This document shows, piece after piece, positions 1-64,000 of a stretch of DNA of 64,000 nt (positions are counted from its first letter, which is position 1; each line of letters opens with the position of its first letter). The stretch covers positions 36,022 through 100,021 of the forward strand of contig CAZOYW010000006.1 in the NCBI GenBank assembly GCA_964584165.1. The letters are read 5' to 3'. Both the position numbers and the translations under genes were made by a program. Below the pieces are notes generated by a model. The model was given only the letters and a program-made list of their open reading frames with translations, ran no database searches and was not told the origin of the DNA. The DNA comes from an uncultured bacterium (GTDB taxonomy: Bacteria; Auribacterota; Erginobacteria; Erginobacterales; CAZKCI01).

Positions 1-2
1 CC

Positions 3-176
3 GCCTTCCTGAAAAAGAACGGGATCGGGACGGTCGAGTATCTCCTCCCCGACCCCGGGGTCGATCCCAAGGTCGTCCCCTACCTCCGCGCCATGGCCGA
101 AGGCGCGCGCGACGCCGGCGCGGAGCTCCGCCTCCACCTCCTCCCCCCCTTCCCCAGACTGGGGAGGGGGAGATAG
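3..176 (+). CDS. 3' end of an upstream gene (partial, unknown product); frame 3 reads ...AFLKKNGIGTVEYLLPDPGVDPKVVPYLRAMAEGARDAGAELRLHLLPPFPRLGRGR*
   Basis: Open frame running into the window edge and ending at TAG 174-176; plausible amino-acid composition; I recognised no family. Confidence 0.3.
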   Translation, partial: AFLKKNGIGTVEYLLPDPGVDPKVVPYLRAMAEGARDAGAELRLHLLPPFPRLGRGR

Positions 177-178
177 GG

Positions 179-2734
179 TCAGCGCCGTCCCGGAGCGGAC
201 GCGGGCCCCCGGCGACGGAGGGCAGCCCCGACGGAGAGGAGGACGACCGCCGCCCAGGAGGCGAGCGCGACGGCGCCGCCAGAGACCACCGCCGGGGGAA
301 GGAAAGCGAGCTCGACCCGGTGTTTCCCCGCCGCGAGCCAGACCCCCCGCTGGCAGTAGTTGACCCGGTGGAGGTCGGCGGGACGGCCGTCCACCCGCGC
401 CGTCCAGCCGGGGTACCAGACATCGGTGAAGATGAGCATCGCGGGCGAGCTGAAATCGCACTCGGCCACGACGGCGTTGGCCCGGGAGTAATCGATTCGA
501 CTGACAACGGCCTTCTCCTGCAGCTCGCGAAAACGGGCCGCCTCCTCGGCCGAGGCGGTCAGGGCGGTCCAGGCGCCGCAGGAGCGGTAGCTCGCGACCG
601 CCTCTCCCCCCTCGCGCGCCTCGGCCGGAGGCTCGATCATGAAGACCCCCCGCCGGAGATCCCCCCCGACTAGCTCCCGCATCTGCTCATCGGCGCTCGC
701 CTCCACGATCCGGTCCTGGGCGTAGACGCGGGGGAGAGCCTCGGCGTTCTCGTGGAGGTAGAGCGGCGGGCGGGGCTCCAGGGCGAGCGATCGGCCGGAG
801 GCGAAGGGGCCGGAGGGCCGGATGTCCATCAGGTCCCCGACCGAGAAGTGGGAGAGGAAAGGGACGAAGACCGGGCGGGGGTTGGCCCAGTAGATCGGCC
901 AGTCCATCGGCTTCTGGTAGGCGGCCTCGATCGCCCGCTTGAACCTCCGCTCCAGGGGCTTCATGTCGTAGCCCATGAGCGCGGCGGAACCGTCGAGGCG
1001 GGCGAAGTTGTCGTAGAAGGGCTGGTCGGAGCCCCAGCGGGCGGCGGGGGCGAAGCGGCGGCGGGAGAGGGGGTCGAGGACAGTCCGCACCATCGGGTGG
1101 CGTTCCGGCCGGGAAGCCCTCATGTGCTCGGGGCGCGCGAAGCGGCGTTCGAAGGTGCAGAAGTAGAACGCGTTGAAGGCGAAAAAGGCGGACTCGGCCA
1201 GGACGAGCCCCAGGGCCGCGGCGGCGCGGCGCCGGCCGCGGAGGCCGCGCCCGATGAGGACGAGGAGGACCACGGCGAGGCCGTAGTGAGTCACCGGCCC
1301 CAGCCAGAGCCAGGCGCTCTCATGGCGCGCGGCCATCTCCCCCCAGCCCGGGAAAGCCCAGGGCCGGGGCGGCGCTATCACCATCCCGGGGTGCTTCAGG
1401 GTGAGGTCCTGCGGCCAGGCCAGGGCCAGGACCACGACGGTCGCGGAGACGGCGACGAAACCCCAGACCAGGCGGGCGGAGAGGCGCCAGGCGGGCGCCC
1501 GGAAGAGCACCTCCGTCCCCAGACCGGCGAGCCAGGCAGAAGCCGCGCATTGGAGGAGGCGATAGCGGATGGGGAAAGGGAACTGGGAGAGGAAGGGGAC
1601 GGCGCGGAAGATCCAGCGGTAGAAGGGGATATGCCTCCCCAGGACGCAGAGGAGGCTGAAGAGGAAGACGAAGAGGGCGAAGGCGGACCAGAAGCGGAGA
1701 CGGCGGAGGCCGGCGCGGCGGGCGAGCGGACAGAGTCCGACCAGGGCGAGGAACATGAGGAGGAGTCCTCCGGACAGGTTCGCCTCCCAGTAGCGCGCCT
1801 CGCGGACGACGTTGAACCCCCAGATGTGCCTCCCGTCCACCGCGCCGAAGAGGTCGGGGGAAAAGAGCGTGGCCAGGTAGAGGGGGGGGAGCGAACCGTC
1901 GCCCCCGGCGACGCTCGCGTAGGAGAGGTCGATGTGCTGTTCGGTGTAGGACTGCCCCTCCAGGGCGGAGAACCAGTAGACCGCGGAGAGGCAGACGCCG
2001 AGGATGACGGCCGCGGCGAGGAGGAGCGGCGCGCGGAGCGAGGCGGCGTATTCGCCGCGGAGGAGACGGCGGGCGGAGAGGGCCAGGGCGAGGAAGGCGG
2101 CGAGGACGAGGCTGTAGCCGAGGTGGGGGGGCTGGGCGGCGAGCGACATCAGCCCCAGCACGATCCCCCCCCGCGCCACGCCGCCCCAGGAGGGTCGGCG
2201 GTCGAGTTGAACCACCTGGAGAAGGAGGAAGGGGAGCCAGGCCTGCACCGCCACGATCGGGAACCAGACGTAGGAGTAGGAGAAGGCGGGGCTGAAGACG
2301 TAGATCCACCCCCCGGCGAGGGAGGAGAGGGGACGGAGGCGGAGCGCCCGGCGGAGGAAGAGGTACATGCCGGCGCCGGCCAGCAGGTAGTGCAGGAAGA
2401 GGGGGAGGAGGGAGAGGGTCCAGTAGGAGAGGTCGAGATCCCCCGGCCGGGAGAGAAGGTAGAACGGCCAGAGGGGGAAATACCAGGTGTCGGCGTAGTA
2501 GCGGGCGTAGAAGGGGATCGCCCCGCACCAGGTGTGGGGCTCCCAGAAGGGGATCTCGCCCTGCTGGAAATGGACGGCGAGGAAGTAGTGCCAGGGGAAC
2601 TCCGCCATCGCCTGGTCGTCCTGGAAGATCCCCTGCCGGCCGAGGAAGGCGGGGAGAAAGAGGAGCATAACTCCGAGAGACAAAATGAAGAGCGAGCGGG
2701 CGTCGGAACAAAAGCGCCAGAAAGGAGCATTCAT
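179..2734 (-). CDS. YfhO-family GT-C membrane glycosyltransferase (851 aa)
   Basis: Many TM helices; C-terminal signature DVWYPGWTARVDGRPADLHRVNYCQRGVWLAAGKHRVELAF typical of YfhO proteins. Confidence 0.8.
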   Translation of the reverse strand: MNAPFWRFCSDARSLFILSLGVMLLFLPAFLGRQGIFQDDQAMAEFPWHYFLAVHFQQGEIPFWEPHTWCGAIPFYARYYADTWYFPLWPFYLLSRPGDLDLSYWTLSLLPLFLHYLLAGAGMYLFLRRALRLRPLSSLAGGWIYVFSPAFSYSYVWFPIVAVQAWLPFLLLQVVQLDRRPSWGGVARGGIVLGLMSLAAQPPHLGYSLVLAAFLALALSARRLLRGEYAASLRAPLLLAAAVILGVCLSAVYWFSALEGQSYTEQHIDLSYASVAGGDGSLPPLYLATLFSPDLFGAVDGRHIWGFNVVREARYWEANLSGGLLLMFLALVGLCPLARRAGLRRLRFWSAFALFVFLFSLLCVLGRHIPFYRWIFRAVPFLSQFPFPIRYRLLQCAASAWLAGLGTEVLFRAPAWRLSARLVWGFVAVSATVVVLALAWPQDLTLKHPGMVIAPPRPWAFPGWGEMAARHESAWLWLGPVTHYGLAVVLLVLIGRGLRGRRRAAAALGLVLAESAFFAFNAFYFCTFERRFARPEHMRASRPERHPMVRTVLDPLSRRRFAPAARWGSDQPFYDNFARLDGSAALMGYDMKPLERRFKRAIEAAYQKPMDWPIYWANPRPVFVPFLSHFSVGDLMDIRPSGPFASGRSLALEPRPPLYLHENAEALPRVYAQDRIVEASADEQMRELVGGDLRRGVFMIEPPAEAREGGEAVASYRSCGAWTALTASAEEAARFRELQEKAVVSRIDYSRANAVVAECDFSSPAMLIFTDVWYPGWTARVDGRPADLHRVNYCQRGVWLAAGKHRVELAFLPPAVVSGGAVALASWAAVVLLSVGAALRRRGPASAPGRR

Positions 2735-3030
2735 CGTGCCATCTCAGTGATCCCCGAGACCGCTTATAATACCTCTTTCCCGCCTACGTACGCGTATTGA
2801 ATTATTGCCCCAGCGGCCCTATAGTGACACCATTTCGCTGATCGGGCTGGGGCCGACTAACGAATTCACCACCGAGAGCGGCCGCCCGCCCGAGCCGGGG
2901 ACGATTTATCTTCTGCCCCGGAAAGGTGGAAACTAGTATTGCAAACACCCTGGACAAAGGGAGCTGATCGAGCGGGGCCGTCCGGCGTCCCCAGGGCACG
3001 AGGGCGAGCGTTCCCTCTGCGAACCAATCC
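2735..3030. promoter_or_regulatory. Divergent intergenic promoter region between the YfhO gene (-) and the Glf-like operon (+)
   Basis: 296-bp non-coding gap, locally AT-richer (cttataatacc, tattgaattattg, TTGCAAacaccctggacaaaggg); genes diverge on both sides. Confidence 0.35.
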
Positions 3031-4461
3031 ATGAGAGAAAAATGGGACTGTGTCGTGGTGGGGGCGGGTCCGGCGGGCCTGGTGGCGGCGCGGGAACTCG
3101 CGCGGGCGGGACAGCGGGTCGTGGTGCTAGAACAACGGCAGCATGTGGGGGGATTGGCCCGCACGATCGATTTCCGGGGTTGCCGCTTCGATATCGGCCC
3201 CCACCGCTTTTTCACCAAGTCCCAGGAAGTCGAAAGATTATGGGAAAACGCGTTGGGTCCCGACTACACCCGAGTGGATCGCCTGACCCGGATCCTTTAT
3301 CGGGGCCGCTACTTTTATTATCCGCTGAAGATCCTGAACACCCTGGTCGGCCTCGGCCCCTGGGGATCCATAAAGGCCTTTGGGAGCTACCTGGCGCGCC
3401 CCCGCCGGGGCGGGGACACCTACGAGGACTACATCAGTTCCGCCTTCGGCACGGTGCTCTACGAGACATTCTTCAAGTCCTATTCCGAGAAGATCTGGGG
3501 GATCCCCTGCCGACAGATTTCTCCGGATTTCGCCGTCCAGAGGATCCATGGGCTCTCCTTCTGGACGGCGATAAAAAACGCAATGATCGCCAGCCGGCAG
3601 GGGCTCCCCAGCAAGGTCAAGTCCCTGGTCTCCTCATTTCGGTACCCCCGGCAGGGGAGCGGATCCGCTTATGACCAGCTGGCCGATGGGGTCAGGAAGG
3701 CCGGGGGAGAGATCGCCACCGGATGGAAGGTAACCGACTGGAATATCGACCGAGATTCCCAGCGACTGGAATCGGTCCTCGCCGGACGCGGGCAGGAGAG
3801 AAGGATATTCCCCGGGAACAGTTTCATCTCTACCATTCCGATCAACGAGCTGGTCTTTTCGTTCCACCCCGCTCTCCCCCATCCCGCGATCGAGGCCGCC
3901 CGCGCCCTGCGTTTCCGCGACCACATCTCCGTCAACCTGATCTTCCGCGGCCCGCGGCCTTTTCCCGATCAGTGGCTTTACCTCCATGACCCCGGGCTGT
4001 TCGCCGCCCGCCTGACCAACTACTGCAATTTTAGCCGAGAGATGAGCAGCCAGGAGGGCGTCTATCCCTTGACCATGGAATATTTCTGCTTCAAGGACGA
4101 TCGCTTCTGGGCTGAGGATGACGCCTACCTGATCGCACTAGCCACCGCCGAACTGAAGAAGCGCGTCGTGACCGGCCCGGGTGAAATCGTGGATGCGTTT
4201 GTGGTCCGCGAGCCCGACGCCTATCCGGTCTACTTCCTCAAATACCAGCCCTATCTAAAAACCATCCGAGACCATCTGGCCGGTTTCCGCAACCTGCAGC
4301 TGGCCGGGCGCTCCGGGCTCTACCGGTACAACAACATGGACCATTCGATCCTGACCGGCCTCTACGCCGCCCGCAACGTGTTGGGGGAAGCCCATGACAT
4401 CTGGCAGGTGAATGCCGACGAAATTTATCTGGAGCAAGTCCGCGAACAGGACAGCTACTAG
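3031..4461 (+). CDS. FAD-dependent UDP-galactopyranose-mutase-like flavoenzyme (Glf family-like, 476 aa)
   Basis: N-terminal Rossmann VVVGAGPAGLVAARELARAGQRVVVLEQRQHVGG; internal YETFFKSYSEKIWG and C-terminal GRSGLYRYNNMDHSILTGLYAARN resemble Glf motifs (YxxxxKGYTEKQWG; GRLAEYKYYDMHQVI). Confidence 0.6.
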   Translation: MREKWDCVVVGAGPAGLVAARELARAGQRVVVLEQRQHVGGLARTIDFRGCRFDIGPHRFFTKSQEVERLWENALGPDYTRVDRLTRILYRGRYFYYPLKILNTLVGLGPWGSIKAFGSYLARPRRGGDTYEDYISSAFGTVLYETFFKSYSEKIWGIPCRQISPDFAVQRIHGLSFWTAIKNAMIASRQGLPSKVKSLVSSFRYPRQGSGSAYDQLADGVRKAGGEIATGWKVTDWNIDRDSQRLESVLAGRGQERRIFPGNSFISTIPINELVFSFHPALPHPAIEAARALRFRDHISVNLIFRGPRPFPDQWLYLHDPGLFAARLTNYCNFSREMSSQEGVYPLTMEYFCFKDDRFWAEDDAYLIALATAELKKRVVTGPGEIVDAFVVREPDAYPVYFLKYQPYLKTIRDHLAGFRNLQLAGRSGLYRYNNMDHSILTGLYAARNVLGEAHDIWQVNADEIYLEQVREQDSY

Positions 4462-4463
4462 CC

Positions 4464-5978
4464 ATGGGCCCCCCCCGCTTCGTTTCCCTGCTTCGCCGTC
4501 TCCCCCGCCGGTCCGTCTACTGGGCGCTGCTGCTAGCCGTGGCCGCCTACGTGGGTTTCGTGGTCTCGGACTACGATCGCTGCTGGATGTGCGTCGAGGT
4601 CTGGGAGCAGCACATCCCCAATGCGGTGAAAACGGGGCCACGGCTGGTAGCTGCCGATTTTTTGCGGGGATTCGAGAACTCCCCCTATGTCATTCTCACC
4701 GGCGAATTGCGCCTCTCCTTCGTCTCCAACCTCCTCCAGCTGCTCAACGTCAAGTTCCGTCTCTGGCTGTTCCAGCACCTGCCGATCCATCCCAGCCTCT
4801 CCTTAACCTGGGTGCTGGTGGCACTGGTCTCGCCGCTGCTCGCATACCAGCTAGCCAAGGAGCTCTCCGATGCATCGGGAGCCTGGACGACGGTGCTGCT
4901 CTATTGCCTTACCACCGGCTTCCTTTCCGGGCTGACCTACTTTATGAAGCCGAGCAAATACCTGACCAATGTCTTCGCCCTTCTCTGCTTTTATCTCGCC
5001 GCCCGCCTGGTCCGGGTCTCCACCGGCGCACCCTCGTGGGGGCGGCGGCAGTGGATTCTCCTCGCCGCGCTGCTCGGGAGTATTTTTCTGTCCTTCTTCA
5101 GCGACGAGGCCACCTGGTTCGTCTACCTGTGTCTCCCGATCATGTTTCCCGCCCTCTTCTCCCGGCGGGGGAAACGAGGCTTGATCTGGGGGCTCTATTT
5201 ATCGCTGGCGCTCTTCTTCGCCCTGACCGCCGTCTATCTGGCGCCGATCCTGGTCCGGCGTTTCGGGGGGGAGGAGATCAACTTCCTCTCGACGCTGCGA
5301 ACCTATCAGGGGCTGAGAAAGGCCAGCCCCTGGGAGACCTTCCGGTTCCGCTATCTCATCGTCAACACCGTCAACCTCTTGCGCAGCCAGTTTCTGACCG
5401 GGATCCGGGCCCTGGATTACCTGTGGTTCCCGCTCGCCGGCTACCTCGTCTGGTTGGCGGCGCTGATGCCCCCCCCTCGGCGGCGTCTGGCCGGACGGAT
5501 CGTCCTGACCATTGTCCTGTTCATCGTCTTTCAATCCTTTCTCCAGGCGCAGCATCCCGGGGTCCCCAGCCGGATCCTCAACTTCGCGTATTACTACGGA
5601 GTCCTCTTCTCCCTGCTCGCCGCCCTCCTCCTGGGGCTGCTCCTCTCCGGCTCCCCGCCCCGGCCCCTGCGGGCCGTCAACACCGCTGTTCTGGTGCTGT
5701 TGATGGTCGTCTTCGCCGTCAATTTCCTCCGCATCCGTCCGGGCTACGAGACCTGGAACGATCCGGAAGGCCTGGACCGACGCCGGGTCGACCGGGGCAT
5801 GGTGATAACCTGCTGGCGCTACCGCGAGCGGCTGGACGAGCTGGAGAAGGACCACCCCGAGATCGCCCGGTGGCTGGAGGGGGAGACCTGGCTGAAAACG
5901 GAGTTGAGATACATACCCCGGCGTCTCCCCGCTCCGGGGGCCGGGGAGACAGGCGCCCCCGGAGAAGGAACCAAGTGA
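4464..5978 (+). CDS. Polytopic integral membrane protein, putative GT-C-type partner of the downstream GtrB-like GT2 (504 aa)
   Basis: About 12 predicted TM helices; start ATG 3 nt after the upstream stop; its stop overlaps the next start (GTGA). Confidence 0.6.
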   Translation: MGPPRFVSLLRRLPRRSVYWALLLAVAAYVGFVVSDYDRCWMCVEVWEQHIPNAVKTGPRLVAADFLRGFENSPYVILTGELRLSFVSNLLQLLNVKFRLWLFQHLPIHPSLSLTWVLVALVSPLLAYQLAKELSDASGAWTTVLLYCLTTGFLSGLTYFMKPSKYLTNVFALLCFYLAARLVRVSTGAPSWGRRQWILLAALLGSIFLSFFSDEATWFVYLCLPIMFPALFSRRGKRGLIWGLYLSLALFFALTAVYLAPILVRRFGGEEINFLSTLRTYQGLRKASPWETFRFRYLIVNTVNLLRSQFLTGIRALDYLWFPLAGYLVWLAALMPPPRRRLAGRIVLTIVLFIVFQSFLQAQHPGVPSRILNFAYYYGVLFSLLAALLLGLLLSGSPPRPLRAVNTAVLVLLMVVFAVNFLRIRPGYETWNDPEGLDRRRVDRGMVITCWRYRERLDELEKDHPEIARWLEGETWLKTELRYIPRRLPAPGAGETGAPGEGTK

Positions 5979-7021
5979 AATCACGCGACCAGGGGGGGGG
6001 CGGAACCAGGGCAGCCGCCGGCCGCCCCCTTTTCTCGATCGTCATCCCCGTTTACAACGCGGCCGAGACGCTCCCGGAGTGCCTGGCGAGCATCTACGCC
6101 TCCACCTTCGCCGATTTCGAGGTGATCGTCGTCGATGACGCCTCGAGCGACGGATCGGCCGCCGTCGCCCGTTCCTCCCCAGCCGCCCTCGTGAGCCTCC
6201 CCGTTAACCAGGGCCCCTCGCTGGCCCGAAACGCCGGAGCCGAGCGGGCGCGGGGCCGCTTCCTGCTCTTCACCGATGCCGATTGCCTCTTCGAGAAGGA
6301 CCTCCTGGACCGGGCCCGCCGCCGGATCGAGGAGGAGGGGGCGGCCCTGTTCGGGGGCACCTACGACCCCCGTTCCGCCGAAGGAAACTTTTACGGCGAC
6401 TTCCAGGCCCTCTACGATTTCTACCACGAGACGAAAGATCCCTGCGCTAACTACCTGGCCGCGCACCTGCTGGTGATCGAAATGGACCTCTTCCGTCGCG
6501 TGGGGGGATTCCACCGGGGGGAGTTCGTCGGCCGGGACGCCGGCTGCGAGGACCTTGACCTGAGCTATCGGCTCAAGCGCCTGGGGTGCCGACTCTCCGT
6601 CTATCCGGAGCTTAGGGTGAAGCACTACTTCGGGTTCGGCCTCTTTTCCTCCCTGCGGAATGCCGCCAAAAAGAGCTACCTCTGGGCCCAGTTCCTCCTG
6701 GCGGAGAAGCTGCTGTTTTCCGACGCCGGCGTCGGATCCACCGAGCTGAAGGCGAACGCGGCCCTGGCGCTCCTCCTCCTCTTCGGCGCGGGGGCGGGCC
6801 TGGCCGGGCGGGCCGGGGGGTGGGCGGCGGCGGCCGGGCTGTTCGTTCTCATGCTCGCGATCAACCGGCGGTTCCTTTTGTTTGCCCTGAGGCAACGGGG
6901 GGCGCTTTTCGCCCTTCAGACGGCCCTCTACCTCCTAGTCCCCTACGCCCTGAGCGTGGGGGCGGGGGGATTCCTTCTCCTCTGCCAGGTCCCCTTCCGG
7001 CGGAGGCTTTGGAGAAAGTAG
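5975..7021 (+). CDS. GT2 glycosyltransferase with C-terminal TM helices (GtrB/polyprenyl-phosphate sugar synthase-like)
   Basis: LFSIVIPVYNAAETLPECLASIYASTFADFEVIVVDDASSDGS GT-A motif; DxD-like FTDADC; two C-terminal TM helices; GTG start overlapping the upstream TGA. The 869-aa ORF 4412-7021 is a read-through artefact. Confidence 0.8.
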   Translation: MKSRDQGGGGTRAAAGRPLFSIVIPVYNAAETLPECLASIYASTFADFEVIVVDDASSDGSAAVARSSPAALVSLPVNQGPSLARNAGAERARGRFLLFTDADCLFEKDLLDRARRRIEEEGAALFGGTYDPRSAEGNFYGDFQALYDFYHETKDPCANYLAAHLLVIEMDLFRRVGGFHRGEFVGRDAGCEDLDLSYRLKRLGCRLSVYPELRVKHYFGFGLFSSLRNAAKKSYLWAQFLLAEKLLFSDAGVGSTELKANAALALLLLFGAGAGLAGRAGGWAAAAGLFVLMLAINRRFLLFALRQRGALFALQTALYLLVPYALSVGAGGFLLLCQVPFRRRLWRK

Positions 7022-7028
7022 GCGGGCC

Positions 7029-8165
7029 ATGATGTACAGCCCCTTGCGCTTCCTGCCCCGGATCCTGCGGAAGGGGCGAGCGCCATTGCATCTCACCTAT
7101 TTCATCACCTCCCGCTGCAACTCCCGCTGCGGCTTCTGCTTCTACCGGAAAGAGGACCAAGCACCGGGGGTCGAGCTCGGCGCCGGCGAGGCGGAGCGGA
7201 TCGCCCGCGCCTATCCGGGGAACCTCCTCTGGCTCCTCCTCTCCGGCGGGGAGCCCTTCCTCCACCCGGAGATCTCCGCGATCTGCCGGGCCTTTTACCT
7301 CCACACCCGGCCTACCTTCATCGTCATCCCCACCAACTGCCTCCAGCCACGGGTGATCGAAGCAACGGTGGACCGGATCGCCCGGGAGTGTCCGCGCTCG
7401 CAGGTGGTGATCAAGGCCTCGCTCGACGGCTGGGGAGCAGACCATGACCGCCTCCGTGGCGTGGAAGGGAACTTCGAACTGTTTCGGGAGACCGTGGAAC
7501 GGGTCGGGGCGCTAAAGGTCGGGCGGCGGAACCTCTCCCTGGGCGTCAACACGGTCATCCTTCCCCAAAACCTAGATCTCCTCTCCGACCTGCGCCGGGA
7601 GGTCAGGAAATTGCCGCGCGTGGACTACCACAATTTCTCACTGGTAAGGGGCTCTGCGGCAACGGAGGAGTTGAAGGAGATCGATCCGGAGAGCTACCGG
7701 CGCCTGGGCGGGGATCTGGAAGCCGAGGCGCGGAGGGGAGAAGGCGGCAAGGGGAGCTTTTTCGGGGCCCAGCTGAAGGCCGCCCAGGATATCCGGCAGC
7801 GGGAGCTGGTGTACCGGGTGCTGGCGACGGGGAAGCGGCAGATCCCCTGTTACGCCGGCCGCCTGAACCTGGTCCTGAACGAAACGGGCGACATCTATCC
7901 CTGCGAGATGCTCCCCTGGAAGCTCGGCAACGCCAGGGAGGAAGGCTACGACCTCGGCAAAATCCTCTCCGGCCCCCGGACAGCCGAGTGCCTGAGAGCG
8001 ATCGCGGAGGGGAACGCGGTCTGCGACCGCTGCACCAACGAGTGCTACTTCATCACCAACATACTGTTCAACCCGCGCCAGGCCGCCGCCGCCCTGGGCC
8101 TCGCCGCCCGGATCCTCATCGGCGGAGCGGCGCGCGGAGCAAGGCCGCGGACTCGGCAGAGTTGA
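7029..8165 (+). CDS. Radical SAM/SPASM-domain enzyme, anSME-like (378 aa)
   Basis: CNSRCGFCFY CxxxCxxC cluster near the N-terminus; C-terminal Cys-rich SPASM region (GDIYPCEML...CDRCTNECYF). Confidence 0.85.
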   Translation: MMYSPLRFLPRILRKGRAPLHLTYFITSRCNSRCGFCFYRKEDQAPGVELGAGEAERIARAYPGNLLWLLLSGGEPFLHPEISAICRAFYLHTRPTFIVIPTNCLQPRVIEATVDRIARECPRSQVVIKASLDGWGADHDRLRGVEGNFELFRETVERVGALKVGRRNLSLGVNTVILPQNLDLLSDLRREVRKLPRVDYHNFSLVRGSAATEELKEIDPESYRRLGGDLEAEARRGEGGKGSFFGAQLKAAQDIRQRELVYRVLATGKRQIPCYAGRLNLVLNETGDIYPCEMLPWKLGNAREEGYDLGKILSGPRTAECLRAIAEGNAVCDRCTNECYFITNILFNPRQAAAALGLAARILIGGAARGARPRTRQS

Positions 8166-8230
8166 AATCGGGGGGCAGTAAGGCTATATTGTTGAAGTTC
8201 GCAGTGGCGGAGACGCGCCGGACAGCTCCC

Positions 8231-10144
8231 ATGAAATCCAGGCCGAGGATCCGCTCCGAGTGCTTGCTCGCTTTCAGTCTCCTCGCCGCCCTCCTCCCCG
8301 GCTTCGCCTGCCGCCCGAAAGCTCCGCCAGCCGACCGGCCCAATATCTTCATCGCCTTGCTGGACGGGGCGCGGGCCGATCATTTCTCCTCGTACGGTTA
8401 CCCGCTTCCCACCACCCCCCGGATCGACGAGATCGCCCGGAGGGGCGTCCTCTTCCTTGCGGCCTTCGCCCCCGACACCGTGACCCGAACCTCCCTGCCC
8501 CGCATCCTTTCGTCCCGCTATTTCAGCAAGGACATGTTCGGAGTCGACGGGCACCGCTGGGGGATCTGGCGGGAGGACCCCACCACCATCTTCCAGGATT
8601 TCGACCGCGAGGAGATCTCGCTTCCCGAGGTCCTCTCCGCCCAGGGCTACCGAACGATGCTGATCACCAATCACAAGGCGATCACGCCGATGGAGTTCGG
8701 ACGGCTCTTCGACGAGGTCATCGTCGTTCCTTATCCGGAGAACCGGCCCCCGGACGAGGAAACGGCCGCCCGGGCGCTCGCCTGGATCGCGGAAAACCGG
8801 GACCGGCCGTTTTTCGTCCTCTACCACGTCATGTCTCCGCATCATCCCTATCCGGCCAAGGCGGAGGACTCCGAGTTCACGGGCGGGGAGGATCCGGCGC
8901 GGGTCAAATGGGTGAAGACCGAGGCGATCGAGTCCCTGAGCGAGCTTTCCGACGGCTGGACCGCGGACGACCGGCGCATCCTGCGCGGGCTCTACGACGG
9001 GAACCTCCGGCATACCGACAACTGGGTGGGGAAGATTTTCGATCGGCTGGGCGAATGGGGCCTGAAAGACCGGACCATCTTCGTCATCACCGCGGACCAC
9101 GGCATGAACCTCGGCGAGCACCGCCGCATCCACCTGGGCGGCGACGCGTTCCAGTCGATCGCCCACGTCCCCTTGATCATGGCCTGGCCATCGCGCCTTC
9201 CCTCCGGCGTCCGCGTCTCCGGGCTGGTGGAGCTGATCGACCTCATGCCCACCCTCCTGGAACTGGCTGGCCGCGATCTCCCTCGGGGGAAAACGATGGA
9301 CGGCGGCAGCCTCGCGCCTTTCATCCGCAATCCCGACCAGGGGAAGGAGGCGGTCTTCTCGGGAAGGGGGATACGGACGCCGCGCTGGCTCTATTTCCCC
9401 GCGGGGGACGAAGAAGACGAGAGCGAGCTCCTTTTCGATCTCCAAGCCGATCCGGACGAGACCGCCGATCTGGCCGAACGCGACCCGCGGACGGCCGCGA
9501 CCCTGGCCGAGCGCCGGCGGCTTTCCCTCGAACCCTTCCGTAGACGCTTCGAGTCCGCCCGCCGGAAGACCCCCCCCGACTACGCCTTTTACCTCCTCCC
9601 CGAGATGTTCTCCATCACCCCGGAGGGATCTTACGCCGTCTCGGACAAGTGGCGCCGGACCAGGACCGTGCTCGAGAAAGAGGCGCCGACCAAGCCCTGG
9701 CTCCTGCACCGGGAGATGATCCACGGCGGCCTCTTCCGGATCCCTAAAAACGGGGCGGCCACTCCCCTGCGGATGACCGTCGCCGTCCCCAGCGGCGACT
9801 ATCGCGTTTCCCTCCTCCTGGATACTCCGGAGAACCCGCCGGACAATCCCGGGGCGATCGGCCTGCGCTATCGCTTCGATCCTTCCGGAGACTATCTCCT
9901 CCCCGCCGGGATCGAGCCTTTCGGAAGGGGGGAACGCCCCTACTTCTACCTCGACCTGGGCGAAACCTCCGTCCGCGACGATCGTTTCCGGGTCGAGATC
10001 GATTTCGCCCCCCCCGGCGACGAGCCCTACATCATCCGGCACGTCAAGTTCGTCCCCGCCGGGGCGGCGGAAAGCGGCGGCCAGAACGCGGCGCGGGAGG
10101 CGGAAGAGCGGAAGCAGGCGCTGAAGAAGCTCGGCTACGATTGA
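8231..10144 (+). CDS. Secreted/lipoprotein sulfatase-fold enzyme (alkaline-phosphatase superfamily) with degenerate FGly motif
   Basis: Signal peptide MKSRPRIRSECLLAFSLLAALLPGFAC; NIFIALLDGARADH metal-site motif; TTPRIDEIARRG; DHGMNLGEH; the CxPxR position reads T-R-T-S-L. Start taken at the internal ATG (the ORF 7988-10144 is an upstream extension). Confidence 0.8.
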   Translation: MKSRPRIRSECLLAFSLLAALLPGFACRPKAPPADRPNIFIALLDGARADHFSSYGYPLPTTPRIDEIARRGVLFLAAFAPDTVTRTSLPRILSSRYFSKDMFGVDGHRWGIWREDPTTIFQDFDREEISLPEVLSAQGYRTMLITNHKAITPMEFGRLFDEVIVVPYPENRPPDEETAARALAWIAENRDRPFFVLYHVMSPHHPYPAKAEDSEFTGGEDPARVKWVKTEAIESLSELSDGWTADDRRILRGLYDGNLRHTDNWVGKIFDRLGEWGLKDRTIFVITADHGMNLGEHRRIHLGGDAFQSIAHVPLIMAWPSRLPSGVRVSGLVELIDLMPTLLELAGRDLPRGKTMDGGSLAPFIRNPDQGKEAVFSGRGIRTPRWLYFPAGDEEDESELLFDLQADPDETADLAERDPRTAATLAERRRLSLEPFRRRFESARRKTPPDYAFYLLPEMFSITPEGSYAVSDKWRRTRTVLEKEAPTKPWLLHREMIHGGLFRIPKNGAATPLRMTVAVPSGDYRVSLLLDTPENPPDNPGAIGLRYRFDPSGDYLLPAGIEPFGRGERPYFYLDLGETSVRDDRFRVEIDFAPPGDEPYIIRHVKFVPAGAAESGGQNAAREAEERKQALKKLGYD

Positions 10145-10187
10145 GCCGGAGAGGGGATCGGCTTGACGGGCGGAGACCTTCGTCCCC

Positions 10188-13100
10188 CTACTTGTCGTAT
10201 CCCAACGCCTTCAGTTGCTTGAGCAAATGGAGGGACACCGGGGTGGGGGAGGGCGCCGCCGCGGCCCGCGGGACGTCGGAAATGATCCAATCCAAGTACA
10301 TCTTCTTCTCGCCCCTGATCTCCCGGGCCCTTTTCCGCAACCGGTCCGCCGCCTCCGGGCGGGCCGAGACGAGATCGGCCGCCTCGTCCGGGTCCGCCGC
10401 GAGATCGAAAAGGTGCTCCTGCAGCCTCACGTGGCGGGGATCCCACTCCCGGCAGTAGGAGAAGCCTCCCTCCTCCAGGCGGATCCGGCTCAGGTCGATG
10501 GAATAGCTGACCAGGGTCGGCCGGTAGGAGCCCCGGCCGGCGAGCAGGGGAAGAAAGGACACCCCCTGACGGCGGGGAAGAGCGGGCAGGCCCGCCCAGT
10601 CGCAGATTGTGGGGATCAGGTCGATCAGGCGGACGGTTTCGGCGATCTCGCGGCCGGCGAAAAGTCCCCCGGGAAACTTGACGATCAGGGGGACGCGGAG
10701 GTGCTCGATGAAGAGGCGCCCGTGGCAGCGGCTCTGGTGCTCGTAGAACTCCTGCCCGTGGTCGGCCAAGACCGCGATCAGAGCCTTGTCGTATATACCT
10801 TCCTTGGCCAGGAGCTCCCGCAGTCGGCGGAAGAGGTCGTCGGCGACGGCCACGCCGCCATCGTAGAGCTGGAGCGCGTGATCCCGGTGGTCGGGTCGGG
10901 AGAGGTCGATCCCCTTCCAGAAGGACTTGACTATATCCGCCCCGTTCTTGCCTAAGCCCTCCAGGCCGGTCGGAAGGCCGGGGACGGGGCGGCGAAGAAA
11001 GCGCCGGCGGATTTCCGGGGGACCGAAGACATAGGGGTCGTGGCAGTAGTTGTGATGGATAAAGAGGAAGAGTGGCTTTCCGCGGGCGCGGCTCTCCCCG
11101 ATCGCGGCCGCGATGTCGGCGGGCAAGGCCCCGGGGACGAGGCGGAGGTGGTCGAACGAATCCCGGAAAAGATCGAAGCCGCGGGCGAAGCCGAGTGAGC
11201 CGTCGAGCTCGGCCCCGCCGTGCACCGCCGCCGTGAAATATCCGTTGGCCCGGAGAAGCTCGGCATAGGTGGCGATCTTCGCGGGAAGGCTGTTGGCCCG
11301 CTGGCGGATGCCGACGCCCAGGTTTCGCACCAGGTTGACATCGGGCATCAGGGCGGTCAGGAGCGACATGTAGGAGGGAGCGGAGGTCGGACACTGGCTG
11401 AGCACGCGCCGGAAGAGCACGCCCTCTCGGGCGAGCTCGTCGAGGGCGGGGCTGGTCGGGCTCGGATTCCCATAGCAGGAGAGGCGGTCGGGGCGCAGGG
11501 CGTCGATCGAGAGCAGTACGATGTCGGGAAAGCCCGCGGGGGGAGACGAGCCGGCGACCGGGACCGGGGGGGCGGGCGAGGGCGGGCGGACCGGCGCGCC
11601 GTTTTCGGAACAGTGCTTCCAACCGATGTAGGCCCGGACGTCGGAGGGGTCGAGGTCGACCGCCGCGCGGAAGGAGCCGGCGGCGCGGGTCACGTCGCCG
11701 CGGGCGAGATAAATCTCCCCCTCTTCGAGGATCGCCTCCAGGCCGTCGGGTTCCCGCCGGCGGGCTTCCGCCGCCAATCCCGCGGCCCGGTCGAGATTCC
11801 CCCGTTCCCGGAAAAACCGGGAAAGGTGAACAAGGTCGGCGGCGCCGGGCGCGCCGAGCGACAGGAACCGCTCGAAATACCGCTCCGCCTCCTGGAAATG
11901 TTCCATCCCCTCCTCGGAGTAGCCCAAACCGAGCAGGGCGGAGGGGTTCTCGGGATCGGCGGCGAGCACGCGGGAGAACAGCTCGGACGCCGTCTGAAAA
12001 TCGTCGACCTCATAGCAGGCATAGGCCGATTGGATCATCCAGTCGGCTTCGCCGGGGCGGCGGGCCGGACCCGGGAGAACAGCGCCGGCCCGCGGGACGA
12101 GCCGGGCTTCCGGGGGCACCTCTCGGAAGGCGAAATAGCCGTCCCGCCAATCCGTGAAATAGCTCCGGTCCGCCAGCATCTCCAGACCCGCTCCGAAGTA
12201 GTGGTTGAAGATCGCCCGAAAGGTGTTGGCCGGCGTGATCCCGGGGTAGAGGGCCTTCTCTCCGCCGTCGGGCAGATGGTAGGCGTTCAGGATCGAGAGC
12301 CCCTCCCGCACGTTCGACTTCTCGAACTCGCAGAAGACATACTCCGAACGGGGCCCGTGATCGGCCTGCAGGATGATGATGGGCGGCCGGGAAGACCGCC
12401 GGAGAAGCCCGTCCACCATCTCGAGCACCTTCCGGTTCATGAACTTCAGCTGGCGGACGTAGCGCTCCCGGTACTCCTCCCGGCTGATCCCCAGGCGGTC
12501 GAGGAATCCCGCGGCGTCCCCCGACAGGAAATAATCGGCCAGCTGCACCGGCTCGCCGTTCTCGCCGAAGACAAACGGCGGGTGCGGGGCGCCGAGGTGG
12601 GCGAAGACGAAGAGCGGCCCGGGCAGGAGCGCGGTCTCGGGGATCTCCTCCAGGGCGAAAAGGATCCTCTGCCGGTGGCGCCGATATTGGGCGCTCTCCC
12701 CCCCCAGCAAGGCGAGCAGGGGCGGCAGGGGGGTGGCGTTGATCAGTTCGTTCTGGAACTCGGACGGCGACCAGCCGCAGGAGAAGTAGAGGTCGGCGGC
12801 CCGGAGCTCGGTCTTGTCGTAGCCGCTGGAAAAGGCCGCGAAGCGGTAGCCCAGACCCCGGAGCGAGGCCGCCGTCCGGTTGTTGAGGAGCAGAGACCGG
12901 GGATAGCCGATCTTGCTCGCCCGGAACCTTTTTTCATCCAGATACGACCAGTTGAGCGAGGAGGCGAGGCTGATCAGGCTCAGGTCGTAGTTCGACCGGG
13001 CCCGCTCGGCGACATAGAAACCCCGGGACTTCAGGGCGTCCAGGAACTCGGAGTTGTCGAACCCGTAGACCTCCCGGAGGATGTCGCCGCGGGCGTAGGC

Positions 13101-13643
13101 GTCGAGAATGACGTAGTAGACGTTGGGCAACCCTCCACCCCCCTCGGGCGGGCGAAGCGGGACGGGGGGAAGGGCGACGGCGGGACCGGCCCGCTCGGCC
13201 CGGATCGCCTGGCGGGCGATCCCGAGGAGGGGAAGACCGACCAGCACCAAGCCGACGACGGTGAAGACGGCCGTCCAGGAGGAGAGGCGGCCGCGGAAGC
13301 GGCGGCCGGCCAGGAAGAGCGCGGCGAAAACGGCCGCCCAGAGGGGGAGCAGAAAGCGGTGGCCGCCGACCCGGATCCCGGCGACCGTCCATTCCTGGGC
13401 CAGCTCGTGAAAGCGCCCGTAGGAAAAGAAGAGGAGGAGCAGGAGGGAAACCGTCGCCGCGGCGAACGCCCGGTCCTTCAGGATCAGGCGACCGGCCAGG
13501 AAGAGAACGCCGGCCAGGAGCGCGAGGAGAGCGAGCGGAAGCGGCAGTTCGGACGCCTCTATCTCCTGAAAGTTCCGGGAGTAAAGAAAAAGCGCCGGCG
13601 CCCAGGCGAAAAGAAAAGGGTGGAAGATCGGTCTCGGCCTCAT
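10188..13643 (-). CDS. Large membrane-anchored multidomain protein: N-terminal TM segment + AP-superfamily (LtaS/sulfatase-like) domain + TPR repeats + second sulfatase-fold domain (1151 aa)
   Basis: Four N-terminal TM helices; YYVILDAYARGD and ILQADHGP in domain 1; TPR-like FSRVLAADPENPSALLGLGYSEEGMEHFQEAERYFERFL; domain 2 IVLLSIDALRPDRLSCYGNPSPTSPALDELAREGVLF with motif S-A-P-S-Y and DHGQEF. Confidence 0.8.
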   Translation of the reverse strand: MRPRPIFHPFLFAWAPALFLYSRNFQEIEASELPLPLALLALLAGVLFLAGRLILKDRAFAAATVSLLLLLFFSYGRFHELAQEWTVAGIRVGGHRFLLPLWAAVFAALFLAGRRFRGRLSSWTAVFTVVGLVLVGLPLLGIARQAIRAERAGPAVALPPVPLRPPEGGGGLPNVYYVILDAYARGDILREVYGFDNSEFLDALKSRGFYVAERARSNYDLSLISLASSLNWSYLDEKRFRASKIGYPRSLLLNNRTAASLRGLGYRFAAFSSGYDKTELRAADLYFSCGWSPSEFQNELINATPLPPLLALLGGESAQYRRHRQRILFALEEIPETALLPGPLFVFAHLGAPHPPFVFGENGEPVQLADYFLSGDAAGFLDRLGISREEYRERYVRQLKFMNRKVLEMVDGLLRRSSRPPIIILQADHGPRSEYVFCEFEKSNVREGLSILNAYHLPDGGEKALYPGITPANTFRAIFNHYFGAGLEMLADRSYFTDWRDGYFAFREVPPEARLVPRAGAVLPGPARRPGEADWMIQSAYACYEVDDFQTASELFSRVLAADPENPSALLGLGYSEEGMEHFQEAERYFERFLSLGAPGAADLVHLSRFFRERGNLDRAAGLAAEARRREPDGLEAILEEGEIYLARGDVTRAAGSFRAAVDLDPSDVRAYIGWKHCSENGAPVRPPSPAPPVPVAGSSPPAGFPDIVLLSIDALRPDRLSCYGNPSPTSPALDELAREGVLFRRVLSQCPTSAPSYMSLLTALMPDVNLVRNLGVGIRQRANSLPAKIATYAELLRANGYFTAAVHGGAELDGSLGFARGFDLFRDSFDHLRLVPGALPADIAAAIGESRARGKPLFLFIHHNYCHDPYVFGPPEIRRRFLRRPVPGLPTGLEGLGKNGADIVKSFWKGIDLSRPDHRDHALQLYDGGVAVADDLFRRLRELLAKEGIYDKALIAVLADHGQEFYEHQSRCHGRLFIEHLRVPLIVKFPGGLFAGREIAETVRLIDLIPTICDWAGLPALPRRQGVSFLPLLAGRGSYRPTLVSYSIDLSRIRLEEGGFSYCREWDPRHVRLQEHLFDLAADPDEAADLVSARPEAADRLRKRAREIRGEKKMYLDWIISDVPRAAAAPSPTPVSLHLLKQLKALGYDK

Positions 13644-13706
13644 CGCGGATCGGATCGGCCCTGCATCATGTAAATGAGACCGTCCGTCGGATCGGTTGCC
13701 CGCTTC

Positions 13707-15188
13707 TCATCTTCCTTGCCCCGGTTCCTCCGCCCGAGGAATCCCCTTCTCCCGCCCCGGCGATCCGGAGAGGTAGCGCAGGTAGTTCTTGCGCGCGCGC
13801 CAGAAGACCTTCGCCGCCTCCGCCCAGGAGATCGGCTTCTCGGACTTGTAGCGCCAGAGGGAGGATAGCACATAGATCAGGAAAAAGAGCCTTTTGGATC
13901 GGACCCGGACCAGGCGGCGGAAGAGGGGGAGGAGGGCGGGGAAGCGCATCGCCAGGTGCGAGATCTTCTGCACGCGCTCGATCGTCTCGATCCCCGGAAA
14001 GCGGAAGACGCTGTTCAGGTGGATCCCCCGGTACGCCGGGGAGCGGAGGTAGTCGGGATCGAGGATCCCCGCCTTCCGGGCCGACTCCTCGATCGCGGTC
14101 TTGGGGAAGGGAAGGAGGACGTTGGAGGCGAGGAAGTCCGCGCCCAGGCGGAGGTTGAAGCGGATGTTCTCGAAGGCCTCGTCCACGGTCTCGAAGGGGA
14201 GTCCGAACATCACCGTGGTCTGGAGCTTCATCCCCTGCTCCTTGATCAGGCGGGCGGCGGCGAGCATCTCCTCGTTGGTCACGCGCTTGTTCAGGACCTC
14301 GAACCGCTTTCGCTCGCTCGCCGTCTCGACGCCGAAGTTCACGGTGTGGCATCCGCTCTCCTTGAGGAGGCGGGCGATCTCGGGGGTGAAGTTGGGCGGC
14401 GTGATCGCGCAGAAATAGGGGAGGCCGATCTCGCGGCGGTAGAGATCGGTGAAGCGCTTGAGCCAGCCGACGTCCATGATGAAGACGTCGTCGAGGAAAC
14501 AGAGCGAGGAGAGGCCGTAGCGCTTCTTCACCCCGGCGATCTCGGCGATCACCCGCTCCGGCGACTTCCGCCGGACGTAGCGGCCCTTCCCCCGGTAGAG
14601 GCGGCTGTAGACCTGGTGGCAGCAGAAGGCGCAGTCGAAGGGGCAGCCCCGGGAGGCCATGAAGTGCTTGAGCCGCTCGTCCCGGAGCGAGGGATACTTG
14701 CGGTAATAGAGATCGCGGTCCTCCTCGGGGAGCGAGTCGAGGTCGAGGATCGGCTCCGGTTCCCCCCCCCGGACGATCTCCCCACGCCGTTTTACCCAGA
14801 AACCGGGGAGCGGCTCCGGCTTCCCCCCGGCCCGGAGGGCGGCCAGGAAACGGGGGAAGGAGCGGTCCCCCTCGCCGACGCAGACGGCGTCGATACCCTC
14901 CTCCGCGACCATCTCCGGGCAGGCCGTGGCGTGGATGTAGCCGGCGACCACGGTCACGGAGGGATGGAGGGCCTTGACCCTCCGGGCCTGCTCCAGCATC
15001 CAGGCGTATTCCAGCGACATCACCGGGAGGGCGAGTACGTCCGGGCGGAAGGCCGCGGCGGAAGCCGCCGCGTCCCGCTCGAGGTCGCCGATGAAGACCT
15101 CCCGCTCCACCTCCGGAGGCAGTGAGGCGGAGAGGGCCATCACGCCGAAGTAGGGGAAAGGGTATTTCTGGAGAAAGGCGATCCGCAT
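13707..15188 (-). CDS. B12-binding (class B) radical SAM enzyme (493 aa)
   Basis: N-terminal cobalamin-binding-like domain; SRGCPFDCAFCCH radical SAM cluster. Confidence 0.85.
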   Translation of the reverse strand: MRIAFLQKYPFPYFGVMALSASLPPEVEREVFIGDLERDAAASAAAFRPDVLALPVMSLEYAWMLEQARRVKALHPSVTVVAGYIHATACPEMVAEEGIDAVCVGEGDRSFPRFLAALRAGGKPEPLPGFWVKRRGEIVRGGEPEPILDLDSLPEEDRDLYYRKYPSLRDERLKHFMASRGCPFDCAFCCHQVYSRLYRGKGRYVRRKSPERVIAEIAGVKKRYGLSSLCFLDDVFIMDVGWLKRFTDLYRREIGLPYFCAITPPNFTPEIARLLKESGCHTVNFGVETASERKRFEVLNKRVTNEEMLAAARLIKEQGMKLQTTVMFGLPFETVDEAFENIRFNLRLGADFLASNVLLPFPKTAIEESARKAGILDPDYLRSPAYRGIHLNSVFRFPGIETIERVQKISHLAMRFPALLPLFRRLVRVRSKRLFFLIYVLSSLWRYKSEKPISWAEAAKVFWRARKNYLRYLSGSPGREKGIPRAEEPGQGR

Positions 15189-15224
15189 CGGGGATAGGGG
15201 ATGGGGGCTAGAGGTTAGGTTTTT

Positions 15225-15248
15225 GGGTTCAGGGTTCAGGGTTCAGGG
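15225..15248. repeat. Tandem heptamer (GGGTTCA)x3 spanning the stop codon of the YfhO gene
   Basis: gggttcagggttcagggttcagggg read directly; it encodes the C-terminal ...LNPEP* on the - strand. Confidence 0.5.
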
Positions 15249-17517
15249 GCCGGCGGCGGAGGCCGCCGAGGGCGACGACGGCCAGGAAGAGAGCGACGGC
15301 GGAGGAGAAGACGGCGGGGGCAACGAACGCCCAGTGGCGGCCGTTGAAATAGAACAGCACGCGATGGCGCCCGGCGGGGACGGGCGTCCCCATCAGGACG
15401 TGGTAGACCCGGCGAAGAGGCGCTGGCTCGCCGTCCACCTCCGCCCGCCAGGGGAAGAACCAGAACTCGGAGAAGACGAGCCAGGCCGGGGCGGGAAGAT
15501 CGACCAGGGCTTCGATCCGGTCGCGGCGGCGAGCGCTCACCCGGATCGTCCCCTCCTCCGAGACGGCCGCCGGCCGCAGGGCCAGGGACTCGTCGGCGGC
15601 GTTGACATAGGCGATCCGCGCGATATCGGCTTCCCCCTCCCGCAAGCCGCGGAGAAAGTCCCCGTCTCGGACCACGGGCTCGGCGCGGAAACGGAGGAAG
15701 AGCTCCTCCTCCGCCCCCGGGTTGACCCGGAGATGGGCGTCGACCCGGCTCAGGCTCTCCAGCCCCTTCCGGCTGGTGTCCTCGGGGTCCCAGGAGGCGA
15801 AATAGGCGTCGAGGTCGATGAAGTATTTGACGTTGAGCAGTGACCACATCGGGTTCGACCAGTCGGCGAAGATGATCTCCTGGATCTCGCGAACCCGCCG
15901 CAGCTCCTCGTCGAGGAGGAAGTAGGGGAAGATCGGCCGGATTCCGTCGGAGAGGGCGTTGAGGTAGAAGTTGTGGGAGAAGAGGTCGGGGAGGTCCTTC
16001 ACGCCGAAGAAGGCGCGGTAATCCCGGCGGTCGGGCTGGCTGGCGAGCGCCTCCACCCGGGGCTGGGGACGGTAGATCTCGTCGTAGCGGTAGTAGGCGG
16101 TGGGGTCGCCCCGGTTCGCCTCCCCCAGGGTGGAGAAGAGGGCGGTTTTTTCCAGAAAAAAGAGGGGGAAGATCAGCCAGGCCGCGCGGAGGTCGAGGCG
16201 GGTGAAGGCGAGGGTGGCGAGGATCAACCAGGAGAAGGAGCAGGCGACGACGCCGCGGAGGGGTATCCCGCCCGCCCCGCGGAGGTGGAGGAGAAGCACG
16301 GCGGCGGGGAGCAGGACCGTCCCGCCGGCGATCCAGCGAAGGGAGCGCCGAAAGGAGAGGGAGTCGACGGCCAGGGCGACCAGGAAGGCGTAGAGGAAGT
16401 AGAGGAGCATCGCCATCCGGGCCGGGTGGCGGAGACCGAAGACCTTCATGAACCAGCCCTGCAGGGGAGCCAGGGGGGAGTGCTTCCCCAGGATCCAGAG
16501 GAAGCAGAGAAGGAGGGCGGAGAGCCAGAGGAGGCGGTCGGGGCGCCGGAAAAGGCGGAACAGCCCCACGGCCACCAGGGGGAGGAGGACGAGCGAGAAC
16601 TCCAGTGTGTTCTCCCAGGGATAGTCCGGGCGATCGGTGAAGCCGGTGGAGAGCTGGGTGAGGAAGAAGCGGGGGAGGGAGAGCGAATACTCCAGGATCG
16701 AGTCGAGCGGCTCGGCCCCCCTCCCCTGCTCGGGGAGCGAGTAGAGCGTGGGGATGGCTTGGACGGCGAAGACCATCCCGGCGAGAAGAAAGACCGCCAG
16801 GAGAAGCCGGAGGTTCCGCCACGAGAAGGGGCGCTGGCAGAGGGCCATCAGAGCCAGGAAAAGCCCGAAGAAGAAGGTCGGCTTGACGTCGCCGTTGGAG
16901 ACGAGGCCGATCCCGAGGAGGAGGGCGGAGAGGGCCGCCCAGCGGCGGCGGGCGGCGGAGCCGGGAGCGGCCAGGAGCGCGCGGCCAAAGGCCAGCAGAT
17001 AGAGCGGGGCGAAGAGGACGGCGGAGATCCGGTCGTAGCCGTGGCGGATCCCGAAGACATAGGTCTGATGGTTGTAGGCGTAGGCCAGCCCCCCGAGGAG
17101 GGATCCGGCCGGCCCGAGCCCCCGGGAGCGGAGGAAGAGGAACATGGCGAGGGCGCAGAGGACCTGGAGAACTGCCAGCACGGCGAGGAGGGCGGCCAGA
17201 AGGACGGGGCCGGTCAGGGCCGGGAAGAGGCGGTGGGCGGCGAGGAGCGCGAGGGTCACGGGGGAGAAGATCGGAGCCTGGGGAAAACGGGGAAGGTACT
17301 GGAGGTAGACGGGGTCCCAGAAGAGGGCAGCCCCCTCGTCCGCGGAGCGGAAGAGCGCTTCGACCTGGCAGAGCGTGTCCTTCAGCTCGTACCCCAGCAT
17401 CCCGGAGAAGCCGGGACTGAAGTAGGACTTCCCGTAGAAGGAGAGGAAGGCGAGGGCGGAGATCGCGAGGACGAGGGCGATCTGGCGGCCGGTGATCTTG
17501 GAGAATGCGGCATCCAT
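15229..17517 (-). CDS. YfhO-family GT-C membrane glycosyltransferase (762 aa)
   Basis: Polytopic; C-terminal FSEFWFFPWRAEVDGEPAPLRRVYHVLMGTPVPAGRHRVLFYF YfhO signature. Confidence 0.8.
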   Translation of the reverse strand: MDAAFSKITGRQIALVLAISALAFLSFYGKSYFSPGFSGMLGYELKDTLCQVEALFRSADEGAALFWDPVYLQYLPRFPQAPIFSPVTLALLAAHRLFPALTGPVLLAALLAVLAVLQVLCALAMFLFLRSRGLGPAGSLLGGLAYAYNHQTYVFGIRHGYDRISAVLFAPLYLLAFGRALLAAPGSAARRRWAALSALLLGIGLVSNGDVKPTFFFGLFLALMALCQRPFSWRNLRLLLAVFLLAGMVFAVQAIPTLYSLPEQGRGAEPLDSILEYSLSLPRFFLTQLSTGFTDRPDYPWENTLEFSLVLLPLVAVGLFRLFRRPDRLLWLSALLLCFLWILGKHSPLAPLQGWFMKVFGLRHPARMAMLLYFLYAFLVALAVDSLSFRRSLRWIAGGTVLLPAAVLLLHLRGAGGIPLRGVVACSFSWLILATLAFTRLDLRAAWLIFPLFFLEKTALFSTLGEANRGDPTAYYRYDEIYRPQPRVEALASQPDRRDYRAFFGVKDLPDLFSHNFYLNALSDGIRPIFPYFLLDEELRRVREIQEIIFADWSNPMWSLLNVKYFIDLDAYFASWDPEDTSRKGLESLSRVDAHLRVNPGAEEELFLRFRAEPVVRDGDFLRGLREGEADIARIAYVNAADESLALRPAAVSEEGTIRVSARRRDRIEALVDLPAPAWLVFSEFWFFPWRAEVDGEPAPLRRVYHVLMGTPVPAGRHRVLFYFNGRHWAFVAPAVFSSAVALFLAVVALGGLRRRPLNPEP

Positions 17518-17612
17518 GGTCTGCGATCGGTCACGGCGGTTTTTAACCGCGAATTGACGCGAATCTCCGCGAATATATCGGACAACCGATCACTTCTTCT
17601 ATTTGCCGGTTG

Positions 17613-17682
17613 CCTGTGGGAGCGACATTCTTGTCGCGAGCCACGCCCTATGGGATCGGGGCAGGAATGCCCCTCCCACAGG
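17613..17682. repeat. REP-like palindromic intergenic element (CCTGTGGGAGCGACATTCTTGTCGCGAG...GGGGCAGGAATGCCCCTCCCACAGG)
   Basis: 70-bp imperfect palindrome with terminal inverted repeats CCTGTGGGAG/CTCCCACAGG; a second copy lies at 48599-48710. Confidence 0.6.
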
Positions 17683-17714
17683 CTCGCTGAGCTGGGGCAC
17701 ACGCGATCGACCGG

Positions 17715-18767
17715 CTAGAGTTTCTCCCTTTCCCGGCGCCGCGGCCAGAGGTTTCCCAGGATAGTCTGGTAAGCCTCGCAGGGCGTCCAGCACTGGGGGC
17801 AGCGTCCGGAGTGGATCTCCCCCTGCAGGGCGCCGACCACCGGCGACGACCAGAGGCGGCCCAGGGAAAATCCCTCCCCCCGGAGGTTCCCCAACGGGCG
17901 GTCGTAGCCCGCGCAGGGGTAGACGGTCCCGGCGGGGTCGACGAAGCAGGACGCAGAGAGGGAGAGGCAGGGGAGCGGGCATCTCCCCGTGCGCAGATAA
18001 GCGCGGGCGAGCGAGAGGTAGCGCCGCTCCAAATAACTCTCCGGACGGAGCGCTCCCCCCGTCCGGGGGAGAGAAGAGAGGAGATCCTCCGGCTCCTCCG
18101 GGAGGAGGGAGGCTTCGCCCGGGTTATGGTAGAAGAACGAGCGGTGGACGAGGTTGAAATGAAGATCGGAGGGCTTCACCCAGGGGAGATACCGCCTCAC
18201 CGCCGCCAGCGTATCACCGACCGACCGGAAGTTCTCCGCGTGCAGGGTCATCCCCAGGTAGGCCTCCGCCCCAACCTCCCGCCGGAGGCGACCGAACGTC
18301 TCCAGGGCGCGGGCGAAGGATCCCTCCACCCCGCGCAGGCGGTCGTGGAGGGCGGGGGGGCCGTCGAGGCTGACGCTGACGATGAAGCGGGGCGGGCCGG
18401 AAGCGAGCGCCGCCCGCGCGGCGGCGAGAACGCGCTCGACCAGGTAGCCGTTGGTGGGGAAGTGCAGGAGGAGGAGCCGGCGGGAACGGGACGCGATCGC
18501 CCGGATGATCTCCGGCAGGTCTTCGCGCAGGGCGACCTCGCCCCCCGTCAGATCGACCCAGGAGAAGAAGGGATTGCGCTCGAAAAAAGAGTCGATCTCG
18601 CGGAGCGACAGATCGTCGGCGGACGGATGCGCCCAGGTCCGGCAGGCGAGGCAGCGGAGGTTGCAGCGGTAGGTGAGGGCGAAGGTGAGCTTGTATGGGC
18701 TCTGGAGGCGCCGGAAGTTGGAGAGGAGCGCCCGGGCGCCGAGTCGGAGATAGGAAAGGAGAGGCAT
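17715..18767 (-). CDS. Radical SAM/SPASM-domain enzyme, anSME-like paralog (350 aa)
   Basis: CNLRCLAC cluster; SLDGPPALHDRLRGVEGSF shared with the other three SPASM paralogs; C-terminal CPLPC...CPQCWTPCEAY. Confidence 0.85.
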   Translation of the reverse strand: MPLLSYLRLGARALLSNFRRLQSPYKLTFALTYRCNLRCLACRTWAHPSADDLSLREIDSFFERNPFFSWVDLTGGEVALREDLPEIIRAIASRSRRLLLLHFPTNGYLVERVLAAARAALASGPPRFIVSVSLDGPPALHDRLRGVEGSFARALETFGRLRREVGAEAYLGMTLHAENFRSVGDTLAAVRRYLPWVKPSDLHFNLVHRSFFYHNPGEASLLPEEPEDLLSSLPRTGGALRPESYLERRYLSLARAYLRTGRCPLPCLSLSASCFVDPAGTVYPCAGYDRPLGNLRGEGFSLGRLWSSPVVGALQGEIHSGRCPQCWTPCEAYQTILGNLWPRRREREKL

Positions 18768-18777
18768 CGGGGATTAA

Positions 18778-18830
18778 GTGATCAGTAATCAGTAATCAGT
18801 GATCAGTGATCAGTGATCAGTGATCAGTAA
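18778..18830. repeat. Perfect tandem heptamer array (GTGATCA/GTAATCA)x7 in the 123-bp gap upstream of the SPASM gene
   Basis: gtgatcagtaatcagtaatcagtgatcagtgatcagtgatcagtgatcagtaa; followed by gaacc-rich direct repeats (aactgcgaaccgcgaacccgtgaaccgttgaaccctg). Confidence 0.7.
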
Positions 18831-18890
18831 ACTGCGAACCGCGAACCCGTGAACCGTTGAACCCTGTATCCCGCATCCCGGTCCATCCTT

Positions 18891-19652
18891 TCATCCGAGA
18901 AGAAGATATTTCAGCCAGCTATACACGTATCGGCAAGACACCCGGCGGAGGCGGATCTTCGACTCCCCGAAGCGGCGGCTGAATTCGTGGGAGGGGATCT
19001 CGGCGATCCGGAAGCCCTTCCGCAGGGTCTTGATCGTCATCTCCTGCTCGATGGTGGTGATGTTCTCCTTGAGATCGAGGGCGCGAGCGCACTCCGCTGA
19101 GAGCGCCCGGAAGCCGTTCTGCGACTCGCTCAAGCGCACGCCGAAGCGGTAGTTGATCCCGAGCGTGATGATGTCGCTCCCGATCATCCGGAGAAACTTG
19201 TTCAAGTCGCCGTGAAGCTCGTCGGAGCCTCCCCGGGGGCGGGAGCCGACGACGTGGTCGGCCTCTCCCCGGAGGATGGGGAGGACCAGGCGGGGGATGT
19301 CGGCGGGACGGTGGGAGTAGTCGGCGTCGATAAAGACGATGACCTCGCCCGCGGCCTCCCGGATCGCGGTCCGCACGCCATCCCCCTTCCCCTTCCCCCC
19401 GTCCAGGACCACCCGGCAGCCCAAGCCGGAAGCGATCTCGCGGGTCCGGTCGGAGGAATGGCCGTCCACCACCAGGAGCTCGTCGGCGTAGGGGCGGGAG
19501 AAGCGGACGATCTCGCCGATCGACTTCTCCTCGTTCCGGGTCGGGATGACCACCGTGACCTTCTTCGTCCGGCGGCCGTACTCGGCGAGGATCTCCTCGT
19601 CGGAGCCGGCGGGGGCCCAGGGGTCGGCCGAATCGATCGGCGGGCGGTTCAT
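18891..19652 (-). CDS. GT2 polyprenyl-phosphate sugar synthase, DPM1/GtrB-like, soluble (253 aa)
   Basis: VTVVIPTRNEEKSIGEIV...VVDGHSSDRT...FIDADYSH; DPM1-type GT-A catalytic core. Confidence 0.85.
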   Translation of the reverse strand: MNRPPIDSADPWAPAGSDEEILAEYGRRTKKVTVVIPTRNEEKSIGEIVRFSRPYADELLVVDGHSSDRTREIASGLGCRVVLDGGKGKGDGVRTAIREAAGEVIVFIDADYSHRPADIPRLVLPILRGEADHVVGSRPRGGSDELHGDLNKFLRMIGSDIITLGINYRFGVRLSESQNGFRALSAECARALDLKENITTIEQEMTIKTLRKGFRIAEIPSHEFSRRFGESKIRLRRVSCRYVYSWLKYLLLG

Positions 19653-19886
19653 GCGGCCATTATGGGGGAGAGAAACCTTTCTGCCAAGACTTCTTCGGGC
19701 GCAAGAAACGGCTCGTTAGGTTATCGCGCCAAGACGCCAAGTCGCAAAGGGGGGATAGAGGATAGGGGATAGAGTTTAGAGATGGGGGGGCGGTGGCGTC
19801 GACCGAGAGAACGCGGTTTGCCTCCTCTGTAAGGCCTCAGTTACGAGGGGGAAATCCCATGGGAGCGGCGTCTAGCTTGCCCCGCA

Positions 19887-22373
19887 TTACTGAGGCCCTA
19901 CTCCCCGATCAAGCCGATTTCGTCGGCCAGGCAGGGAGAGGACCATGATTACGCCGATCAACCCCGCGGCGGTCCAGGCCAGGCCGGGGCCGAGGGAGGG
20001 GGGGAGGAATTCCATCACGATCTCGCGGCTGCCGGGGCGGCACCAGACCCCCCTCTGGAGGTAATTGACCCGGTGGACGTCCTTGGCGCGTTCGTCCACC
20101 CGGACCTTCCAGCCGGGGTGATGGAGATCGGTGACCACCAGCATCGAGAGCTTTTTCACCTCCATCCGGAAGACCAGCCGGTGGGGGTCCGTCTCGTCGA
20201 CGGAGAGGATGCGGTTGGATTCCTGGAGATCGTCGAAATGGGCCTTCCATTCGGCGTCGGAGAGTGGCGGGGGATGTGGGTAGAGGTGGGCGAAGGGGCG
20301 AACGTGCCAGACCTCCCGCGGGCAGTATCCGGCGGCGCGGAGGTCGAAGTTGAGGAGGGCAAACCTCTCCCGCTCCTCGTCCGCCACCACCCAGCGGTCC
20401 TGGAAATACCAACGCGGGAGGGGTTCCGGGAGAAGGCCGGCGTAGCAGCGCCCCGGCCCGGCGGGGATGGGCTGGGCCGGCGGGGCGAGGGGCGCTGCGG
20501 AAAGGAGGTAGCGGACGGACAGGTTCCGCCAGAAGTTCGACGCCCAGTCCCGGGGGACGAGCTCGCCCCCCGATCGGTCGGCGGCGCCGGAGAAGGCGGT
20601 GGCGGCGCGGCGGCCGACCGGGCCGAGCTCGAAACCAAGCGGGGACGCCGAGCCGAAGGCCCAGGCGAGGTTGTCGAAGGCGGAGCGGAAATATCCCCGG
20701 CGATAACGGTTCTCCAGGTCGGGGAAGGCGGCGGCGAAGGAAGCGGCCGCGCGATAAGCCGGATGGTCGGAAGGGCCTCGGTAGCGCGCGCCGAAGAGGT
20801 CGCCGGGGGGAAAGGCGGGAGCGGCGGAGCGGTAGAACCCACGGTAGGCTCCGAGCGCTATTTCCAGCAGGGCGAGAAGGAGGACGGCGGACGGGCGGAA
20901 ACGAAGGGGGAGGAAGCGGACGGCGGCGAAGAAAGCGCCGGCCGCGGCCAACCCCGCGAAGAGGGCGAGAAGGAGACCGGAAACGGCGACGGCGGCGAGG
21001 CCGCGGAGGCCGGGGAAAACGAGGCCAAGGGCGGACCGGTAGGGCCAGAACAGGGCGAAAAGGACGATCCCGGCGAAGACGGCCAGGATCTTCCCGATCC
21101 GGGAGGGAGACACGGCTTCCGGATGGCCGCGGAGGGACTGAAAAGAGAGGCCAAGGAGGAGCGACCAGGAGAAGGCGAGGAGAACGGGCGGCGAGGAGCC
21201 GAGGATGCGGTCGGGAGCGAGGAAGGCGAGTAAGGCGCCGGCGAGGAAGCAGAATATGGCGACGCCGGCCGCCGCCCCCGGTAGGCCCGCTCCCCCGACT
21301 CTGCTGTTGGATTGTAATATTGGAATGTCGGGGCAAGTGCGAGCGGGCGCGACGGCTCCCCTCCTCCGCCGGATAGAGATGAGCCCGCTAGCGACGAGAA
21401 GGGCGGAGGCGATCCCGCCGGGGAGAGCGACCGACGGCCAGCGGCGGCCCAGGGCGAGGGCCGGCCCCCAGAGGCCATGACCCGTATCGGCCCCAAAGAT
21501 GCCGGGGACGAGGAAACCGGCGAGCGCGGCCGGGGAGAGGGGGAAGACGGGCGGGGGAGGCGCGGCGAGCTCGGCTTCCCGGACGAGGCGCAGCGACTCG
21601 GGGAGGCCGGCCCAGCGGATGCCGGAGAGGCACCCCCCAAGGACGAGCGCGGCGAAGGCGCCCCCGAGAGCGCGCCGGGCGGCGAGGCGGTCGGCGCGCC
21701 GGAGAAAGGCGAGAACGAGCGCCAGGCCGAAAACGGCGATCGAGAGGAAGACGCCGGCGGCCGCGGCGAGGTCGCCCCCCAGGCTGGAAAGGGCGGCGGC
21801 ACCCGCAGCGGCGAGGAGGCGCCCGCGGCCGCCTTCCCGGGAGAAGAGGAGGAGGAAGAGGGCGGCGGCGGGGAGCCAGGCTAGGGAGAAGATCGCCGGC
21901 AACCGCCCGGTCTGGAGGGCGAAGACCGGCGAGAGCGACCAGGAAAGGGAGAGGAGGAGCGCGGGGGCGGGATCGAGGCGGAGCCCCCGGCGGGCGAGGG
22001 CGAAAGCGAAGAGGCAGGAGAGGAGGAGATGGGCGGCGAGCGGGAAGAGGTAGAGGGCCGGATAATCGGCGAAGGCCGATCCGCTCCCCAGGAGGAGAAA
22101 CGGCCAGTTCGGAGGATAGAGGGCGGCATGGGAAAGGCGCACGGACCAATCGACCGCCCCCGCCCCGACCGCCGGGTCAAACCAGGGATAGTGCCCCGCG
22201 CGGAGAAGGCGGGAGAGGAACAACTGCTGCGGATAGGAGAGGAGGGCGGCCTCGCCGGAGAAAGCGCCGGAAACGCCGCAGAGATAAGGGAGGAGAAAGA
22301 TCAGAAGAAGGAGAGGGCCGATGAAGGTCCCGATCCAGCGGAGAGAAGAAGCCGTCGGGGCGCGAGGGGTCAT
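19887..22373 (-). CDS. YfhO-family GT-C membrane glycosyltransferase (828 aa)
   Basis: Polytopic; C-terminal VVTDLHHPGWKVRVDERAKDVHRVNYLQRGVWCRPGSREIVMEF. Confidence 0.8.
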   Translation of the reverse strand: MTPRAPTASSLRWIGTFIGPLLLLIFLLPYLCGVSGAFSGEAALLSYPQQLFLSRLLRAGHYPWFDPAVGAGAVDWSVRLSHAALYPPNWPFLLLGSGSAFADYPALYLFPLAAHLLLSCLFAFALARRGLRLDPAPALLLSLSWSLSPVFALQTGRLPAIFSLAWLPAAALFLLLFSREGGRGRLLAAAGAAALSSLGGDLAAAAGVFLSIAVFGLALVLAFLRRADRLAARRALGGAFAALVLGGCLSGIRWAGLPESLRLVREAELAAPPPPVFPLSPAALAGFLVPGIFGADTGHGLWGPALALGRRWPSVALPGGIASALLVASGLISIRRRRGAVAPARTCPDIPILQSNSRVGGAGLPGAAAGVAIFCFLAGALLAFLAPDRILGSSPPVLLAFSWSLLLGLSFQSLRGHPEAVSPSRIGKILAVFAGIVLFALFWPYRSALGLVFPGLRGLAAVAVSGLLLALFAGLAAAGAFFAAVRFLPLRFRPSAVLLLALLEIALGAYRGFYRSAAPAFPPGDLFGARYRGPSDHPAYRAAASFAAAFPDLENRYRRGYFRSAFDNLAWAFGSASPLGFELGPVGRRAATAFSGAADRSGGELVPRDWASNFWRNLSVRYLLSAAPLAPPAQPIPAGPGRCYAGLLPEPLPRWYFQDRWVVADEERERFALLNFDLRAAGYCPREVWHVRPFAHLYPHPPPLSDAEWKAHFDDLQESNRILSVDETDPHRLVFRMEVKKLSMLVVTDLHHPGWKVRVDERAKDVHRVNYLQRGVWCRPGSREIVMEFLPPSLGPGLAWTAAGLIGVIMVLSLPGRRNRLDRGVGPQ

Positions 22374-22469
22374 GAGCGCTTATCGATCAGAGGCCGTTAT
22401 TCCGCGCCCGGGCGACCGCGGTGGCCGAGATATCCACGCGGCAGACGGGGCGGCGGGCGGAGGCGGGCC

Positions 22470-23966
22470 TCATCGCTGCTCCGATGCGGGCCGGCGCGGG
22501 CGAGGGAGAAAACGCTTCCCCAGGCGGGCCGCCAGCACGCCCGCGAAGACGAGGAAGTAGGGCTCAAGCACGAAGCGGTGGCGCATGTTCTCGCCCATGG
22601 AGAGGAGACAGGTGACCGCCGTCCACCAGGCCGAGGTGTAGAGCATAAAAAGAAGGGTCGCGGCGCCGGGGTCGGGAGCGGCGGGAGGCCGGGAGCGGCG
22701 CAGGCGGCGGGCGGCCTCGACGGCTCCGAAGAAGAAGAGGAGGAGCCAGGCCGCGACGAGCCCCCAGGCGACCCGGTCGTCGGCCCAGCGAGTGCGGAAC
22801 TCCTCCGGTTTCAAATAGAGCCGAGGGGGAGAGAAGCGACCGTAGAAGAGAACGTCGTAGAGGCGCACCGCCGAAGGGATCGGCCAGTTTCCACCTTCGC
22901 TGAAGTAGTCGGCGGCGGGCTGGAAGTATCCCCGGACCGCAAAGGCGACGGAGCGCAGATAGAACTCGGGGCGGGACAGGAGGAGGCGCACCGAGTCGGT
23001 CGTGTAGCGCTTGTTGATGTGGAGATAGGCGATGTGGTTGAAGTTGACGTCCTTCCCGTCCGACTTGAACTCGCGGTCGAGGGCGGGAACGCCGGTCGGC
23101 GGCCAGCTCGTCCAGGCGGGGGGATAGTCCTTGAAGGGCTTCATGGTCGGGATGGGGGGGAGAAGGGATAGTTCCGAGATGGCGCCGCCGGATTCCCGGA
23201 CGAGCTGCTGCCGGATTGCCGCCGGCATGTAGCCCGCGACCACGTGGTAGAGCGTCGTCCCCATCGAGGAACTCGCCGCGGGGGAGCCGAAGAGGACGAG
23301 GTTTTTCGCGTAGAGAACCAGGACCAGGGCGGTGGGGAGGGCGGCGGCGGCGAGGACCCGTTTCCGCCGGGCGGGGAAGCGGAGGAAGAGCCAGAGGACG
23401 ACCAGGAGGTACCAGGCGAGATGGAAGACGTTGCGGGTGAAGACCACGGCGGCGAGGAGGAGATAAAGGACGACGGCGTCGGCGCGGCGGCCGGAAGAGG
23501 CGAAGCGATGGAAAAAGAGGGCGCTGAAGGCCAAAAGGCCGGTGATGAGATAGGTGTCGAAGAGGTAGTTCTCGTAGAGGACGCAGGCAGGGCTCACCAG
23601 AAACCAGGAGACGAGGAGGGCGGAGAGGAGAGAGGAGACCCCGAACCTCCGGAGGAGGGCGAAGACGGCCCACCCCATGCCCAGGCCGAGGAGGCGGTGG
23701 AGAAAGGCGTAGGCTACGACCTCGCGGCCGGGGAAGGCCTTGAGGACCAGACCCAGGTAGAAATTGAACAGGGGAGGCTGGCAGTGGAGATAGACGAGGG
23801 ATTCGCCGAGGCGGTTCCGGAGGAGGTCGGGGTCCAGGAACTGCTCGGCGTACTCGAGCGTCTGGGCGTCGAAGCGGACGCCCAGGCGCGCGTAGACGAC
23901 CCGGGACAGGATGAAGACGGCAACGAGCAGGGTAGGCCAACGGCCGGATTTCAGGGCGGCTCTCAC
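22470..23966 (-). CDS. Polytopic integral membrane protein (~499 aa), function unknown, putative GT-C-like
   Basis: Multiple TM helices. Start placed at the GTG that overlaps the upstream TGA (GTGA), because the longer ORF to 24413 would overlap the sulfatase-fold gene by 450 nt. Confidence 0.55.
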   Translation of the reverse strand: MRAALKSGRWPTLLVAVFILSRVVYARLGVRFDAQTLEYAEQFLDPDLLRNRLGESLVYLHCQPPLFNFYLGLVLKAFPGREVVAYAFLHRLLGLGMGWAVFALLRRFGVSSLLSALLVSWFLVSPACVLYENYLFDTYLITGLLAFSALFFHRFASSGRRADAVVLYLLLAAVVFTRNVFHLAWYLLVVLWLFLRFPARRKRVLAAAALPTALVLVLYAKNLVLFGSPAASSSMGTTLYHVVAGYMPAAIRQQLVRESGGAISELSLLPPIPTMKPFKDYPPAWTSWPPTGVPALDREFKSDGKDVNFNHIAYLHINKRYTTDSVRLLLSRPEFYLRSVAFAVRGYFQPAADYFSEGGNWPIPSAVRLYDVLFYGRFSPPRLYLKPEEFRTRWADDRVAWGLVAAWLLLFFFGAVEAARRLRRSRPPAAPDPGAATLLFMLYTSAWWTAVTCLLSMGENMRHRFVLEPYFLVFAGVLAARLGKRFLPRPRRPASEQR

Positions 23967-25381
23967 TTGAGATAGCCGAGGGCCCTGAGCTTCTCCCGGG
24001 CTTCCGGGGTCCACCGCTGCTCGCGGCGCTGGTAAGAAAAGCGCGGAGTGATCCGAAGCCATTCCTCCAGCGCCCCTTCCAGGGCGGCGGCGCGCTCCGA
24101 GCCGCCGGGCAGGAGGTCGTTCGCCTCGTCCGGGTCCCGCGCGATGTCGAAGAGATGGCGCTCGCCCGCGTTCGACTCCCCTCCCCCGCGAATCAGGCGG
24201 CTCCCGTTCCGGAGGAGGCTCTGGAGACGCGGGGCTTCCTCCTCCTCGAGTTCGCAGGCCAGCGGCCGGGAAGGCCGCGGGGCGGACCCGGAGAGGCGAT
24301 CTAGTTGACTCACGCCCTGCAGCCCGGGCGGCGGGGGGATCTTCAGGCAATCCAGAATGGTGGGGTAGATATCGAGTATGGAGGCCGGATCGCCGACCAC
24401 CTTGCCCGCCCACTCCCCCTGCGGATCGGCCAGGATCAGGGGGATCCGCACCGACTGGGCATAGAGCGTCCTCCCGTGGGCGAGCCGGCCGTGTTCCAGG
24501 AACTCCTCGCCGTGGTCGGCGTGGAGAATGACCAACGTTTCGCCGGAGGGCAGAACCTCGGAGAAGAGCCGGCGGATGAAGTCGTCGGTGTAGGCGATCT
24601 CGCTGTCGTAGAGATCGACGAGCGTCTCCCGGCGGGCGGGGTCGTCACGGACGCCGGACTTCGAACCGTCGATATCGTCGTCGAAGTTGGACGCGTTCAG
24701 GGCCGGGTCGCCGATCAGGGCGGGGTGGCGGGCGTACTCTTCGATCCAGGGGGAGCGAGGGGTGTAGGGGGCGTGGGGGTCATAGTAGAAGATCCAGAGG
24801 AAGAAGGGGCGCTCCCGGCGAAGCCGCTCCCGCAGGGACAGCAGACGGCGGTGGACCGCGTCGGCGTCCATCAGGTCGCCGGTCTCGATGAAGACGTCGA
24901 AGCCCTGGTCGCTTCCCGTCCAGACCCCGGCCTGGGGGTTGGCGGAGACGCCGAAGGCGGCGTAGCCGTTCGCCTTCAGGGTCTCGGCCAGGGTGACGAA
25001 GGAGGGATCGATTTTGATCGGCCAGCGGGTGCCGTCGGTGGCGATCAGGTCGGTGGTGACGACGCCGTGGCTGCGGGGATGGAGGCCGGTGAAGAGGGAG
25101 GCCATCGCCGGGCGGGTCCAGGAGGTCACCGACCAGCAGTCGGTGAAGCGGGCGCCCCGGGCGGCCAGGGAGTCGATGAAGGGTGAGGTCTTCCTCCCAT
25201 AGCCGTAGGCGGAGAGGTGATCCGGACGGAGCGTGTCGACGCTGATCAGGACGACGTTGGGTCGCGGAGGGGTTCGGCCGCAGGAGGCCAGGAACAGGGC
25301 GAAAAGCGGAACCCAGGCGGCCGGTCGCCGGAGGAGCGAGCGCGCGAGCGGAAGGAGAGCAAACCGGGGCGATCGTTGCAT
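23963..25381 (-). CDS. Lipoprotein sulfatase-fold enzyme (AP superfamily) with degenerate FGly motif (472 aa)
   Basis: Lipobox LFALFLASC; [14 protein letters not shown]; motif position reads T-R-P-A-M followed by ASLFTG; HADHGEEF. Confidence 0.8.
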
Positions 25382-25388
25382 GCGAGCC

Positions 25389-25910
25389 TCACTCCCCCGC
25401 CGTACGGTCCCGCTCCGAGAGGATGGGACGCCGCACAGGCCAGTGGATCCCGAAGGCCGGGTCGTCCCAGCGGAAGGTCGCCTGGGCGGCGCGGTCGTAG
25501 TAGCCGGACTGCTTGTAGTGGAAGATGGCCTTGTCGCTCAGGACAAGATGGGCCACGCCGTGGCCGGGCGGGACGAGGACCTGGAGGTGGTTGGCGTCGG
25601 AGAGGGTGAAGGCCTCCCAGAGGCCGAAGTCCGAGCGGGACCGGTCGCAGACGGCCACCACCAGGTAGAACTTCCCGTAGAGGCAGTCGACCAGCTTCCA
25701 GATCCGGGGGTCGGCGTGGATCCCGCGGAGCACGCGGCGGGAGGAGACGGAGATGTCGTCCTGGACGAAACGCGCCGCGACGCCGGCCCGGCGGTAGAGC
25801 TCTTCGTTGTAGGTCTCGACGTAGACCCCCCGGTGGTCCCGGAAGACCGTCGGGGGAACGATCACCTTCACCCCCGGCAGCTCCGTCGGCTTCACGAGTA
25901 GCTCCGCCAT
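25389..25910 (-). CDS. rmlC: dTDP-4-dehydrorhamnose 3,5-epimerase-like cupin (RmlC family)
   Basis: FVQDDISVS, LRGIHAD, KLVDCLYGKFYLVVAV, VPPGHGVAHLVLSDKAIFHYKQSGYY match RmlC motifs. Start at the internal ATG, which has an AGGAGGA RBS; the ORF's first Met (25967) adds 19 aa. Confidence 0.75.
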   Translation of the reverse strand: MAELLVKPTELPGVKVIVPPTVFRDHRGVYVETYNEELYRRAGVAARFVQDDISVSSRRVLRGIHADPRIWKLVDCLYGKFYLVVAVCDRSRSDFGLWEAFTLSDANHLQVLVPPGHGVAHLVLSDKAIFHYKQSGYYDRAAQATFRWDDPAFGIHWPVRRPILSERDRTAGE

Positions 25911-26128
25911 GTCATCCTCCTGCCCGCCCCGGTCCGGGCGGAGCTCGGTTAAGGGCCGCTCAGCCACGGGTCAGCCGCTGGAAAGCCCGAACGGACGGGT
26001 TGGGGCGGACGGGGCAATAGATCGCCACCAGGATGCGCCGGCGGAGGGCAACGAATACCCGCCGGCATTCGGAGTCGATCATGCTTGAGGCTTCTTCCGC
26101 CCCCCCGCGCTCCCGCGCCGCCCGACGA

Positions 26129-27067
26129 TCAGCCCGCCGCCGCGTAGTCCAGGACGGTAGAAACGATCTTCTTCCGGTCCAGGCCGTAGAGGGACTGGAG
26201 GTTGGACCGGCCACCGTACTTGTAGCAGTAGCCCCGGGACATGTCCAAGCCGATCCGGAGGACGGGGAACCCCTTCCCCCCCTCGGCCAGGGCCTCGAGG
26301 ACGGCGCTGCCGAAGCCGCCCGGGAGGGTGTGCTCCTCCAGGGTGACCGCCCGCGGGCAGCCGGCGAGGGCCCGGCGAAGGGCGCCGGGATCGAGGGGGA
26401 GGGCGAAGGCGTCGATCACCCGCGCTGAGATCCCCTTCTTCTCCAGGTCCTCCGCCGCCTCCAGGGCCCGGTGGACCATGTTGCCGGTGGCGACCAGGGC
26501 GATCCCCTTCCCTTCTCGGAGCACGGCCAGTCCGGAGGAGTAGTCGGCGTCCTCCCGGTAGAGCGCGGGGAGGCGCTGGCGGTCGAGGCGAACGTAGTGG
26601 GGGTGCTTCATCTCCCGGGAGAGACCGGCGAAGGCGGCAGCCATCACGCTGTCAGTCATCGTGTAGACCCGCAGGTGGGGGAGGATCCGCATGACCGAGA
26701 TGTCCTCGATCGTGTGGTGGGTGGGGCCGGAGTCGTCGTAGCTCAGCCCCGCCCCCACCCCGACCACCGTCACGGGGAGGTTCATCCCGGCCAGGTAGAT
26801 CTTGATCTGCTCGAAGCAGCGGTAGGTGATGAAGGGGGCGATGGCGTAGGCGTAGACCTTCTTCCCCTCCAGGGCCAGTCCGGCGGCGACCAGGATCGTG
26901 TTCTGCTCCGCGATCCCGACGTTGACGAACTGGGCGGGGAGCTTCCGGCGGAACTGGTCGAGGGCCGGGGCGGCCATGTCGGCGGAGACGATCATCACGT
27001 TTTCGTCGGCCGCGGCCTGCTCGAAGACCCGGTTCCAGAAGGCGTCTCTCTGGGTCGGCGGTTTCAT
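26129..27067 (-). CDS. Transketolase C-terminal subunit (split transketolase, Pyr + C-terminal domains)
   Basis: FVNVGIAEQNTILVAAGLALEGKKVYAYAIAPFITYRCFEQI; GPTHHTIEDISVMRILPHLRVY. Confidence 0.85.
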   Translation of the reverse strand: MKPPTQRDAFWNRVFEQAAADENVMIVSADMAAPALDQFRRKLPAQFVNVGIAEQNTILVAAGLALEGKKVYAYAIAPFITYRCFEQIKIYLAGMNLPVTVVGVGAGLSYDDSGPTHHTIEDISVMRILPHLRVYTMTDSVMAAAFAGLSREMKHPHYVRLDRQRLPALYREDADYSSGLAVLREGKGIALVATGNMVHRALEAAEDLEKKGISARVIDAFALPLDPGALRRALAGCPRAVTLEEHTLPGGFGSAVLEALAEGGKGFPVLRIGLDMSRGYCYKYGGRSNLQSLYGLDRKKIVSTVLDYAAAG

Positions 27068-27898
27068 CTAGGGCTTCCCCTGACCGAGCTCTTCCCGGAC
27101 CCGGGCCGCCTCCGCCACGGTGGGGGCTCGGGAATGCCACATGGGATCATCGCAGATGAAAGGCGCCCCCTTCCCCTTCACGGTGTCGGCGATGACGACC
27201 AGGGGGAAGGCGGAGCGGCGGGAGCGGACGCCTTTCAGGGCGCAGAAGATCTCATCGAAGCTATGGCCGTCGATCCGCTTCACGTTCCACCCGAAGGAGC
27301 GCCACTTGTCGGCGAGGGGCTCGAGGGCGACGATGTTCTCGGTGAACTCGGTGGCGCAGAGAAAGTTGCGGTCCACGATCGCCACCAGGTTGTTCAGCTG
27401 GTAATGGCTGGCGAACATGGCCGTCTCCCAGACCGATCCCTCGTAGCACTCCCCGTCTCCGAGGAGGGCGAAGACCAGGTGGAGCTCGCGGTTCCGCTTG
27501 GCCGCCAGGGCCATCCCGGCGGCGATCCCGAAGCCGTTTCCCAGCGACCCCGAGGTGATCTCGGTGCCGGGGACGTCGTGCTGGAGGTGGACGCCGATCT
27601 TCCCGTCGCACTGGATGAAGCGCTTGAGGTCGTCCTTGGAGAAAAACCCCAGGTCGGCCAGGACGGGGTAGAGGATGACGCTGGCCTGGCCCTTGGAGAG
27701 GATGAAGCGGTCGCGCTCCTTCCAGTGCGGGTTGCCGGGGTCGCAGCGGATGATCCCCCCGTGGAAGAGGGCGACCAGGATCTCGGTGCAGGAGAAGGCG
27801 GAGGTGACGTGGCCGGTCCCGGCCGGCGTGCACATGTCCAGAATCAGGTGGCGGATATACTTCGCCTTGGCTTCCAGGTCGTTGATGGAATTTTTCAC
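27068..27898 (-). CDS. Transketolase N-terminal subunit (TPP-binding)
   Basis: ALLGDGECYEGSVWETAMFASHYQLNNLVAIVDRN; GTG start with a GAGGAG RBS; abuts the C-terminal subunit gene. Confidence 0.85.
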   Translation of the reverse strand: MKNSINDLEAKAKYIRHLILDMCTPAGTGHVTSAFSCTEILVALFHGGIIRCDPGNPHWKERDRFILSKGQASVILYPVLADLGFFSKDDLKRFIQCDGKIGVHLQHDVPGTEITSGSLGNGFGIAAGMALAAKRNRELHLVFALLGDGECYEGSVWETAMFASHYQLNNLVAIVDRNFLCATEFTENIVALEPLADKWRSFGWNVKRIDGHSFDEIFCALKGVRSRRSAFPLVVIADTVKGKGAPFICDDPMWHSRAPTVAEAARVREELGQGKP

Positions 27899-27947
27899 GG
27901 TTACTCCTCGGTCGCCGGTCGTCCCCCCCTCGCGGCGGAGTGAAGGT

Positions 27948-29447
27948 TCAGGCCGGGCGCTCGAGCAGGCGGCGAGGGAGGGAGATTCCCAGCATCTCCA
28001 GTATATGCTGCCGGACCCGAATTCCAAACTTTTTTTCCACGGCGTCGAGGTAACCCTCGTCCTGGAAGTAGCGCCGGAAGGCCTCTTCCCGGAAGCGCAG
28101 GACCTCGGCGGCGGAGAGATGGCGCGTGGGGAGGGGCTGGGCGTCGTAACCGTGCTGGGAGAATCCCTCCCAGCCGGGGGGGAGATGGCCGGGCTCCAGG
28201 CGGGCGCGCTCATAGAGGGGCGAGCCGGGGTAGGCCCGGAGGGTGTAGAAGTTGACGAACTCGCATTTCAGATCCAGGGCCAGGGCCAGGGTCTCCTCCA
28301 GCGTTGCCCGGTCGTCCTCGGGAAGCCCGAAGAGGAAGTTGCCCAGGACCGAGATGCCGCGGTCCTGGATCGCCCGGACCGCCCGGCGGATGTCTCCGGA
28401 GATCGTCTTGTGGACGTCCCGGCGCACGCGGTCGCTGGCGGTCTCGATCCCCAGGCAGATCCAGGTCACCCCGGCCCGCCGCAGGAGGTCGAGGAGGCGG
28501 TCCGGCACGGTGTCCGCCCGCCCGTAGACCCAGAGGTTGAGATCATATCCTCGCTCGATCACCCCGTCGCAGAAACGCTCGACCCGCTCCGGGTCAAGGA
28601 TGAAGAGCTCGTCGTCGAGGCGGATGTTCCTCACCCCGTGCCGCTGGACCAAGCGGTCGATCCAGGAGAGAACCCGGGGGAGCGACCAGTAGCGGACCCC
28701 GCGGCGGCCGGCGAGCGCGTTGATACAGCAGTAGTCGCAGGCGAAGGGGCAGCCGAGCGAGGTGTAGAGGACCGCGTAGGGCGACCGGACGTCCGAGAAG
28801 TCATCCTTCCGGGACCGGGAGAAGTCCTGGAAACAGTGCATGTTGTGAGCCCGATAGCGGCCGAGCTCGGGGAGAAGGTCCCAGGCGTAGTCCGGCAGGA
28901 GGCGGTCGAGGTCCTCGGCCGCCGGAGCCGGGGGGGTCGCTGAGGCGGCGGAACCGGATCGGTACCAGAGTCCGGGGACGCGGGAGAGGTCCCGGGTCCC
29001 GCGCAAGTATTCCACCAGGGCCGGGATGGTGTAAACACCCTCCCCCGCGATGACGTAATCGGCCGCTTCCTCCCGGAGCGTCCGCTCGGGCAGGACCGTG
29101 GGGTGGAGGCCGCCCATCGCCACCGGCAGGTCGGGCGCGCTTTCCTTGAGCGAGCGGGCGATAGCCCCCGCCGCCGGCATGGTCTGGGTCGAGGCGGAGG
29201 GGTGATGGCCGTAGACCATGATCACCGCCAGGCGGGGGCGGTGCTGTTCGAGGAGGGCGGCGGCGGTCTCCTCTCCCCATCCCTCCAGGTTGGCGTCGTA
29301 GACGGCGGGGGCGAAGCCCTTCTCCCGGACGGCCTGGGCGAGGAGGGCGATCCAGACCGGGGGGGCGATCGCGGTCAGCCCGCGGGAGAGGCCCTGGTAG
29401 ATTTTTCGCTGGCCGCCCGGATGGATGAAGAGGACGTCCGCCTTCAT
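27948..29447 (-). CDS. B12-binding (class B) radical SAM enzyme
   Basis: MKADVLFIHPGG...; SLGCPFACDYCCINA. An alternative TTG start at 29471 would overlap the upstream gene by 20 nt. Confidence 0.85.
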   Translation of the reverse strand: MKADVLFIHPGGQRKIYQGLSRGLTAIAPPVWIALLAQAVREKGFAPAVYDANLEGWGEETAAALLEQHRPRLAVIMVYGHHPSASTQTMPAAGAIARSLKESAPDLPVAMGGLHPTVLPERTLREEAADYVIAGEGVYTIPALVEYLRGTRDLSRVPGLWYRSGSAASATPPAPAAEDLDRLLPDYAWDLLPELGRYRAHNMHCFQDFSRSRKDDFSDVRSPYAVLYTSLGCPFACDYCCINALAGRRGVRYWSLPRVLSWIDRLVQRHGVRNIRLDDELFILDPERVERFCDGVIERGYDLNLWVYGRADTVPDRLLDLLRRAGVTWICLGIETASDRVRRDVHKTISGDIRRAVRAIQDRGISVLGNFLFGLPEDDRATLEETLALALDLKCEFVNFYTLRAYPGSPLYERARLEPGHLPPGWEGFSQHGYDAQPLPTRHLSAAEVLRFREEAFRRYFQDEGYLDAVEKKFGIRVRQHILEMLGISLPRRLLERPA

Positions 29448-29451
29448 GGGC

Positions 29452-30438
29452 TCAGGGCCGCGGACGGTCAAGATTGCGAGTGCTGTCGACGATCACCCGC
29501 GGCCGACCGCGGCTCTGCCGGAAGACGCGTCCCAGATACACCCCGACCACTCCTATCGCCAGAAGCTCCAGGCCGGTCGAGAGGGCACCCCCCAGTCCCA
29601 GCCAGCAGACCGCTCCGGGCGGCGCGCCCGCCAGAACGGCGGCGGCGGCGACCAGGACCGCCAGGATGGCCGCGGCGGACAGGGCCAGACCCACGAGGAG
29701 GATCAGCATCAGGGGCATGATCGAATAGGAGGTCAGGCCGCTGACCAGCGTGCCGAGCGGCCCGTGCAGGGTCGAGAGGTCGCGCAGGAAATTGCGGAAG
29801 ATCGGGAAATGGCTCTCGCCGACGGCGCGCGGCTGGCGGTGGTAGGAAACCGGCACCTGCTTGAAGCCGATCCAGGGGATCATCCCGCGGGGATAGGGGT
29901 CGACCTCGGGCAGAGAGAGAAGGTGGGCAAGGACCCGGCGGGAGATCAGCTTGAAATCCCCCGCCTCCACGGCCAGATCGACGTCGGGGGTAAGCGAGTG
30001 AATCAGTCGGTAGGCGAACCGGGTCAGCCGGAGCCGGATGCGGCTCTCGGCCTGGCGGGAGGCCCGGACCGTATAGACGACCTCCGCCCCTTCCTTCCAG
30101 CGCGCGACCAGTTCGGGGATCAGCTCCGGGGGGTCCTGCAGGTCGGCGTCCATGGTGACCACCGCCTGACCGGCGGCGTATTCCATGCCCGCCAGGATGC
30201 ATTCCGCCTGCCCGAAACGGCGGGAGGTGGTGATGATCTTGATCCGGTTGTCCCGGTCGGCATAGGAATCCAGGAGCCGGCGGGATCCGTCGGAGGACGC
30301 GTCGTCGACAAAGATCAGCTCGAAGCCCTCGGCCATTCCGGCCAGGGCCTTCTCCAGGCGATCGATGAGGAGAGGCAGGAGTTCCTTCTCGTTGCGAAAG
30401 GTGAGGACGACGGAGAGAAGGGGGCGGGCAGCGGTCAT
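29452..30438 (-). CDS. GtrB/ArnC-like polyprenyl-phosphate glycosyltransferase (GT2 with two C-terminal TM helices)
   Basis: LSVVLTFRNEKELLPLLIDRL...FVDDASSDGS...TMDADLQDPPELIPELV; two C-terminal TM helices. Confidence 0.85.
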   Translation of the reverse strand: MTAARPLLSVVLTFRNEKELLPLLIDRLEKALAGMAEGFELIFVDDASSDGSRRLLDSYADRDNRIKIITTSRRFGQAECILAGMEYAAGQAVVTMDADLQDPPELIPELVARWKEGAEVVYTVRASRQAESRIRLRLTRFAYRLIHSLTPDVDLAVEAGDFKLISRRVLAHLLSLPEVDPYPRGMIPWIGFKQVPVSYHRQPRAVGESHFPIFRNFLRDLSTLHGPLGTLVSGLTSYSIMPLMLILLVGLALSAAAILAVLVAAAAVLAGAPPGAVCWLGLGGALSTGLELLAIGVVGVYLGRVFRQSRGRPRVIVDSTRNLDRPRP

Positions 30439-30467
30439 GGAGTCTCCCCAATCAGGGCCAAGCTTGT

Positions 30468-32951
30468 TTATCTTACGACAGGTCGCGACTCCGGCGCCAG
30501 ATCATTCGGCCGGCGGCGGGCGGCGGCGAGAGCGGAGAGGATCTCCCGCCGGTTGGAACCGGCCAAGGCCGCCCAACGGTCGACGGTCAGGCCCTCGGAA
30601 TCCCAAGCCGCGGGGTCCGCCCCCGCGGCCAGGAGAAGGGAGAGGATCTCGGCGCGGCCGTAACTCGCCGCGAACATCGCCGGGGTGCGGCCGCGGAGGT
30701 CGGGGACGTCCGGGCCGGCTCCCGCAGCCAGGAGAGCTCTCACGACTCCGATATCGCCGCTCTTCACGGCCAGGATCAGCGGCGGCTCGCCCGGGACCGC
30801 AAAACCCCTCTCGGCGACGTCCGCGCCGGAGGCGATGAGGGCGGCGACCCGTTCGGGACGTTTGAGGTAGACCGCCGAAGCGAGCTCACCCGGACCCGAG
30901 GCCAAGGCGACCGGGGAGGCGAGTCGGCGCAGATACCAGTCCTTGCCCAGATGGACGTCCCCCTCGCCGCGCTGGAGGATCCCTTCGAAGTCGTCGGCCC
31001 AGAGGAGGTACTCCGCCCGAGGCGGGATCGGCTGGAGACCCCGCCAGAAGGAGTTGAGCGGGATGACGGTCCGGGTCAGGCCGCGTCCGAAGAGCGGATA
31101 CTCGTAGGAGTGCCAGTTCAGGCAGGCCGCCACCACGGCGTCGGGGGGGACGAGCTCCTCGAACTTGCGGATCGCGCCCTCGAAGACCGGGCCGTCGCGG
31201 AGGAGCTGACCGAGACGGTCGCGGGCGAAGACGGAATCGGTCCGCGACGGGAGCTGGATCTCCTCCCGCCAGGCGGAGCTGAGGCAGGAGCGGAGCCAGA
31301 CCGCCTGGTCGAAGAGGATCGGCGAGCGCAGCTGGAAGAGGAGGCCGAGGACCGCCGAAACCGCCCCCAGACCGGCGGCGCCGGAGAGGGCGATCCATCC
31401 CAGGGGACGGGAGGGCGGGAAGAGAAAACCCGAGAGAGGGACGGCGAAGACCGTGGCGTAGAGGGTATAGTGCCCCCAGCTCGCCCCGCTGAAGGCGTGG
31501 ACGGCGACGCAGACGACGGCCGAAGCGGCCAGGACGCGGGAAGCGGGCGGGCGGCGGCGGGAGACAAGTCCGAGCAAGACCCCGGGCCAGACCAGGCCGA
31601 AGCCGAGGACCCCCCAGAGGGAGTAGTCGGGATGGCTGACCGGGGGCTTACCCCAGTGCCAGGGCTTGTCGTAGTACCAGTTGTCCGCGGGGTCGGACTC
31701 AAGCTCCAGACCGGCGGCGCGGATAGCGGCGGCGGGGAGGAAATGAAGCGCCTTCTGGGCGGAGACCACCGCCGGGACGGGAGGGAGCCCGTCCAGGGCC
31801 AGGAAGTCGAGGGCCATGGCGAAGAGATGCTTCGTCCCGTTGCGGAGGACCGCCGCGCCCCCCTTCCCCTCCACCAGGTTGATCTCCCGGAAATACCTGT
31901 CCCCCACGGGATGGCCGAAGATCCTCCAGTTTTCGGCGTAGCCGGCGGGGAGGGCGAAGAGGACGAGCGCCGCCGTCGTGGCCGCGGCGAGGCGGGCGGC
32001 GTCGCGGCAGCGCGCGCGGAGCGGGGTCGGGCGGGCGAAGAGGGCGAAGGCCGCGACCAGAAGGAGCGAGGGAGCGGCGAGGAGGACCGAGACCTTGGCC
32101 CCGGCCGCCAGGGCGAAAGCCGCCCCCGCCGTCCAGAGCCAGGCGGCGCGGGAGGTCTCGCGAAAGGCGAGAAGCGAATAGACGGCGGCGCCGAGGAGGG
32201 CGGCGAGGAAAAGGTCGCTGTTCGCGGTGTACGACTGGAGGACGACCTGGGGGAGAAGGGCGAAGACCAGCCCGGCGAAGAGGGCGGCGGGGCGGGCGCA
32301 GCCGAGACGGCGGGTGATCCCGTAGACCAGCGCCAGGCCGACGAGGTAGGAGGCTAACTGGGGAAGGCCGGTCAGGTTTTCGTTGCGGCCGAAGGCCAGG
32401 AAGACCCAGAGCAGGATCAGCTCGTACCCCTTCTGGGCCAGAACCTGGGTGTACATGTTGGCGTCGTAATAGCCGCAATGACCCTGCTGGATCCAGTAGG
32501 CGATCCGGGGGAGGCGCGTGACCATGTTGTCCCAGACGTGGGGGGCGGCGAAGAAGACGAGAGAGAGGGAAAGGAGGGCGGCGGCGAGGACGGCCGCGAG
32601 CATGGCACCGAGCAGGGCCCTCGGGAAGGGAGGGGTCTCCCGCCACCCCGACCACCGGCGCTGACCGAAGGCAGCTCTCCGGAACCACACCCGGCGGCGG
32701 AGGGGGGCGAAGGAGAGCGTCCCGGCCAGGAGCAGGAGGAGGGCCGCGGCCGAGGAGATCGCCCAGGCCCCAAGGCTCCCGAGAAGACCGGCGCGGGAGA
32801 GAAGATAGCCGAGCGACGGGAGAAGGGCGGCGGCGGGGAGGAAGAATGCGATGACCCGGGCGGGCAGCCCCCGGCCGCGGGCCGCCCGGGAGGCCAGGTG
32901 GCAGAAGAGGAGCACCGAGACCAGCGAAACCAATCCGAGCGTTGGCGGCAT
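30468..32951 (-). CDS. GT-C-like polytopic membrane glycosyltransferase (ArnT/PMT-like) fused to a C-terminal ankyrin-repeat domain (~827 aa)
   Basis: Multiple TM helices; C-terminal tandem ankyrin repeats (GEPPLILAVKSGDIGVVRALLAAGAGPDVPDLRGRTPAMFAASYGRAEILSLLLAAGADP). Internal ATG 32951 with an AAGGAGGG RBS was chosen over the ORF's first Met. Confidence 0.7.
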   Translation of the reverse strand: MPPTLGLVSLVSVLLFCHLASRAARGRGLPARVIAFFLPAAALLPSLGYLLSRAGLLGSLGAWAISSAAALLLLLAGTLSFAPLRRRVWFRRAAFGQRRWSGWRETPPFPRALLGAMLAAVLAAALLSLSLVFFAAPHVWDNMVTRLPRIAYWIQQGHCGYYDANMYTQVLAQKGYELILLWVFLAFGRNENLTGLPQLASYLVGLALVYGITRRLGCARPAALFAGLVFALLPQVVLQSYTANSDLFLAALLGAAVYSLLAFRETSRAAWLWTAGAAFALAAGAKVSVLLAAPSLLLVAAFALFARPTPLRARCRDAARLAAATTAALVLFALPAGYAENWRIFGHPVGDRYFREINLVEGKGGAAVLRNGTKHLFAMALDFLALDGLPPVPAVVSAQKALHFLPAAAIRAAGLELESDPADNWYYDKPWHWGKPPVSHPDYSLWGVLGFGLVWPGVLLGLVSRRRPPASRVLAASAVVCVAVHAFSGASWGHYTLYATVFAVPLSGFLFPPSRPLGWIALSGAAGLGAVSAVLGLLFQLRSPILFDQAVWLRSCLSSAWREEIQLPSRTDSVFARDRLGQLLRDGPVFEGAIRKFEELVPPDAVVAACLNWHSYEYPLFGRGLTRTVIPLNSFWRGLQPIPPRAEYLLWADDFEGILQRGEGDVHLGKDWYLRRLASPVALASGPGELASAVYLKRPERVAALIASGADVAERGFAVPGEPPLILAVKSGDIGVVRALLAAGAGPDVPDLRGRTPAMFAASYGRAEILSLLLAAGADPAAWDSEGLTVDRWAALAGSNRREILSALAAARRRPNDLAPESRPVVR

Positions 32952-33001
32952 ATCGTTGACCGGCGCCCTCCTTGGGGGGGAGAGCGCGCGGACGGCGAAG
33001 A

Positions 33002-35230
33002 TTATAGCCCTTTTCGCGGATCGCCGCAGCTGCCGGGAGCGGCCGTGAAGTGGCGGGGGCTCATCACGGCGAAGATCTCCCGCACCTCTCCCCCCCGACC
33101 CGGAAAAGCGATCCATCCCCGCCGGTACTCCCGCCGGAAGACGTCGCGGACCCAGAGCGTGTCGCCGAACTGCATGGCCCAGGGGCGGCTGTCGTCCCCC
33201 GGGCGGTCGGGCCAATCATCGCGGGGGACCTCTTCGCGCCCCCCCTCGCCCGCGAGCTCGACGCGGGCGGCGGCCGCGGCGGACGGACTCCCGCAGACGA
33301 CATAGATATCGCTGCAGAGAAGAGGGTCGAATCGGAAGGAGACCGCCTCGGCGCTCCCCGGACCGAGACGGGCGGAGGTTTCGAGCGACCCGTCGAAGGG
33401 TTCGGCGGGCGAGCCGCCCGCCGGCGCCAGGGCCCCGGAAGCGCGCGGCATCTCCACGAAGAGGTGGCCGGCGAAACCGCGCTCCTCCTGGAACCGGCTC
33501 AGCTCGCGGTAGGCGACCCGGGCGGTCGAGCCGGACCAGTTGAGAAAGGTGAGGGGGAACTGGCGGCGGGCGGCCGCGAAGTTCCCTAGTTTGCGGAAGG
33601 TGATGGAGCGGCCGTGAGCGAGGCCGGACTCGTCCCAGAGGTCGAAGACGACGGTCCGCCAGCGGGAGCGGTAGAACCCCTCCCTCTCCCGCTCGGCGAT
33701 CCAGCGCTTCCCCGACTCGCCGACGGCCGCGATGACGAGCAGGCTGTAGACGGCGAAGGCGGCGGCCGCCGCCGCGGGCAGCCGGCCCGGCGGCGGAAAA
33801 CGGCGGAACCGACGGCCGGCGAGAGCGGCGGCCGCCAGGCAAGCGACGGACGCGGCGGCGACGGCCGCCGCCGCGGGGGCGCCGGCGAACTTCGGATGGA
33901 AGAGAAGATAGGCCCCATCCCGGGCCAGAAGGGGGAGGCGACGGAGAAGCTCGGCGGGGGGGATGAAGGCGCGGGGGGCTTCGTTGGCGAGTACCCGCTC
34001 GCCCCACTGAAAGAAGGGGGCGGAGCCCTTGAAAATCTCGCTGCACTCGCCGAGGTAGCGGGAGAGCGGACCGAGCAAGTTGACTCCCATCCCGGCGATG
34101 AAGACCCCCATCCCGATCGGCATGGGGAGGCGGGAGATGGCGAGCGAGAGGCCGAGAACGGAGAAGGGGAGAAGCAGCATCGGGAAGCGCCCCCCCGCCC
34201 AGCACTGGTTCTCCCAGCCCCGATAGAGGGCCATCTCGAGGAACGAGCCGAGGAGCATGAACCCTCCCCCCAGCGCCACGCCGGGGGATCTCCGGATGAG
34301 CAGGACGGAGAGAAGCACGCCGGTGATGAAAACCGGGCTTTCCAGGAGGCGGGGGGAGAGATGGCGCACGACCTGGAGGATCTCACCCCAGCTCTGGCCG
34401 GTGGACCCGAAGGTGTAGGTCAGGTTCCAGGCCCCGACGTAGTAATGCTGGTAGAGGATGGCGGGGGCGACGCCCAGGGCGAAGCCGGCGATCACCATGA
34501 GAAGGCGAAATGGGGCCCCCCGGCCCTTTTCCCGAAGGGCGAGAATGATCCAGGAAGCGGCCGGTATGCCCAGCGAAACGATCGCCTGGAGGCGAAAGAA
34601 CGCGGCGAGTCCGGAGAAGAGGCCGAGGGCGAACCAAACCCCCGCGCCGCGGGACCCGCCGCGGTCGACCGCCGCCGCCTCGCGGACGAGGAGCGCGAGC
34701 GCGAGCATCAGCGGCCCGTCGGCCCAGCTGTGGTGGACGACCAGGAGCAGGAAGAAGTAGGAGGAGGCGACCGCGAGGGCCGTCCCGGCGAGGGCGGGGA
34801 GTGCGCCGGCCAGGCGGCGGGCGGTCCGGAAGAGAACGGCCAGGGCGAGGAGGGCGGCGAGGAGTCCGGGAAGGTTGAAGGCCGCCCGGTACAGGGGGGT
34901 TCCGGGGCCGAAGGCGGGCGCCGGCAAGCCGAGCGCGCCGCCGGCGGAGAGGGCGAGACGGAAAAGGGCGTAGGCGGGGAGAGCGAGGAGGGAGCGCCCG
35001 ATGGTGTGGTGGAGAGAGAGGTAGCCGGCCGGCGTCATGTAGTTCCCGATCCAGTCGGAGAACTCGGGGACCTCCCAGACCCGAAAGCCGCTCCCGCCGT
35101 CGATCGACTCGGCGATCATCCGGTAGGTGATGTCGGCGTAGCCGACGAAGGGGTTGGACCAGAGGAAGACGGCGGCGGCGAGCGCCGCCCAGGCGAGACC
35201 GGAAGCCATATGTCGCCTGAAACCAATCAT
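33002..35230 (-). CDS. GT-C-like polytopic membrane protein, paralog family A (C-terminal ...REIFAVMSPRH)
   Basis: N-terminal TM helices plus a large C-terminal domain. It shares a C-terminal motif with the genes at 45386-47623 and 53439-55586. Start ATG 35230 with an AGGAAAGAG RBS. Confidence 0.65.
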   Translation of the reverse strand: MIGFRRHMASGLAWAALAAAVFLWSNPFVGYADITYRMIAESIDGGSGFRVWEVPEFSDWIGNYMTPAGYLSLHHTIGRSLLALPAYALFRLALSAGGALGLPAPAFGPGTPLYRAAFNLPGLLAALLALAVLFRTARRLAGALPALAGTALAVASSYFFLLLVVHHSWADGPLMLALALLVREAAAVDRGGSRGAGVWFALGLFSGLAAFFRLQAIVSLGIPAASWIILALREKGRGAPFRLLMVIAGFALGVAPAILYQHYYVGAWNLTYTFGSTGQSWGEILQVVRHLSPRLLESPVFITGVLLSVLLIRRSPGVALGGGFMLLGSFLEMALYRGWENQCWAGGRFPMLLLPFSVLGLSLAISRLPMPIGMGVFIAGMGVNLLGPLSRYLGECSEIFKGSAPFFQWGERVLANEAPRAFIPPAELLRRLPLLARDGAYLLFHPKFAGAPAAAAVAAASVACLAAAALAGRRFRRFPPPGRLPAAAAAAFAVYSLLVIAAVGESGKRWIAEREREGFYRSRWRTVVFDLWDESGLAHGRSITFRKLGNFAAARRQFPLTFLNWSGSTARVAYRELSRFQEERGFAGHLFVEMPRASGALAPAGGSPAEPFDGSLETSARLGPGSAEAVSFRFDPLLCSDIYVVCGSPSAAAAARVELAGEGGREEVPRDDWPDRPGDDSRPWAMQFGDTLWVRDVFRREYRRGWIAFPGRGGEVREIFAVMSPRHFTAAPGSCGDPRKGL

Positions 35231-35326
35231 ATTTTTAGGCTCTTTCCTACTTAAACGGGATGGAAGAGAACCGCGATTTCTCAACAGCGATCAACGACCG
35301 AACACTGCTCGCGGCGGGGAGAGAGA

Positions 35327-35971
35327 TCAAAGTGAGGGCGAAGAGCCGCGGGAGACTCGGCCGACCCCTAGCAGCGTCATCGCGTAGACGTAGTGGACCC
35401 GGACATCCCGCAGGGACGCCCTTTCCATCAGATCCTGGAGCTCGGAGGGGCTGAAGGGGAACTCCTCGGCGAAGAGCCACTGGGAGCCGAGGCACTTCTC
35501 GTAGAGGTTGAGGAGGCCCACCCGGGCCGGGACCACCGCTCCCACCCACCCCCCCTCCTTCGTCACCCGTCTTTTCTCCCGGAGAAGCTCGACCGCCCGC
35601 TCCCGGGAGTAGTGCTCGATCAGCCCGATGCTGTAGACCAGGTCAAACCCCCCCCGGAAGGAGAGGTTCAAGGCATCGCCCATGAAGAACGAGGAGCCCC
35701 GCTCCGTCTCGCGCGCGATCTCGATCGCCACCCGGGAGGAGTCGATCCCGAAACCGGAGAGATCGGGGCGCTGGGCTTTGAGGCAGTGAAGCGTGGCCGC
35801 GGTGCCGCAACCCGCCTCCAGGACACGGGGGCGGACGGAGGACGGAAGAAGCGGGCGGAGGATCCGGGCGTAGGAGCGGGCGAAGACCGGCCGGAGGCGG
35901 CGGATCAGGAACATCGTCAGGTTGAAGGAGTCCGCCTCCTTCGACCAGTACTCGTCGTTGTATTCCCGGGC
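35327..35971 (-). CDS. Class I SAM-dependent methyltransferase
   Basis: VLEAGCGTA motif I, DLVYSIGLIEH. An alternative TTG start at 36034 would add 21 aa. Confidence 0.75.
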   Translation of the reverse strand, partial: AREYNDEYWSKEADSFNLTMFLIRRLRPVFARSYARILRPLLPSSVRPRVLEAGCGTAATLHCLKAQRPDLSGFGIDSSRVAIEIARETERGSSFFMGDALNLSFRGGFDLVYSIGLIEHYSRERAVELLREKRRVTKEGGWVGAVVPARVGLLNLYEKCLGSQWLFAEEFPFSPSELQDLMERASLRDVRVHYVYAMTLLGVGRVSRGSSPSL

Positions 35972-36034
35972 CATAACGCAAGGCGGGCCGACGCCCGCCC
36001 GGACATTATGCCACAACCACAACCGCTCCACCAA

Positions 36035-38470
36035 TCAAGACCGGCAGCGGCCGAGGAGGAGGAGCAGGGCCGCGGCCACAACTCCCCCCGCCGTCATCAG
36101 CCTCCCCCGGAACAGGGCCGCCGGGCGGAAGGCCATCTCCAGGCGGTGGCGCCCCGGCCCGCACCAGACCCCCCGCTGCAGAAAGTTCACCCGCCGGAGG
36201 GCTTCCGGGCGGCCGTCGACCCGGAGCGTCCAGTCGGGATGCCAGACATCGGTCAGCACGAGCATGGCGGGGCGCCAGACCTCCGCCTCGATCACGACGC
36301 GGTTGGGATCGGAGAAGTCGGCCTCGAGGATCCGCCCGCCCTCCCGGCGGGCGGCGGGATCGCCGGCCGGGGACGGGTAAGGCCGGGGGCGCGCTTCCCA
36401 GACCTCGGACGAGCAGACCCCCTCCGGCGCCAGGTCGGAGGAGAGAAGGGCATCCTTCTCCTTCGAAGCGTCCGCCGTTCGCCAGCGGTCCTGGAAATAG
36501 ACCCGGGGGAGGGCGGAGGGGGCTTCGAAGGCGAAATAGCCCCCGGCCCGCCCGAGCGGACGGAAGGAGGGATCTCCGAGCGGCCCGTCCGTCACCAGGT
36601 AGCGGACGGACATGTTCGCCCAGAACGGCTGCTTCCAGTCCCGGGGCCAGAGCTCGTTGGGCAAGCCGTCGGCGACGGCTTCCACCGCCTCCTTGTACCA
36701 GGGGAGAAGCGGCTTGGTATCGAAGCCGAGCGCGGAGAGGGATCCGTTGAGCCAGCCGGCCTGGTCCAGGTAGGAGCGGTGATAGCCGACGCGGTAAAGG
36801 CCGGCGGAGGGGGGAGAAAACTCCGCCGCCAGGCGGTAGAGAGGATGGTCGTGAGTCCCGTAATACCGGTCCGCCGAAAGGTCCTGGTTCCGGTAGTTGA
36901 GGATCCGGTTGTCGTAGAAGGCCGGACCGGCGAAGAGGAGGAGCTCGGCGAGCGCGGTTCCGAGCAGAAGGGGAAGCCGTCGCCGGGCGGGGAGCCGGGC
37001 GATCAGAGCGATCGCCGCCCCCGCCAACAGGAAGGAAAGGAGCGGACCACGGACGAACCAGGCGCCATCGCCGAGGGCGAGAAGGTGGCGAAAGGCCGGA
37101 GAAAAGCGCTGCCCCAGCGCCTGAACGGGGGCGAGCGAGGACGCTCCCAGGGCGAGGGAGGAGAAGGCGAGGAAGGCGGCCGTCCACCTCCCCGTCCAGG
37201 CCCGGCCGAGGAGGCGCGGCCGCCCCCAGAGAACGGAAACGGCCGTCCCGGCGAGGGCGCTCACCGCCCAGCACTCGATCACCCGCCAGCGGAGGGGATA
37301 GGGGAGCTCCCGGAAGACGGGGATGACGGAACGGATGATCCGATGGAGGGGAGTGTAGGATCCCAGGACCACCACCAGGCCGAAGAGGCCCTGGAGGGCG
37401 AAGACGCGGAGCCAGAAGCCGGGGGCGGTCTTCCGCGCCCTCCCCCAGCCGAGGCGGAGGCCGAGCAGGGCCAGGAAGGCGAGAGCCAGCCCCCCGGAGA
37501 GGGCGGCGTCGTTCATGCTGAACTGGATCTCGTAGGGCGGACCCCAGGCGTGGGCGCCGGTGACCGTCCCGAACCAGTCCGGAGCGAGGAGGGTGGCGAG
37601 GAGGGCGGGGTGGAGGCTGTAGGGGCGTCCGACCATCTCTTCGGCGTCGAAGAGGGGCGCCTCCCGGATCGACTCGATCCCGGAGAGGACCCGGGTCCAG
37701 AAGCCGCCGGCGAGGAGAAAGCCGACGAGGACGATCGCCGCCATCCCCCCCGCCAGGCGGAGCGCGCCGCGATACCTTCGGCAAAGGAGGAGGCCGGCCG
37801 TCGCGATCGCGACGGTCGTCCCGGAGACGGTCAGAACCTGGATGACGCCGGTCACCTCGCCGGCGGTGGAGTAGAGGGCGAAGACCGCCGCGCCGGCGGC
37901 GAGGTGAATCGTCCGGCCAAAGCGGGCGAAGAGCAAGACCCAGAGGAGAAGGGCGGGGAGGAGGTTGTAGACGAAGATGCAGGGAGGGAAGGTGACGTAG
38001 TAGACCATCATCGGGGAAAGGAGGTAGGCGGCGGCGAGGGCGATCCCGCCCGGGCGGTTCAGGCGGAGGCCGCAGACGCCCAGGAAGTAGGCCCAGAGCG
38101 CCGCCAGCCAGTAGTGGAGAGCGATCGGGAACTTCAGGATCCAGAAGAGGGCGGCTTTCTCCCGGGCGAGATCGGCGAACTGGAGAAAGGGCCGGAGGAG
38201 CGGGTAGCCGGCGAAGGAATAGAAGCGGGTGTAGAAGAGGCAGCCGCCGGCGTTGGTGTAGGGGTCCCACCAGGCGGGGGAGCCGGACTGGAAAGAGCGG
38301 GCGAGGAAAAGGGCCTGGGGGTAGTAGACGAAGGCGATGTCGTCGTAGAACATCGGCTTCCAGTCGAGGAGGAAGGGGAGGAGGAACCCTCCGACCGCGA
38401 GGAGGAGGGCGAGGGCGACCAAGAGCTCCCTCCGGAAATCGGAACCAAGGCGCTCCGACCGGGGTTTCAT
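36035..38470 (-). CDS. YfhO-family GT-C membrane glycosyltransferase
   Basis: C-terminal LVLTDVWHPDWTLRVDGRPEALRRVNFLQRGVWCGPGRHRLEMAF. The ATG at 38470 forms an ATGA overlap with the upstream stop; the ORF's first codon (GTG 38494) is the alternative. Confidence 0.8.
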   Translation of the reverse strand: MKPRSERLGSDFRRELLVALALLLAVGGFLLPFLLDWKPMFYDDIAFVYYPQALFLARSFQSGSPAWWDPYTNAGGCLFYTRFYSFAGYPLLRPFLQFADLAREKAALFWILKFPIALHYWLAALWAYFLGVCGLRLNRPGGIALAAAYLLSPMMVYYVTFPPCIFVYNLLPALLLWVLLFARFGRTIHLAAGAAVFALYSTAGEVTGVIQVLTVSGTTVAIATAGLLLCRRYRGALRLAGGMAAIVLVGFLLAGGFWTRVLSGIESIREAPLFDAEEMVGRPYSLHPALLATLLAPDWFGTVTGAHAWGPPYEIQFSMNDAALSGGLALAFLALLGLRLGWGRARKTAPGFWLRVFALQGLFGLVVVLGSYTPLHRIIRSVIPVFRELPYPLRWRVIECWAVSALAGTAVSVLWGRPRLLGRAWTGRWTAAFLAFSSLALGASSLAPVQALGQRFSPAFRHLLALGDGAWFVRGPLLSFLLAGAAIALIARLPARRRLPLLLGTALAELLLFAGPAFYDNRILNYRNQDLSADRYYGTHDHPLYRLAAEFSPPSAGLYRVGYHRSYLDQAGWLNGSLSALGFDTKPLLPWYKEAVEAVADGLPNELWPRDWKQPFWANMSVRYLVTDGPLGDPSFRPLGRAGGYFAFEAPSALPRVYFQDRWRTADASKEKDALLSSDLAPEGVCSSEVWEARPRPYPSPAGDPAARREGGRILEADFSDPNRVVIEAEVWRPAMLVLTDVWHPDWTLRVDGRPEALRRVNFLQRGVWCGPGRHRLEMAFRPAALFRGRLMTAGGVVAAALLLLLGRCRS

Positions 38471-40566
38471 CGTCTCACGATTCCCGCGCGGCACCGTTCC
38501 CCGGCCCTTCTCCCTCCGGGCCTAAGAAAGCGCAGAGGGCGGACGCCGCTGGGGGGAAAGGGGGGCGGGGGGCGGCTGATCCAGGGGATCTCTTCCAGGG
38601 CGGCGGCGGGGAGGAGGACGGGGCCGAGGACCTCGGCCTCTCCCTTCCCGTCGATCTCGAGGAGAGAGGCGCCAGGAGGGGAGAGGACGATCTTCCAGGA
38701 CCAGCCGTAATCCCAGCTTTGCCATTCCCCAGCCGCGGCGCCGGAAAAACGATAACGCGCCCCGCCCCGGCAACGGAGCGCCGCCGCCAGGACCGGAGAC
38801 CGGCCCGCAGAAACGCCAACCGCCTCCGCCCTCCAGGAACCTGGGGGGAGCGCGGCCGCCGCGGGGAAGCCCCAGAAACCCGGCCGGGACGCCGCCGCCA
38901 ATCCGCCGGCGCCGGACCAGAGCGGAGAGCGCCCCGCGGCTGAGGCGGCGACGGCCGCGGAGAAGGACTCGAGGTCCCGGGCCTCGCCGGCGACAAGGTC
39001 GCAGTAGGTCCGGGCACGGCCGAGATAGGACACCTCCGGCGTGCCCTTCCAGGGCTTGAACTCGTCGGGGTCGCCGAGGAGGGTCCCCTCCTCGAAAAAG
39101 CGGAGGTAGAGGATCGGGAGGAGGTAGCGGTGGAGGGGCCAGGGAAGGAGATAGCCGCGGTCGAAATCGCTCTTGAACTCTAGCTCGTCCCAGGCGGAGC
39201 GGGACGAATCGGGGAGGCGCGGGTAGGCGAGGTAGACCGGGGATTCGAGCTCCCCGGAGACGAGGCGCGCGCGGAGATCGAGGATCCCGTCCACGCCCAG
39301 GCGGGTCAGGTTGTTCTCGGGGTTGCGGGCGACCTCCCAGGCGCTGAAACGGAGGTTGCCGAGGCCGAAGACGAGGAGGCAGAGAAGGGCGAGGCGGGCG
39401 GGGAGGCGGCGGGAAGAAACGAAGAGGGGGGTGAGCCAGACGCCGAGGGCGGCGAGGAGGAGAGCGACCGGCGGCCGGTTGTAATAAGTATACTGGTACA
39501 GAATGTCCGTCCCAGCCGGGAGAAGGACGACGCCGGCGAGGACGACCAGGAGGAGGGAGAGCGCGGTCGGCTGGCCGGCGCCTTTCCAGCCCCGGACCGA
39601 AAAAACCGAGCCGGCCAGGACAACGAAAGCCGCGATCAGGACCGCCTTCCCTCCCGGCCCCGAGACCCCGAGCCAGCCCAGGCAGCACTTCAGGATGTGG
39701 CGGGAGTTCTCCCACCCGTAGGCCAGGTTGCGCGGGATGAACTCGCGGGCCATCTCGGCGATCTTCCAGGCAACGAAGGGACCCCGCGCCTCGGGCGAGG
39801 CGACATGGGGGAGAACCTTGATGTAGACCGCGGCGGCGAGGAGTCCGGCCGCGGCCAGCCCCCCGATCAGTCCCCAGCGCAGAGGCCGGAGCCGCTTCTC
39901 CAGGAGGATGAGCGCGGCGTAGAGGACCGCCGCCAGGGCCCCGTACTCGTCGCTGAAGAGGCCGGCCAGGAAGACCAGGAGAAAGGCGGCCGCCCGCGGC
40001 CAGGCCCGGCGGAGGGAAAGCCCGCGCAACGAGAGAAGGAGGAGGAGGCCGAGGAGGATCTCGGCGGAGACAAGGCTCTTGGTCGGGCGGACGGGGGCGT
40101 GGTGGCCGACCATCACCTCGGTGGTGATGAGCCAGAAGCCGGCCGCCGACCAGCCCCCTTCCCAGCGGCCGGTCCAGGAGCGGGAGAGGGCGGCGATCAA
40201 AAACCCGATCAGGAGGGTGAGGAGGAGATCGGAAGGGAACCAGAGGAAGGGGCCGAAGCGGCGCATCAGGCGCACGTCCAGGCGGGGGGTGAGAACCTCC
40301 AGGAGCTGGGCGACCGGGCGGGGGCGGTACTCGGTGTCGCCGGCCTTCCAGTCGAAGACCTTGCGCCACTCGAAATCCCTCCAGTCCGAGGAGAGGGAGC
40401 CGAAGCGCAGGCCGCACTGGAGGGCGTCGTACTCCAGCCGCAGCGGCTCCGGCGTGCGGAAGCGGACGGGGAAGGCGGCGAGGAAGCAGGCGAACAGAGC
40501 GGCGGCGGCCAGGAGGAAGAACGCCGCCGCCGGGCGCGGCGAACGGGAGGACGGGGTCTCGGCCAT
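38467..40566 (-). CDS. Membrane protein, paralog family B (N-terminal TM helices + periplasmic domain), unknown function
   Basis: Starts MAETPSSRSPRPAAAFFLLAAAALFACFLAAF. Shares LRLEYDALQCG, RFFEEGTLLGDPDEF and ...VLGPVLLPAA with the gene at 41366-43504. The upstream part of ORF 38467-41019 overlaps the MTase gene, so it was trimmed. Confidence 0.65.
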   Translation of the reverse strand: MAETPSSRSPRPAAAFFLLAAAALFACFLAAFPVRFRTPEPLRLEYDALQCGLRFGSLSSDWRDFEWRKVFDWKAGDTEYRPRPVAQLLEVLTPRLDVRLMRRFGPFLWFPSDLLLTLLIGFLIAALSRSWTGRWEGGWSAAGFWLITTEVMVGHHAPVRPTKSLVSAEILLGLLLLLSLRGLSLRRAWPRAAAFLLVFLAGLFSDEYGALAAVLYAALILLEKRLRPLRWGLIGGLAAAGLLAAAVYIKVLPHVASPEARGPFVAWKIAEMAREFIPRNLAYGWENSRHILKCCLGWLGVSGPGGKAVLIAAFVVLAGSVFSVRGWKGAGQPTALSLLLVVLAGVVLLPAGTDILYQYTYYNRPPVALLLAALGVWLTPLFVSSRRLPARLALLCLLVFGLGNLRFSAWEVARNPENNLTRLGVDGILDLRARLVSGELESPVYLAYPRLPDSSRSAWDELEFKSDFDRGYLLPWPLHRYLLPILYLRFFEEGTLLGDPDEFKPWKGTPEVSYLGRARTYCDLVAGEARDLESFSAAVAASAAGRSPLWSGAGGLAAASRPGFWGFPAAAALPPGSWRAEAVGVSAGRSPVLAAALRCRGGARYRFSGAAAGEWQSWDYGWSWKIVLSPPGASLLEIDGKGEAEVLGPVLLPAAALEEIPWISRPPPPFPPSGVRPLRFLRPGGRRAGERCRAGIVRR

Positions 40567-40589
40567 GGATCTTCCGCCTCTCCTTCCGG

Positions 40590-41369
40590 TCAGGCGCGCT
40601 TGCGGGCGACCACCGCTACCGAGGTCCCCAGGGGGAATTCCCAGCGCTTGAGCCAGAACCGCTCGCAGGCCCCGAGCACGAGGAAAACAAGGTTGAGAAA
40701 GGAGTTGGTGACGGTGAGGTCGGTCTTGTGTTTCTCCAGGCGGGTCCGCTGCAGGCCCCCGACCTGCTGCGCCTTCCGGATGAGCAGCGCGGGGAGGAAG
40801 GCGGTGGGGTGGAGATAGGTGTGGCGGATGATCTCGACCGGGAAGCGCTTCAGGATCGCCGCCAGGCGGGGACGGGTGAAGCGCCGGCAGCCGCCCTCCA
40901 CGTCGTCGTGGGGACCGAAGAGGCAGTCGAAGGCCGGCTCGGAGAGAAGGACGAGACCGCCGGGACGGCAGACCCGGACCAGCTCCCCGACCACCGCCGG
41001 CACGTCCTTCACCGAACACTGGTGCAGGGTGTCGGAGCAGACCACCACGTCGGCGAGGTTCTCGCCCAGGGGGAGGAGCTGGGCGTCGCCCTGAACCTTG
41101 AGGACCGGGCCGCGGATGTAGGAGTCAAGCACCCGAAAGTTGAGATCGACGAAGACCCTCTCCCATCCCCGGGGGAACTGGGAACTGGCACCGCCCGGGC
41201 CGCAGCCCACGTCCAGGAGGAACCTCCCCCGGTCCAGATACGGCTCGACCAGATCGCTCAGGCAGCGGTAGTGGACCCGGAACCACCAATGCCGGTTGCA
41301 GAGGGCCACCATCTCGCGGTAGAGGCGTTCCCGGTCCACCGCGCCCGAGGCGGGGGAGAGGCCTTTCAC
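40590..41369 (-). CDS. Class I SAM-dependent methyltransferase
   Basis: LDVGCGPGG motif I; GTG start overlapping the upstream TGA (GTGA); the ORF's upstream extension is Arg/Pro-rich junk. Confidence 0.75.
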   Translation of the reverse strand: MKGLSPASGAVDRERLYREMVALCNRHWWFRVHYRCLSDLVEPYLDRGRFLLDVGCGPGGASSQFPRGWERVFVDLNFRVLDSYIRGPVLKVQGDAQLLPLGENLADVVVCSDTLHQCSVKDVPAVVGELVRVCRPGGLVLLSEPAFDCLFGPHDDVEGGCRRFTRPRLAAILKRFPVEIIRHTYLHPTAFLPALLIRKAQQVGGLQRTRLEKHKTDLTVTNSFLNLVFLVLGACERFWLKRWEFPLGTSVAVVARKRA

Positions 41370-43504
41370 GACGCCCTCCCCCCCGGCGGGAAAAGGGGCC
41401 GGGGCGAAAGGGCGGCGGGGAGGAGCGCCGGGCCGATCACTTCCACTTCCGCGTCGCCGGCGACCTCGATCTCGACCTCGCCGGCGGCGGCGGGGAGGGG
41501 GACGGCGAAGATTTGGAAGGCCCAGTCGTAGGTCTGCTCGCGGCGCATGAGCTCCTCGCCGGTGTCGAGCCGGCGCGCGACCAGGAGGCACCTCCTCCCG
41601 GTGGTGGGAACCGTGCGCGGGAGGACGTCATCCCCTCCGTCCGGGGTCAGGTCCGCCCGAAGCAGGAACAGGAGGGACCGCTCCGGGCCGCCGGCGGGGA
41701 TGTTCGCCCGCAGGCGCCAGCAGCCCGGCGGGAGGCGGGCGGCGACCTGGAGCCCGAGCAGGGAGAGGCGCGCCTCCGGCGCCACCGGGGCCCGGCCGGA
41801 GGGCGGGCAAGCGCGCCAGTCCCCCGGCGAAACGGCGCCGGCGACGATCGCCTTGCGCCACGACGCCAGGTCGTAGACGGTCCCGGCGGGGAGGTCCAGA
41901 TAGGCGTTCGCCGCCGCAAGGTACCCCCCCTCTTCGACCGCGACGAGGGCGCGGAACTCGTCCGGGTTGCCCAGGAGCGTCCGCTCCTCGAAATGGCGAA
42001 GGTTGAGAACGGGCATCATCATCGCGAAGACCGAGAAGGGATCGTTGTTCCAGACCCGGAGCATCAGATCCCAGCGCTCGGATATCCCCATCCGCCGGGG
42101 GCGGGGATAGGCGGCGTAGGCCGGGATGGGCAAGCTCCGGCCGCGAACCGCCCGGGAGAGTCGGAGCATCCGCTGCACGTAGCACTGGGCCTGATCGCCG
42201 TAGCCAAACCAGGAGGGGTAGCGCCGAGCGGCGATCCCCGCCGTACGGGTGTTGAGAGCGCCGATCAGAAGCAACCCTCCCAGCATTATATACCAGAGAG
42301 CAGGCCGGCGGCGCGAGAAGATATCGGCGCCGAGCGCCGCGACCATGATCATGGCTGAAGCGGCGATCGAGGCGTAGTAATACGTCTCCGCCTGGACCGA
42401 GGTCGGCTCCCGGGGAAAGATGAAGACCGTGATCAGCCAGACGTAGAGCAGCCAGGCGGCCAGGAAGCGCCAGACGCGCCGCCAGGCCAGAAGGCCGGCA
42501 CCCAGGAACAGGAGCAACGACAGTGACCGGGCGGACCAGTCGAGGAGAGGGGGGCCGTAGGGGCTCCCCCCCAGGTTGTACGCCCAGAACCAGCGCAGCC
42601 CGTTGAGGAAGAAATCCCGGGTCCGGGCCAGGAGAACGGCCGGAGAGCCGGCGAAGGGCGCCAGCGCGCCCCCGACGTATCCCAAGGGGGGCGACTCGCC
42701 GGTCACCTTCCACACCGCCCAGCGGGAGATCCCGAGCAGGACCGCGGCATAGACCAGGCCCGGGAGCGCCAGGACCAGCCCGACCAGGCCGGCGTGAGGG
42801 CGGAAGCTGCGCCATTGCAAACCCACCCAGAGGGCGAGCGCGGGAAGGAGGCAGAGGGAAACCTCGTGGGTGTGGCACTGGGCGATCAGGATCAACAGGA
42901 GCAGCAGCGCGGGCCCCCGGGCCCGACCCCGGGGGCGCTCTCTGAGCGCCGCGAGCAGGCAGAAGGAAACGACCGTGAGCAAAGCGACCAAAGGCATGTT
43001 GGACCGGCAGTTGTAGCGAAGGCCGAGCAGGGCCTCGGTCGTCATCAGCCACATCCCGCCGGCGACCAGGCCGGGGGCCCAGGAAGCGAACCAGCGGCGA
43101 CCGATCCAGGCGAGCGCCACCGCGGTGAGGAGGCCGATCAGCATGAAGAACGGCTCGTCGAGGAACGGCCCCCGGATCCGGTAGAGGGCCTGGTCGAGCT
43201 TGGCGACCAGGGCGTCCAGAAGCATCGACGGCTGGCGCGCGTCGTACATCCCGCCGTGGGAGCGCCAGACGAAGGGCTTGAGCAAGTCGGTCCGGGTCAG
43301 GGCGGCGGTCAGGGGGCCCTCCCGGATGCCGTCCTGGAGGGCGTAGTAATGGAGGCGAAGCGTCTCCGGCTGCTGCCAGCGGAGAGGATGGCGGAGCACG
43401 AAGAGGGCGGAGTTGGCGGCGGCCACCGCCGCGAAGACACAGGCGGCCGCAGTCAGCGAGCGCGGGGCGCCGCGGCGCGGTGGATTGGCGGAGGCGACGG
43501 TCAT
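41366..43504 (-). CDS. Membrane protein, paralog family B (second copy)
   Basis: LRLHYYALQDG, RHFEERTLLGNPDEF and EVIGPALLPAA are parallel to the gene at 38467-40566. Confidence 0.65.
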   Translation of the reverse strand: MTVASANPPRRGAPRSLTAAACVFAAVAAANSALFVLRHPLRWQQPETLRLHYYALQDGIREGPLTAALTRTDLLKPFVWRSHGGMYDARQPSMLLDALVAKLDQALYRIRGPFLDEPFFMLIGLLTAVALAWIGRRWFASWAPGLVAGGMWLMTTEALLGLRYNCRSNMPLVALLTVVSFCLLAALRERPRGRARGPALLLLLILIAQCHTHEVSLCLLPALALWVGLQWRSFRPHAGLVGLVLALPGLVYAAVLLGISRWAVWKVTGESPPLGYVGGALAPFAGSPAVLLARTRDFFLNGLRWFWAYNLGGSPYGPPLLDWSARSLSLLLFLGAGLLAWRRVWRFLAAWLLYVWLITVFIFPREPTSVQAETYYYASIAASAMIMVAALGADIFSRRRPALWYIMLGGLLLIGALNTRTAGIAARRYPSWFGYGDQAQCYVQRMLRLSRAVRGRSLPIPAYAAYPRPRRMGISERWDLMLRVWNNDPFSVFAMMMPVLNLRHFEERTLLGNPDEFRALVAVEEGGYLAAANAYLDLPAGTVYDLASWRKAIVAGAVSPGDWRACPPSGRAPVAPEARLSLLGLQVAARLPPGCWRLRANIPAGGPERSLLFLLRADLTPDGGDDVLPRTVPTTGRRCLLVARRLDTGEELMRREQTYDWAFQIFAVPLPAAAGEVEIEVAGDAEVEVIGPALLPAALSPRPLFPPGGRAS

Positions 43505-43547
43505 CGCGGGGTTCGTCTAGTGGAAGCGGCCGGGAAGATCCGCGGCT

Positions 43548-45389
43548 CTATTTTCGCCCGTTTGGGAGCGCGGGGCTACGTTTTTCCGCCAGGTAGAGGT
43601 AGAAGGAGTTGGGGGGCCAGTAGATCGACTGGTGGAGGGCGCGGGGGGCGTTCCCCGGCGTCTCCCGGAGGGTCGTCAGCGTGTAGCCCGGGGGGATCGT
43701 CCGCTCGGGGTCGGGGTAGAAGCGCCGCATCGCCTCCCCTTCGTAACGGGATCCGCGCGAGATGTGCATGTCCACCCAGAGGAAGCGGTCGCCGGCGGGG
43801 AAATAACCCTCCCGGACGCCGTGGACTCGCCACTCCCGCCCCCCCCAGGAAAAAGAGAAAACGGGGAAGGAGGCGGCGAAGTCGGCGTCGAGCGAGTCGG
43901 AGGGACGGGGAAAGGACGGCCAGCGGACCTCGCCGAAGCGGGAGGAACGGGCCAGGGCCATCTCGAGGATCTGGAGGTTCTGCTCGCTCGCGACCAGGCC
44001 GTCGGGGCGGCAGCGCTCGAGCGCGGCGCCGATCGCGTCGAGATCGAGGCGGGAGACCCGGTCGCGGTAGAGGCCGGGGAGCGAGAGAGCGAAAGGGAGG
44101 GCGGGAAGGAGGCAGAGGAGGAAGACGAGGAGTCGGGCGGCGCCGGTCATCCCGGGCCGGCGACCGAGAATCCCTTCGACCAGCCAGCCGTAGAAGAGGG
44201 CGAAGAGGGGAGAGAGGAAGAAGAGCTGGCGGACGCCGCCGAAGGGGACGAGGAAGAGGAGGTTGGCGGCGAAGCAGGCGAGAAGAGTGGAGAGGAGGAG
44301 ACGGGGGACGGGAGAAGCAGTGATCGGTGACCAGCGATCAGTAATCAGTCGGTCTCTCCCCCGATCGATAGCTTGTCCCCCACTGATCACTGATAACTGA
44401 TCACTGACCACTCTCTTTCTCCTCGACCAAAGACCACCGAACCTGCACGCAATCCCCGCAGCCAGAACGAGGAGGAACGGGACGGAGACCCAGTTCCAAC
44501 GGAGGGGGAGATAGACCCTGGGATCGAAGACCAGAGCGAGCTGGTAGTTGAAAAGGTCGTAAAGGCGGACCAGGAGGTAGAGCGGGAGATGGGCCATTCC
44601 TCCCCCCCCTCCCCCGCGCAGGAAGAGGGGGTAGTAGGAGTCCATGTACCAGCGGAAGGACTCGCTCCAGGGGATGATCCGGAGGAGGAGGCGGAGGTGG
44701 ACGGCACAGAGGGCGCCGTAGAGGAGAGCGCCGGGGAGCAGGGCGGTGGGAGGCCGGCGGCGCGACATGGCGCCCAGGCCCTCATAAAGCCCGCAGAGGA
44801 AGATCCCCGCGGTGAGCCAGAGCTGAGTATACATGAAGAGGGCGGAGACAAAGGCGGCGAGCGCGAAGACGACCCAGCCCCGGTAGTCGCCCCGAGGACG
44901 GGCGACAAAGAAATAGGCCGCGAGCTGGAGGGAGGAGGCGAGAAGGGCCGCGGCGTAGACGTCGGCGAACTGGCCGAAGACGACCCCCGGGACGGAGAAG
45001 GCCGCGGAAAAAGCGGCGGCGAACGCCGCCGCGGGGCGGCCCGGGAAGAGCCGGCGCGCGATCGCGAAGACCGCCGCCGCCCCCACCGCCCCTCCCCCGG
45101 CGGCGATCAGCCTCACGGCGACCAGGCTCGTCCCGGTGAAAAGCTGGAGCGCCTCCACCAGGGCCGACCAGGCGACCGTCTGGCCCGAGGCGACGTAATC
45201 CCGGACGTTGGACCAGAACTCCCCCCCCAGGACGAGAAGCGATCCGGACCAGCGAAGAGCGGGGTTGGCGTGCCAGCCGCCCAGCCATTCGTCGAACTGC
45301 ATCTGGACCCGGGAGATGAGGATCAGCCTTAAGCCCAGGGCGAGCAGACCGACGGCCAGGGCCGCGGGCCAGACCGGTCTTTCCTTCAT
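43548..45389 (-). CDS. GT39/GT83-like GT-C membrane glycosyltransferase containing an in-frame repeat-encoded insert
   Basis: N-terminal LRLILISRVQMQFDEW (GT-C DE-type motif) and many TM helices; residues ...VVSDQLSVISGGQAIDRGRDRLITDRWSPIT are encoded by the heptamer arrays at 44318-44412. Confidence 0.6.
   Translation of the reverse strand: MKERPVWPAALAVGLLALGLRLILISRVQMQFDEWLGGWHANPALRWSGSLLVLGGEFWSNVRDYVASGQTVAWSALVEALQLFTGTSLVAVRLIAAGGGAVGAAAVFAIARRLFPGRPAAAFAAAFSAAFSVPGVVFGQFADVYAAALLASSLQLAAYFFVARPRGDYRGWVVFALAAFVSALFMYTQLWLTAGIFLCGLYEGLGAMSRRRPPTALLPGALLYGALCAVHLRLLLRIIPWSESFRWYMDSYYPLFLRGGGGGGMAHLPLYLLVRLYDLFNYQLALVFDPRVYLPLRWNWVSVPFLLVLAAGIACRFGGLWSRRKRVVSDQLSVISGGQAIDRGRDRLITDRWSPITASPVPRLLLSTLLACFAANLLFLVPFGGVRQLFFLSPLFALFYGWLVEGILGRRPGMTGAARLLVFLLCLLPALPFALSLPGLYRDRVSRLDLDAIGAALERCRPDGLVASEQNLQILEMALARSSRFGEVRWPSFPRPSDSLDADFAASFPVFSFSWGGREWRVHGVREGYFPAGDRFLWVDMHISRGSRYEGEAMRRFYPDPERTIPPGYTLTTLRETPGNAPRALHQSIYWPPNSFYLYLAEKRSPALPNGRK
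44318..44412. repeat. Inverted pair of degenerate heptamer arrays (CAGTGAT-like x5 ... CACTGAT-like x4) inside a coding region
   Basis: cagtgatcggtgaccagcgatcagtaatcagtcgg ...tctcccccgatcgatagcttgtcccc... cactgatcactgataactgatcactgaccact; related to the intergenic array at 18778-18830. Confidence 0.6.
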
Positions 45390-47623
45390 GGCTTCACCTC
45401 TTTCCCAAGCGCGGGCCGGCCATGGCGCGGGGACATGATCGCGAAGACCTCGCGCAGAGACGCTTCTTCCGGCCGCCGGAATCCGCTCAGGAGGATGTAG
45501 CGCCAGGGACGCTGGTAGAAATCCCAGATCCAGAGGGTATCACCCCGCGGATCCGCCCGGTAGGGCTTCTCCCAGAGCCGCCGGTCCGCCGACACCAGGA
45601 CCTCCAGGCGTCCCACCGCGTCGGGGCGATCGAAGGCGACCAGGACATCGCTGAAGGGTCCCGACCGGTCGCTGAGGGCGATCTCCAGCTCCGGCCCGGG
45701 AGACAGGAACCTCGCGGCGGGGGCGCAGGAGAGGAGGTTCCCGTCGGTGATCGCCCCCTCCTCCCGGAACTTGACGCCGCCGACGGCCCGGATCGCTCCC
45801 GGGACGCCGTAGGCGGCGCAGATCGCCTGCCAGGGATGACGGACCGCCGCCCGGCGGCGGTATTCCCCGATCAGGCGGAGGCCGAGGTCGACGACCGCTC
45901 CCTCCCGGATCGGCTTGATCGCCATGGAGAGGGCGAGGAGGCGCTCGGCTTCCTGCAGCATCCCCGCCTCCAGGTAGCTCAAGGAGCGGAGCTGGAGGTC
46001 GTCGACCGCGTTCGACCAGTCATAGCGGAGCGTCCGCCAGCGGTCGCGGTAGAACCCAGAGCGCTCCCATTCGCCGGTCATCAGGCGGGCGCCCGCGATC
46101 CCCCGGGCCGTGAGGAGAAGGGTCGCCGCGGTGGCGAGGAGCGCGGCGAGGGCGCCGGCGGTGACGAGCCGGCGGCCGGGGGAACGGGGGAGGGTCTTCA
46201 GCGCCACCCCGAGGAGGACCAGCGGAACGACGGCGGCCGCCGCCATCCAGGCGTGGGGGGAGCGGGGTCCGGAGAGCATCACCTTGAGGACCCGGGGGAG
46301 GAGCGGAAGGGCGAGAACGGCGGCGCGCAAGAGGCCAGCGGGGGTCTCGGAGGCCGGCAGGGCGCGCACCGCCGCGGAGAGATCCGGCGGGAAGAGGCCG
46401 GAGGAGGACCGGCGGAGAAGGCCGACGAAGCCGGCGTAGGCGCAGAGGCAGGCGGCCGAGACAACGAGGAGGCGCCCCCGCCGGGTCCGCCGCCCCGCCC
46501 CGAGCGCGGCCAGGCCGATCATGAAGATCGGGGCGAGGATCAGGCAGTAGCGGGAGCCGAGGTAGGCGTGGAACTCCAGGCCGGAGCGCCGGGAGAAGAT
46601 CAGGAGGAGCTCGGCGGGCACGATCAGGGCCGAGGAGAGAGCGAGGGGGCGGAACGGGCGGGGGGCGAGGATCATGCCGAGTATCCCCAGGAAAGGGACG
46701 AGGCTCAAGGAGATGAACTCGGGGTGCCGGGGAAGGAGACGGACCAGGCTGGCCAGCTTCTCCGCGGCCAGCCCCCCTCCGTAGGGGTCGGTCCAACAGC
46801 TCCCGAACCACTCCCGGAAGATCAAAGCCTGGGGGAGAAGGGCGAGGGCAAAACCCGCGCCGAAGAGCGCGAGGAGGAGAACGGCCGCCCGCCCGACCAC
46901 CTTTCCCTCCCTCCTCCATTTCAGCGCGTAGACCGCCGGAAGGGCGATCCAGACCGCCGCCTGGAGGCGGATGAAAACGAGCCAGCCGAGGAGAAGGCCG
47001 GCGAGGAAGGCGGCGGCGGGAGGAGGAGCGGGTTGCCCGTCCAGGTAAAGGCAGAGGCTGATCAGGAGAGCGACGAAGAGGAGGGCGACCAGCTCCGAGC
47101 CGCCCGGGGTGAGAAAGAGCATCATCCAGATCTCCGTCCCCCAGAAAACCGCCGCCACCGCCAGGGCGGCCGCGGCCGGAGGCGCCAGCCGGCGGCAGAT
47201 CCGGTACATCAGGAGGAGCGCAAGGAGCCCGCAGAAGACGGCGCTGGCGTTGTACCAGAGGAGGCGATAGCCACCGACCGGACCGTAGGCGTCCGAGATC
47301 TGCCAGCGTTCGGAATCGGCCGGCCAGAGCAGGGTCTGGAAGATCTCCCCCAGCCAGAAGAAGGGGTAGGCGACCAGGGCCGCCCCGCCCGTCTGCGGCA
47401 TGGCGAGGTGGCCGGTCACGGTGAGGTGGTACTCGGTCTCCGCGAGCTTGGGCTCGTGGTCGAGGAGGAAGATGTCAGCGTCCCGGAAGAGGCTGGTGGC
47501 CAGCATGCAGTAGGTGGAGTCGACGAAGACGGGGCGATCGCTCGTCCAGAGGTAGAGGCCGCCGAGGATCGCCGCCCCGGCGCCGAGGGCGCCGAGGAGT
47601 GAACGGAGGGGGAAGGGCTTCAC
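45386..47623 (-). CDS. GT-C-like polytopic membrane protein, paralog family A (C-terminal ...REVFAIMSPRHGRPALG)
   Basis: VFVDSTYCMLATSLFRDADIFLLDHEPKLAETEYHLTVTGHLAMP is parallel to the gene at 53439-55586. GTG start overlapping the upstream TGA (GTGA); the ORF's upstream 257 aa is junk overlapping the GT2 gene. Confidence 0.7.
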   Translation of the reverse strand: MKPFPLRSLLGALGAGAAILGGLYLWTSDRPVFVDSTYCMLATSLFRDADIFLLDHEPKLAETEYHLTVTGHLAMPQTGGAALVAYPFFWLGEIFQTLLWPADSERWQISDAYGPVGGYRLLWYNASAVFCGLLALLLMYRICRRLAPPAAAALAVAAVFWGTEIWMMLFLTPGGSELVALLFVALLISLCLYLDGQPAPPPAAAFLAGLLLGWLVFIRLQAAVWIALPAVYALKWRREGKVVGRAAVLLLALFGAGFALALLPQALIFREWFGSCWTDPYGGGLAAEKLASLVRLLPRHPEFISLSLVPFLGILGMILAPRPFRPLALSSALIVPAELLLIFSRRSGLEFHAYLGSRYCLILAPIFMIGLAALGAGRRTRRGRLLVVSAACLCAYAGFVGLLRRSSSGLFPPDLSAAVRALPASETPAGLLRAAVLALPLLPRVLKVMLSGPRSPHAWMAAAAVVPLVLLGVALKTLPRSPGRRLVTAGALAALLATAATLLLTARGIAGARLMTGEWERSGFYRDRWRTLRYDWSNAVDDLQLRSLSYLEAGMLQEAERLLALSMAIKPIREGAVVDLGLRLIGEYRRRAAVRHPWQAICAAYGVPGAIRAVGGVKFREEGAITDGNLLSCAPAARFLSPGPELEIALSDRSGPFSDVLVAFDRPDAVGRLEVLVSADRRLWEKPYRADPRGDTLWIWDFYQRPWRYILLSGFRRPEEASLREVFAIMSPRHGRPALGKEVKP

Positions 47624-48480
47624 GGCGCCGCTTCCCTCCCGGCCGCGCGCCGGCCTCTGACGCGGGGATAGCTGGAGGCCTGGACCCGCCCGAGCAGCCG
47701 GGCTTGAAACCAGGCGGAGAGGATGACCCGGAGCATCCCGAAGCCGGCGCGGACAACCGCGGACGCTGAGCGGTGCATCGATGCCCCCGCCTCCCGGTGA
47801 CGGTAGCGGACCGGGACTTCCCGGAGGGGGTAGCCGCCGGCGAGCGTCCGGATGATCAGCTCGATGTCGAAGGAGAAGCGGTCGTCGTCGAACCAGGTCC
47901 GGAGGAGGTGGCGGCGGTCCCAGGCGTGGAACCCCGCGGTGACGTCGGTGACCCGGGTCCCGGTCAGGGCGGAGACCAGGAGGGAGAGGAAGGAGTTGCC
48001 CAGGTCGCGCAGACGGTCCCTCGCCTCCGGGGACCAATCCCCGCCCCGGAAGCGCGAGGCGTGGGCGAGAACGCACTCCCCCCGCGCCACGGGGTAGAGG
48101 AGGGAGGGGAGGTCCTCGGGGGCGAACTGGAGATCGGCGTCGATCGTCCCCTGGAGGTCGCGCGCGGCGGCGAGGATCCCCACCTTGCTCGCGTGCCCCT
48201 TGCCGTAATCCGGGCGGTTGCGGATCGTCCGGACCAGGCGGTCGGACCGGCCGATCGCCTCGGCGATCTCGGCCGTGCGGTCGTTTCCGCCGTGGACGAC
48301 CAGGATCTCGGCCCGGGGCAGGACGCCCCGGAGGCGCGAGATCAGCTCGGCGATCGTCCCCGCCTCGTTGAAGCAGGCGACGATCACGCTGCACTCGACC
48401 GTCCGGGCGAAGTCCCGCAGGGCGGCGGGGACCTCGGGAACGGCGGAGGAGAACGGCGGATCGCCGGTCGGGCCACTCAT
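47620..48480 (-). CDS. GT2 polyprenyl-phosphate sugar synthase, DPM1-like (286 aa)
   Basis: CSVIVACFNEAGTIAELI...VVHGGNDRTAEIA...TIDADLQF; start ATG 48480 with a GGGGAGG RBS. Confidence 0.8.
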   Translation of the reverse strand: MSGPTGDPPFSSAVPEVPAALRDFARTVECSVIVACFNEAGTIAELISRLRGVLPRAEILVVHGGNDRTAEIAEAIGRSDRLVRTIRNRPDYGKGHASKVGILAAARDLQGTIDADLQFAPEDLPSLLYPVARGECVLAHASRFRGGDWSPEARDRLRDLGNSFLSLLVSALTGTRVTDVTAGFHAWDRRHLLRTWFDDDRFSFDIELIIRTLAGGYPLREVPVRYRHREAGASMHRSASAVVRAGFGMLRVILSAWFQARLLGRVQASSYPRVRGRRAAGREAAP

Positions 48481-48598
48481 GGCGTGGACGCCTCCCCGAT
48501 ATTGGGTTCTCTTCCGTTTCGCGTGGGTTATTTCACGGGGAACGGCAGCCTGCCCTGAGTTTGTCGAAGGGTTTCGCCGCGACCCGGCCCCCGCCGGG

Positions 48599-48710
48599 CC
48601 TGTGGGAGCGACATTCCTGTCGCGATCCGAGCCAGCCGAGCCTGTGGGAGCGCCGTCCCCGGCGCGATCCGAGTTGGCCCGGATCGGGGCAAGAATGCCC
48701 CTCCCACACA
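48599..48710. repeat. REP-like palindromic element, second locus (one and a half units)
   Basis: cctgtgggagcgacattcctgtcgcgatcc... cctgtgggagcgccgtccccggcgcgatccgagttggcccggatcggggcaagaatgcccctcccaca; about 85% identical to 17613-17682. Confidence 0.6.
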
Positions 48711-48756
48711 ATCCGGCGTCTATCGCCAATTTACCCATACATGAGGAAGAGAACCG

Positions 48757-49920
48757 TTAATGGCTTGAGCTGAAGATACCGTTCCAGATGGACAAGCCCT
48801 GGAAAAAGCGGGCGAAGGTCTCCCGGTCCGCCCGGTCCTCGGTTCGTTCGACGAGCTCCCTCCCCGCCGCCGCGAGTTCCCGGCAGCAGGAACAGTAATC
48901 ATTCCCGGCGAGGCGGACGCCCCGGAGAAAGGCGCAAAGGGCATCGGAAAGCCGCATCCCCGCCTGCTCATTCTCGAAGTCGCGGAAGAAGTCGTGGGGA
49001 TTGCGCTCCTGGGCGACCAGGGGGAAGCCGTAGCTCACCCGGTCGCCCAGGTGGTCGGAGATCGCCCTCACCACGTAGGCGGCCCAGATGTCGTCATACC
49101 TACCGATCGCCGGGCTCAGGAAATAGGCCGGGATCACCTCCCGGGCCAGCGCGGTGTTCTGGGAGTTGAAGGGGGCCCAGGTCCCCGGCTCCAGAGCGAA
49201 GTTGGCCTCTCGCGCGTAGCGCTCCACCCTAAGCTCCTTGTAGAGATGGGTCAGGGCGTCGACGTCGGGGACGCCGAGCCAGAGGCCGGCGTTGACCGCG
49301 AGACGCCCCTCGGCCTGCCGCGCGCGATAGTCGCCGTCCTTCCATCTCGCCCCCATCGGGTAGCCTCGGGGATAGAAGGGGAAAGCCGTCCGCTCCTCGA
49401 GAAAGCGGCAGACGTTGAACCAGCCGGAATCGGAGGCGAAGCTCTCGAGCGCGGCCCGACGGCCGACCACGGAGTGCGCCCCCAAATAATCCCCCTCCCG
49501 GACGAAGTTGTCGTCGTCGATGGTGACGATCACCTCCGCCCCCTGCTGGTAGGCGTAGAGCGTCGAAAGGTTCCTCCTCTGGATGACGTTCCAGGGGAGG
49601 TGGGCGAGGAGGTCGCGGTGGGCGGCGAAGGCCTCCTCCTGGCGCGCGGCCGGGAAAAAGATCATCTCCTCCCCGAAACGGCGGCGCAGCCCGGCCAGGA
49701 GATCTTCGACTGCCCGGTCCGGCGTCTTCCGGTCGCCGGCGATCACCCAGAGGACTCCGCGGTGGCCGTAGCGTGCGGCGTTTTCGAGGTACCCCTCGAG
49801 GAGACGGGGGACGTGGATGGTGGTGGTGACCACCGCTGTGGCTCGATCGGTCATGGTCGACGGCATGACTTCCGGAAGCGGCCCCGCCGCAGTTGATGGC
49901 CGCACGCCCGGATTATTCAC
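48757..49920 (-). CDS. RGP (reversibly glycosylated polypeptide)/GT75-family protein, putative UDP-L-arabinopyranose mutase
   Basis: IVTIDDDNFV, FYPRGYPMGARW, AGLWLGVPDVDA and GRYDDIWAAYVVRAISDHLG match plant RGP motifs ([54 protein letters not shown]). The start is uncertain: GTG 49920 lies inside the palindrome, and ATG 49866 and ATG 49854 are alternatives. Confidence 0.65.
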   Translation of the reverse strand: MNNPGVRPSTAAGPLPEVMPSTMTDRATAVVTTTIHVPRLLEGYLENAARYGHRGVLWVIAGDRKTPDRAVEDLLAGLRRRFGEEMIFFPAARQEEAFAAHRDLLAHLPWNVIQRRNLSTLYAYQQGAEVIVTIDDDNFVREGDYLGAHSVVGRRAALESFASDSGWFNVCRFLEERTAFPFYPRGYPMGARWKDGDYRARQAEGRLAVNAGLWLGVPDVDALTHLYKELRVERYAREANFALEPGTWAPFNSQNTALAREVIPAYFLSPAIGRYDDIWAAYVVRAISDHLGDRVSYGFPLVAQERNPHDFFRDFENEQAGMRLSDALCAFLRGVRLAGNDYCSCCRELAAAGRELVERTEDRADRETFARFFQGLSIWNGIFSSSH

Positions 49921-49950
49921 GAAAAACGGCGGTTTTCACGAATAATCCGG
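49908..49950. promoter_or_regulatory. AT-rich palindromic operator-like motif CCGGATTATTCACGAAAAACGGCGGTTTTCACGAATAATCCGG
   Basis: Inverted repeat CCGGATTATTC/GAATAATCCGG flanking two direct TTCACGAA repeats; sits at the 5' end of the RGP-like operon; the same outer motif recurs at 63700-63743. Confidence 0.55.
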
Positions 49951-50109
49951 GAGGATCTTCCCCAAATCAGCTGATAAGAAACGCGCCAGGCCATCTCTAT
50001 CCAGATTGGATCGGGGCGGGACGCCCCTCCTATTCAATCGTCTGTTCTATTTTTTAAGTCGGGCCGACGGCGACAGCGCGCGGTGAGGTGAGAGGCCGCC
50101 GCGCCGGCG

Positions 50110-51153
50110 CTACCGTAACAGAGCCGGCCAGAAGTGCGGGTTACCGATCAGGGCGCAAGTCTGGGCGCAGGACCAGGAGCAGTGGCAGGGCGGATCCGAG
50201 CGGCGGAGCTTCCGGGCAAACTCGCGGGCGGCCGGAGACCGCAGTACCGCCCGGAGATCGTAGCCGTGGTCGCGAACGTTGCCGAGCGAGGCCCAGAGCG
50301 GCTCGCAGGCGAAGACCTCCCCGGCCTCGCTTAAGACCCCCAGCCGCCGGAGGGCTCCGCAGAATCGCCCCAGGTTCCGCTCCGACTCCCAGCGCTCGAC
50401 CAGGCGGTCCTTGGCCTCCTTGAAGCGAACGGCGAGGCGGGAGGAGGGGGCGCGCGCGCCGGCAGCGTTGAGAGCCGAGACGCGGAGGCGCAGTCGGCGG
50501 AAGGCCTCCCCGCCGACGTCCGCGCGCGCCCCCTCCGGGGCGGTTCCGTGGACGCCGGTCAGGATCAAGCGGTGGAAGAAGAAGCCCTCCCCCACCCGAT
50601 CGAGGAACTCCTCGAGGCGGCCGGCGTTCCCGGAGCTGAAGACGGTGACGATCTCGACCCGCAGGTTGGGGAGGCGGGCGGCCGCCGCCGCTAAGAGGCG
50701 GTTCGTCCGGCGGACGCGCTCGAAGAGGCCGGGCCGGCCACGGATCTCGTCGTGGAGATCCCCCCAGCCATCGACCGAGAGCTGGACGCTGAGGAGGGAG
50801 GAAGGGAGGGCGCGGGCGAAGCGCTCGGCCAGGTCGAGGAGGGGCTCGGCGCGCCCGCCGTTGGTCGAGACCTCGACCAGGCGGGGCCGCCGGCCGGCGG
50901 CGGCCAGGACCAGCTCGGGGAGGTCGGGGCGCAGGGTCGGCTCCCCCCCCGTGATCTTGAGGTAGGCGAGCGGCCCGTAGCCCCGGAAGATCCTCCCCGC
51001 CTCGTCCGGCGTAAGCTCAACGGACGGGTCGCTCGCGGCGATCCGGGGGAGATAGAAACACATCCGGCAGCGGCAATCGCAGCGGGCGGTGACGAAGAAG
51101 ACGAGGAGCTGGGGCGTAGAGCGGAAAAGGAAGGCGGGGGCGATCCCGATCAT
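50110..51153 (-). CDS. Radical SAM/SPASM-domain enzyme, anSME-like paralog (347 aa)
   Basis: CDCRCRMCFY; SVDGWGDLHDEIRGRPGLFERV; C-terminal CEPLW...CHCSWSCAQTC. Confidence 0.85.
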   Translation of the reverse strand: MIGIAPAFLFRSTPQLLVFFVTARCDCRCRMCFYLPRIAASDPSVELTPDEAGRIFRGYGPLAYLKITGGEPTLRPDLPELVLAAAGRRPRLVEVSTNGGRAEPLLDLAERFARALPSSLLSVQLSVDGWGDLHDEIRGRPGLFERVRRTNRLLAAAAARLPNLRVEIVTVFSSGNAGRLEEFLDRVGEGFFFHRLILTGVHGTAPEGARADVGGEAFRRLRLRVSALNAAGARAPSSRLAVRFKEAKDRLVERWESERNLGRFCGALRRLGVLSEAGEVFACEPLWASLGNVRDHGYDLRAVLRSPAAREFARKLRRSDPPCHCSWSCAQTCALIGNPHFWPALLR

Positions 51154-51210
51154 GGCGACAACCCAGCGGACCGGACGGGCCAGAACCCGTCCCGGGACGA
51201 TTTCACGGCT

Positions 51211-53442
51211 TCAATAAAGCGCCAGCTCCGCCAGCGTCGAGAAACGGAACGGCGTCTCCCCGGTCCCGTGCCCGGAGTAGATGACGAGCTTATAATAGCG
51301 GAAAGGCCCCCGCTCGGGCAAATCCCAGAAACGCCACTCCCCGCCCGAGATCGGTTCGCCCTGGACGATCGGGGCGATCTCCTCCCAGTCCTGGCCGTCC
51401 CGGCTCCCCTGGAGGAGGGCGCAGTTGAGGAAACCCTCCGGGCATTCCCGGCACGACTGGGCGGCCAGGACCCGCGCCGCCGCCGGCCGGCCGGGGCCCA
51501 AATCCGCCAGCACCCAGTCCGGGGGCCCGGGCGGATGCGGGGACAGACGCCAGCAGGTCTCCGGGCGGCCATCCGCCAGGACGGCCGCGTCGAACTCGGC
51601 AGCGCGGCGGGAGGATCCGGAGATGGCCGCCCCGGCCAGGAGGTTCTTGCGCCGGGGGAGGACGATGCTCCGCCCCTCCCCCGGCGGCGGGGGCGACGGC
51701 GGAAAAGCCGTCTCCGGGAACGCGCGCAGTATTTCCGTGATGTCCATCGTCCAGGCCGTCCCGGCGCGGCGGAAATCCGCCCCCACCTCCGTTGGGCACC
51801 GGCTCCGGAGCTCCTCCAGAACCGCTTCGAGCCGAGCCGGTGACCGGGCCAGGACGACGGCCCGGAAGGGAGCGTCCCGCCGGGCCAGCCGCCAGAGGGA
51901 GAGGGCGTCCGTCACCAGCATCCCCCGGTTCGGAAAGGTCAAGACCGGCGCGTCGGCGTAGTACTCGATCTCCGGCGAGATCTGGGGGACGTTGGGAGCG
52001 TGCTCGCGGTCCGCGTAGCTCCGGAAGAAACCGTAATCGAAGTACACCGTCTCCTCCCGGCGTTCCCGGAGGAGGGCGCGGGCGGCGCGGAGGTCATCCT
52101 CGGCGATGGGGAGGGAGGCGGCGGAGGCGACCTGGAGGCTCGTCAGCAGGTTGACCGTGACCAGGACGACGGCGGCGGCGAAGACCGCGAGTGAGGCGGC
52201 CAGGGACACGGCCCGCCGGAGAAAGGAGCCTCCGCCGGCGCCGGGGGGGGCGGTCATTCCCCGCGCGGCGCCGACGAGGGCAGCGGCCACGAGGAGGGAA
52301 CGGAAGGGGCCGATCTGCCGGGTCTGGTAGGCCATCGCCCCGGAGACGGGGACGAGAAGGGGGAAGAGGAGGCCGCCGGCGAGGAGGAGGAGGAGGACGG
52401 GCAGGCCGGCCGGGGAGAGAAGGCGGCGGCGCCAGGACCAGATAGCGCCGGCCGCAGAGGCCGCCCAGGCGGCCCCGAGGAGAACGGGGGGGAGAAGATA
52501 GCGGGGGACGTTGCGGACGTAGATCGCCTGCTCGTCGAAAACGAAGCGGAGCGTGCTCGGGATCAGGCGGAACTGGGAAGTCCCGGCCCGGGAGCGGCTG
52601 AGGAAGGTCTCCCGGACGTCGAGCCAGGCGTCGGCCCAGCCGAGGTACCAGGCGTTCTGGCAGAACTGCAGGCCGTAGGCGAGAAGGGGGGCGGCCGCCA
52701 TCAAGGCCCAGCGGCGCCAGCGCCGCCGGCCCGCGATGAGGTCGAAGCCGACGATCCAGAAGAAGGAGAAGAGGACGGCGTCGAAGCCGTGGGCGGCCAC
52801 GGCGAAGAGCAGAAGCCAGGTGAGAAGGGCGCGGCGGCGGGACGGCCTCTCCCGCTCCCAGACCGTCGCCGCCATCACGGCGAAGCGGAGGAGGTCGTCC
52901 CCGGGCATCTGGGCGAGACTTAAGGCGTAGCGGAGGAAGCCGCGGCTCGTGAGGTAGTAGAGACAGGCGAGGAGGGCGACCGTCCCGCCGCAGAGGCGCC
53001 GGAGGGCGAAGAAGAACAGGGCCACGGAGCTTAAGGAGAGGAGGAGCGCGTACTTGGAGAGGAGAGGATAGGTGGCGAGCCCCAGCTTCCAGAGGAGGGC
53101 GGGAAGGACCAGGTAGCCGCTGGGGTAGTGGGTGTAGTAGAGGCGGGGGCCGACCAGGGGAGAGACCGCCCAGTCCGTCCCGTGGGCGAGATGGCGGAGA
53201 GGGGGCTCGTCGAGGAACCGGACGGCCCGCGCGTAGCCGTGGGCGATGAAGAGGAACCGGTGGCGGAGGAAGCCGTCCCGCCCCCAGAACCGGCAGGTGA
53301 GGAGCGTCTGGGCGTCGCCGAAGGACCAGTCGCTCCAGCCGGCGTCGCGGGCGGACTCCACCGCGAGGTAGCCACCGGACGCGAGCAGGGCGGCGACGAG
53401 AAGGATCCAGGCCAGGCGGTCGCCGGATGCGGTGCCTTTCAT
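51211..53442 (-). CDS. Polytopic membrane protein with a C-terminal discoidin/F5-8-type-C-like domain (743 aa)
   Basis: TM-rich N-terminal 450 aa; C-terminal ...WRLSPHPPGPPDWVLADLGPG...YYKLVIYSGHGTGETPFRFSTLAELALY, which I judge (tentatively) to resemble a carbohydrate-binding module. ATG 53442 forms an ATGA overlap with the upstream stop. Confidence 0.55.
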   Translation of the reverse strand: MKGTASGDRLAWILLVAALLASGGYLAVESARDAGWSDWSFGDAQTLLTCRFWGRDGFLRHRFLFIAHGYARAVRFLDEPPLRHLAHGTDWAVSPLVGPRLYYTHYPSGYLVLPALLWKLGLATYPLLSKYALLLSLSSVALFFFALRRLCGGTVALLACLYYLTSRGFLRYALSLAQMPGDDLLRFAVMAATVWERERPSRRRALLTWLLLFAVAAHGFDAVLFSFFWIVGFDLIAGRRRWRRWALMAAAPLLAYGLQFCQNAWYLGWADAWLDVRETFLSRSRAGTSQFRLIPSTLRFVFDEQAIYVRNVPRYLLPPVLLGAAWAASAAGAIWSWRRRLLSPAGLPVLLLLLAGGLLFPLLVPVSGAMAYQTRQIGPFRSLLVAAALVGAARGMTAPPGAGGGSFLRRAVSLAASLAVFAAAVVLVTVNLLTSLQVASAASLPIAEDDLRAARALLRERREETVYFDYGFFRSYADREHAPNVPQISPEIEYYADAPVLTFPNRGMLVTDALSLWRLARRDAPFRAVVLARSPARLEAVLEELRSRCPTEVGADFRRAGTAWTMDITEILRAFPETAFPPSPPPPGEGRSIVLPRRKNLLAGAAISGSSRRAAEFDAAVLADGRPETCWRLSPHPPGPPDWVLADLGPGRPAAARVLAAQSCRECPEGFLNCALLQGSRDGQDWEEIAPIVQGEPISGGEWRFWDLPERGPFRYYKLVIYSGHGTGETPFRFSTLAELALY

Positions 53443-55586
53443 CTCGCGGACCGGCCGTGACGGGGGGACATGATCGCGAAGACCTCCCGGGGGGACGTCC
53501 CGGCGGATGGGGGGAGGCCGAGAATCCGGACCGAGTTCCAAGGACGCTCATAGAAGTCCCAGACCCAGAGCGCGTCCTCCCACCGCTCCATCCGCAGGGG
53601 CGCCTCCCAGGAGATCCCGTCCGACGAGACCTCGACCACGGGCGTCTCCGCGAGGGCGGTCGGGAAGACCACGATCAGGTCGCTGAAGGGCCCCCCGGAG
53701 CGGTCGAGGAGGATTTCGAGTCCGCCCCCGCTCCTCTCCCGCGCCCCCTTGACCGCACCCGGGACTCCGTAGCGGGAGCGAAGCTCCTCCCAGAGGCGCG
53801 GCCCGAGGACGGGATGGCGCCGGAGCTGGAGGAGGAGGTCCGGGACCTCCCCCTCCGGGATCGGCTTGACCGCGGCGGCGGCCAGCCCCATCCGGAGCGC
53901 TTCCTCATCCTGGCCGTCCCTCAGGTAGAGGCGGGCGCGCATCTGCAGGTCGTCGACGCAGTTGGACCAGTCGAAGGGGAGCGTCCGCCAGCAGCCGGCG
54001 TAGCGCCCCGCGCGCTCCCAGCGTTCGACCGCGGCGGCGGTCCGGCGGAGAGCGGCGGCGACCGCGGCCAGATTGGCGGCGGCCAGGGCGGCGAGGGCAA
54101 ACGCCGCCAGGCGGAAGCGGGCGGGGCGGGAGAGGCGGCGGCGGAGCGCCGCGACCGCGGCGGCGAGGGGCACCCCGGGGAAGAGGACAAGGAGACTCCA
54201 CCAGTAGTCCGAACGGGGGACCTGGAGAAGGGGAGAAAGGAGAGCGCCGGCGCGGGGGAGCACCCGGAGGGCGGCGCGGACCGCCGCGATCGGGTTCTCC
54301 GGCGAAGCGATCTCCCGGGCGGCGGACGGGAGAAGCGGGGCCGTCCGGTACCACCAGGGGAGATACCAGAGAGAAAGCTTGACGAAGGTGACGTAGGCGA
54401 GGAAGAGCGCGGCCGCCGCCCACGCCGCGCCCGCCCAGCGCCGGCGGAAGAGAAAGGTCAGCCCCAGCACGAAAGCCGGCGCCAGGGAAAGGCTGTAGCG
54501 GGAGCTGAGATAGAGCTGCGCCTCGATATGGCCCCGCCGGAAGAGGCTGATGGCGAAGGCCAGCGCGATCACCCCCCAGAGCGGAAGAACGACCGGGCGA
54601 AAGCGGCGGGGCGCGAGAAACAAACCGGCGAGGCCGAGCAGCGGGACGATGCTCAGGGTCAGGAAATCGGGCTGGCGGAGGAGAAGACGAGCGACCTGGG
54701 AGAGCGACTCCCGGGCCACCGCCGCCCCGTAGAGGTCCGGGTTCCAGGACCCGAACCAAGCCCGGAAGACGAGGGCCTGGGGCAGAACCGCCAGGGCGAA
54801 GCCGGCCGCTCCCTGGATCCACGCCGCCAGGAGGGAGAGGCCCCGGAGCCGCCCCGACCTCCACCAGCCGATCCCGGCCGTGGCCAGGAAAATCCCCCAG
54901 AAGGCCGACTGGATCCGGACCAGGGCGGCCATCCCCAGGAGGAGGCCGAGGAGGAGACCCCAGAAGCGGGGAAAGGAGGGCGAGAAATGGAGGGAGAGGA
55001 CGAGGTGGAGGAGGAGACCGATCAGGAGAAGCGCGATCAGCTCCGATCCCCCCTGTTTGAAGAAGAGGAGCCACCACCACTCGGTGCTGAAGAGGACCGC
55101 CGCCAGCGCCATGAGCGCCGGCGCGCAACCGGAGCCGAGACGGCGGCAGAGGCGGTAGAGGACGAGGAGGGCGGCGAACCCGCAGAAGACCGCGGTGGCG
55201 TTGTACCAGAAGAGGCGGAAGCGGTCGACCGGCCCGGAGGCGGGGGAGGCGGACCAGTCTCCTTCGACCGGAAGGCGCGCCAGTCTCGCCGCCGCCCGGC
55301 CGGCGAAGAGGAAGGGGCAGGAGAGGAGGGCGCTCCCCACCGTGTGCGGGACGGCGAGATGGCCGGTGACGGTCAGGTGCCGCTCGGTTTGGGGGATCTT
55401 GGCCTCCTGGTCGTAAAGGAAGAGGTCGCCGTCCCGGCAGAGGCTGGCGGCCATCAGGAAATAGGAGGAATCGACGAAGACGGCCTTTCCCCTCGTCCAG
55501 AGGGCGGTCGCCAGAAGAAGGGCCGCGCCGCCGAGCGCTACTCGGCGGACAAGGCGGCCGGACGGGATCGGTGCTTCCGCAGCCAT
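53439..55586 (-). CDS. GT-C-like polytopic membrane protein, paralog family A (C-terminal ...REVFAIMSPRHGRSAR)
   Basis: VFVDSSYFLMAASLCRDGDLFLYDQEAKIPQTERHLTVTGHLAVP. Start ATG 55586 lies 43 nt after the rSAM stop, with a GAGAGG RBS. The upstream 500 aa of the 1217-aa ORF is an alternate frame of the rSAM gene. Confidence 0.7.
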   Translation of the reverse strand: MAAEAPIPSGRLVRRVALGGAALLLATALWTRGKAVFVDSSYFLMAASLCRDGDLFLYDQEAKIPQTERHLTVTGHLAVPHTVGSALLSCPFLFAGRAAARLARLPVEGDWSASPASGPVDRFRLFWYNATAVFCGFAALLVLYRLCRRLGSGCAPALMALAAVLFSTEWWWLLFFKQGGSELIALLLIGLLLHLVLSLHFSPSFPRFWGLLLGLLLGMAALVRIQSAFWGIFLATAGIGWWRSGRLRGLSLLAAWIQGAAGFALAVLPQALVFRAWFGSWNPDLYGAAVARESLSQVARLLLRQPDFLTLSIVPLLGLAGLFLAPRRFRPVVLPLWGVIALAFAISLFRRGHIEAQLYLSSRYSLSLAPAFVLGLTFLFRRRWAGAAWAAAALFLAYVTFVKLSLWYLPWWYRTAPLLPSAAREIASPENPIAAVRAALRVLPRAGALLSPLLQVPRSDYWWSLLVLFPGVPLAAAVAALRRRLSRPARFRLAAFALAALAAANLAAVAAALRRTAAAVERWERAGRYAGCWRTLPFDWSNCVDDLQMRARLYLRDGQDEEALRMGLAAAAVKPIPEGEVPDLLLQLRRHPVLGPRLWEELRSRYGVPGAVKGARERSGGGLEILLDRSGGPFSDLIVVFPTALAETPVVEVSSDGISWEAPLRMERWEDALWVWDFYERPWNSVRILGLPPSAGTSPREVFAIMSPRHGRSAR

Positions 55587-57052
55587 CGCCTCTCGATCCG
55601 GGAGGAGAGCGCCGGCCAGAACTCCGGGCTGATCAGAGCGTAGCCGAAGGCGCTGAGTATGGAATTGGACCACTGGACCCCCCGGAAGAGCCGGGAGATT
55701 ATCCGGGGGAGGAAGATCATCGGGTTGGCGAGGAAGGTCATCCAGACCAGGCGGCCGCCGAAGACGAGGTAGGTCTTCAGGATCATCCGGGGGACGAAGG
55801 AGGGCGGCACGCCGGGGTTCTTCGCCCCCCGGCTGTAATGGAACGAGTACATCGTCTGGGCGTCGGCGGACTCGTTCATCTCCGCCGCCCGGGTGGCGAG
55901 ATCGGTGCCCGGCAGCGGCGTATAGGAGAAGAAAAGCGGCACGTGCAATTCCATGCGCCGGGCCAGATTGTAGGTGGCCCGGATCGTCCGCTTGGTGTCC
56001 CCGGGAATCCCGAAGATGGCGTAGGTCTTGACGATGATGCCGCGCCGGTTGCAGCTGTCGACGATTTCGGGGAAGACGCTCCCCGAGCTCCCCTTTTTCC
56101 GGAGCACCGTTTCCCGGATCGCGTCGTCGCCCGACTCCATCCCGATCCGCACCTGCACGCAGCCGCTCTCTTTCATCAGGTCGAGCTTCTCCTCGGAGGC
56201 GTTGTGCCGGTCCGCCTTGAGAAAGGCCGAGTAGGGGAGCGCGCGGTCGAGGCCGAGGGAGCGGTACTCGTCCGCCCAGGCCTTGAGCCAGTCGAGATCG
56301 AAGCTGAAGACGGAGTCGTAGAGGTGGGCCGCCTTCATCCCCCGGTGCCGGTAGCGGTCGTAGAGGACCTTGATCTCGCGGACGTAGCGGCGGGGGTCGC
56401 GCAGGCGGAAGCGCCGGCCCGGGCAGACGCCCTTGAGCATCGACTCGGCGCAGAAGGCGCAGTCGTAGGGGCAGCCCCGGCTGCCGATGACGTAAAGGCG
56501 CTGGAGGAAGTAGAGGTACTTGTCGATGTCGGCGAAGAGGTCGTAGTCGGGGACGGGGAGGGAATCGAGGTCGGGGTTGTGCGGCCGGGGCTCGTTCCGG
56601 ACGATCTCCCCGCCCCGGCGGTACCAGATCCCCCTGACCCCGGAGAGATCCCGCTTCCCCTCGAGCGCTTGGAGCCACTCCGCCAGGGCCTCCTCGCCGT
56701 CGCCGATGCAGAGGGCGTCGAACTCCGGGACCCGCATCGTCTCCTCGGGGGCCATCATCGCCTGGAAACCCCCGACGATCATCGGGACCGGCCGGATCCG
56801 CTTGATCCGCCGGGCGATTTCCCGGGCGTAGTCGAAGTAGAGGGAGACGACCGAGATCCCGACCGCGTCGGGTTGGAAGCGGCGGATTTCGCCCTCGATG
56901 TAGGACCGCCAGTCGCGGCGGCGGAAGGTGGGGTCGATGATCCGCACCTGGTGCCCCGTGCGCTCCTTGAGGTAGGTGGCGAGGTAGGCCACCCCCATGT
57001 CCAGGCTGGGGACGGTGCCGTCGAGGTTGGGGTAGACGATGGCGACTTTCAT
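55538..57052 (-). CDS. B12-binding (class B) radical SAM enzyme
   Basis: MKVAIVYPNLDG...; SRGCPYDCAFCAES. An alternative TTG start at 57094 is possible. Confidence 0.85.
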   Translation of the reverse strand: MKVAIVYPNLDGTVPSLDMGVAYLATYLKERTGHQVRIIDPTFRRRDWRSYIEGEIRRFQPDAVGISVVSLYFDYAREIARRIKRIRPVPMIVGGFQAMMAPEETMRVPEFDALCIGDGEEALAEWLQALEGKRDLSGVRGIWYRRGGEIVRNEPRPHNPDLDSLPVPDYDLFADIDKYLYFLQRLYVIGSRGCPYDCAFCAESMLKGVCPGRRFRLRDPRRYVREIKVLYDRYRHRGMKAAHLYDSVFSFDLDWLKAWADEYRSLGLDRALPYSAFLKADRHNASEEKLDLMKESGCVQVRIGMESGDDAIRETVLRKKGSSGSVFPEIVDSCNRRGIIVKTYAIFGIPGDTKRTIRATYNLARRMELHVPLFFSYTPLPGTDLATRAAEMNESADAQTMYSFHYSRGAKNPGVPPSFVPRMILKTYLVFGGRLVWMTFLANPMIFLPRIISRLFRGVQWSNSILSAFGYALISPEFWPALSSRIERRWLRKHRSRPAALSAE

Positions 57053-57128
57053 GGCGGAGGCGGCCGGGCGCGGCTGCCGGGGATTGTAGCACAACCCTCC
57101 GCCGCCTGCCGAGGGGATGCTGCCCGCT

Positions 57129-58517
57129 TTAGGTCCGGGGGGAGAAGAGGGAGCGGACCAGGTCCGGCCGGCGCAGGAGCGCCCGCCAGGCCATCGGGTC
57201 CTTGAGCTTCCTCGCCCAGTAGGACGGGCGGCGGTAGAAGGCGGCGAAGGCGCGGCGGAGCCAGGATTCCAGGTCGGGGACGAGGTAGGGGAGGCGGTCG
57301 GAACGGAGGCCCAGCGTGTATTGGCGCCAGTAGTCCGGGTCGATCAGCCCCTCCCGGACCGCGTCCTCGTGGAGGAGGGTGCCGGGGAGCGGGACCGCGG
57401 GGTAGAACATCACGTAGTCGGGTGCGAGCGAGCGGGCGAGGCGGATCGTCGCCGCCATCGTCTCGGGCGTCTCCCCGGCGTAGCCCAGGATGAAGTAGGC
57501 GCCGGTCTTCAGGCCGGCCGCCCGGGCCCCGGCGAAGGCGGCCTTTGCCTGGGCGATTGTGATCCCCTTCTCCATCCGGTCGAGGATCGCCTGGGAGCCC
57601 GACTCCACTCCGAACTTGAGCTGCCGGCAGCCCGACTCCCTCATCAGCTTCATCAAGTCGGCCGAAACGATGTCCACGCGGGTCGCGCCCTGCCAGCGGA
57701 GGCGCAGCCCCCGGCGCCGGATCGAGCGGCAGAGGGACTCGATCTGGGCGGCGTTGACGGTGAGCATGTCGTTGCAGAAGATGATCTCCCTCACCCCCTC
57801 GTCGACGGCGAGGCGCTCCATCTCCTCCGCGACCAGCTCGGGCGAGCGGTGCCTCACCCGCCGCTGCTCCGGCGGGCGGTGGCAGAAGCCGCAGCGGAAA
57901 GGGCAGCCCCGGGTGGAGATCATCGTCGCCATCGGGGAACGGGCGTCGGCCCGGCCGTACCGGCGGGGGGGGATGAGGTCGCGGGCGGGGAGCGGGATCC
58001 CGTCCAGGTCCTCGACCACGGCGGAGGGGTTGCAGACCGTCTCCCCCCCCCTCCTCCAGACCAGTCCGGGGACCCCGGCTAAGTCGCCCCCTCCCCGCAG
58101 GGCGTCGAGGAGGACGAGCAGCGCCTCCTCGCCCTCCCCGGCGACGGCGAAGTCGAAACAGCGGTGGGAGAGGGTCTCGCGGGGGAGGAGCGAGACGTGG
58201 GGGCCGCCAACCACCACCCGGGGGGCGCATTCCCGCGCCTGCGAAGCGGCCTCCACCGCCCCCTGGATCTCCGGCGTGGTGGCGGTGATCCCCACGAGGT
58301 CGGGGCGCCAGCGCTCGAGGGCGCGCCGGAGGTCGTCCGCCCCCCACCCTTCCCGGACGCAGTCGAAGAGGGCGGCCTCGTGGCCGGTGGCCCGCAGCGC
58401 CCCTCCCAGGTAGGCGAGACCGAGCGGCGGCCAGACGCCCATCCGGTCGACCACCGAGGGGAGCTCCCGGGTGTTGACCATCGCCCGGTCGTGATAGCGG
58501 ACGAGCGCCACCCTCAT
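57129..58517 (-). CDS. B12-binding (class B) radical SAM enzyme (463 aa)
   Basis: MRVALVRYHDRAMVN...; TRGCPFRCGFCH. ATG 58517 forms an ATGA overlap with the upstream stop; the 851-aa ORF extension is junk. Confidence 0.85.
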   Translation of the reverse strand: MRVALVRYHDRAMVNTRELPSVVDRMGVWPPLGLAYLGGALRATGHEAALFDCVREGWGADDLRRALERWRPDLVGITATTPEIQGAVEAASQARECAPRVVVGGPHVSLLPRETLSHRCFDFAVAGEGEEALLVLLDALRGGGDLAGVPGLVWRRGGETVCNPSAVVEDLDGIPLPARDLIPPRRYGRADARSPMATMISTRGCPFRCGFCHRPPEQRRVRHRSPELVAEEMERLAVDEGVREIIFCNDMLTVNAAQIESLCRSIRRRGLRLRWQGATRVDIVSADLMKLMRESGCRQLKFGVESGSQAILDRMEKGITIAQAKAAFAGARAAGLKTGAYFILGYAGETPETMAATIRLARSLAPDYVMFYPAVPLPGTLLHEDAVREGLIDPDYWRQYTLGLRSDRLPYLVPDLESWLRRAFAAFYRRPSYWARKLKDPMAWRALLRRPDLVRSLFSPRT

Positions 58518-59944
58518 CGCGTCCCCTCCCCCGTCTCGAAGATCTCCCGGAGCACCCGCCCGGCCGAGCGGGCGGGCGGGCGGAGGCCGAGGATGGCCGC
58601 CGCCGTCGCCCCGATGTCCATGATCGTCCCGGAGGCTTCGACCCGGGCGCCCCGCCGGATCATCGGCCCGCGGGCGATGAAGGGGACGATCCGCTCGGAG
58701 GGGGCGAGGAGGTAGGAGTGGTCGATCCCGGCGATCCCGTGGTCGGAGCAGACGATCACCGCCGTCTCCGCCTCCAGCCCCTCTCGGCGGAGCCAGCCGA
58801 AGAAGCGGCCGAGGCGCTCGTCGGTCCGCTCCAGCGACTCCCGGTAGAGCGCGGAAGCGGAGCCATAGGCGTGGCCGACGAAATCCGCCTCGCTGATGTC
58901 GAAGACGAAGAGCCGGACCTCGGGGCGGCCGAGCAGGTCGCGCTGGAGCTCCGCCAGCGCGAGCTCGTCGATCCGCCAGCAGGAGACGGCGGCGATCGGG
59001 ACGACCTTCACCTCCCACTCCGGCTTGGAGAAGTGGCGCACGTGCATCGATCCGTAGAGGACCGTCGGCGTGAGGTCGGGCAGCCCCTCGACCCGGATCC
59101 GCTGGCCGAGGTTGTTGTTGAGGACGCCGTGGACCCGGGGCGGCGCGCCGGTGAGGATGCTGGCGAAGGCCGGGTTGGTCAGGGCCCGGTAGACCGTCCG
59201 GAGCCCCGGGAGGATCTCCGTCCCCTCCCCCGCGAAGGACCGGAGCGACGGTCGGGCGATCCGGTCGAAGACGTCCCGCCGAACGCCGTCGATGTTGAGG
59301 ATGATCAGGCGGCGGGCGGGGGCGAGAGCGGGGAGGGCGGGGCCGGACGCCGGGTCCGAGAGGATGCGGGGGAGGAGCTTGCGCACCGCCGCCGCCCAGA
59401 GAAGGAGGAGAGGGAAGGGAGCGGCGGCCGTTAAACTCCCCCGGGCGGCGGCGAGAAGAGAGAGCGTCAGGAAGCCGGAAAAGGCGACCGACATCGAGAG
59501 GCTGACCGTGGTCGGGGCGACCGTCCAGCAGGAGTTCCAGAGCATCCGGAAGGGGACCGAGCCGTCGCGGCTGACCAGGCCGTTGGGGATGCCCATGAAG
59601 AGGAGCTGGACCGCGGCGAAGACCGCGATCTGGAGGAGGAGCGCGGCGGCGAGCGTCCCCGGCGCCAGGACGCCCATGAGCCACCAGTAAGCGGCCGCCG
59701 CCGGGACGGCCAGGGAGAGCCAGGGGTGAAAGTCGCCGATCCGGCAGATCGCGTAGACCGCCCCCGCCGCCGGGAGGGCCCAGAGGGTCGCGGCCGACCA
59801 GGGAGGGGAGAGGAGGAGGAAGACCCCGATCCCGGCGATCGCGTAGTAGGTGTCGATGCTGTTGAAGAAGTAGAGGACGCGGACCGCGACGTCCTCCACC
59901 CCGGCGAGGAGGTCGGAGAGGGCCGAGCGCAGGGAGCGGTTCAT
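58514..59944 (-). CDS. Membrane-anchored alkaline-phosphatase-superfamily enzyme, NPP/type I phosphodiesterase-like (476 aa)
   Basis: Six N-terminal TM helices; ILNIDGVRRDVF, LTGAPPRVHGV, VCSDHGI. ATG 59944 forms an ATGA overlap with the upstream stop. Confidence 0.75.
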   Translation of the reverse strand: MNRSLRSALSDLLAGVEDVAVRVLYFFNSIDTYYAIAGIGVFLLLSPPWSAATLWALPAAGAVYAICRIGDFHPWLSLAVPAAAAYWWLMGVLAPGTLAAALLLQIAVFAAVQLLFMGIPNGLVSRDGSVPFRMLWNSCWTVAPTTVSLSMSVAFSGFLTLSLLAAARGSLTAAAPFPLLLLWAAAVRKLLPRILSDPASGPALPALAPARRLIILNIDGVRRDVFDRIARPSLRSFAGEGTEILPGLRTVYRALTNPAFASILTGAPPRVHGVLNNNLGQRIRVEGLPDLTPTVLYGSMHVRHFSKPEWEVKVVPIAAVSCWRIDELALAELQRDLLGRPEVRLFVFDISEADFVGHAYGSASALYRESLERTDERLGRFFGWLRREGLEAETAVIVCSDHGIAGIDHSYLLAPSERIVPFIARGPMIRRGARVEASGTIMDIGATAAAILGLRPPARSAGRVLREIFETGEGTR

Positions 59945-60996
59945 CTTCGGTGGCGGAGGAGGTTGCCCGGCGGAAAACTCAAGCGGGTCTCGAGGTAGCA
60001 GACGTAGCAGGTGGTCCGGCAGCGGGCGCAACCGGCCAGGGAAGCGAGCGTCCGCCGGTATTCCGGAGTCGCCATGACTCCGGGCCAGTCCCGGAGCCGG
60101 AAGGGGGACCGCCAGCCCATCCCCTCGAGGCAGGGGAAGACCGTCCCGTCCGGCCAGACCTCCAGGTGATGATAGCCGAAAAGGCAGGGCCGGGAAGCGA
60201 AAACGTCCGTCCGGCCCCGGACGAGGAACTCGGCGGCGGCCCGGAGGAAACGGTCGGAGTTGATCACCCGCCGCGAGCGGGCGAGCTCCCGGAAGACCGC
60301 CTCGATCCGCGCCGGGTCCGGCGGGGGGGCGGACCGCTCCCCGGCGGCGCCGTCGAAGGCCGGGTGGGAGTTGCGCGGCTGGATCTTCATCTTCACCCCC
60401 GCCTCCCCGGCCAGGCGGAGGACGCTTAAGGCCTCCTCCGGCCGGTCGGGCATGACCACGGCGTTCAGGACCACCGCCGTCGCCGGGGCGGCGGCGCGGA
60501 GCGCCTCCACCGCCTGGAGCGCCCCGACGTGCGCGCCCGGCTTTCCCCGGATGGCGTCGTGGAACGCGGGCGAGCCGTCGATGCTGATCGAGACCTCGTC
60601 CACGCCGGCGGCCCGGAGGGAGGCCGCCCGCGAACGGTCGAGAAGGGAGCCGTTGGTCACCAGGTGCGTGTAGAGGACGCCCCCGGCGCGCGCCGCCGCG
60701 AGCGCCTCCTCGGCGTAGGGGAGGAGGAGCGGCTCGCCGCCGCTGATGCTGAAGTAGGCGCAGGAGAGGTTCCCCAGCTCCCGGGCCAACCTCAGGATCT
60801 CCTCGCGCCCGAGGGTCGGGGACCCCGGGTGCTTCCTGATCTCGCAGAAGGAGCAGGCAAAATTGCAGCGGGTGGTGATGTAGCAGCCGCAGGCCATCGG
60901 ACGGGGGCGGGAGCGCAGGTAGGACGCGTACCAGCGGGCGGTCCGAAAGAGGAGCGGAAGGGCCCGGCGGGGCTTGAGGAGGAGGGGATGCCTCAC
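59941..60996 (-). CDS. Radical SAM/SPASM-domain enzyme, anSME-like paralog (351 aa)
   Basis: CNFACSFCEIRK; SIDGSPAFHDAIRGKPGAH; C-terminal CLFGYHHLEVWPDGTVFPC...CARCRTTCYVCY. Confidence 0.85.
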   Translation of the reverse strand: MRHPLLLKPRRALPLLFRTARWYASYLRSRPRPMACGCYITTRCNFACSFCEIRKHPGSPTLGREEILRLARELGNLSCAYFSISGGEPLLLPYAEEALAAARAGGVLYTHLVTNGSLLDRSRAASLRAAGVDEVSISIDGSPAFHDAIRGKPGAHVGALQAVEALRAAAPATAVVLNAVVMPDRPEEALSVLRLAGEAGVKMKIQPRNSHPAFDGAAGERSAPPPDPARIEAVFRELARSRRVINSDRFLRAAAEFLVRGRTDVFASRPCLFGYHHLEVWPDGTVFPCLEGMGWRSPFRLRDWPGVMATPEYRRTLASLAGCARCRTTCYVCYLETRLSFPPGNLLRHRR

Positions 60997-62147
60997 CGCT
61001 TCACCTCCGGGCGGGCGGCAAGGAGGCGGAGGGCGGCCGCGACCACCTCCTCGGTCCCGATCGCCTGGAGGCAGCGGTTGTCCCGGCAGTTGGCCATCTT
61101 GTAGCGGTAGACGTTGAGGCAGGGGCTGCAGTGGCGGCGGGAGTAGAGGACCTCGTGGCGCTCGGGCGGGAGCGGGCCGTAGAGGCGGGGGGTTTCCGGC
61201 CCGAAAAGGGCGACGCAGGGCGTCCCCAGCGTGGCGGCGAGATGCATCGGGCCGCTGTCGTTCCCGATGTAGAGGGCGGCCCGGCGGAGAAGTCCGGCGA
61301 GCTCGGCGAGGGTGAGCGTCCCGACCAGGGGGATCAGGCGCTCCTCCTTCCGGAAGGCCTCGACCAGGGGAGCCATGTACTCGCGGTCGGCGGGGCCGCC
61401 GATGGCGGCGACGGCGAGGTCGGTCCGGTCCAGGAGCCCCCGGATCGCGGCGATGTACCGGTCCCGGGGCCAGCGGCGCTGGAGGGAGAGGTCGCCCGCG
61501 TTGGGGTTGACCACGGCGAAGGGGCGGGAGAGGAAGGGGAAGCGGGCCGCGTCCAGGGCCGCGGGGCCGGTGGCCACCCGGGGCTCGCTCGCCTCCGCGC
61601 AGCCCAGGAAGGCGGCGATCCGGCCAAAGCAGTCCCGAGCATGGAGGGAGTGGTCGAAGACGACCCCGACGTCGTAGAGGGCGTCCCGCTCCGGCTTCAG
61701 GGAGGTGAAGCCGATCGAGGGTGAGCCGGACGAGAAGGCGACCAGGGCGGTAAAGTTGGAGGAGAACTCGAAGTCGATCACCAGGTCATAGCGCGCGGCG
61801 CGGACCGCGGCGAAGAGCTTGAGGACGGCGAGGGGGAAGGACGGCCGGCGGAGATCGACCGTGACCACCCGGTCGATCTCCGGGATCAGGCGGCAGGCCT
61901 CCGCCGTCTCCGGAAGGGTGAGGAAATCGATCCAGGCCCGGGGCCAGCGCCCCTTGATGGCCCGGAGGGTGGGCGAGATCAGAAGGATCGATCCGATCCC
62001 CCAGCATTTGACGCAGAGGATGCGGGGCGACGAACCCGGGGCCGGGGCCACGTTTCCCCTCCGCCGGCGACGAAAAAGGCCGGCCAGGCGGCCCAGGAAG
62101 AAGCCGGCCGAGGCGTCAACGCGGCGGAGGAAATTGATCGAGTACAT
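60993..62147 (-). CDS. GT9-family glycosyltransferase (ADP-heptose:LPS heptosyltransferase-like)
   Basis: ILCVKCWGIGSILLISPTLRAIKGRWP...; GNDSGPMHLAATLGTPCVALFGP; ATGA overlap with the upstream start. Confidence 0.8.
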   Translation of the reverse strand: MYSINFLRRVDASAGFFLGRLAGLFRRRRRGNVAPAPGSSPRILCVKCWGIGSILLISPTLRAIKGRWPRAWIDFLTLPETAEACRLIPEIDRVVTVDLRRPSFPLAVLKLFAAVRAARYDLVIDFEFSSNFTALVAFSSGSPSIGFTSLKPERDALYDVGVVFDHSLHARDCFGRIAAFLGCAEASEPRVATGPAALDAARFPFLSRPFAVVNPNAGDLSLQRRWPRDRYIAAIRGLLDRTDLAVAAIGGPADREYMAPLVEAFRKEERLIPLVGTLTLAELAGLLRRAALYIGNDSGPMHLAATLGTPCVALFGPETPRLYGPLPPERHEVLYSRRHCSPCLNVYRYKMANCRDNRCLQAIGTEEVVAAALRLLAARPEVKR

Positions 62148-62201
62148 TTTATTCCATTATACCCCATCCGCGGCCGTCCCCAGCCAGGGGGGCCGCCGAC
62201 C

Positions 62202-63620
62202 TCAGCGGGACCGCCGGAAGCGCCAGAAGTAGCGGATCGCCTCGCCATAGCCCATCCGTTTCCAGTTCTTGAACCAGAAAAACAATCCCGCGTAGCGGAC
62301 CCCCCGCAAAGGGAAAGGCAGGCGAGCGAGCCAGCGGAAGCGGCGGTAAAAACCCGGAAAGCGGACGAAGAAGTAGAAGAGGTATTGGACGTTCTCGATC
62401 GTCCGGCGGTCGGGAATGGCGCAGACCGAGCGGGTGAAGTAGTTCCCCGGGAGGTCCTCGGCTTTGAAATCGGGGGGGATGCACCCCGCCCGGACCGCCG
62501 CGTCGAAGATCCGGGTGTCGGGGTAGGGGAAGAGGAAGCTGGAGAAGGGGTGGTCCACCTTGAGCTCGTGGTAGAGCTCGACCGTGCGGAAGGCGTCGGC
62601 GACGGTCTCGCCGGGGAAGACGAACATGGAGGGGGCGTAGACCTCGATCCCCCGCTCCTTGACCAGGCCGATCTGGCGGCGGAACTCGGCGTCGGTGAAG
62701 GCCTTCTTGTTGAAGACTCCCCGGCGCTTTTCCTCGCTCCCGGTCTCGATCCCGAACTCGACGCTGGCGCAGCCGGTATCCCGGAGGAGGTCGGCGACCT
62801 CGGCGTCGATCGTCCCCGGCCCGGCCGAGCAGATGTAGGGGAGGCCGATCTCCTTCCGATAGCGGGGGAGGAAGCTTTTGAGCCAGTCCCGGTCGAGGAG
62901 GAAGAGGTCGTCGATGAAGAAAACCGTCTCCGCTTTCCGATAGCGGTCCCGGAGCCGGATGAGCTCCCCGAGTGCGAACTCGGGCGACTGGCGGCGCTGC
63001 ACCGGCCCCAGCCCCTTGAAAAGCCGGTTGAGCGTCTCGTTGACGCAGAAGGAGCAGGGGAAGGGGCAGCCCCGGGAGGAGAGGTACTGGAGGAGGGTGT
63101 CGTCGGCGAGCCGCGGGTAGCGGCGGAAGTAGACCTCGCGGTCCTCCGGGTAGGCGTCGAGGTCGGCGATGAGCGGGCGCAAGGGGTTCCGGTAGATCTT
63201 CCCCTGGCGGCGGACATGGAGGTTCCGGATACCAGTGATCACTGCTTTGTTCGCCTTCCCCAGCGCCGCCAGGAGTTCGACCACCGCCTCCTCCCCCTCC
63301 CCCACGCAGATCGCGTCGAGCTCCTTCGTCTCCTCGAGGAGCGCGGGGTGGATGGTGGGGTGGATGCCCCCGGCGAGGAGGAAGGCCGCCGGCGCCGCCC
63401 GCCGGATCGCGGGGACGACCGCCCGGAACCAGTTGAGGTCGCTGGAGCAGAGCGTGATCCCGACCGCGTCGGGTCCGAAGGCGGCGATCTCCCGCGGGAG
63501 GTCCTTCTCGGCGTTCTCCATCAGGACCAGGCACGTGTGACCGGCCCGGGCGGAGGCGGCGGCGAGGGAGGCGATCCCGGGGAGGGCGAAGACCTGGCGC
63601 TGGACGAAGAGGATCTTCAT
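62202..63620 (-). CDS. B12-binding (class B) radical SAM enzyme
   Basis: MKILFVQRQVFALPGIAS...; SRGCPFPCSFCVNE. An alternative TTG start at 63641 is possible. Confidence 0.85.
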   Translation of the reverse strand: MKILFVQRQVFALPGIASLAAASARAGHTCLVLMENAEKDLPREIAAFGPDAVGITLCSSDLNWFRAVVPAIRRAAPAAFLLAGGIHPTIHPALLEETKELDAICVGEGEEAVVELLAALGKANKAVITGIRNLHVRRQGKIYRNPLRPLIADLDAYPEDREVYFRRYPRLADDTLLQYLSSRGCPFPCSFCVNETLNRLFKGLGPVQRRQSPEFALGELIRLRDRYRKAETVFFIDDLFLLDRDWLKSFLPRYRKEIGLPYICSAGPGTIDAEVADLLRDTGCASVEFGIETGSEEKRRGVFNKKAFTDAEFRRQIGLVKERGIEVYAPSMFVFPGETVADAFRTVELYHELKVDHPFSSFLFPYPDTRIFDAAVRAGCIPPDFKAEDLPGNYFTRSVCAIPDRRTIENVQYLFYFFVRFPGFYRRFRWLARLPFPLRGVRYAGLFFWFKNWKRMGYGEAIRYFWRFRRSR

Positions 63621-63699
63621 CGGGACTCGGGAGCTAAACAAGCGATCAACCGGCCCAAACCACGCGGAGGCGCCGGCGGTTACAGCTCAAGGCACTATT

Positions 63700-63743
63700 C
63701 CGGATTATTCATGGCGATCGAAAGATCGCCATGAATAATCCGG
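63700..63743. promoter_or_regulatory. Perfect 20-bp-arm palindrome CCGGATTATTCATGGCGATC-GAAA-GATCGCCATGAATAATCCGG in a divergent promoter region
   Basis: Exact inverted repeat read directly; it shares the outer CCGGATTATTCA/TGAATAATCCGG with 49908-49950; it lies between the - strand rSAM operon start and a + strand gene. Confidence 0.6.
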
Positions 63744-63848
63744 AACAGTATACCCTAAAACGGCCGAACGCCAGATACTGCTTGAGGGGGGGCTCGCTTC
63801 GGTATATTTTCCTCTTCGATGGCCGCCACCGCGGCCTGCAGGGAGAAA

Positions 63849-64000
63849 ATGACCGGACCCCTCGTCATCGCCCTGGGAACCGCTTCTTTCCTCGTCGCCT
63901 TTTTCCTCCACGCCGCCCTCTGGCGGAGGGGGCGGCCAGAGCGGGAGATGACCCGCCTCTTCGTCATCTTCGCCGCCCTCCCCCTCCCCTTCTACCTGGC
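63849..64000 (+). CDS. 5' end of a + strand membrane protein gene (partial), divergent from the island
   Basis: GGGAGAAA RBS followed by ATG; MTGPLVIALGTASFLVAFFLHAALWRRG... is a hydrophobic TM start; runs off the window. Confidence 0.35.
   Translation, partial: MTGPLVIALGTASFLVAFFLHAALWRRGRPEREMTRLFVIFAALPLPFYL

Follow-up and report, generated by a model that had tools for sequence, protein, structure and literature searches.

In the ArnC-ArnT pathway of lipid A aminoarabinose modification, the GT2 enzyme ArnC loads a sugar onto undecaprenyl phosphate, ArnD tailors it while it is lipid-linked, and the GT-C enzyme ArnT transfers it in the periplasm. The mycobacterial GT-Cs EmbA/B/C, AftA-D and PimE and related enzymes use decaprenyl-P-arabinose or polyprenyl-P-mannose supplied by a few synthases. 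The three-component CsbB-GtcA-YfhO system glycosylates LTA and WTA with GlcNAc in Bacillus subtilis, Staphylococcus aureus and Listeria (PMC5836110, PMC8035078). The acceptors of YfhO-family enzymes can also be Ser/Thr-rich proteins rather than teichoic acids, and the protein O-glycosylation systems include the Pgf operon of Streptococcus mutans, encoding PgfS, PgfM1, PgfE and PgfM2, and GtrB-PgtC2 of S. pyogenes (PMC12041528). One GT-A can serve several GT-Cs, as PgfS does with PgfM1 and PgfM2 (PMC12041528) and GttA with GtlB and GttB (PMC8035078).

The 64-kb stretch of DNA that we analysed (hereafter, the window) comes from an uncultured bacterium with ~69% GC, whose nearest genome matches are PVC-group and Auribacterota MAGs. 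An earlier note had described in it four YfhO paralogs matched by four GtrB/DPM1-like synthases; all eight ORFs were found with the boundaries it had given, and all are coding as judged by codon-position GC (GC3 0.84-0.93). Like the CsbB-GtcA-YfhO system, the window combines a GT2 protein predicted to be a polyprenyl-P-sugar synthase with a putative outward-facing GT-C of YfhO architecture, that is, ~13 TM helices, the last of which is preceded by a large extracytoplasmic domain, and a C-terminus resembling Pfam YfhO (PF09586). However, the proteins of the window match PF09586 in their last 35-70 residues only (~764-835 of the 835-position model), there is no nearby GtrA/GtcA flippase gene, four paralogs and many other GT-Cs are present, and the GtrB-type synthase adjoins a PMT_2 enzyme rather than a YfhO-like protein. 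Teichoic acid is probably not the acceptor here, since we recognised no genes for its synthesis in the window. The arrangement that we propose, with many GT-Cs and few lipid-linked monosaccharide donors, resembles mycobacterial arabinan/mannan assembly, and one YfhO-like protein (Y4, see below) has AftD and Emb as its top fold matches; however, at ~12% identity there is no sequence-level relationship, the phylum is a different one, and DprE-type epimerase and arabinogalactan genes are absent here. The GT2 and GT-C logic is also that of ArnC-ArnT, which give significant sequence or fold matches, but the other arn genes are absent, no model reaches its equivalog cut-off, and tailoring, if any, would here be the work of radical SAM (rSAM) proteins.

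Four distant YfhO-like proteins

The four large proteins, all encoded on the reverse strand, namely, Y1 (179-2734, 851 aa), the divergent Y2 (15229-17517, 762 aa), Y3 (19887-22373, 828 aa) and Y4 (36035-38470, 811 aa), are true paralogs by sequence comparison. Y1 and Y4 are 32% identical over their full length (E 8e-73), Y3 and Y4 are 35-43% identical, and Y2 is 26-31% identical to its paralogs, the BLAST alignments covering the C-terminal part only. A family profile search returned 108,338 related clusters with full-length alignments. Most relatives in the databases come with a precomputed PF09586 match, some are named 'YfhO family protein', and the top relatives likewise match this model at the C-terminal end only. 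The PF09586 scores are 29.7 bits for Y2, 23.7 for Y1 and 17.2 for Y3, with no match for Y4, so that Y2 is the sole paralog above the gathering threshold of 28.5 bits. Similarity to PgfM1/M2, as in Y1, is also confined to the C-terminus, scoring 19-22 bits where the cut-offs are 1400-1500.

The AF2 model of Y4 (pLDDT 93.5, pTM 0.93) consists of helical TM bundles with ~13 TM helices (residues 4-526), a predicted periplasmic alpha/beta and beta-sandwich domain (530-783) and a final TM helix (784-810), and the hydropathy profiles of Y1-Y4 are alike. This modelled architecture matches the description of B. subtilis YfhO, which has 13 TM helices, the last two separated by a large outside domain (PMC5836110). 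In a Foldseek search against the PDB, the best matches of Y4 were AftD (3e-6) and ArnT (3.5e-5, target-normalised TM-score 0.55), and STT3, EmbA/B/C, PglB, PMT and PimE were also matched; no protein other than a GT-C was matched at E <= 0.08, the first being a sugar transporter (E 8.7e-2) that came after two PMT chains. Judged from the model, Y4 would have a GT-C membrane fold. The earlier assignment of four YfhO paralogs therefore stands as regards mutual homology and, through the Y4 model, the GT-C fold, but since Pfam YfhO is matched at the C-terminal end only, we regard Y1-Y4 as distant YfhO-like, putative GT-C glycosyltransferases.

The residue D44, which directly follows TM1, is Asp in 79 of the 80 aligned family sequences, the exception being Y3 with Glu, and we place its loop outside the cytoplasm because the positively charged N-terminus, as read from the sequence, would put TM1 positive-inside. 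The loop-1 acidic residue is kept in all four paralogs (Asp in Y1, Y2 and Y4, Glu in Y3), so the loss of the catalytic loop residue, which the earlier note had named as a possible objection, did not occur. Y1, which has orthologs of 50-52% identity in two related genomes (L007 and L008), is canonical at 21 of the 22 tabulated conserved columns (20 of the 21 family-conserved ones), with P90F as sole exception. At 11 of the 21 tabulated family-conserved positions Y2 alone deviates, and it aligns with its paralogs by BLAST in the C-terminal part only, and Y3 is the sole member among the 80 with D44E and W68F, which could mean that Y2, and perhaps Y3, is catalytically dead or repurposed as a scaffold, an acceptor-binding subunit or a flippase-like protein, leaving fewer than four active YfhO-type transferases. 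We think this unlikely: Y2 retains D44, W68, P70, R560, W747 and G773, at 20% identity misalignment may account for some of its deviations, both ORFs are intact (GC3 0.84-0.90), and Glu is tolerated at the catalytic position of other GT-Cs, where DE, DXE and EXD variants occur (PMC5836110).

GT2 proteins and their gene neighbourhoods

All four GT2 proteins carry the Pfam domain PF00535, and none reaches an NCBIfam equivalog cut-off. Full-length GtrB similarity including both C-terminal TM helices was found for one of the four alone, a predicted GtrB-type polyprenyl-phosphate hexose synthase of 328 aa (29452-30438, reverse strand) with a GT2 domain and TM helices near residues 245 and 280. It matches the GtrB structures PDB 5EKP/5EKE over the full length (residues 8-319, E 1e-51), ArnC (1e-33) and PgfS (190 bits, under the PgfS equivalog cut-off of 500). 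In its full-length match to GtrB (5EKP, Synechocystis) and its adjoining GT-C gene it resembles the GtrA-GtrB-GtrX system of Shigella/Salmonella phage O-antigen glucosylation; however, a GtrA gene is missing, the partner GT-C is of PMT_2 type with ankyrin repeats, and the gene is chromosomal in a cluster of >64 kb, as opposed to a 3-gene mobile cassette.

Two further GT2 proteins, both encoded on the reverse strand and devoid of TM helices, are DPM1-like. The first (18891-19652, 253 aa, DPM1/AglJ-like) matches AglJ with 147 bits (residues 31-237) and DPMS 5MLZ with E 6e-15 (residues 29-248), and the second (47620-48480, 286 aa) matches the haloarchaeal Dol-P-hexose transferase model with 80 bits, AglJ with 73 bits, and ArnC and DPMS with ~1e-9 to 1e-10 over ~210 aa. 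In both proteins the whole catalytic domain is matched, and carrier-lipid synthases score best, all under the equivalog cut-offs. The start that the earlier note had assigned to the second gene, at 48480, is correct: GC3 is 0.93 downstream of it but 0.66 upstream, where periodicity is lacking, and the ATG is preceded by a GGGGAGG Shine-Dalgarno sequence. Since both proteins are without TM helices, they could act on a non-lipid acceptor, a reading to which we return below.

The fourth GT2 protein (5975-7021, forward strand, 348 aa) is a generic membrane-anchored GT2 with C-terminal TM helices. Its best NCBIfam scores are those of non-carrier families (MftF 86, EpsD 84, TIGR04283 74, TuaG 62 bits), the carrier synthase models PpgS, ArnC and AglJ reaching 37, 31 and 16 bits, and its best PDB matches are GalT1, chondroitin synthase, PglI and 6YV7. 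A DPM1/GtrB-type assignment was thus rejected, and by its sequence this protein is not clearly a carrier-lipid sugar synthase. Therefore, among the four GtrB/DPM1-like synthases proposed earlier, three look like polyprenyl-phosphate sugar synthases on sequence grounds, but 5975-7021 does not, its best families being MftF/EpsD.

Synthase genes adjoin GT-C genes in the locus overall, but not as YfhO pairs. The GtrB gene lies 29 bp from a PMT_2 and ankyrin gene (30468-32951) upstream of it, and the stop of GT2 47620-48480 shares 1 nt with the start of the GT-C-like gene 45386-47620, so that the two are translationally coupled. GT2 18891-19652 is the only one flanked by YfhO-like genes, and by two of them, with a gap of 234 bp to Y3 and one intervening gene, an rSAM/SPASM gene recognised by Pfam (17715-18767, reverse strand), towards Y2. 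No GT2 gene adjoins Y1 or Y4 in the window, nor does one lie within 10 kb of their side-by-side orthologs in related genomes (L007-L009). Among the loci of 80 metagenomic homologs of GT2 18891-19652 (51-93% identity), YfhO-like neighbours were found at 2, a B12-rSAM neighbour at 25, and an adjoining rSAM-SPASM homolog at 39; of the 24 loci whose flanks extend 3 kb or more in both directions, 13 have this homolog. In L016 the cassette is located among PMT_2 GT-Cs and nucleotide-sugar enzymes.

A comparison with locus L015 revealed a strain-variable patch at 17000-21000, with 62-96% DNA identity vs a background of 99-100%, covering the Y2 N-terminus, the rSAM-SPASM gene, GT2 18891-19652 and the C-terminal periplasmic domain of Y3. 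The genes of the Y3-GT2-rSAM-Y2 module vary jointly between two strains that are otherwise >99% identical, which we count in favour of its functional unity. With one GT-A beside two YfhO-type GT-Cs the module is similar to the Pgf system, but it differs in that PgfS has TM helices and GT2 18891-19652 none, and in that an rSAM/SPASM gene takes the place of the epimerase.

According to the earlier note, four dedicated YfhO-GT2 pairs would each have a lipid-linked sugar of their own to make and transfer, as the equal counts of the two kinds of genes, the position of GT2 18891-19652 between Y3 and Y2 and its co-variation with both, and the rule of CsbB-YfhO operon pairing in Firmicutes (PMC5836110) might suggest. 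However, this model is already contradicted by gene order and comparative context, and we consider it very improbable: GT2 5975-7021 is not synthase-like, the physical coupling of the GtrB gene and GT2 47620-48480 is to PMT_2-like GT-Cs instead of YfhO-likes, the same donors would be open to at least seven more GT-C-like genes, and the absence of GT2 genes around the Y1/Y4 orthologs and the rarity of YfhO-like neighbours described above argue against it as well. Nor did the YfhO-like and GT2 copies co-diverge, as the earlier note had proposed to check, since the GT2s fall into three deeply separated subfamilies and the YfhO-likes into one. The 4:4 match is a counting coincidence and no property of the locus, because at least seven more genes of the window probably encode GT-Cs, and the conclusion that four pairs imply four donors finds no support with ~three synthases vs at least eleven GT-Cs.

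Further GT-C-like and radical SAM genes

These additional genes, ~five PMT_2-like and two GT-C+CBM-like ones, are all on the reverse strand. The PMT_2-type GT-C next to the GtrB gene (827 aa) has C-terminal ankyrin repeats (PMT_2 E 6e-9, PMT E 2e-6, Ank E 2e-11). Three PMT_2/LA_3751-like polytopic membrane proteins are paralogous, namely, 33002-35209 (735 aa, PMT_2 E 2e-3, an invariant Asp after TM1), 45386-47620 (744 aa, LA_3751/LA_3752 putative glycosyltransferase family E 1e-6) and 53439-55586 (715 aa), the first being related to the second with E 5e-21 and the second 42% identical to the third; their weak PMT_2 and LA_3751 sequence matches make them probable, putative GT-Cs. A polytopic protein of 743 aa with a C-terminal discoidin-like domain (51211-53442, weak F5/8 type C match) is probably a PMT_2-like GT-C, its L016 homolog (38% identical) matching PMT_2 with E 5e-4. 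Two members of a rare family, 38467-40566 (699 aa), whose stop overlaps the Y4 start, and 41366-43504 (712 aa), are 30% identical; for the latter just 4 homologs were found, all of them distant and devoid of Pfam matches. In the AF2 model of 41366-43504 (pLDDT 70), Foldseek relates the membrane part to STT3, PglB and PimE (~1e-3) and the C-terminus to CBM4/CBM61-type jelly rolls, so that a model of pLDDT 70 and matches of E ~1e-3 suggest a probable GT-C and CBM-like architecture for this pair. Finally, a polytopic protein of 613 aa with ~10 TM helices and unassigned family (43548-45389) is syntenic with YfhO-likes in L009 and L010.

The company that GT2 18891-19652-type synthases keep with PMT_2-type GT-Cs in L016, the occurrence of Y1/Y4 orthologs with no GT2 nearby, the STT3/PglB oligosaccharyltransferases among the fold neighbours and the fusion of some family members to Wzx/MOP-type oligosaccharide flippases (P0196, P0201) would also fit YfhO-likes that act on polyprenyl-diphosphate-linked oligo- or polysaccharides, as ligase, polymerase or oligosaccharyltransferase, with the GT2 synthases serving the PMT_2-type GT-Cs only. 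We find this rather unlikely, since every experimentally studied YfhO-family enzyme needs a GtrB/CsbB-type synthase (PMC8035078, PMC12041528), the monophosphate users ArnT, AftD and Emb are equal or better fold matches, the Y3-GT2-rSAM-Y2 genes co-vary as a unit, and the window has no recognised initiating phosphoglycosyltransferase, Wzx or Wzy.

The cluster encodes nine radical SAM enzymes. In addition to 17715-18767, these are an rSAM/SPASM protein 7 bp downstream of GT2 5975-7021 (7029-8165, forward strand) and, on the reverse strand, a B12-binding protein 4 bp downstream of the GtrB gene (27948-29447), an rSAM protein two genes upstream of GT2 47620-48480 (50110-51153), a B12-binding protein downstream of Y2 (13707-15188), whose ortholog (67% identity) is near the YfhO-like pair in L007, and four in the block 55538-63620, where three B12-rSAM genes (55538-57052, 57129-58517 and 62202-63620) and one rSAM gene (59941-60996) are found with genes for an alkaline-phosphatase-superfamily protein (58514-59944) and a GT9 (60993-62147). 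A formylglycine sulfatase with an anSME was also considered and rejected, as neither of the sulfatase-like genes examined, 10188-13643 and 23963-25381, encodes a C/S-x-P-x-R motif; moreover, no anSME model was among the best 25 of the 38-48 NCBIfam matches of each of the four rSAM-SPASM-type proteins.

Peptide or cofactor maturation is the typical role of rSAM-SPASM enzymes. This role and the conservation of rSAM-SPASM (39) and B12-rSAM (25) neighbours instead of GT-Cs over the 80 loci, together with weak rSAM matches to mycofactocin, HpnH and HpnJ models and the missing TM helix, could indicate that GT2 18891-19652, and possibly 47620-48480, is no carrier-lipid synthase and acts with these partners in the glycosylation of a peptide, small molecule or membrane lipid, by analogy perhaps as in MftF/MftC or HpnI/HpnJ. 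This appears improbable to us, because the best profiles are those of Dol-P/Pren-P hexose synthases over the whole catalytic domain (see the AglJ and DPMS values above), the L016 cassette sits among PMT_2 GT-Cs and nucleotide-sugar enzymes, no rSAM protein reaches any curated family cut-off, and no precursor-peptide gene was noticed.

The proposed pathway

The general mechanism of the earlier note, in which a cytoplasmic GT2 makes a polyprenyl-phosphate sugar for an outward-facing GT-C, is upheld, as one GtrB, two DPM1-like and four YfhO-like proteins fit it. In the pathway that we propose, three cytoplasm-facing GT2s, the GtrB-type protein with its TM hairpin and the two TM-less DPM1/AglJ-like ones, would load sugars from nucleotide donors onto polyprenyl phosphate, and the lipid-linked sugars would then be flipped across the membrane. 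Of the three components GT-A, GtrA-type flippase and GT-C, the flippase was not found within the window and 10 kb on either side, where no called gene matches GtrA (PF04138), no Wzx flippase was detected, and no intergenic gap exceeds 300 bp. A GtrA gene could be elsewhere in the genome, like gtcA in Bacillus. At least eleven outward-facing GT-C-type transferases, namely, four YfhO-like, ~five PMT_2-like and two GT-C+CBM-like proteins, would use the donors to modify periplasmic or outer-surface acceptors. The Y3/GT2 18891-19652/rSAM-SPASM/Y2 module would be the sole one linking a synthase with YfhO-likes, one synthase for two, and the radical SAM enzymes may tailor the lipid-linked sugars, although we know of no precedent for this.

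Thus, ~three carrier-loading enzymes probably feed at least eleven membrane GT-Cs, and the donors would be common to many GT-Cs rather than one per YfhO. The cluster is >64 kb long and runs into nucleotide-sugar genes past the right edge of the window. We favour, with moderate confidence, the reading of the window as the core of a very large cluster for the biosynthesis of an envelope glycan or glycoconjugate, in which shared lipid-linked donors would feed many periplasmic GT-Cs.

Gene models and the YfhO-like paralogs

The window has a GC content of ~69% and is nearly all coding, with nearly all genes from ~10.2 kb to the right edge lying on the minus strand. By exact sequence match, the window lies on a metagenome-assembled contig of 349,689 bp (ENA ERZ15185029 NODE_2), for which independent gene calls were available. 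All eight ORFs on which the earlier note had based its argument, four for YfhO-like proteins and four for GT2 glycosyltransferases, lie where it had placed them, with GC3 values of 0.84-0.93 as in real genes. A mechanical ORF for the GT2 gene at 47620-48480 (minus strand) reaches 48738; however, the start at 48480 is the correct one, since GC3 is 0.93 downstream of it versus 0.66 without periodicity upstream, and a GGGGAGG Shine-Dalgarno sequence precedes its ATG. The ORF 57129-59684 was rejected as a single 851-aa B12-binding radical SAM (B12-rSAM) protein, as the gene calls split it in two: the segment 57129-59944 holds two overlapping genes in different frames, encoding a B12-rSAM (57129-58517) and an alkaline-phosphatase-superfamily protein (58514-59944). 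The tRNA-Ser(CGA) reported by ARAGORN at 39217-39303 (plus strand), within and antisense to the coding region 38467-40566, is probably a false positive; at gathering thresholds Rfam had no match there or anywhere else in the window.

The YfhO-like genes, all on the minus strand, are referred to as Y1 (179-2734), Y2 (15229-17517), Y3 (19887-22373) and Y4 (36035-38470). Sequence comparison indicates that their products are true paralogs: Y1 and Y4 align over their full length (32% identity, E 8e-73), Y3 and Y4 share 35-43% identity, and Y2 is the outlier, with 26-31% identity to its paralogs in the C-terminal part only. Their nearest relatives in genome collections, including a 'PVC group bacterium' MAG and Candidatus Erginobacter occultus (Auribacterota), share just 33-41% identity, and the taxonomic placement is therefore tentative.

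The earlier note's assignment of all four genes to YfhO is supported at the superfamily level and marginal by Pfam score. Against a threshold of 28.5 bits, the Pfam YfhO model gives 29.7 bits for Y2, 23.7 for Y1, 17.2 for Y3 and none for Y4, and the matches of Y1-Y3 span just the final 35-70 residues of the 835-position model; the NCBIfam PgfM1/PgfM2 models likewise match the C-terminus of Y1 only. In favour of the assignment are the architecture and the database relatives, most of which carry a precomputed PF09586 match and some the title 'YfhO family protein'. An exhaustive HMMER search with a profile of the four paralogs and 13 relatives gave full-length alignments with 108,338 clusters (50% identity) at E <= 1e-3, of which 36,294 reached E <= 1e-30. 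When the ten top relatives were scanned with the Pfam YfhO model, it matched through the C-terminal tail only, and three had no match; since these relatives behave alike, the tail-only match reflects the Pfam model itself and is not peculiar to Y1-Y4. The superfamily also has fused members (database proteins P0034, P0040, P0045, P0196, P0201, P0216, P0217 and P0222): some consist of two to four units in tandem and reach 3051 aa, and others are joined to Wzx/MOP-type flippase or PMT_2 domains, although merging of neighbouring genes during gene calling may account for part of them.

For Y4, an AlphaFold2 model based on 80 sequences is very confident (pLDDT 93.5, pTM 0.93). It predicts ~13 TM helices and, ahead of the last of them, a periplasmic domain at residues 530-783 that combines an alpha/beta part with a beta-sandwich, the same architecture as described for B. 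subtilis YfhO (PMC5836110). All significant Foldseek matches of this model in the PDB are glycosyltransferases of the GT-C class, namely, AftD, ArnT, STT3, EmbA/B/C, PglB, PMT and PimE, which places Y4 in the GT-C fold class at the level of a predicted structure. A sequence search of the PDB with Y4 gave no match even at E 10, and neither this search nor Foldseek found a solved YfhO structure. The Asp immediately after TM1 (D44 in Y4 numbering) is present in 79 of the 80 aligned sequences, and is Asp in Y1, Y2 and Y4 and Glu in Y3; given the positively charged N-terminus, its loop is predicted to lie outside the cytoplasm. With this acidic residue kept in all four, the YfhO-like proteins are, by the refutation criterion of the earlier note, not obviously pseudo-enzymes, with caveats for two of them: Y3 differs from the other 79 sequences in carrying D44E and W68F, and Y2 deviates at 11 of the 21 tabulated family-conserved positions (a 22nd column, D43, is variable and not counted), which may be partly due to alignment error.

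GT2 proteins and the pairing question

The earlier note had also counted four polyprenyl-phosphate sugar synthases. All four GT2 proteins contain PF00535 and none reaches an NCBIfam equivalog cut-off, but only three of them resemble such synthases. The product of 29452-30438 (minus strand) matches PDB entry 5EKP over its full length (E 1e-51), ArnC (1e-33) and PgfS (190 bits), and has two C-terminal TM helices; on this sequence evidence, it is predicted to be a bona fide GtrB-type enzyme. The 253-aa product of 18891-19652 (minus strand), which has no TM helices, is over its entire catalytic domain most similar to carrier-lipid sugar synthases, namely, AglJ (147 bits), DPMS (5MLZ, E 6e-15), a Dol-P-hexose transferase model (62 bits) and PpgS (58 bits); GpgS, an enzyme that does not act on a carrier lipid, also scores 66 bits. 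The 286-aa product of 47620-48480, also without TM helices, resembles the same class, with 80 bits for Dol-P-hexose transferase, 73 bits for AglJ and E ~1e-9 to 1e-10 for both ArnC and DPMS. In contrast, the best matches of 5975-7021 (plus strand) are MftF, EpsD, TIGR04283, TuaG, GalT1, chondroitin synthase and the minimal cellulose-synthase-like 6YV7, with PpgS, ArnC and AglJ scoring much lower and over the nucleotide-binding half only. This gene belongs to a plus-strand operon (3031-10144), on the opposite strand to and divergent from Y1, together with a flavin amine-oxidase-like gene, a gene for an 8-TM protein, a radical SAM (rSAM)-SPASM gene and an alkaline-phosphatase-superfamily gene. 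Related MAGs likewise encode counterparts of the 8-TM protein, oxidase and rSAM protein at most 10 kb away from pairs of YfhO-like genes (locus L007, 18856-19989; locus L009, 17641-19875).

The four YfhO-GT2 pairs proposed in the earlier note, each with its own lipid-linked sugar donor, do not hold up; the 4:4 match appears to be a coincidence, because GT-C-type candidates in the window far outnumber those counted before. These include a PMT_2-type GT-C with C-terminal ankyrin repeats (30468-32951; Ank E 2e-11); three paralogs (33002-35209, 45386-47620 and 53439-55586) that weakly resemble PMT_2 or the LA_3751 family and in which TM1 is followed by an invariant Asp, whose profile had no match in a PDB sequence search even at E 10; and a PMT_2-like candidate (51211-53442), of which a 38%-identical homolog elsewhere matches PMT_2 and a discoidin domain. 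A rare paralog pair (38467-40566 and 41366-43504) has only four homologs (37-38% identity) in a word-indexed search of 5.8 billion sequences, none of them with a Pfam match, and in all six aligned family members TM1 is followed by an invariant P-E-x-L-R-L motif. A moderate model (pLDDT 70) suggests a membrane part like STT3/PglB/PimE and a C-terminus like carbohydrate-binding modules (CBM). Three more polytopic proteins, without a family assignment, are encoded in the window besides these candidates. Pfam at E <= 5, applied to ten unassigned proteins, yielded no new match for the nine membrane proteins, and hhalign between window membrane-protein families (one pair) gave no match, the alignments of 1-4 sequences being too insensitive. 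Altogether, the window probably encodes at least 11 outward-facing GT-C-type transferases from three or more families, four of them YfhO-like.

Gene order also speaks against four pairs. Only 29 bp separate the GtrB gene from the PMT_2-ankyrin gene upstream of it, and the PMT_2-like gene 45386-47620 begins within the stop codon of GT2 47620-48480. The gene that Y4 overlaps is no GT2 but the GT-C+CBM-like 38467-40566, and Y1 stands by itself at the cluster edge. GT2 18891-19652, between Y3 and Y2, is the sole GT2 near YfhO-like genes. The comparative context agrees with this: in three related genomes, orthologs of Y1 (50-52% identity) adjoin Y4-like genes (39-41%), and no GT2 homolog was found within 10 kb of them even at E = 1. 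Furthermore, a metagenome scan with GT2 18891-19652 collected 80 loci (51-93% identity), only two of which contain YfhO-like ORFs by the family HMM, and one of these two comes from a further strain of this organism. The YfhO and GT2 copies show no indication of having diverged together, as the GT2s fall into three deeply separated subfamilies and the YfhO-like proteins into one. Sharing of one GT-A by several GT-Cs has been described, with PgfS serving both PgfM1 and PgfM2 (PMC12041528) and GttA feeding GtlB as well as GttB (PMC8035078). A YfhO-GT2 linkage survives only in the module Y3/GT2 18891-19652/rSAM-SPASM/Y2, as one synthase with two YfhO-like proteins.

Radical SAM genes and a strain-variable patch

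The window contains nine rSAM genes, five B12-binding and four other, with a recognised SPASM domain in two of the four. An rSAM gene is immediately beside three of the four GT2 genes, and two genes upstream of the fourth, 47620-48480 (neighbourhoods 5975-8165, 17715-19652, 27948-30438 and 47620-51153). Among the 80 metagenomic loci (L015-L094), from diverse environments, homologs of the rSAM-SPASM 17715-18767 occur in 39 and B12-rSAM genes in 25; of the 24 loci that extend 3 kb or more to each side, 13 and 8, respectively, have them. In one locus from a different organism (L016), the cassette has as neighbours two GT-Cs of the PMT_2 type along with DegT aminotransferases and an epimerase. A cassette of a DPM1-like GT2 and an rSAM/SPASM protein, often with a B12-rSAM, recurs widely. 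NCBIfam scans of eight rSAM proteins gave sub-threshold, mixed matches only. We rejected the possibility that the rSAM-SPASM proteins are anaerobic sulfatase maturases for the neighbouring sulfatase-like proteins, since the two of the latter four that could be usefully checked lack the C/S-x-P-x-R formylglycine motif and no anSME model is among the NCBIfam matches listed for the rSAM-SPASM proteins.

The one YfhO-GT2 module is also variable between strains. Compared with locus L015 (JAEAMG010000066.1), the window is 99.2-100% identical over ~17 kb of surrounding sequence and 62-96% identical across ~17000-21000 (~4 kb), a patch covering the Y2 N-terminus, rSAM-SPASM 17715-18767, GT2 18891-19652, the 234-bp intergenic region and the Y3 C-terminal periplasmic domain. 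Against locus L095 identity is a uniform 96-97%, with no localised patch around Y4. The module behaves as a unit, and in the patch one allele of a surface-glycan module seems to have been exchanged for another. In a joint reading that we consider improbable as a whole, the cassette would make a polyprenyl-phosphate sugar, the rSAM proteins would tailor it while lipid-linked, possibly by C-methylation, epimerisation or deoxygenation, the product would be transferred by periplasmic GT-Cs, which might be YfhO-like here and PMT_2-like elsewhere, and the strain-variable patch might be a cassette for surface-glycan variation.

A probable large envelope-glycan cluster

Four alkaline-phosphatase-superfamily ('sulfatase') genes are present (8231-10144, 10188-13643, 23963-25381 and 58514-59944); the two that could be cleanly checked for the formylglycine motif, 10188-13643 and 23963-25381, are those lacking it, and they may therefore be phospho-transferases or hydrolases rather than sulfatases. 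The product of 10188-13643 also bears TPR repeats and, at its N-terminus, TM helices. A transketolase split over two genes (27068-27898 and 26129-27067) stands beside an RmlC-like dTDP-sugar epimerase gene (25389-25910), in a stretch (25389-28213) between a sulfatase-like gene and the B12-rSAM/GtrB genes, and may, with the epimerase, reflect unusual sugar carbon-skeleton chemistry. Upstream of the pair formed by GT2 47620-48480 and its adjacent GT-C, and separated from this GT2 by a non-coding gap of 276 bp (48481-48756), lies an RGP/GT75-like gene (48757-49920; PF03214, E 1.6e-15). As plant RGPs are UDP-arabinose mutases, a furanose donor for the locus is conceivable. Two methyltransferases and one GT9 are also encoded in the window, and three DegT aminotransferases and an epimerase/dehydratase past its right edge.

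Most likely, the locus forms the central part of a very large cluster for envelope glycans. The data show homology and fold, residues that are conserved, the order of the genes and the conservation of their neighbours, and the mechanism that we infer from them as best supported is that about three GT2 synthases would load sugars onto polyprenyl phosphate, that a flippase would move the lipid-linked sugars across the membrane, and that the at least 11 GT-Cs, the YfhO-like proteins included, would pass them to acceptors outside. No GtrA gene is present in the window or within 10 kb on either side. This logic is the same as in the CsbB-GtcA-YfhO, Pgf, Gtr and ArnC-ArnT systems, in which a GT2 loads the carrier lipid with a sugar and a GT-C transfers the sugar outside the membrane, and the layout of few donors and many GT-Cs resembles mycobacterial arabinan and mannan assembly. 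The size of the cluster is unusual, as is the conservation of the GT2-rSAM association.

To our knowledge, multi-component transmembrane glycosylation has been elucidated almost exclusively in Firmicutes and enterobacterial phages. The same logic would operate here at a much greater scale, in an uncultured bacterium related to the PVC group, with about three synthases versus at least 11 GT-C-type transferases and nine rSAM proteins. The YfhO-like proteins belong to a huge superfamily of ~10^5 clusters at 50% identity, of which Pfam sees only the C-terminal tail. The locus is a warning against reading pairings off gene counts, and the conserved link between DPM1-like GT2s and rSAM proteins provides a testable lead towards uncharacterised sugar chemistry.

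Follow-up and report, generated by a model that had tools for sequence, protein, structure and literature searches.

The 64-kb window – the whole stretch of DNA that was analyzed – comes from an uncultured high-GC bacterium and holds 39 genes by GC3 frame-plot gene calling, 38 of them at positions 3031-63620, with ~96% of its length coding (Table 1). Domains were assigned with Pfam and NCBIfam. From g7 to g39 (10188-63620), 33 genes in a row lie on the minus strand – an arrangement with a chance of ~0.5^32 if orientation were random – and no housekeeping gene interrupts the run among the genes called. An earlier note on this DNA had described a co-directional island with gaps of 0-60 nt. The island stands, but its spacing is less uniform: 24 of the 32 gaps are at most 60 nt (including 11 start/stop overlaps; median gap 26 nt), whereas eight span 63-234 nt and the corrected starts of g29 and g30 open two more of ~240-280 nt.

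All 38 genes of 3031-63620 fit one glycan/envelope theme, as had been proposed, but the cluster does not stop at these limits. On the left g1 is also a member, and past 64000 the cluster, more than 60 kb in all, runs on with three DegT aminotransferases, an epimerase/dehydratase, a further radical SAM and an 821-aa protein. The same gene set is found in seven contigs of other assemblies (L095/L096, L097, L099, L100, L101, L102 and L103), with protein identities of 37-72% and, in the five measured, a GC content of 52-66%.

Table 1. Genes and other elements of the window, with the matches on which each assignment is based.
Feature	Position	Strand	Evidence or remark
g1, 851-aa polytopic, family A (YfhO-like GT-C)	179..2734	-	Weak C-terminal Pfam YfhO, 23.7 bits; PgfM1/M2 matches
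g2, FAD flavoprotein, UDP-galactopyranose-mutase-like	3031..4461	+	Pfam Amino_oxidase + NAD_binding_8
g3, 504-aa polytopic, short family C relative	4464..5978	+	GT-C core without C-terminal domain
g4, GT2 with C-terminal TM helices (residues 258-340)	5975..7021	+	Pfam Glycos_transf_2, 107 bits
g5, radical SAM + SPASM	7029..8165	+	Pfam; CxxxCxxC motif, C-terminal cysteine cluster
g6, exported sulfatase-fold (AP superfamily), Thr at nucleophile position	8189..10144	+	Pfam Sulfatase, 153 bits
g7, 1151 aa, Ser at nucleophile position	10188..13643	-	Pfam TPR + Sulfatase (residues 706-1018)
g8, B12-binding radical SAM	13707..15188	-	Pfam B12-binding + Radical_SAM
g9, 762-aa family A (YfhO)	15229..17517	-	Pfam YfhO, 29.7 bits
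g10, radical SAM + SPASM	17715..18767	-	Pfam; L095 orthologue, 55% identity
g11, GT2, AglJ / dolichyl-phosphate-hexose-transferase type	18891..19652	-	NCBIfam AglJ, 147 bits, below equivalog cutoff
Promoter-like site	19687-19659		At g11
g12, 828-aa family A	19887..22373	-	Weak Pfam YfhO, E 0.0018
g13, 498-aa polytopic membrane protein	22470..23966	-	Faint LIC_10190 + PTPS_related matches only
g14, sulfatase-fold lipoprotein, Thr at nucleophile position	23963..25381	-	Pfam Sulfatase, 135 bits
g15, RmlC-like sugar-nucleotide 3,5-epimerase	25389..25910	-	Pfam dTDP_sugar_isom, 147 bits
g16 + g17, split transketolase-like ThDP enzyme (C- / N-terminal halves)	26129..27898	-	Pfam
g18, B12-binding radical SAM	27948..29447	-	Pfam
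g19, GT2, PgfS/ArnC/GtrB-like polyprenyl-phosphate sugar synthase type	29452..30438	-	Two C-terminal TM helices
g20, PMT_2/PMT-type GT-C + C-terminal ankyrin repeats	30468..32951	-	Pfam, all above threshold
g21, family B (divergent PMT_2-like GT-C)	33002..35230	-	Weak PMT_2, E 0.0023
g22, SAM-dependent methyltransferase	35327..36034	-	Pfam Methyltransf_25/11
g23, 819-aa family A	36035..38494	-	Paralogue of g1, g12, g9
g24, family C: GT-C fold + C-terminal beta-sandwich (CBM-like) domain	38467..40566	-	
g25, SAM-dependent methyltransferase	40590..41369	-	Pfam
g26, family C (GT-C)	41366..43504	-	30% identity to g24 over 707 aa
g27, 613-aa membrane protein, GT-C fold	43548..45389	-	
g28, family B, divergent PMT_2-like GT-C, conserved C-terminal domain	45386..47623	-	
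g29, GT2, dolichyl-phosphate-hexose-transferase type	47620..48480	-	NCBIfam DPhHxTase + AglJ
REP-like repeats	48598-48656		Within open stretch ahead of g29 (ORF open to 48738)
g30, GT75 NDP-pyranose mutase homologue (MtdL/RGP family)	48757..49866	-	Pfam RGP, 57.6 bits, cutoff 23.8
Second copy, same palindrome arms	49908-49950		Upstream of g30
g31, radical SAM, SPASM-like C-terminal cysteine cluster	50110..51153	-	Pfam Radical_SAM; 33% identity to g5
g32, 743-aa polytopic, weak C-terminal discoidin (F5/8 type C)-like domain	51211..53442	-	F5_F8_type_C, E 0.005
g33, family B	53439..55586	-	42% identity to g28 over 709 aa
g34 + g35, two B12-binding radical SAM	55538..58517	-	Pfam
g36, TM-anchored AP-superfamily (phosphodiesterase/sulfatase-fold)	58514..59944	-	Pfam Phosphodiest 92.6 bits, Sulfatase, Metalloenzyme
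g37, radical SAM, SPASM-like cysteine cluster	59941..60996	-	Pfam Radical_SAM, 90 bits
g38, GT9 (heptosyltransferase-like GT-B)	60993..62147	-	Pfam Glyco_transf_9, 97 bits
g39, B12-binding radical SAM, first gene of minus-strand run	62202..63620	-	Pfam
AT-rich perfect palindrome CCGGATTATTCATGGCGATC-TTTC-GATCGCCATGAATAATCCGG	63700..63743	.	Upstream of g39

Thirteen large polytopic membrane proteins are encoded inside 3031-63620, with g1 just outside, and most have no Pfam hit. The name GT-C/YfhO given to them earlier holds for the GT-C part, with family B linked to PMT_2 and g3 to family C, but the Pfam YfhO cutoff (28.5 bits) is reached by g9 alone. Profile and pairwise comparisons show at least 12 predicted membrane glycosyltransferases with, or related to, the GT-C fold, which fall into five sequence families. 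Within family A, g23 shares 32% identity with g1 over 816 aa and 43% with g12 across the C-terminal 307 aa, and the family aligns with PMT_2-like relatives in hhalign (76%, E 2e-5). For the family B protein g28, hhalign gave 100% between A1 and A4; g21 and g28 are 26% identical over 759 aa, a g28 profile search of 1.84 billion representatives returned 11 matches below 1e-30 and 95 below 1e-10, and 23 of 60 remote matches of the family also match Pfam PMT_2. The short protein g3 aligns with family C over 387 columns (hhalign probability 95.3%, E 2e-8). Pfam matches g20 to PMT_2 (36.9), PMT (28.2) and Ank families, a GT-C/ankyrin fusion also kept in L099. Several GT-C proteins end in beta-sandwich (CBM-like) or discoidin-like domains; hhalign gave no fold assignment for g13 or the membrane part of g32. 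A shared 197-nt DNA repeat lies in g33.

Four GT2 glycosyltransferases (g4, g11, g19 and g29) were confirmed by Pfam and NCBIfam, and their matches show three or four to be of the predicted polyprenyl-phosphate-sugar-synthase type. The GtrB/DPM1-like character claimed for them fits g19, which matches PgfS (190 bits, full-length) and ArnC (127 bits), both below the equivalog cutoffs, and also g11 and g29, which resemble AglJ and Dol-P-hexose transferases, but g4 has generic GT2 matches only in NCBIfam. The start of g29 is probably the ATG at 48480; in the long ORF, Pfam GT2 begins at residue 117. The GT9 protein g38 scores 107 bits against NCBIfam heptosyltransferase III, where the cutoff is 170.

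We observed two putative mutases among the sugar-nucleotide enzymes. All best PDB matches of g2 are UGMs (E 8e-16); it aligns full-length to the eukaryote-type UGM, does not match the Pfam GLF domain and has homologues in the related clusters L071 (43%), L097 and L100. A full-length phmmer alignment relates g30 to MtdL (7xpr; E 1.6e-50), with the DDD motif, PRGxP, R289 and H292 kept and the Mn-binding His287 of MtdL replaced by Gln. Together, the GT75 homologue and the UGM-like flavoprotein point to the likely use of furanose donors. The split ThDP enzyme comprises g16 (Transket_pyr and Transketolase_C) and g17 (Transketolase_N) with a 0-nt gap between them, and orthologues of the methyltransferase g25 (45-52% identity) adjoin family C genes in L095, L100 and L101. 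Because equivalog-level NCBIfam scores all fall far below their cutoffs, no donor sugar can be named.

The cluster encodes nine radical-SAM enzymes. Five are B12-binding by Pfam (g8, g18, g34, g35 and g39), bearing out the claim that this family recurs. Among the other four, SPASM exceeds the Pfam threshold in g5 and g10, and g31 and g37 have the C-terminal CxxCxxxC cysteine pattern only. Their description as anSME-like is not upheld: no anSME model is found among the NCBIfam matches listed (23 for g5), and the sulfatase-fold proteins lack C/S-x-P-x-R. Enzymes of RiPP, tetrapyrrole, hopanoid and lipid pathways are among the nearest named NCBIfam families; g18, for example, matches BchE and HpnJ best, far below cutoffs. 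Among solved relatives, g8 comes closest to AprD4, a sugar diol-dehydratase (E 6e-15), with TokK and CysS next. The g39 protein has an exact match on 10 contigs. Nine oxygen-sensitive radical-SAM enzymes, along with nearby ferredoxin genes, make an anaerobic host plausible.

Four AP/sulfatase-fold proteins (g6, g7, g14 and g36) are exported or membrane-anchored, to judge by a signal, lipobox or TM segment. Their AP-superfamily membership, noted earlier, is confirmed, but a sulfatase function is not: the C/S-x-P-x-R formylglycine motif is absent from g6, g7 and g14 (nucleophile position T, S and T, respectively), and in all four proteins this position is Thr or Ser rather than formylglycine. 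The aligned motif is TRTSL in g6, which has an N-terminal hydrophobic signal, and TRPAM replaces CxPxR in g14, whose lipobox is LASC and which is related in the PDB to sulfatases and phosphonate monoester hydrolases. In g7, whose motif is SAPSY, 4-5 TM helices are combined with a cryptic AP/sulfatase-like domain, with TPR repeats and with another domain of the sulfatase fold. The N-terminal part of g7 matches Sulfatase below threshold (E 2e-4), and in the Chloroflexota locus L032 a homologue of its N-terminal half (34% identity) adjoins a GT2 and a YfhO-like gene. N-terminal TM helices are present in g36, whose L099 orthologue (39% identity) follows GT9 and radical-SAM genes.

These families had been read as a quintet recurring five times. 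We found the complete ordered quintet once (g11 GT2, g10 SPASM, g9 YfhO-like, g8 B12, g7 AP), with four to five copies of each family in the cluster; the partial stretches are g2-g6 without B12, g21-g12 without SPASM, g39-g31 without GT2, and g30-g22 without radical SAM and AP. The neighborhood comparison, set beforehand as a refutation test, did not refute the island, as the seven contigs share both families and collinear blocks. In L097, where the g34 orthologue is 72% identical, the block reads g35-B12-g34-famB-g27-famC-famC-famA. L095 keeps g10-g9-g8 as SPASM, GT-C (45% identity to g9) and B12 genes with overlapping stops and starts; L100 and L101 have B12-GT2-SPASM-YfhO-like, and L099 has GT9, a radical-SAM gene and the g37 and g36 orthologues in a row. 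Orthologues of g23 occur in L095, L097 and L099 (39-47% identity) and of g26 in L095, L097, L100 and L101 (36-49%). At 80 distant YfhO-like loci from other phyla, GT2 is a frequent neighbor (32/80), with B12 radical SAM at four (five at a looser cutoff), SPASM at three and AP-fold at two; this rarity suggests that the radical-SAM association is lineage-restricted.

We favor, at a probability of roughly 0.6, a cluster for multi-module, polyprenyl-phosphate-sugar-dependent assembly and decoration of an envelope glycan or glycoconjugate outside the cytoplasmic membrane, with radical-SAM tailoring. Of the multiplexed periplasmic glycosylation machine proposed earlier, this retains the sugar-lipid dependence and the modules but not the five-fold iteration. 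NDP-sugars, some turned to the furanose form, would be transferred to polyprenyl phosphate by the GT2 enzymes, and cytoplasmic radical-SAM, B12 and SAM enzymes would tailor the sugars or lipid-linked sugars, possibly by C-methylation, deoxygenation or epimerization. We purely infer sugar substrates for the nine radical-SAM enzymes. A flippase would carry the lipid-linked donors across the membrane, where the GT-C array, each member with its own specificity, would extend the growing glycan; AP-fold enzymes may then add or remove phospho-substituents (compare LtaS, GacH/SccH and EptA). Each conserved cassette of GT2, SPASM radical SAM, YfhO-like GT-C and B12 radical SAM, with or without an AP-fold gene, would supply and install one modified sugar.

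The radical-SAM enzymes might instead modify an isoprenoid or membrane lipid by methylation, cyclization or C-C coupling, as for hopanoids, ladderanes or tetraethers, with GT2 and GT-C enzymes glycosylating it to an unusual glycolipid or lipoglycan anchor. Best NCBIfam matches of the B12 enzymes include rSAM_ladder_B12 ('lipid biosynthesis B12-binding/radical SAM protein'), HpnJ and HpnR; g31 weakly matches the tetraether synthase Tes, g5 and g10 weakly match HpnH, and g2 is a member of the amine-oxidase/phytoene-desaturase-like superfamily of flavoproteins. We regard such a product as unlikely, as these lipid-enzyme scores lie 3- to 10-fold under the family cutoffs, the nearest solved relatives of g2 and g8 are UGMs and a sugar dehydratase, and no squalene/hopene cyclase, prenyl synthase, fatty-acid or polyketide gene occurs in the window +/-10 kb.

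Glycosylation of a secreted or surface protein, or of a ribosomal peptide, is quite improbable too; radical-SAM and B12 enzymes would epimerize, C-methylate or crosslink this acceptor (as in proteusins and sactipeptides), and PMT-, YfhO- and PgfM-like GT-C enzymes would O-glycosylate it. YfhO-type PgfM1/M2 and PMTs glycosylate proteins, and both are among the GT-C matches. RiPP enzymes (ApyD, rSAM_ocin_1) are the best NCBIfam matches of several B12 enzymes and peptide maturases (mycofactocin, PqqE, SCIFF-type) those of the SPASM proteins, but all score far below cutoffs. Ankyrin (g20) and TPR (g7) repeats could serve protein interaction; the CBM-like beta-sandwich C-termini on GT-C proteins and the many sugar-nucleotide enzymes suggest a glycan acceptor instead. 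No precursor-like small ORF was found among the 39 genes (ORFs of at least 80-100 aa searched). About 7 kb past the window, a 44-aa ORF does precede a radical-SAM gene, and on the left side a C39 peptidase is encoded at a distance of ~8 kb, but neither is beside the conserved cassettes in other genomes.

Independent co-directional operons – LPS core, sulfatases with maturases, secondary metabolism – could also have come together by chance. The 8-10 wider gaps (63-280 nt), the promoter-like sites and the paired palindrome indicate several transcription units, and gene order varies between genomes. The palindrome pattern occurs at two sites only, where 0.01 matches are expected by chance; the copies, with RNA fold energies of -48.8 kcal/mol (z -12) and -24.2 kcal/mol (z -4), may act as operators or 5' hairpins and would mark two transcription units. 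Chance is nevertheless very improbable, given that the families occur together on seven contigs, including tight mixed cassettes (L095), and that radical-SAM, GT2, GT-C and AP genes are interleaved, not segregated. Degradation of sulfated glycans by sulfatases that anaerobic sulfatase-maturing enzymes activate merits almost no credence: the Pfam Sulfatase scores of g6, g7 and g14 (130-153 bits), carbohydrate sulfatases as PDB relatives and adjoining SPASM genes (g5 by g6) favor it, but it is largely refuted by the absent formylglycine motif, with its essential Arg missing, and by the lack of an anSME model among the NCBIfam matches listed, and Pfam finds no glycoside hydrolase, SusC/D or sugar transporter in the window.

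The favored glycan-assembly reading has known counterparts. An Und-P-sugar synthase, a flippase and a GT-C enzyme form a system of the same logic (PMC11127046). The cluster shares the polyprenyl-phosphate-sugar synthase and GT-C logic of such three-component glycosylation, but in the window we recognized no flippase of the GtrA, MATE, Wzx or ABC type, nor any priming phosphoglycosyltransferase, polymerase, ligase or LCP enzyme. The S. mutans SCC system combines two GT-A/GT-C pairs with the GroP transferase SccH (PMC11754754). Like the mycobacterial GT-C array, the cluster carries a GT-C array of its own.

Gene content assigned by Pfam and NCBIfam places no housekeeping gene among the 38 genes between 3031 and 63620. 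This stretch encodes 13 polytopic membrane proteins of 500–830 aa; four GT2 proteins, one GT9 and one GT75; five B12-binding and four other radical-SAM enzymes; and one flavoprotein resembling UDP-galactopyranose mutase (UGM), four alkaline-phosphatase superfamily (AP)/sulfatase-fold proteins, two SAM methyltransferases, an RmlC-like epimerase and a split transketolase – families that account for all 38 genes. An earlier note on this DNA had described an envelope-glycan cluster in which a quintet of enzyme types recurs five times. The glycan theme held for every gene, but the five-fold iteration, the gap sizes and the boundaries did not. The best-supported interpretation is a polyprenyl-phosphate-sugar-dependent system for extracytoplasmic glycan assembly and decoration, much as that note had proposed, though without its sulfatase/anSME component or its repeated modules.

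Because GC content is ~70%, raw ORF lists for the window are full of spurious frames. Genes were called from a GC3 frame plot and inspection of start codons, which gave 39 genes covering ~96% of the sequence. The ~33 consecutive minus-strand genes noticed at first reading were recovered as a single unbroken run, g7–g39. Their reported spacing of 0–60 nt was not: among the 32 gaps, 11 are overlaps (mostly the four nucleotides of ATGA or GTGA) and 24 measure at most 60 nt, but eight span 63–234 nt, and revised starts for g29 and g30 open two more of ~240–280 nt. REP-like repeats, an element that also occurs between g9 and g10, lie within the ~86 codons that open the long form of the g29 ORF, and this suggests that g29 starts at ATG 48480; the upstream GTG start of g30 falls within a palindrome. 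A promoter-like site precedes g11. Given the gap distribution and the two revised starts, the run represents several transcription units and not a single 54-kb operon.

An AT-rich palindrome is present at exactly two sites, before g39 and before g30, where chance alone predicts 0.01 matches. The copy before g39 folds, as RNA, at -48.8 kcal/mol (z -12). The palindrome, which was not found in related loci of other species, could serve two transcription units as a shared operator or 5' hairpin. Separately, a heptamer tandem repeat lies directly upstream of the g10 start, and motifs containing TGATC also stand upstream of several other gene starts, after larger gaps. An Rfam scan of the window returned no riboswitch or other RNA family, and a tRNA-Ser(cga) called by ARAGORN within g24 is probably a false positive of GC-rich sequence. 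GC content falls around the divergent g1/g2 promoter region, where the g1–g2 intergenic region is the longest of the window (296 nt). A ‘genomic island’ in the horizontal-transfer sense was rejected: GC is even except for this dip at 2–6 kb, and the cluster has neither an integrase nor a flanking tRNA.

Coordinates of genes, repeats and neighbouring features (window positions unless another locus record is named)
Feature	Record	Position	Strand	Remark
g1	window	179-2734	-	gene call
g2-g6	window	3031-10144	+	gene calls
g7-g39	window	10188-63620	-	33 genes, run unbroken
REP-like GCCTGTGGGAGCGACAT	window	17612-17683		inverted pair, g9-g10 gap
REP-like GCCTGTGGGAGCGACAT	window	48598-48656		42-nt tandem, 1.9 copies, would-be N-terminus of long g29 ORF
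Palindrome, arms CCGGATTATTC(A/G)TG	window	63700-63743		before g39
Palindrome, arms CCGGATTATTC(A/G)TG	window	49908-49950		before g30
Heptamer tandem AGTGATC	window	18777-18828		7.4 copies, 95% matches, g10-g11 gap
AGTGATC, shorter inverted copy	window	44381-44412		within g27 coding region
tRNA-Ser(cga) call	window	39217-39303	+	within minus-strand coding region of g24
GC dip	window	2001-6000		GC 0.63-0.64 vs ~0.70 elsewhere; g1|g2 promoter region, g2-g3
g7	window	10188-13643		1151 aa
g20	window	30468-32951		PMT_2-type GT-C with ankyrin repeats
g28	window	45386-47623		DNA similarity to g33
g33	window	53439-55586		DNA similarity to g28
x177/x180	window	63819-64000	+	divergent pair, 177 and 180 aa
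x177/x180	L087	8581-9802		same pair
44-aa ORF	L087	2585-2719		~7 kb past window end
PMT_2-ankyrin fusion	L099	20206-22076		as g20
IS element	L101	1118-4200		between two DegT genes

The glycan theme overruns 3031–63620, as g1 is a paralogue of g23. Left of g1 the content changes to small ORFs, an HhH-GPD gene, an LpxD-like gene and ferredoxins. Right of 64000, the source contig carries a divergent pair of small membrane proteins; genes for three DegT aminotransferases and an epimerase/dehydratase are also present there, as are a radical SAM and a protein of 821 aa. The small pair, x177 and x180, lies between the DegT genes and the cluster head; each protein has N-terminal transmembrane (TM) helices and an ~80-aa soluble tail but no Pfam match. 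Homologues occupy the same position in two related loci, L100 and L101 (tblastn, 40–82% identity), and a third, L103, has two unannotated genes of similar size in the same arrangement. These proteins are candidate regulators or a candidate missing flippase. We also observed, among the sugar aminotransferase genes and directly upstream of a 344-aa radical-SAM gene, a 44-aa ORF that may encode a RiPP-like precursor, unless the gene call is spurious.

The HMM annotation proposed at first reading recovered the GT2, B12, radical-SAM and sulfatase-fold families but placed YfhO above threshold in g9 only and gave no anSME model among the matches listed. Just two membrane proteins pass Pfam thresholds: g9 (YfhO) and g20 (PMT_2/PMT plus ankyrin). 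For YfhO (PF09586, cutoff 28.5 bits), g9 scores 29.7, g1 23.7 and g12 17.2, the match spanning only the C-terminal ~70 residues; g23 has no match, and all four are mutual paralogues. All-against-all BLAST grouped the large polytopic proteins into family A (g1, g9, g12 and g23; YfhO-like), family B (g21, g28 and g33; divergent PMT_2-like) and family C (g24 and g26; GT-C with a C-terminal beta-sandwich), leaving g3, g13, g20, g27 and g32 as singles. Searching PDB sequences with profiles of the membrane families gave no match, and the unannotated proteins gave only faint matches when Pfam and NCBIfam were scanned at relaxed thresholds. As direct sequence evidence was thin, we turned to deep profile searches and a structure model.

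When 1.84 billion representatives were searched exhaustively with a family B profile in HMMER, 11 clusters fell below 1e-30 – family B being one of several GT-C families that are almost lineage-restricted – and 95 fell below 1e-10, the latter covering the N-terminal membrane core. Pfam PMT_2 matched 23 of 60 remote relatives. A word-index homology search with g28 found three proteins, and a family B scan of metagenome contigs found the same species only. The predicted g27 model (pLDDT 73.5, pTM 0.77) matched GT-C structures in all of its top 20 hits, including ALG12 (17.9), ArnT (17.8) and Pmt4 (17.6). By hhalign, which is powerless between shallow paralogue profiles and informative only with deeper alignments, g3 aligned with family C (95%, E 2e-8) and family A with a PMT_2-like set (76%).

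Consistent with GT-C superfamily membership, we identified conserved acidic motifs in the first extracytoplasmic loop, which are putatively catalytic. After TM1, family C has a nearly invariant D77-x-E79 and family A a consensus DD; the g27 family consensus is FDEW, and family B carries DxTY..RDGD. Evidence for a GT-C fold thus extends to 12 of the 14 polytopic proteins (g13 and g32 fall outside this set), and the membrane proteins were not assigned to the unrelated transporter families that would have undermined the glycan interpretation. A GT-C-fold transferase acting outside the membrane, as in a three-component system, is represented here. Two further features of these proteins were observed. 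In g20 a PMT_2-type GT-C is fused to C-terminal ankyrin repeats, a fusion also present in L099; the orthologue in L095 (59% identical) aligns only to g20 residues 108–677 and so apparently lacks the repeats. Between g28 and g33, DNA segments of 197, 122 and 105 nt are 71–79% identical, each offset by 7951 nt, and similarity at this constant offset indicates a relatively recent tandem-type duplication inside the cluster.

On the donor side, g19 has two TM helices at its C-terminus, and its full-length alignments score 190 bits for PgfS and 127 bits for ArnC. Both g11 and g29 match AglJ and dolichyl-phosphate-hexose-transferase models in NCBIfam; g4, which carries TM helices at its C-terminus, gives generic GT2 matches. 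Of these, g19, g11 and g29 are putative polyprenyl-phosphate sugar synthases at the family level; since all scores fall below equivalog cutoffs, the enzyme type is supported but no donor sugar can be named. No flippase family of the GtrA/GtcA, MATE or Wzx type was detected by Pfam or NCBIfam in the 39 window genes, and neither x177 nor x180 matched a family; the flippase could be encoded elsewhere. Likewise, no priming enzyme and no ligase was recognised in the window.

Two mutase-like genes escaped the first reading. The product of g30, which lies directly upstream of the GT2 gene g29 and a six-gene GT-C string, matches Pfam RGP (57.6 against a cutoff of 23.8) and MtdL over its full length (E 1.6e-50). 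It keeps the DDD (DxD motif), PRGxP, R289 and H292 of MtdL, with Gln in place of the Mn-binding His287, and on this basis appears to be a clear homologue of GT75 NDP-pyranose mutases (the MtdL/RGP/UAM family). The g2 protein matches Amino_oxidase and NAD_binding_8 but not GLF in Pfam; its top PDB matches are all UGMs (E 1e-15), and it aligns over its full length to eukaryote-type UGM. With g2-like genes recurring in related clusters, the g30 and g2 relationships make furanose donors likely.

We found the CxxxCxxC motif in all nine radical-SAM proteins, and since none has a signal or TM segment they are predicted to be cytoplasmic. Five (g8, g18, g34, g35 and g39) combine this motif with B12-binding and radical-SAM Pfam domains above threshold, a domain content predicting class B (cobalamin-binding) enzymes. 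They are 24–36% identical to one another and reach at most one third of the cutoffs of the BchE, HpnJ, ApyD and ladderane-lipid models. Among solved structures, g8 is closest to AprD4 (E 6e-15), a sugar diol-dehydratase and not a methylase. Among the others, g5 (28.0 bits) and g10 (27.0 bits) exceed the Pfam SPASM cutoff of 21.5 bits; g31 and g37 have no such match but contain CxxCxxxC-type cysteine clusters and are probable SPASM members. For these, generic SPASM enzymes are the nearest families, with every score far below its cutoff.

The adjacency of sulfatase-fold and SPASM genes (g6/g5, and g7 near g10) recalls pairs of sulfatases with their maturases, but this reading was rejected. Although Pfam clearly assigns g6, g7 and g14 to the Sulfatase fold, regular-expression search and alignment revealed no correctly placed C/S-x-P/A-x-R formylglycine motif in any of them; the aligned residues are TRTSL in g6, SAPSY in g7 and TRPAM in g14. 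Nor does an anSME model appear in the complete list of 23 NCBIfam matches for g5 or among the best 25 for g10, g31 and g37. The AP-fold proteins have no equivalog match and match EptA weakly. Both g6 and g14 have Thr at the nucleophile position but are not multi-TM. A lipobox is present in g14 and an N-terminal signal in g6; g36 combines a TM anchor with a Phosphodiest domain. These four proteins may be better compared to the Thr/Ser-nucleophile AP-superfamily transferases and hydrolases of envelope polymers (LtaS, EptA, GacH/SccH; PMC11754754). In addition, g7 appears to join four to five TM helices and a cryptic AP/sulfatase-like domain (sub-threshold Sulfatase match, E 2e-4) to TPR repeats and another sulfatase-fold domain. 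No PDB sequence matched the N-terminal domain of g7, and its N-terminal half is a separate gene adjoining a YfhO-like gene in two Chloroflexota loci, L031 and L032, the latter also with a GT2.

Exact matches to the window proteins were found on many same-species contigs, which come from several samples. A family A scan of species-representative genomes hit neither the source genome nor any close relative; it reached 80 loci in many phyla with distant (~25% identity) YfhO-like genes, whose neighbours included a GT2 at 32, a B12 radical SAM at four (five at a looser cutoff), a SPASM protein at three and an AP-fold protein at two. Exceptions were a Geobacteraceae locus, L071, with the order YfhO-like, B12, GT9, radical SAM, g2 homologue (43%) and B12, and the Chloroflexota loci, which combine a YfhO-like gene, a GT2 and the g7 N-terminal homologue.

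Decisive evidence came through homologues of family C and g27. These led to seven contigs in other assemblies on which the same families sit side by side (L095/L096, L097, L099, L100, L101, L102 and L103), at 37–72% protein identity to the window and 52–66% GC in the five measured, bearing out the proposed conserved co-occurrence. A B12 radical SAM is present on all seven, as are multiple large polytopic proteins; GT2, AP-fold and Pfam SPASM genes are each present in five, and L097, a sixth contig, has a radical SAM that lacks a Pfam SPASM match. All five families lie within 20 kb in three of the seven. Collinear blocks include g35-B12-g34 (72%)-family B-g27-family C-family C-family A in L097 and g10 (55%)-g9 (45%)-g8 (56%), with overlapping stops, in L095. 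L100 and L101 share the order B12-GT2-SPASM-YfhO-like, followed in L101 by a sulfatase-fold gene, and L099 has a GT9, a radical-SAM gene and the g37 and g36 orthologues consecutively. L101 also carries an IS element at the cluster head (a DDE_Tnp_1 transposase flanked by AAA_14 and DUF4143 genes). Given these shared families and collinear blocks, the quintet – GT2, SPASM radical SAM, YfhO-like GT-C, B12 radical SAM and AP/sulfatase-fold gene – is a real conserved cassette, though it is complete only once in the window, as g11–g7, and not five times as first described.

Enzyme families, folds, topology and conserved linkage are matters of observation; the cluster chemistry as a whole is entirely our inference. 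We infer the reaction order, the action of the radical-SAM enzymes on sugars, the addition or trimming of phospho-groups by AP-fold proteins, and a glycan acceptor. Our tentative proposal, to which we assign a probability of about 0.3, is that the conserved cassette performs a three-component glycosylation with a tailored donor, and that the GT-C paralogues jointly build an arabinan-like, furanoside-containing lipoglycan or wall polymer. Radical-SAM enzymes would modify lipid-linked or nucleotide sugars by C-methylation, deoxygenation or epimerisation, these sugars possibly being furanoses from the GT75 and UGM-like mutases. The cognate YfhO-like GT-C would then install the tailored sugar, the AP-fold enzyme being optional in the cassette, and ~12–14 GT-C paralogues could yield a complex furanoside polymer analogous to mycobacterial arabinan. 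The lineage is uncultured and probably anaerobic. If radical-SAM enzymes do tailor lipid-linked sugars, this would amount to novel biochemistry of carbohydrates and would offer new sugar-modifying enzymes, and the four- or five-gene cassette of this biochemically unusual cluster is small enough for heterologous expression.

GT-C enzymes with lipid-linked donors build envelope polymers of great importance, among them N-glycans, O-mannans, arabinogalactan and teichoic-acid decorations, and three-component examples include GtrA/GtrB/GtrV, CsbB/GtcA/YfhO for LTA and PgfS/PgfM1/PgfM2. Their logic comprises a polyprenyl-phosphate-sugar synthase, a flippase and a GT-C, and in GT136 pentofuranose systems an epimerase diversifies the donor (PMC11127046). 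The window resembles these systems in having GT2 synthases (g19, and AglJ/DPM-like g11 and g29) that adjoin GT-C genes, some with C-terminal CBM-like domains, and auxiliary enzymes that may diversify the donor sugar. It differs in the absence of a recognised flippase, in having ~12–14 GT-C genes for three to four synthases instead of one-to-one pairs, and in nine interleaved radical-SAM genes. A full-text search of one literature collection turned up no publication in which radical SAM is tied to YfhO, GT-C or lipid-linked donors – an absence of evidence. The cluster would extend three-component logic to about a dozen GT-C from five families in one locus. As a second extension, it would couple that logic systematically to radical-SAM/cobalamin chemistry and to furanose-forming mutases of two kinds.

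Sugar-tailoring enzymes known from antibiotic biosynthesis include the radical-SAM protein AprD4 and cobalamin radical-SAM sugar C-methylases such as GenK; g8 and g30 resemble AprD4 and MtdL, respectively. The GT75 mutases MtdL and Hyg20 serve sugar tailoring in antibiotic pathways (PMC9937993). Unlike those small-molecule pathways, the window is an envelope-glycan cluster with GT-C, and g30 departs from MtdL at the Mn-binding position.

To our knowledge, large GT-C arrays are rarely described outside mycobacteria. Mycobacterial arabinogalactan and LAM synthesis uses the UGM Glf and a DPA-/PPM-dependent GT-C array (EmbA/B/C, AftA-D and PimE). In contrast, the window proteins have no sequence-level relation to Emb/Aft families in profile searches, DprE1/E2 and a UbiA-type PRPP transferase are absent, and the genes form one co-directional cluster where the mycobacterial genes are dispersed.

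The Streptococcus mutans SCC/group A carbohydrate region combines the GT-A proteins SccN/SccP, the GT-C proteins SccM/SccQ and the GroP transferase SccH/GacH (PMC11754754). Shared with the window are several GT-A/GT-C pairs in one locus, a membrane-anchored sulfatase-fold enzyme – LtaS-like in SCC, where it decorates the glycan outside the membrane – and the lack of an identified flippase. Unlike SCC, the window has four AP-fold proteins (two soluble or lipoproteins, one a double-domain TPR fusion) and added radical-SAM enzymes, and lacks rhamnan backbone machinery. By analogy with these systems, the cluster would best be described as three-component and multiplexed SCC-type logic scaled to a mycobacterial-like GT-C array, with radical-SAM/B12/SAM tailoring and furanose mutases added.
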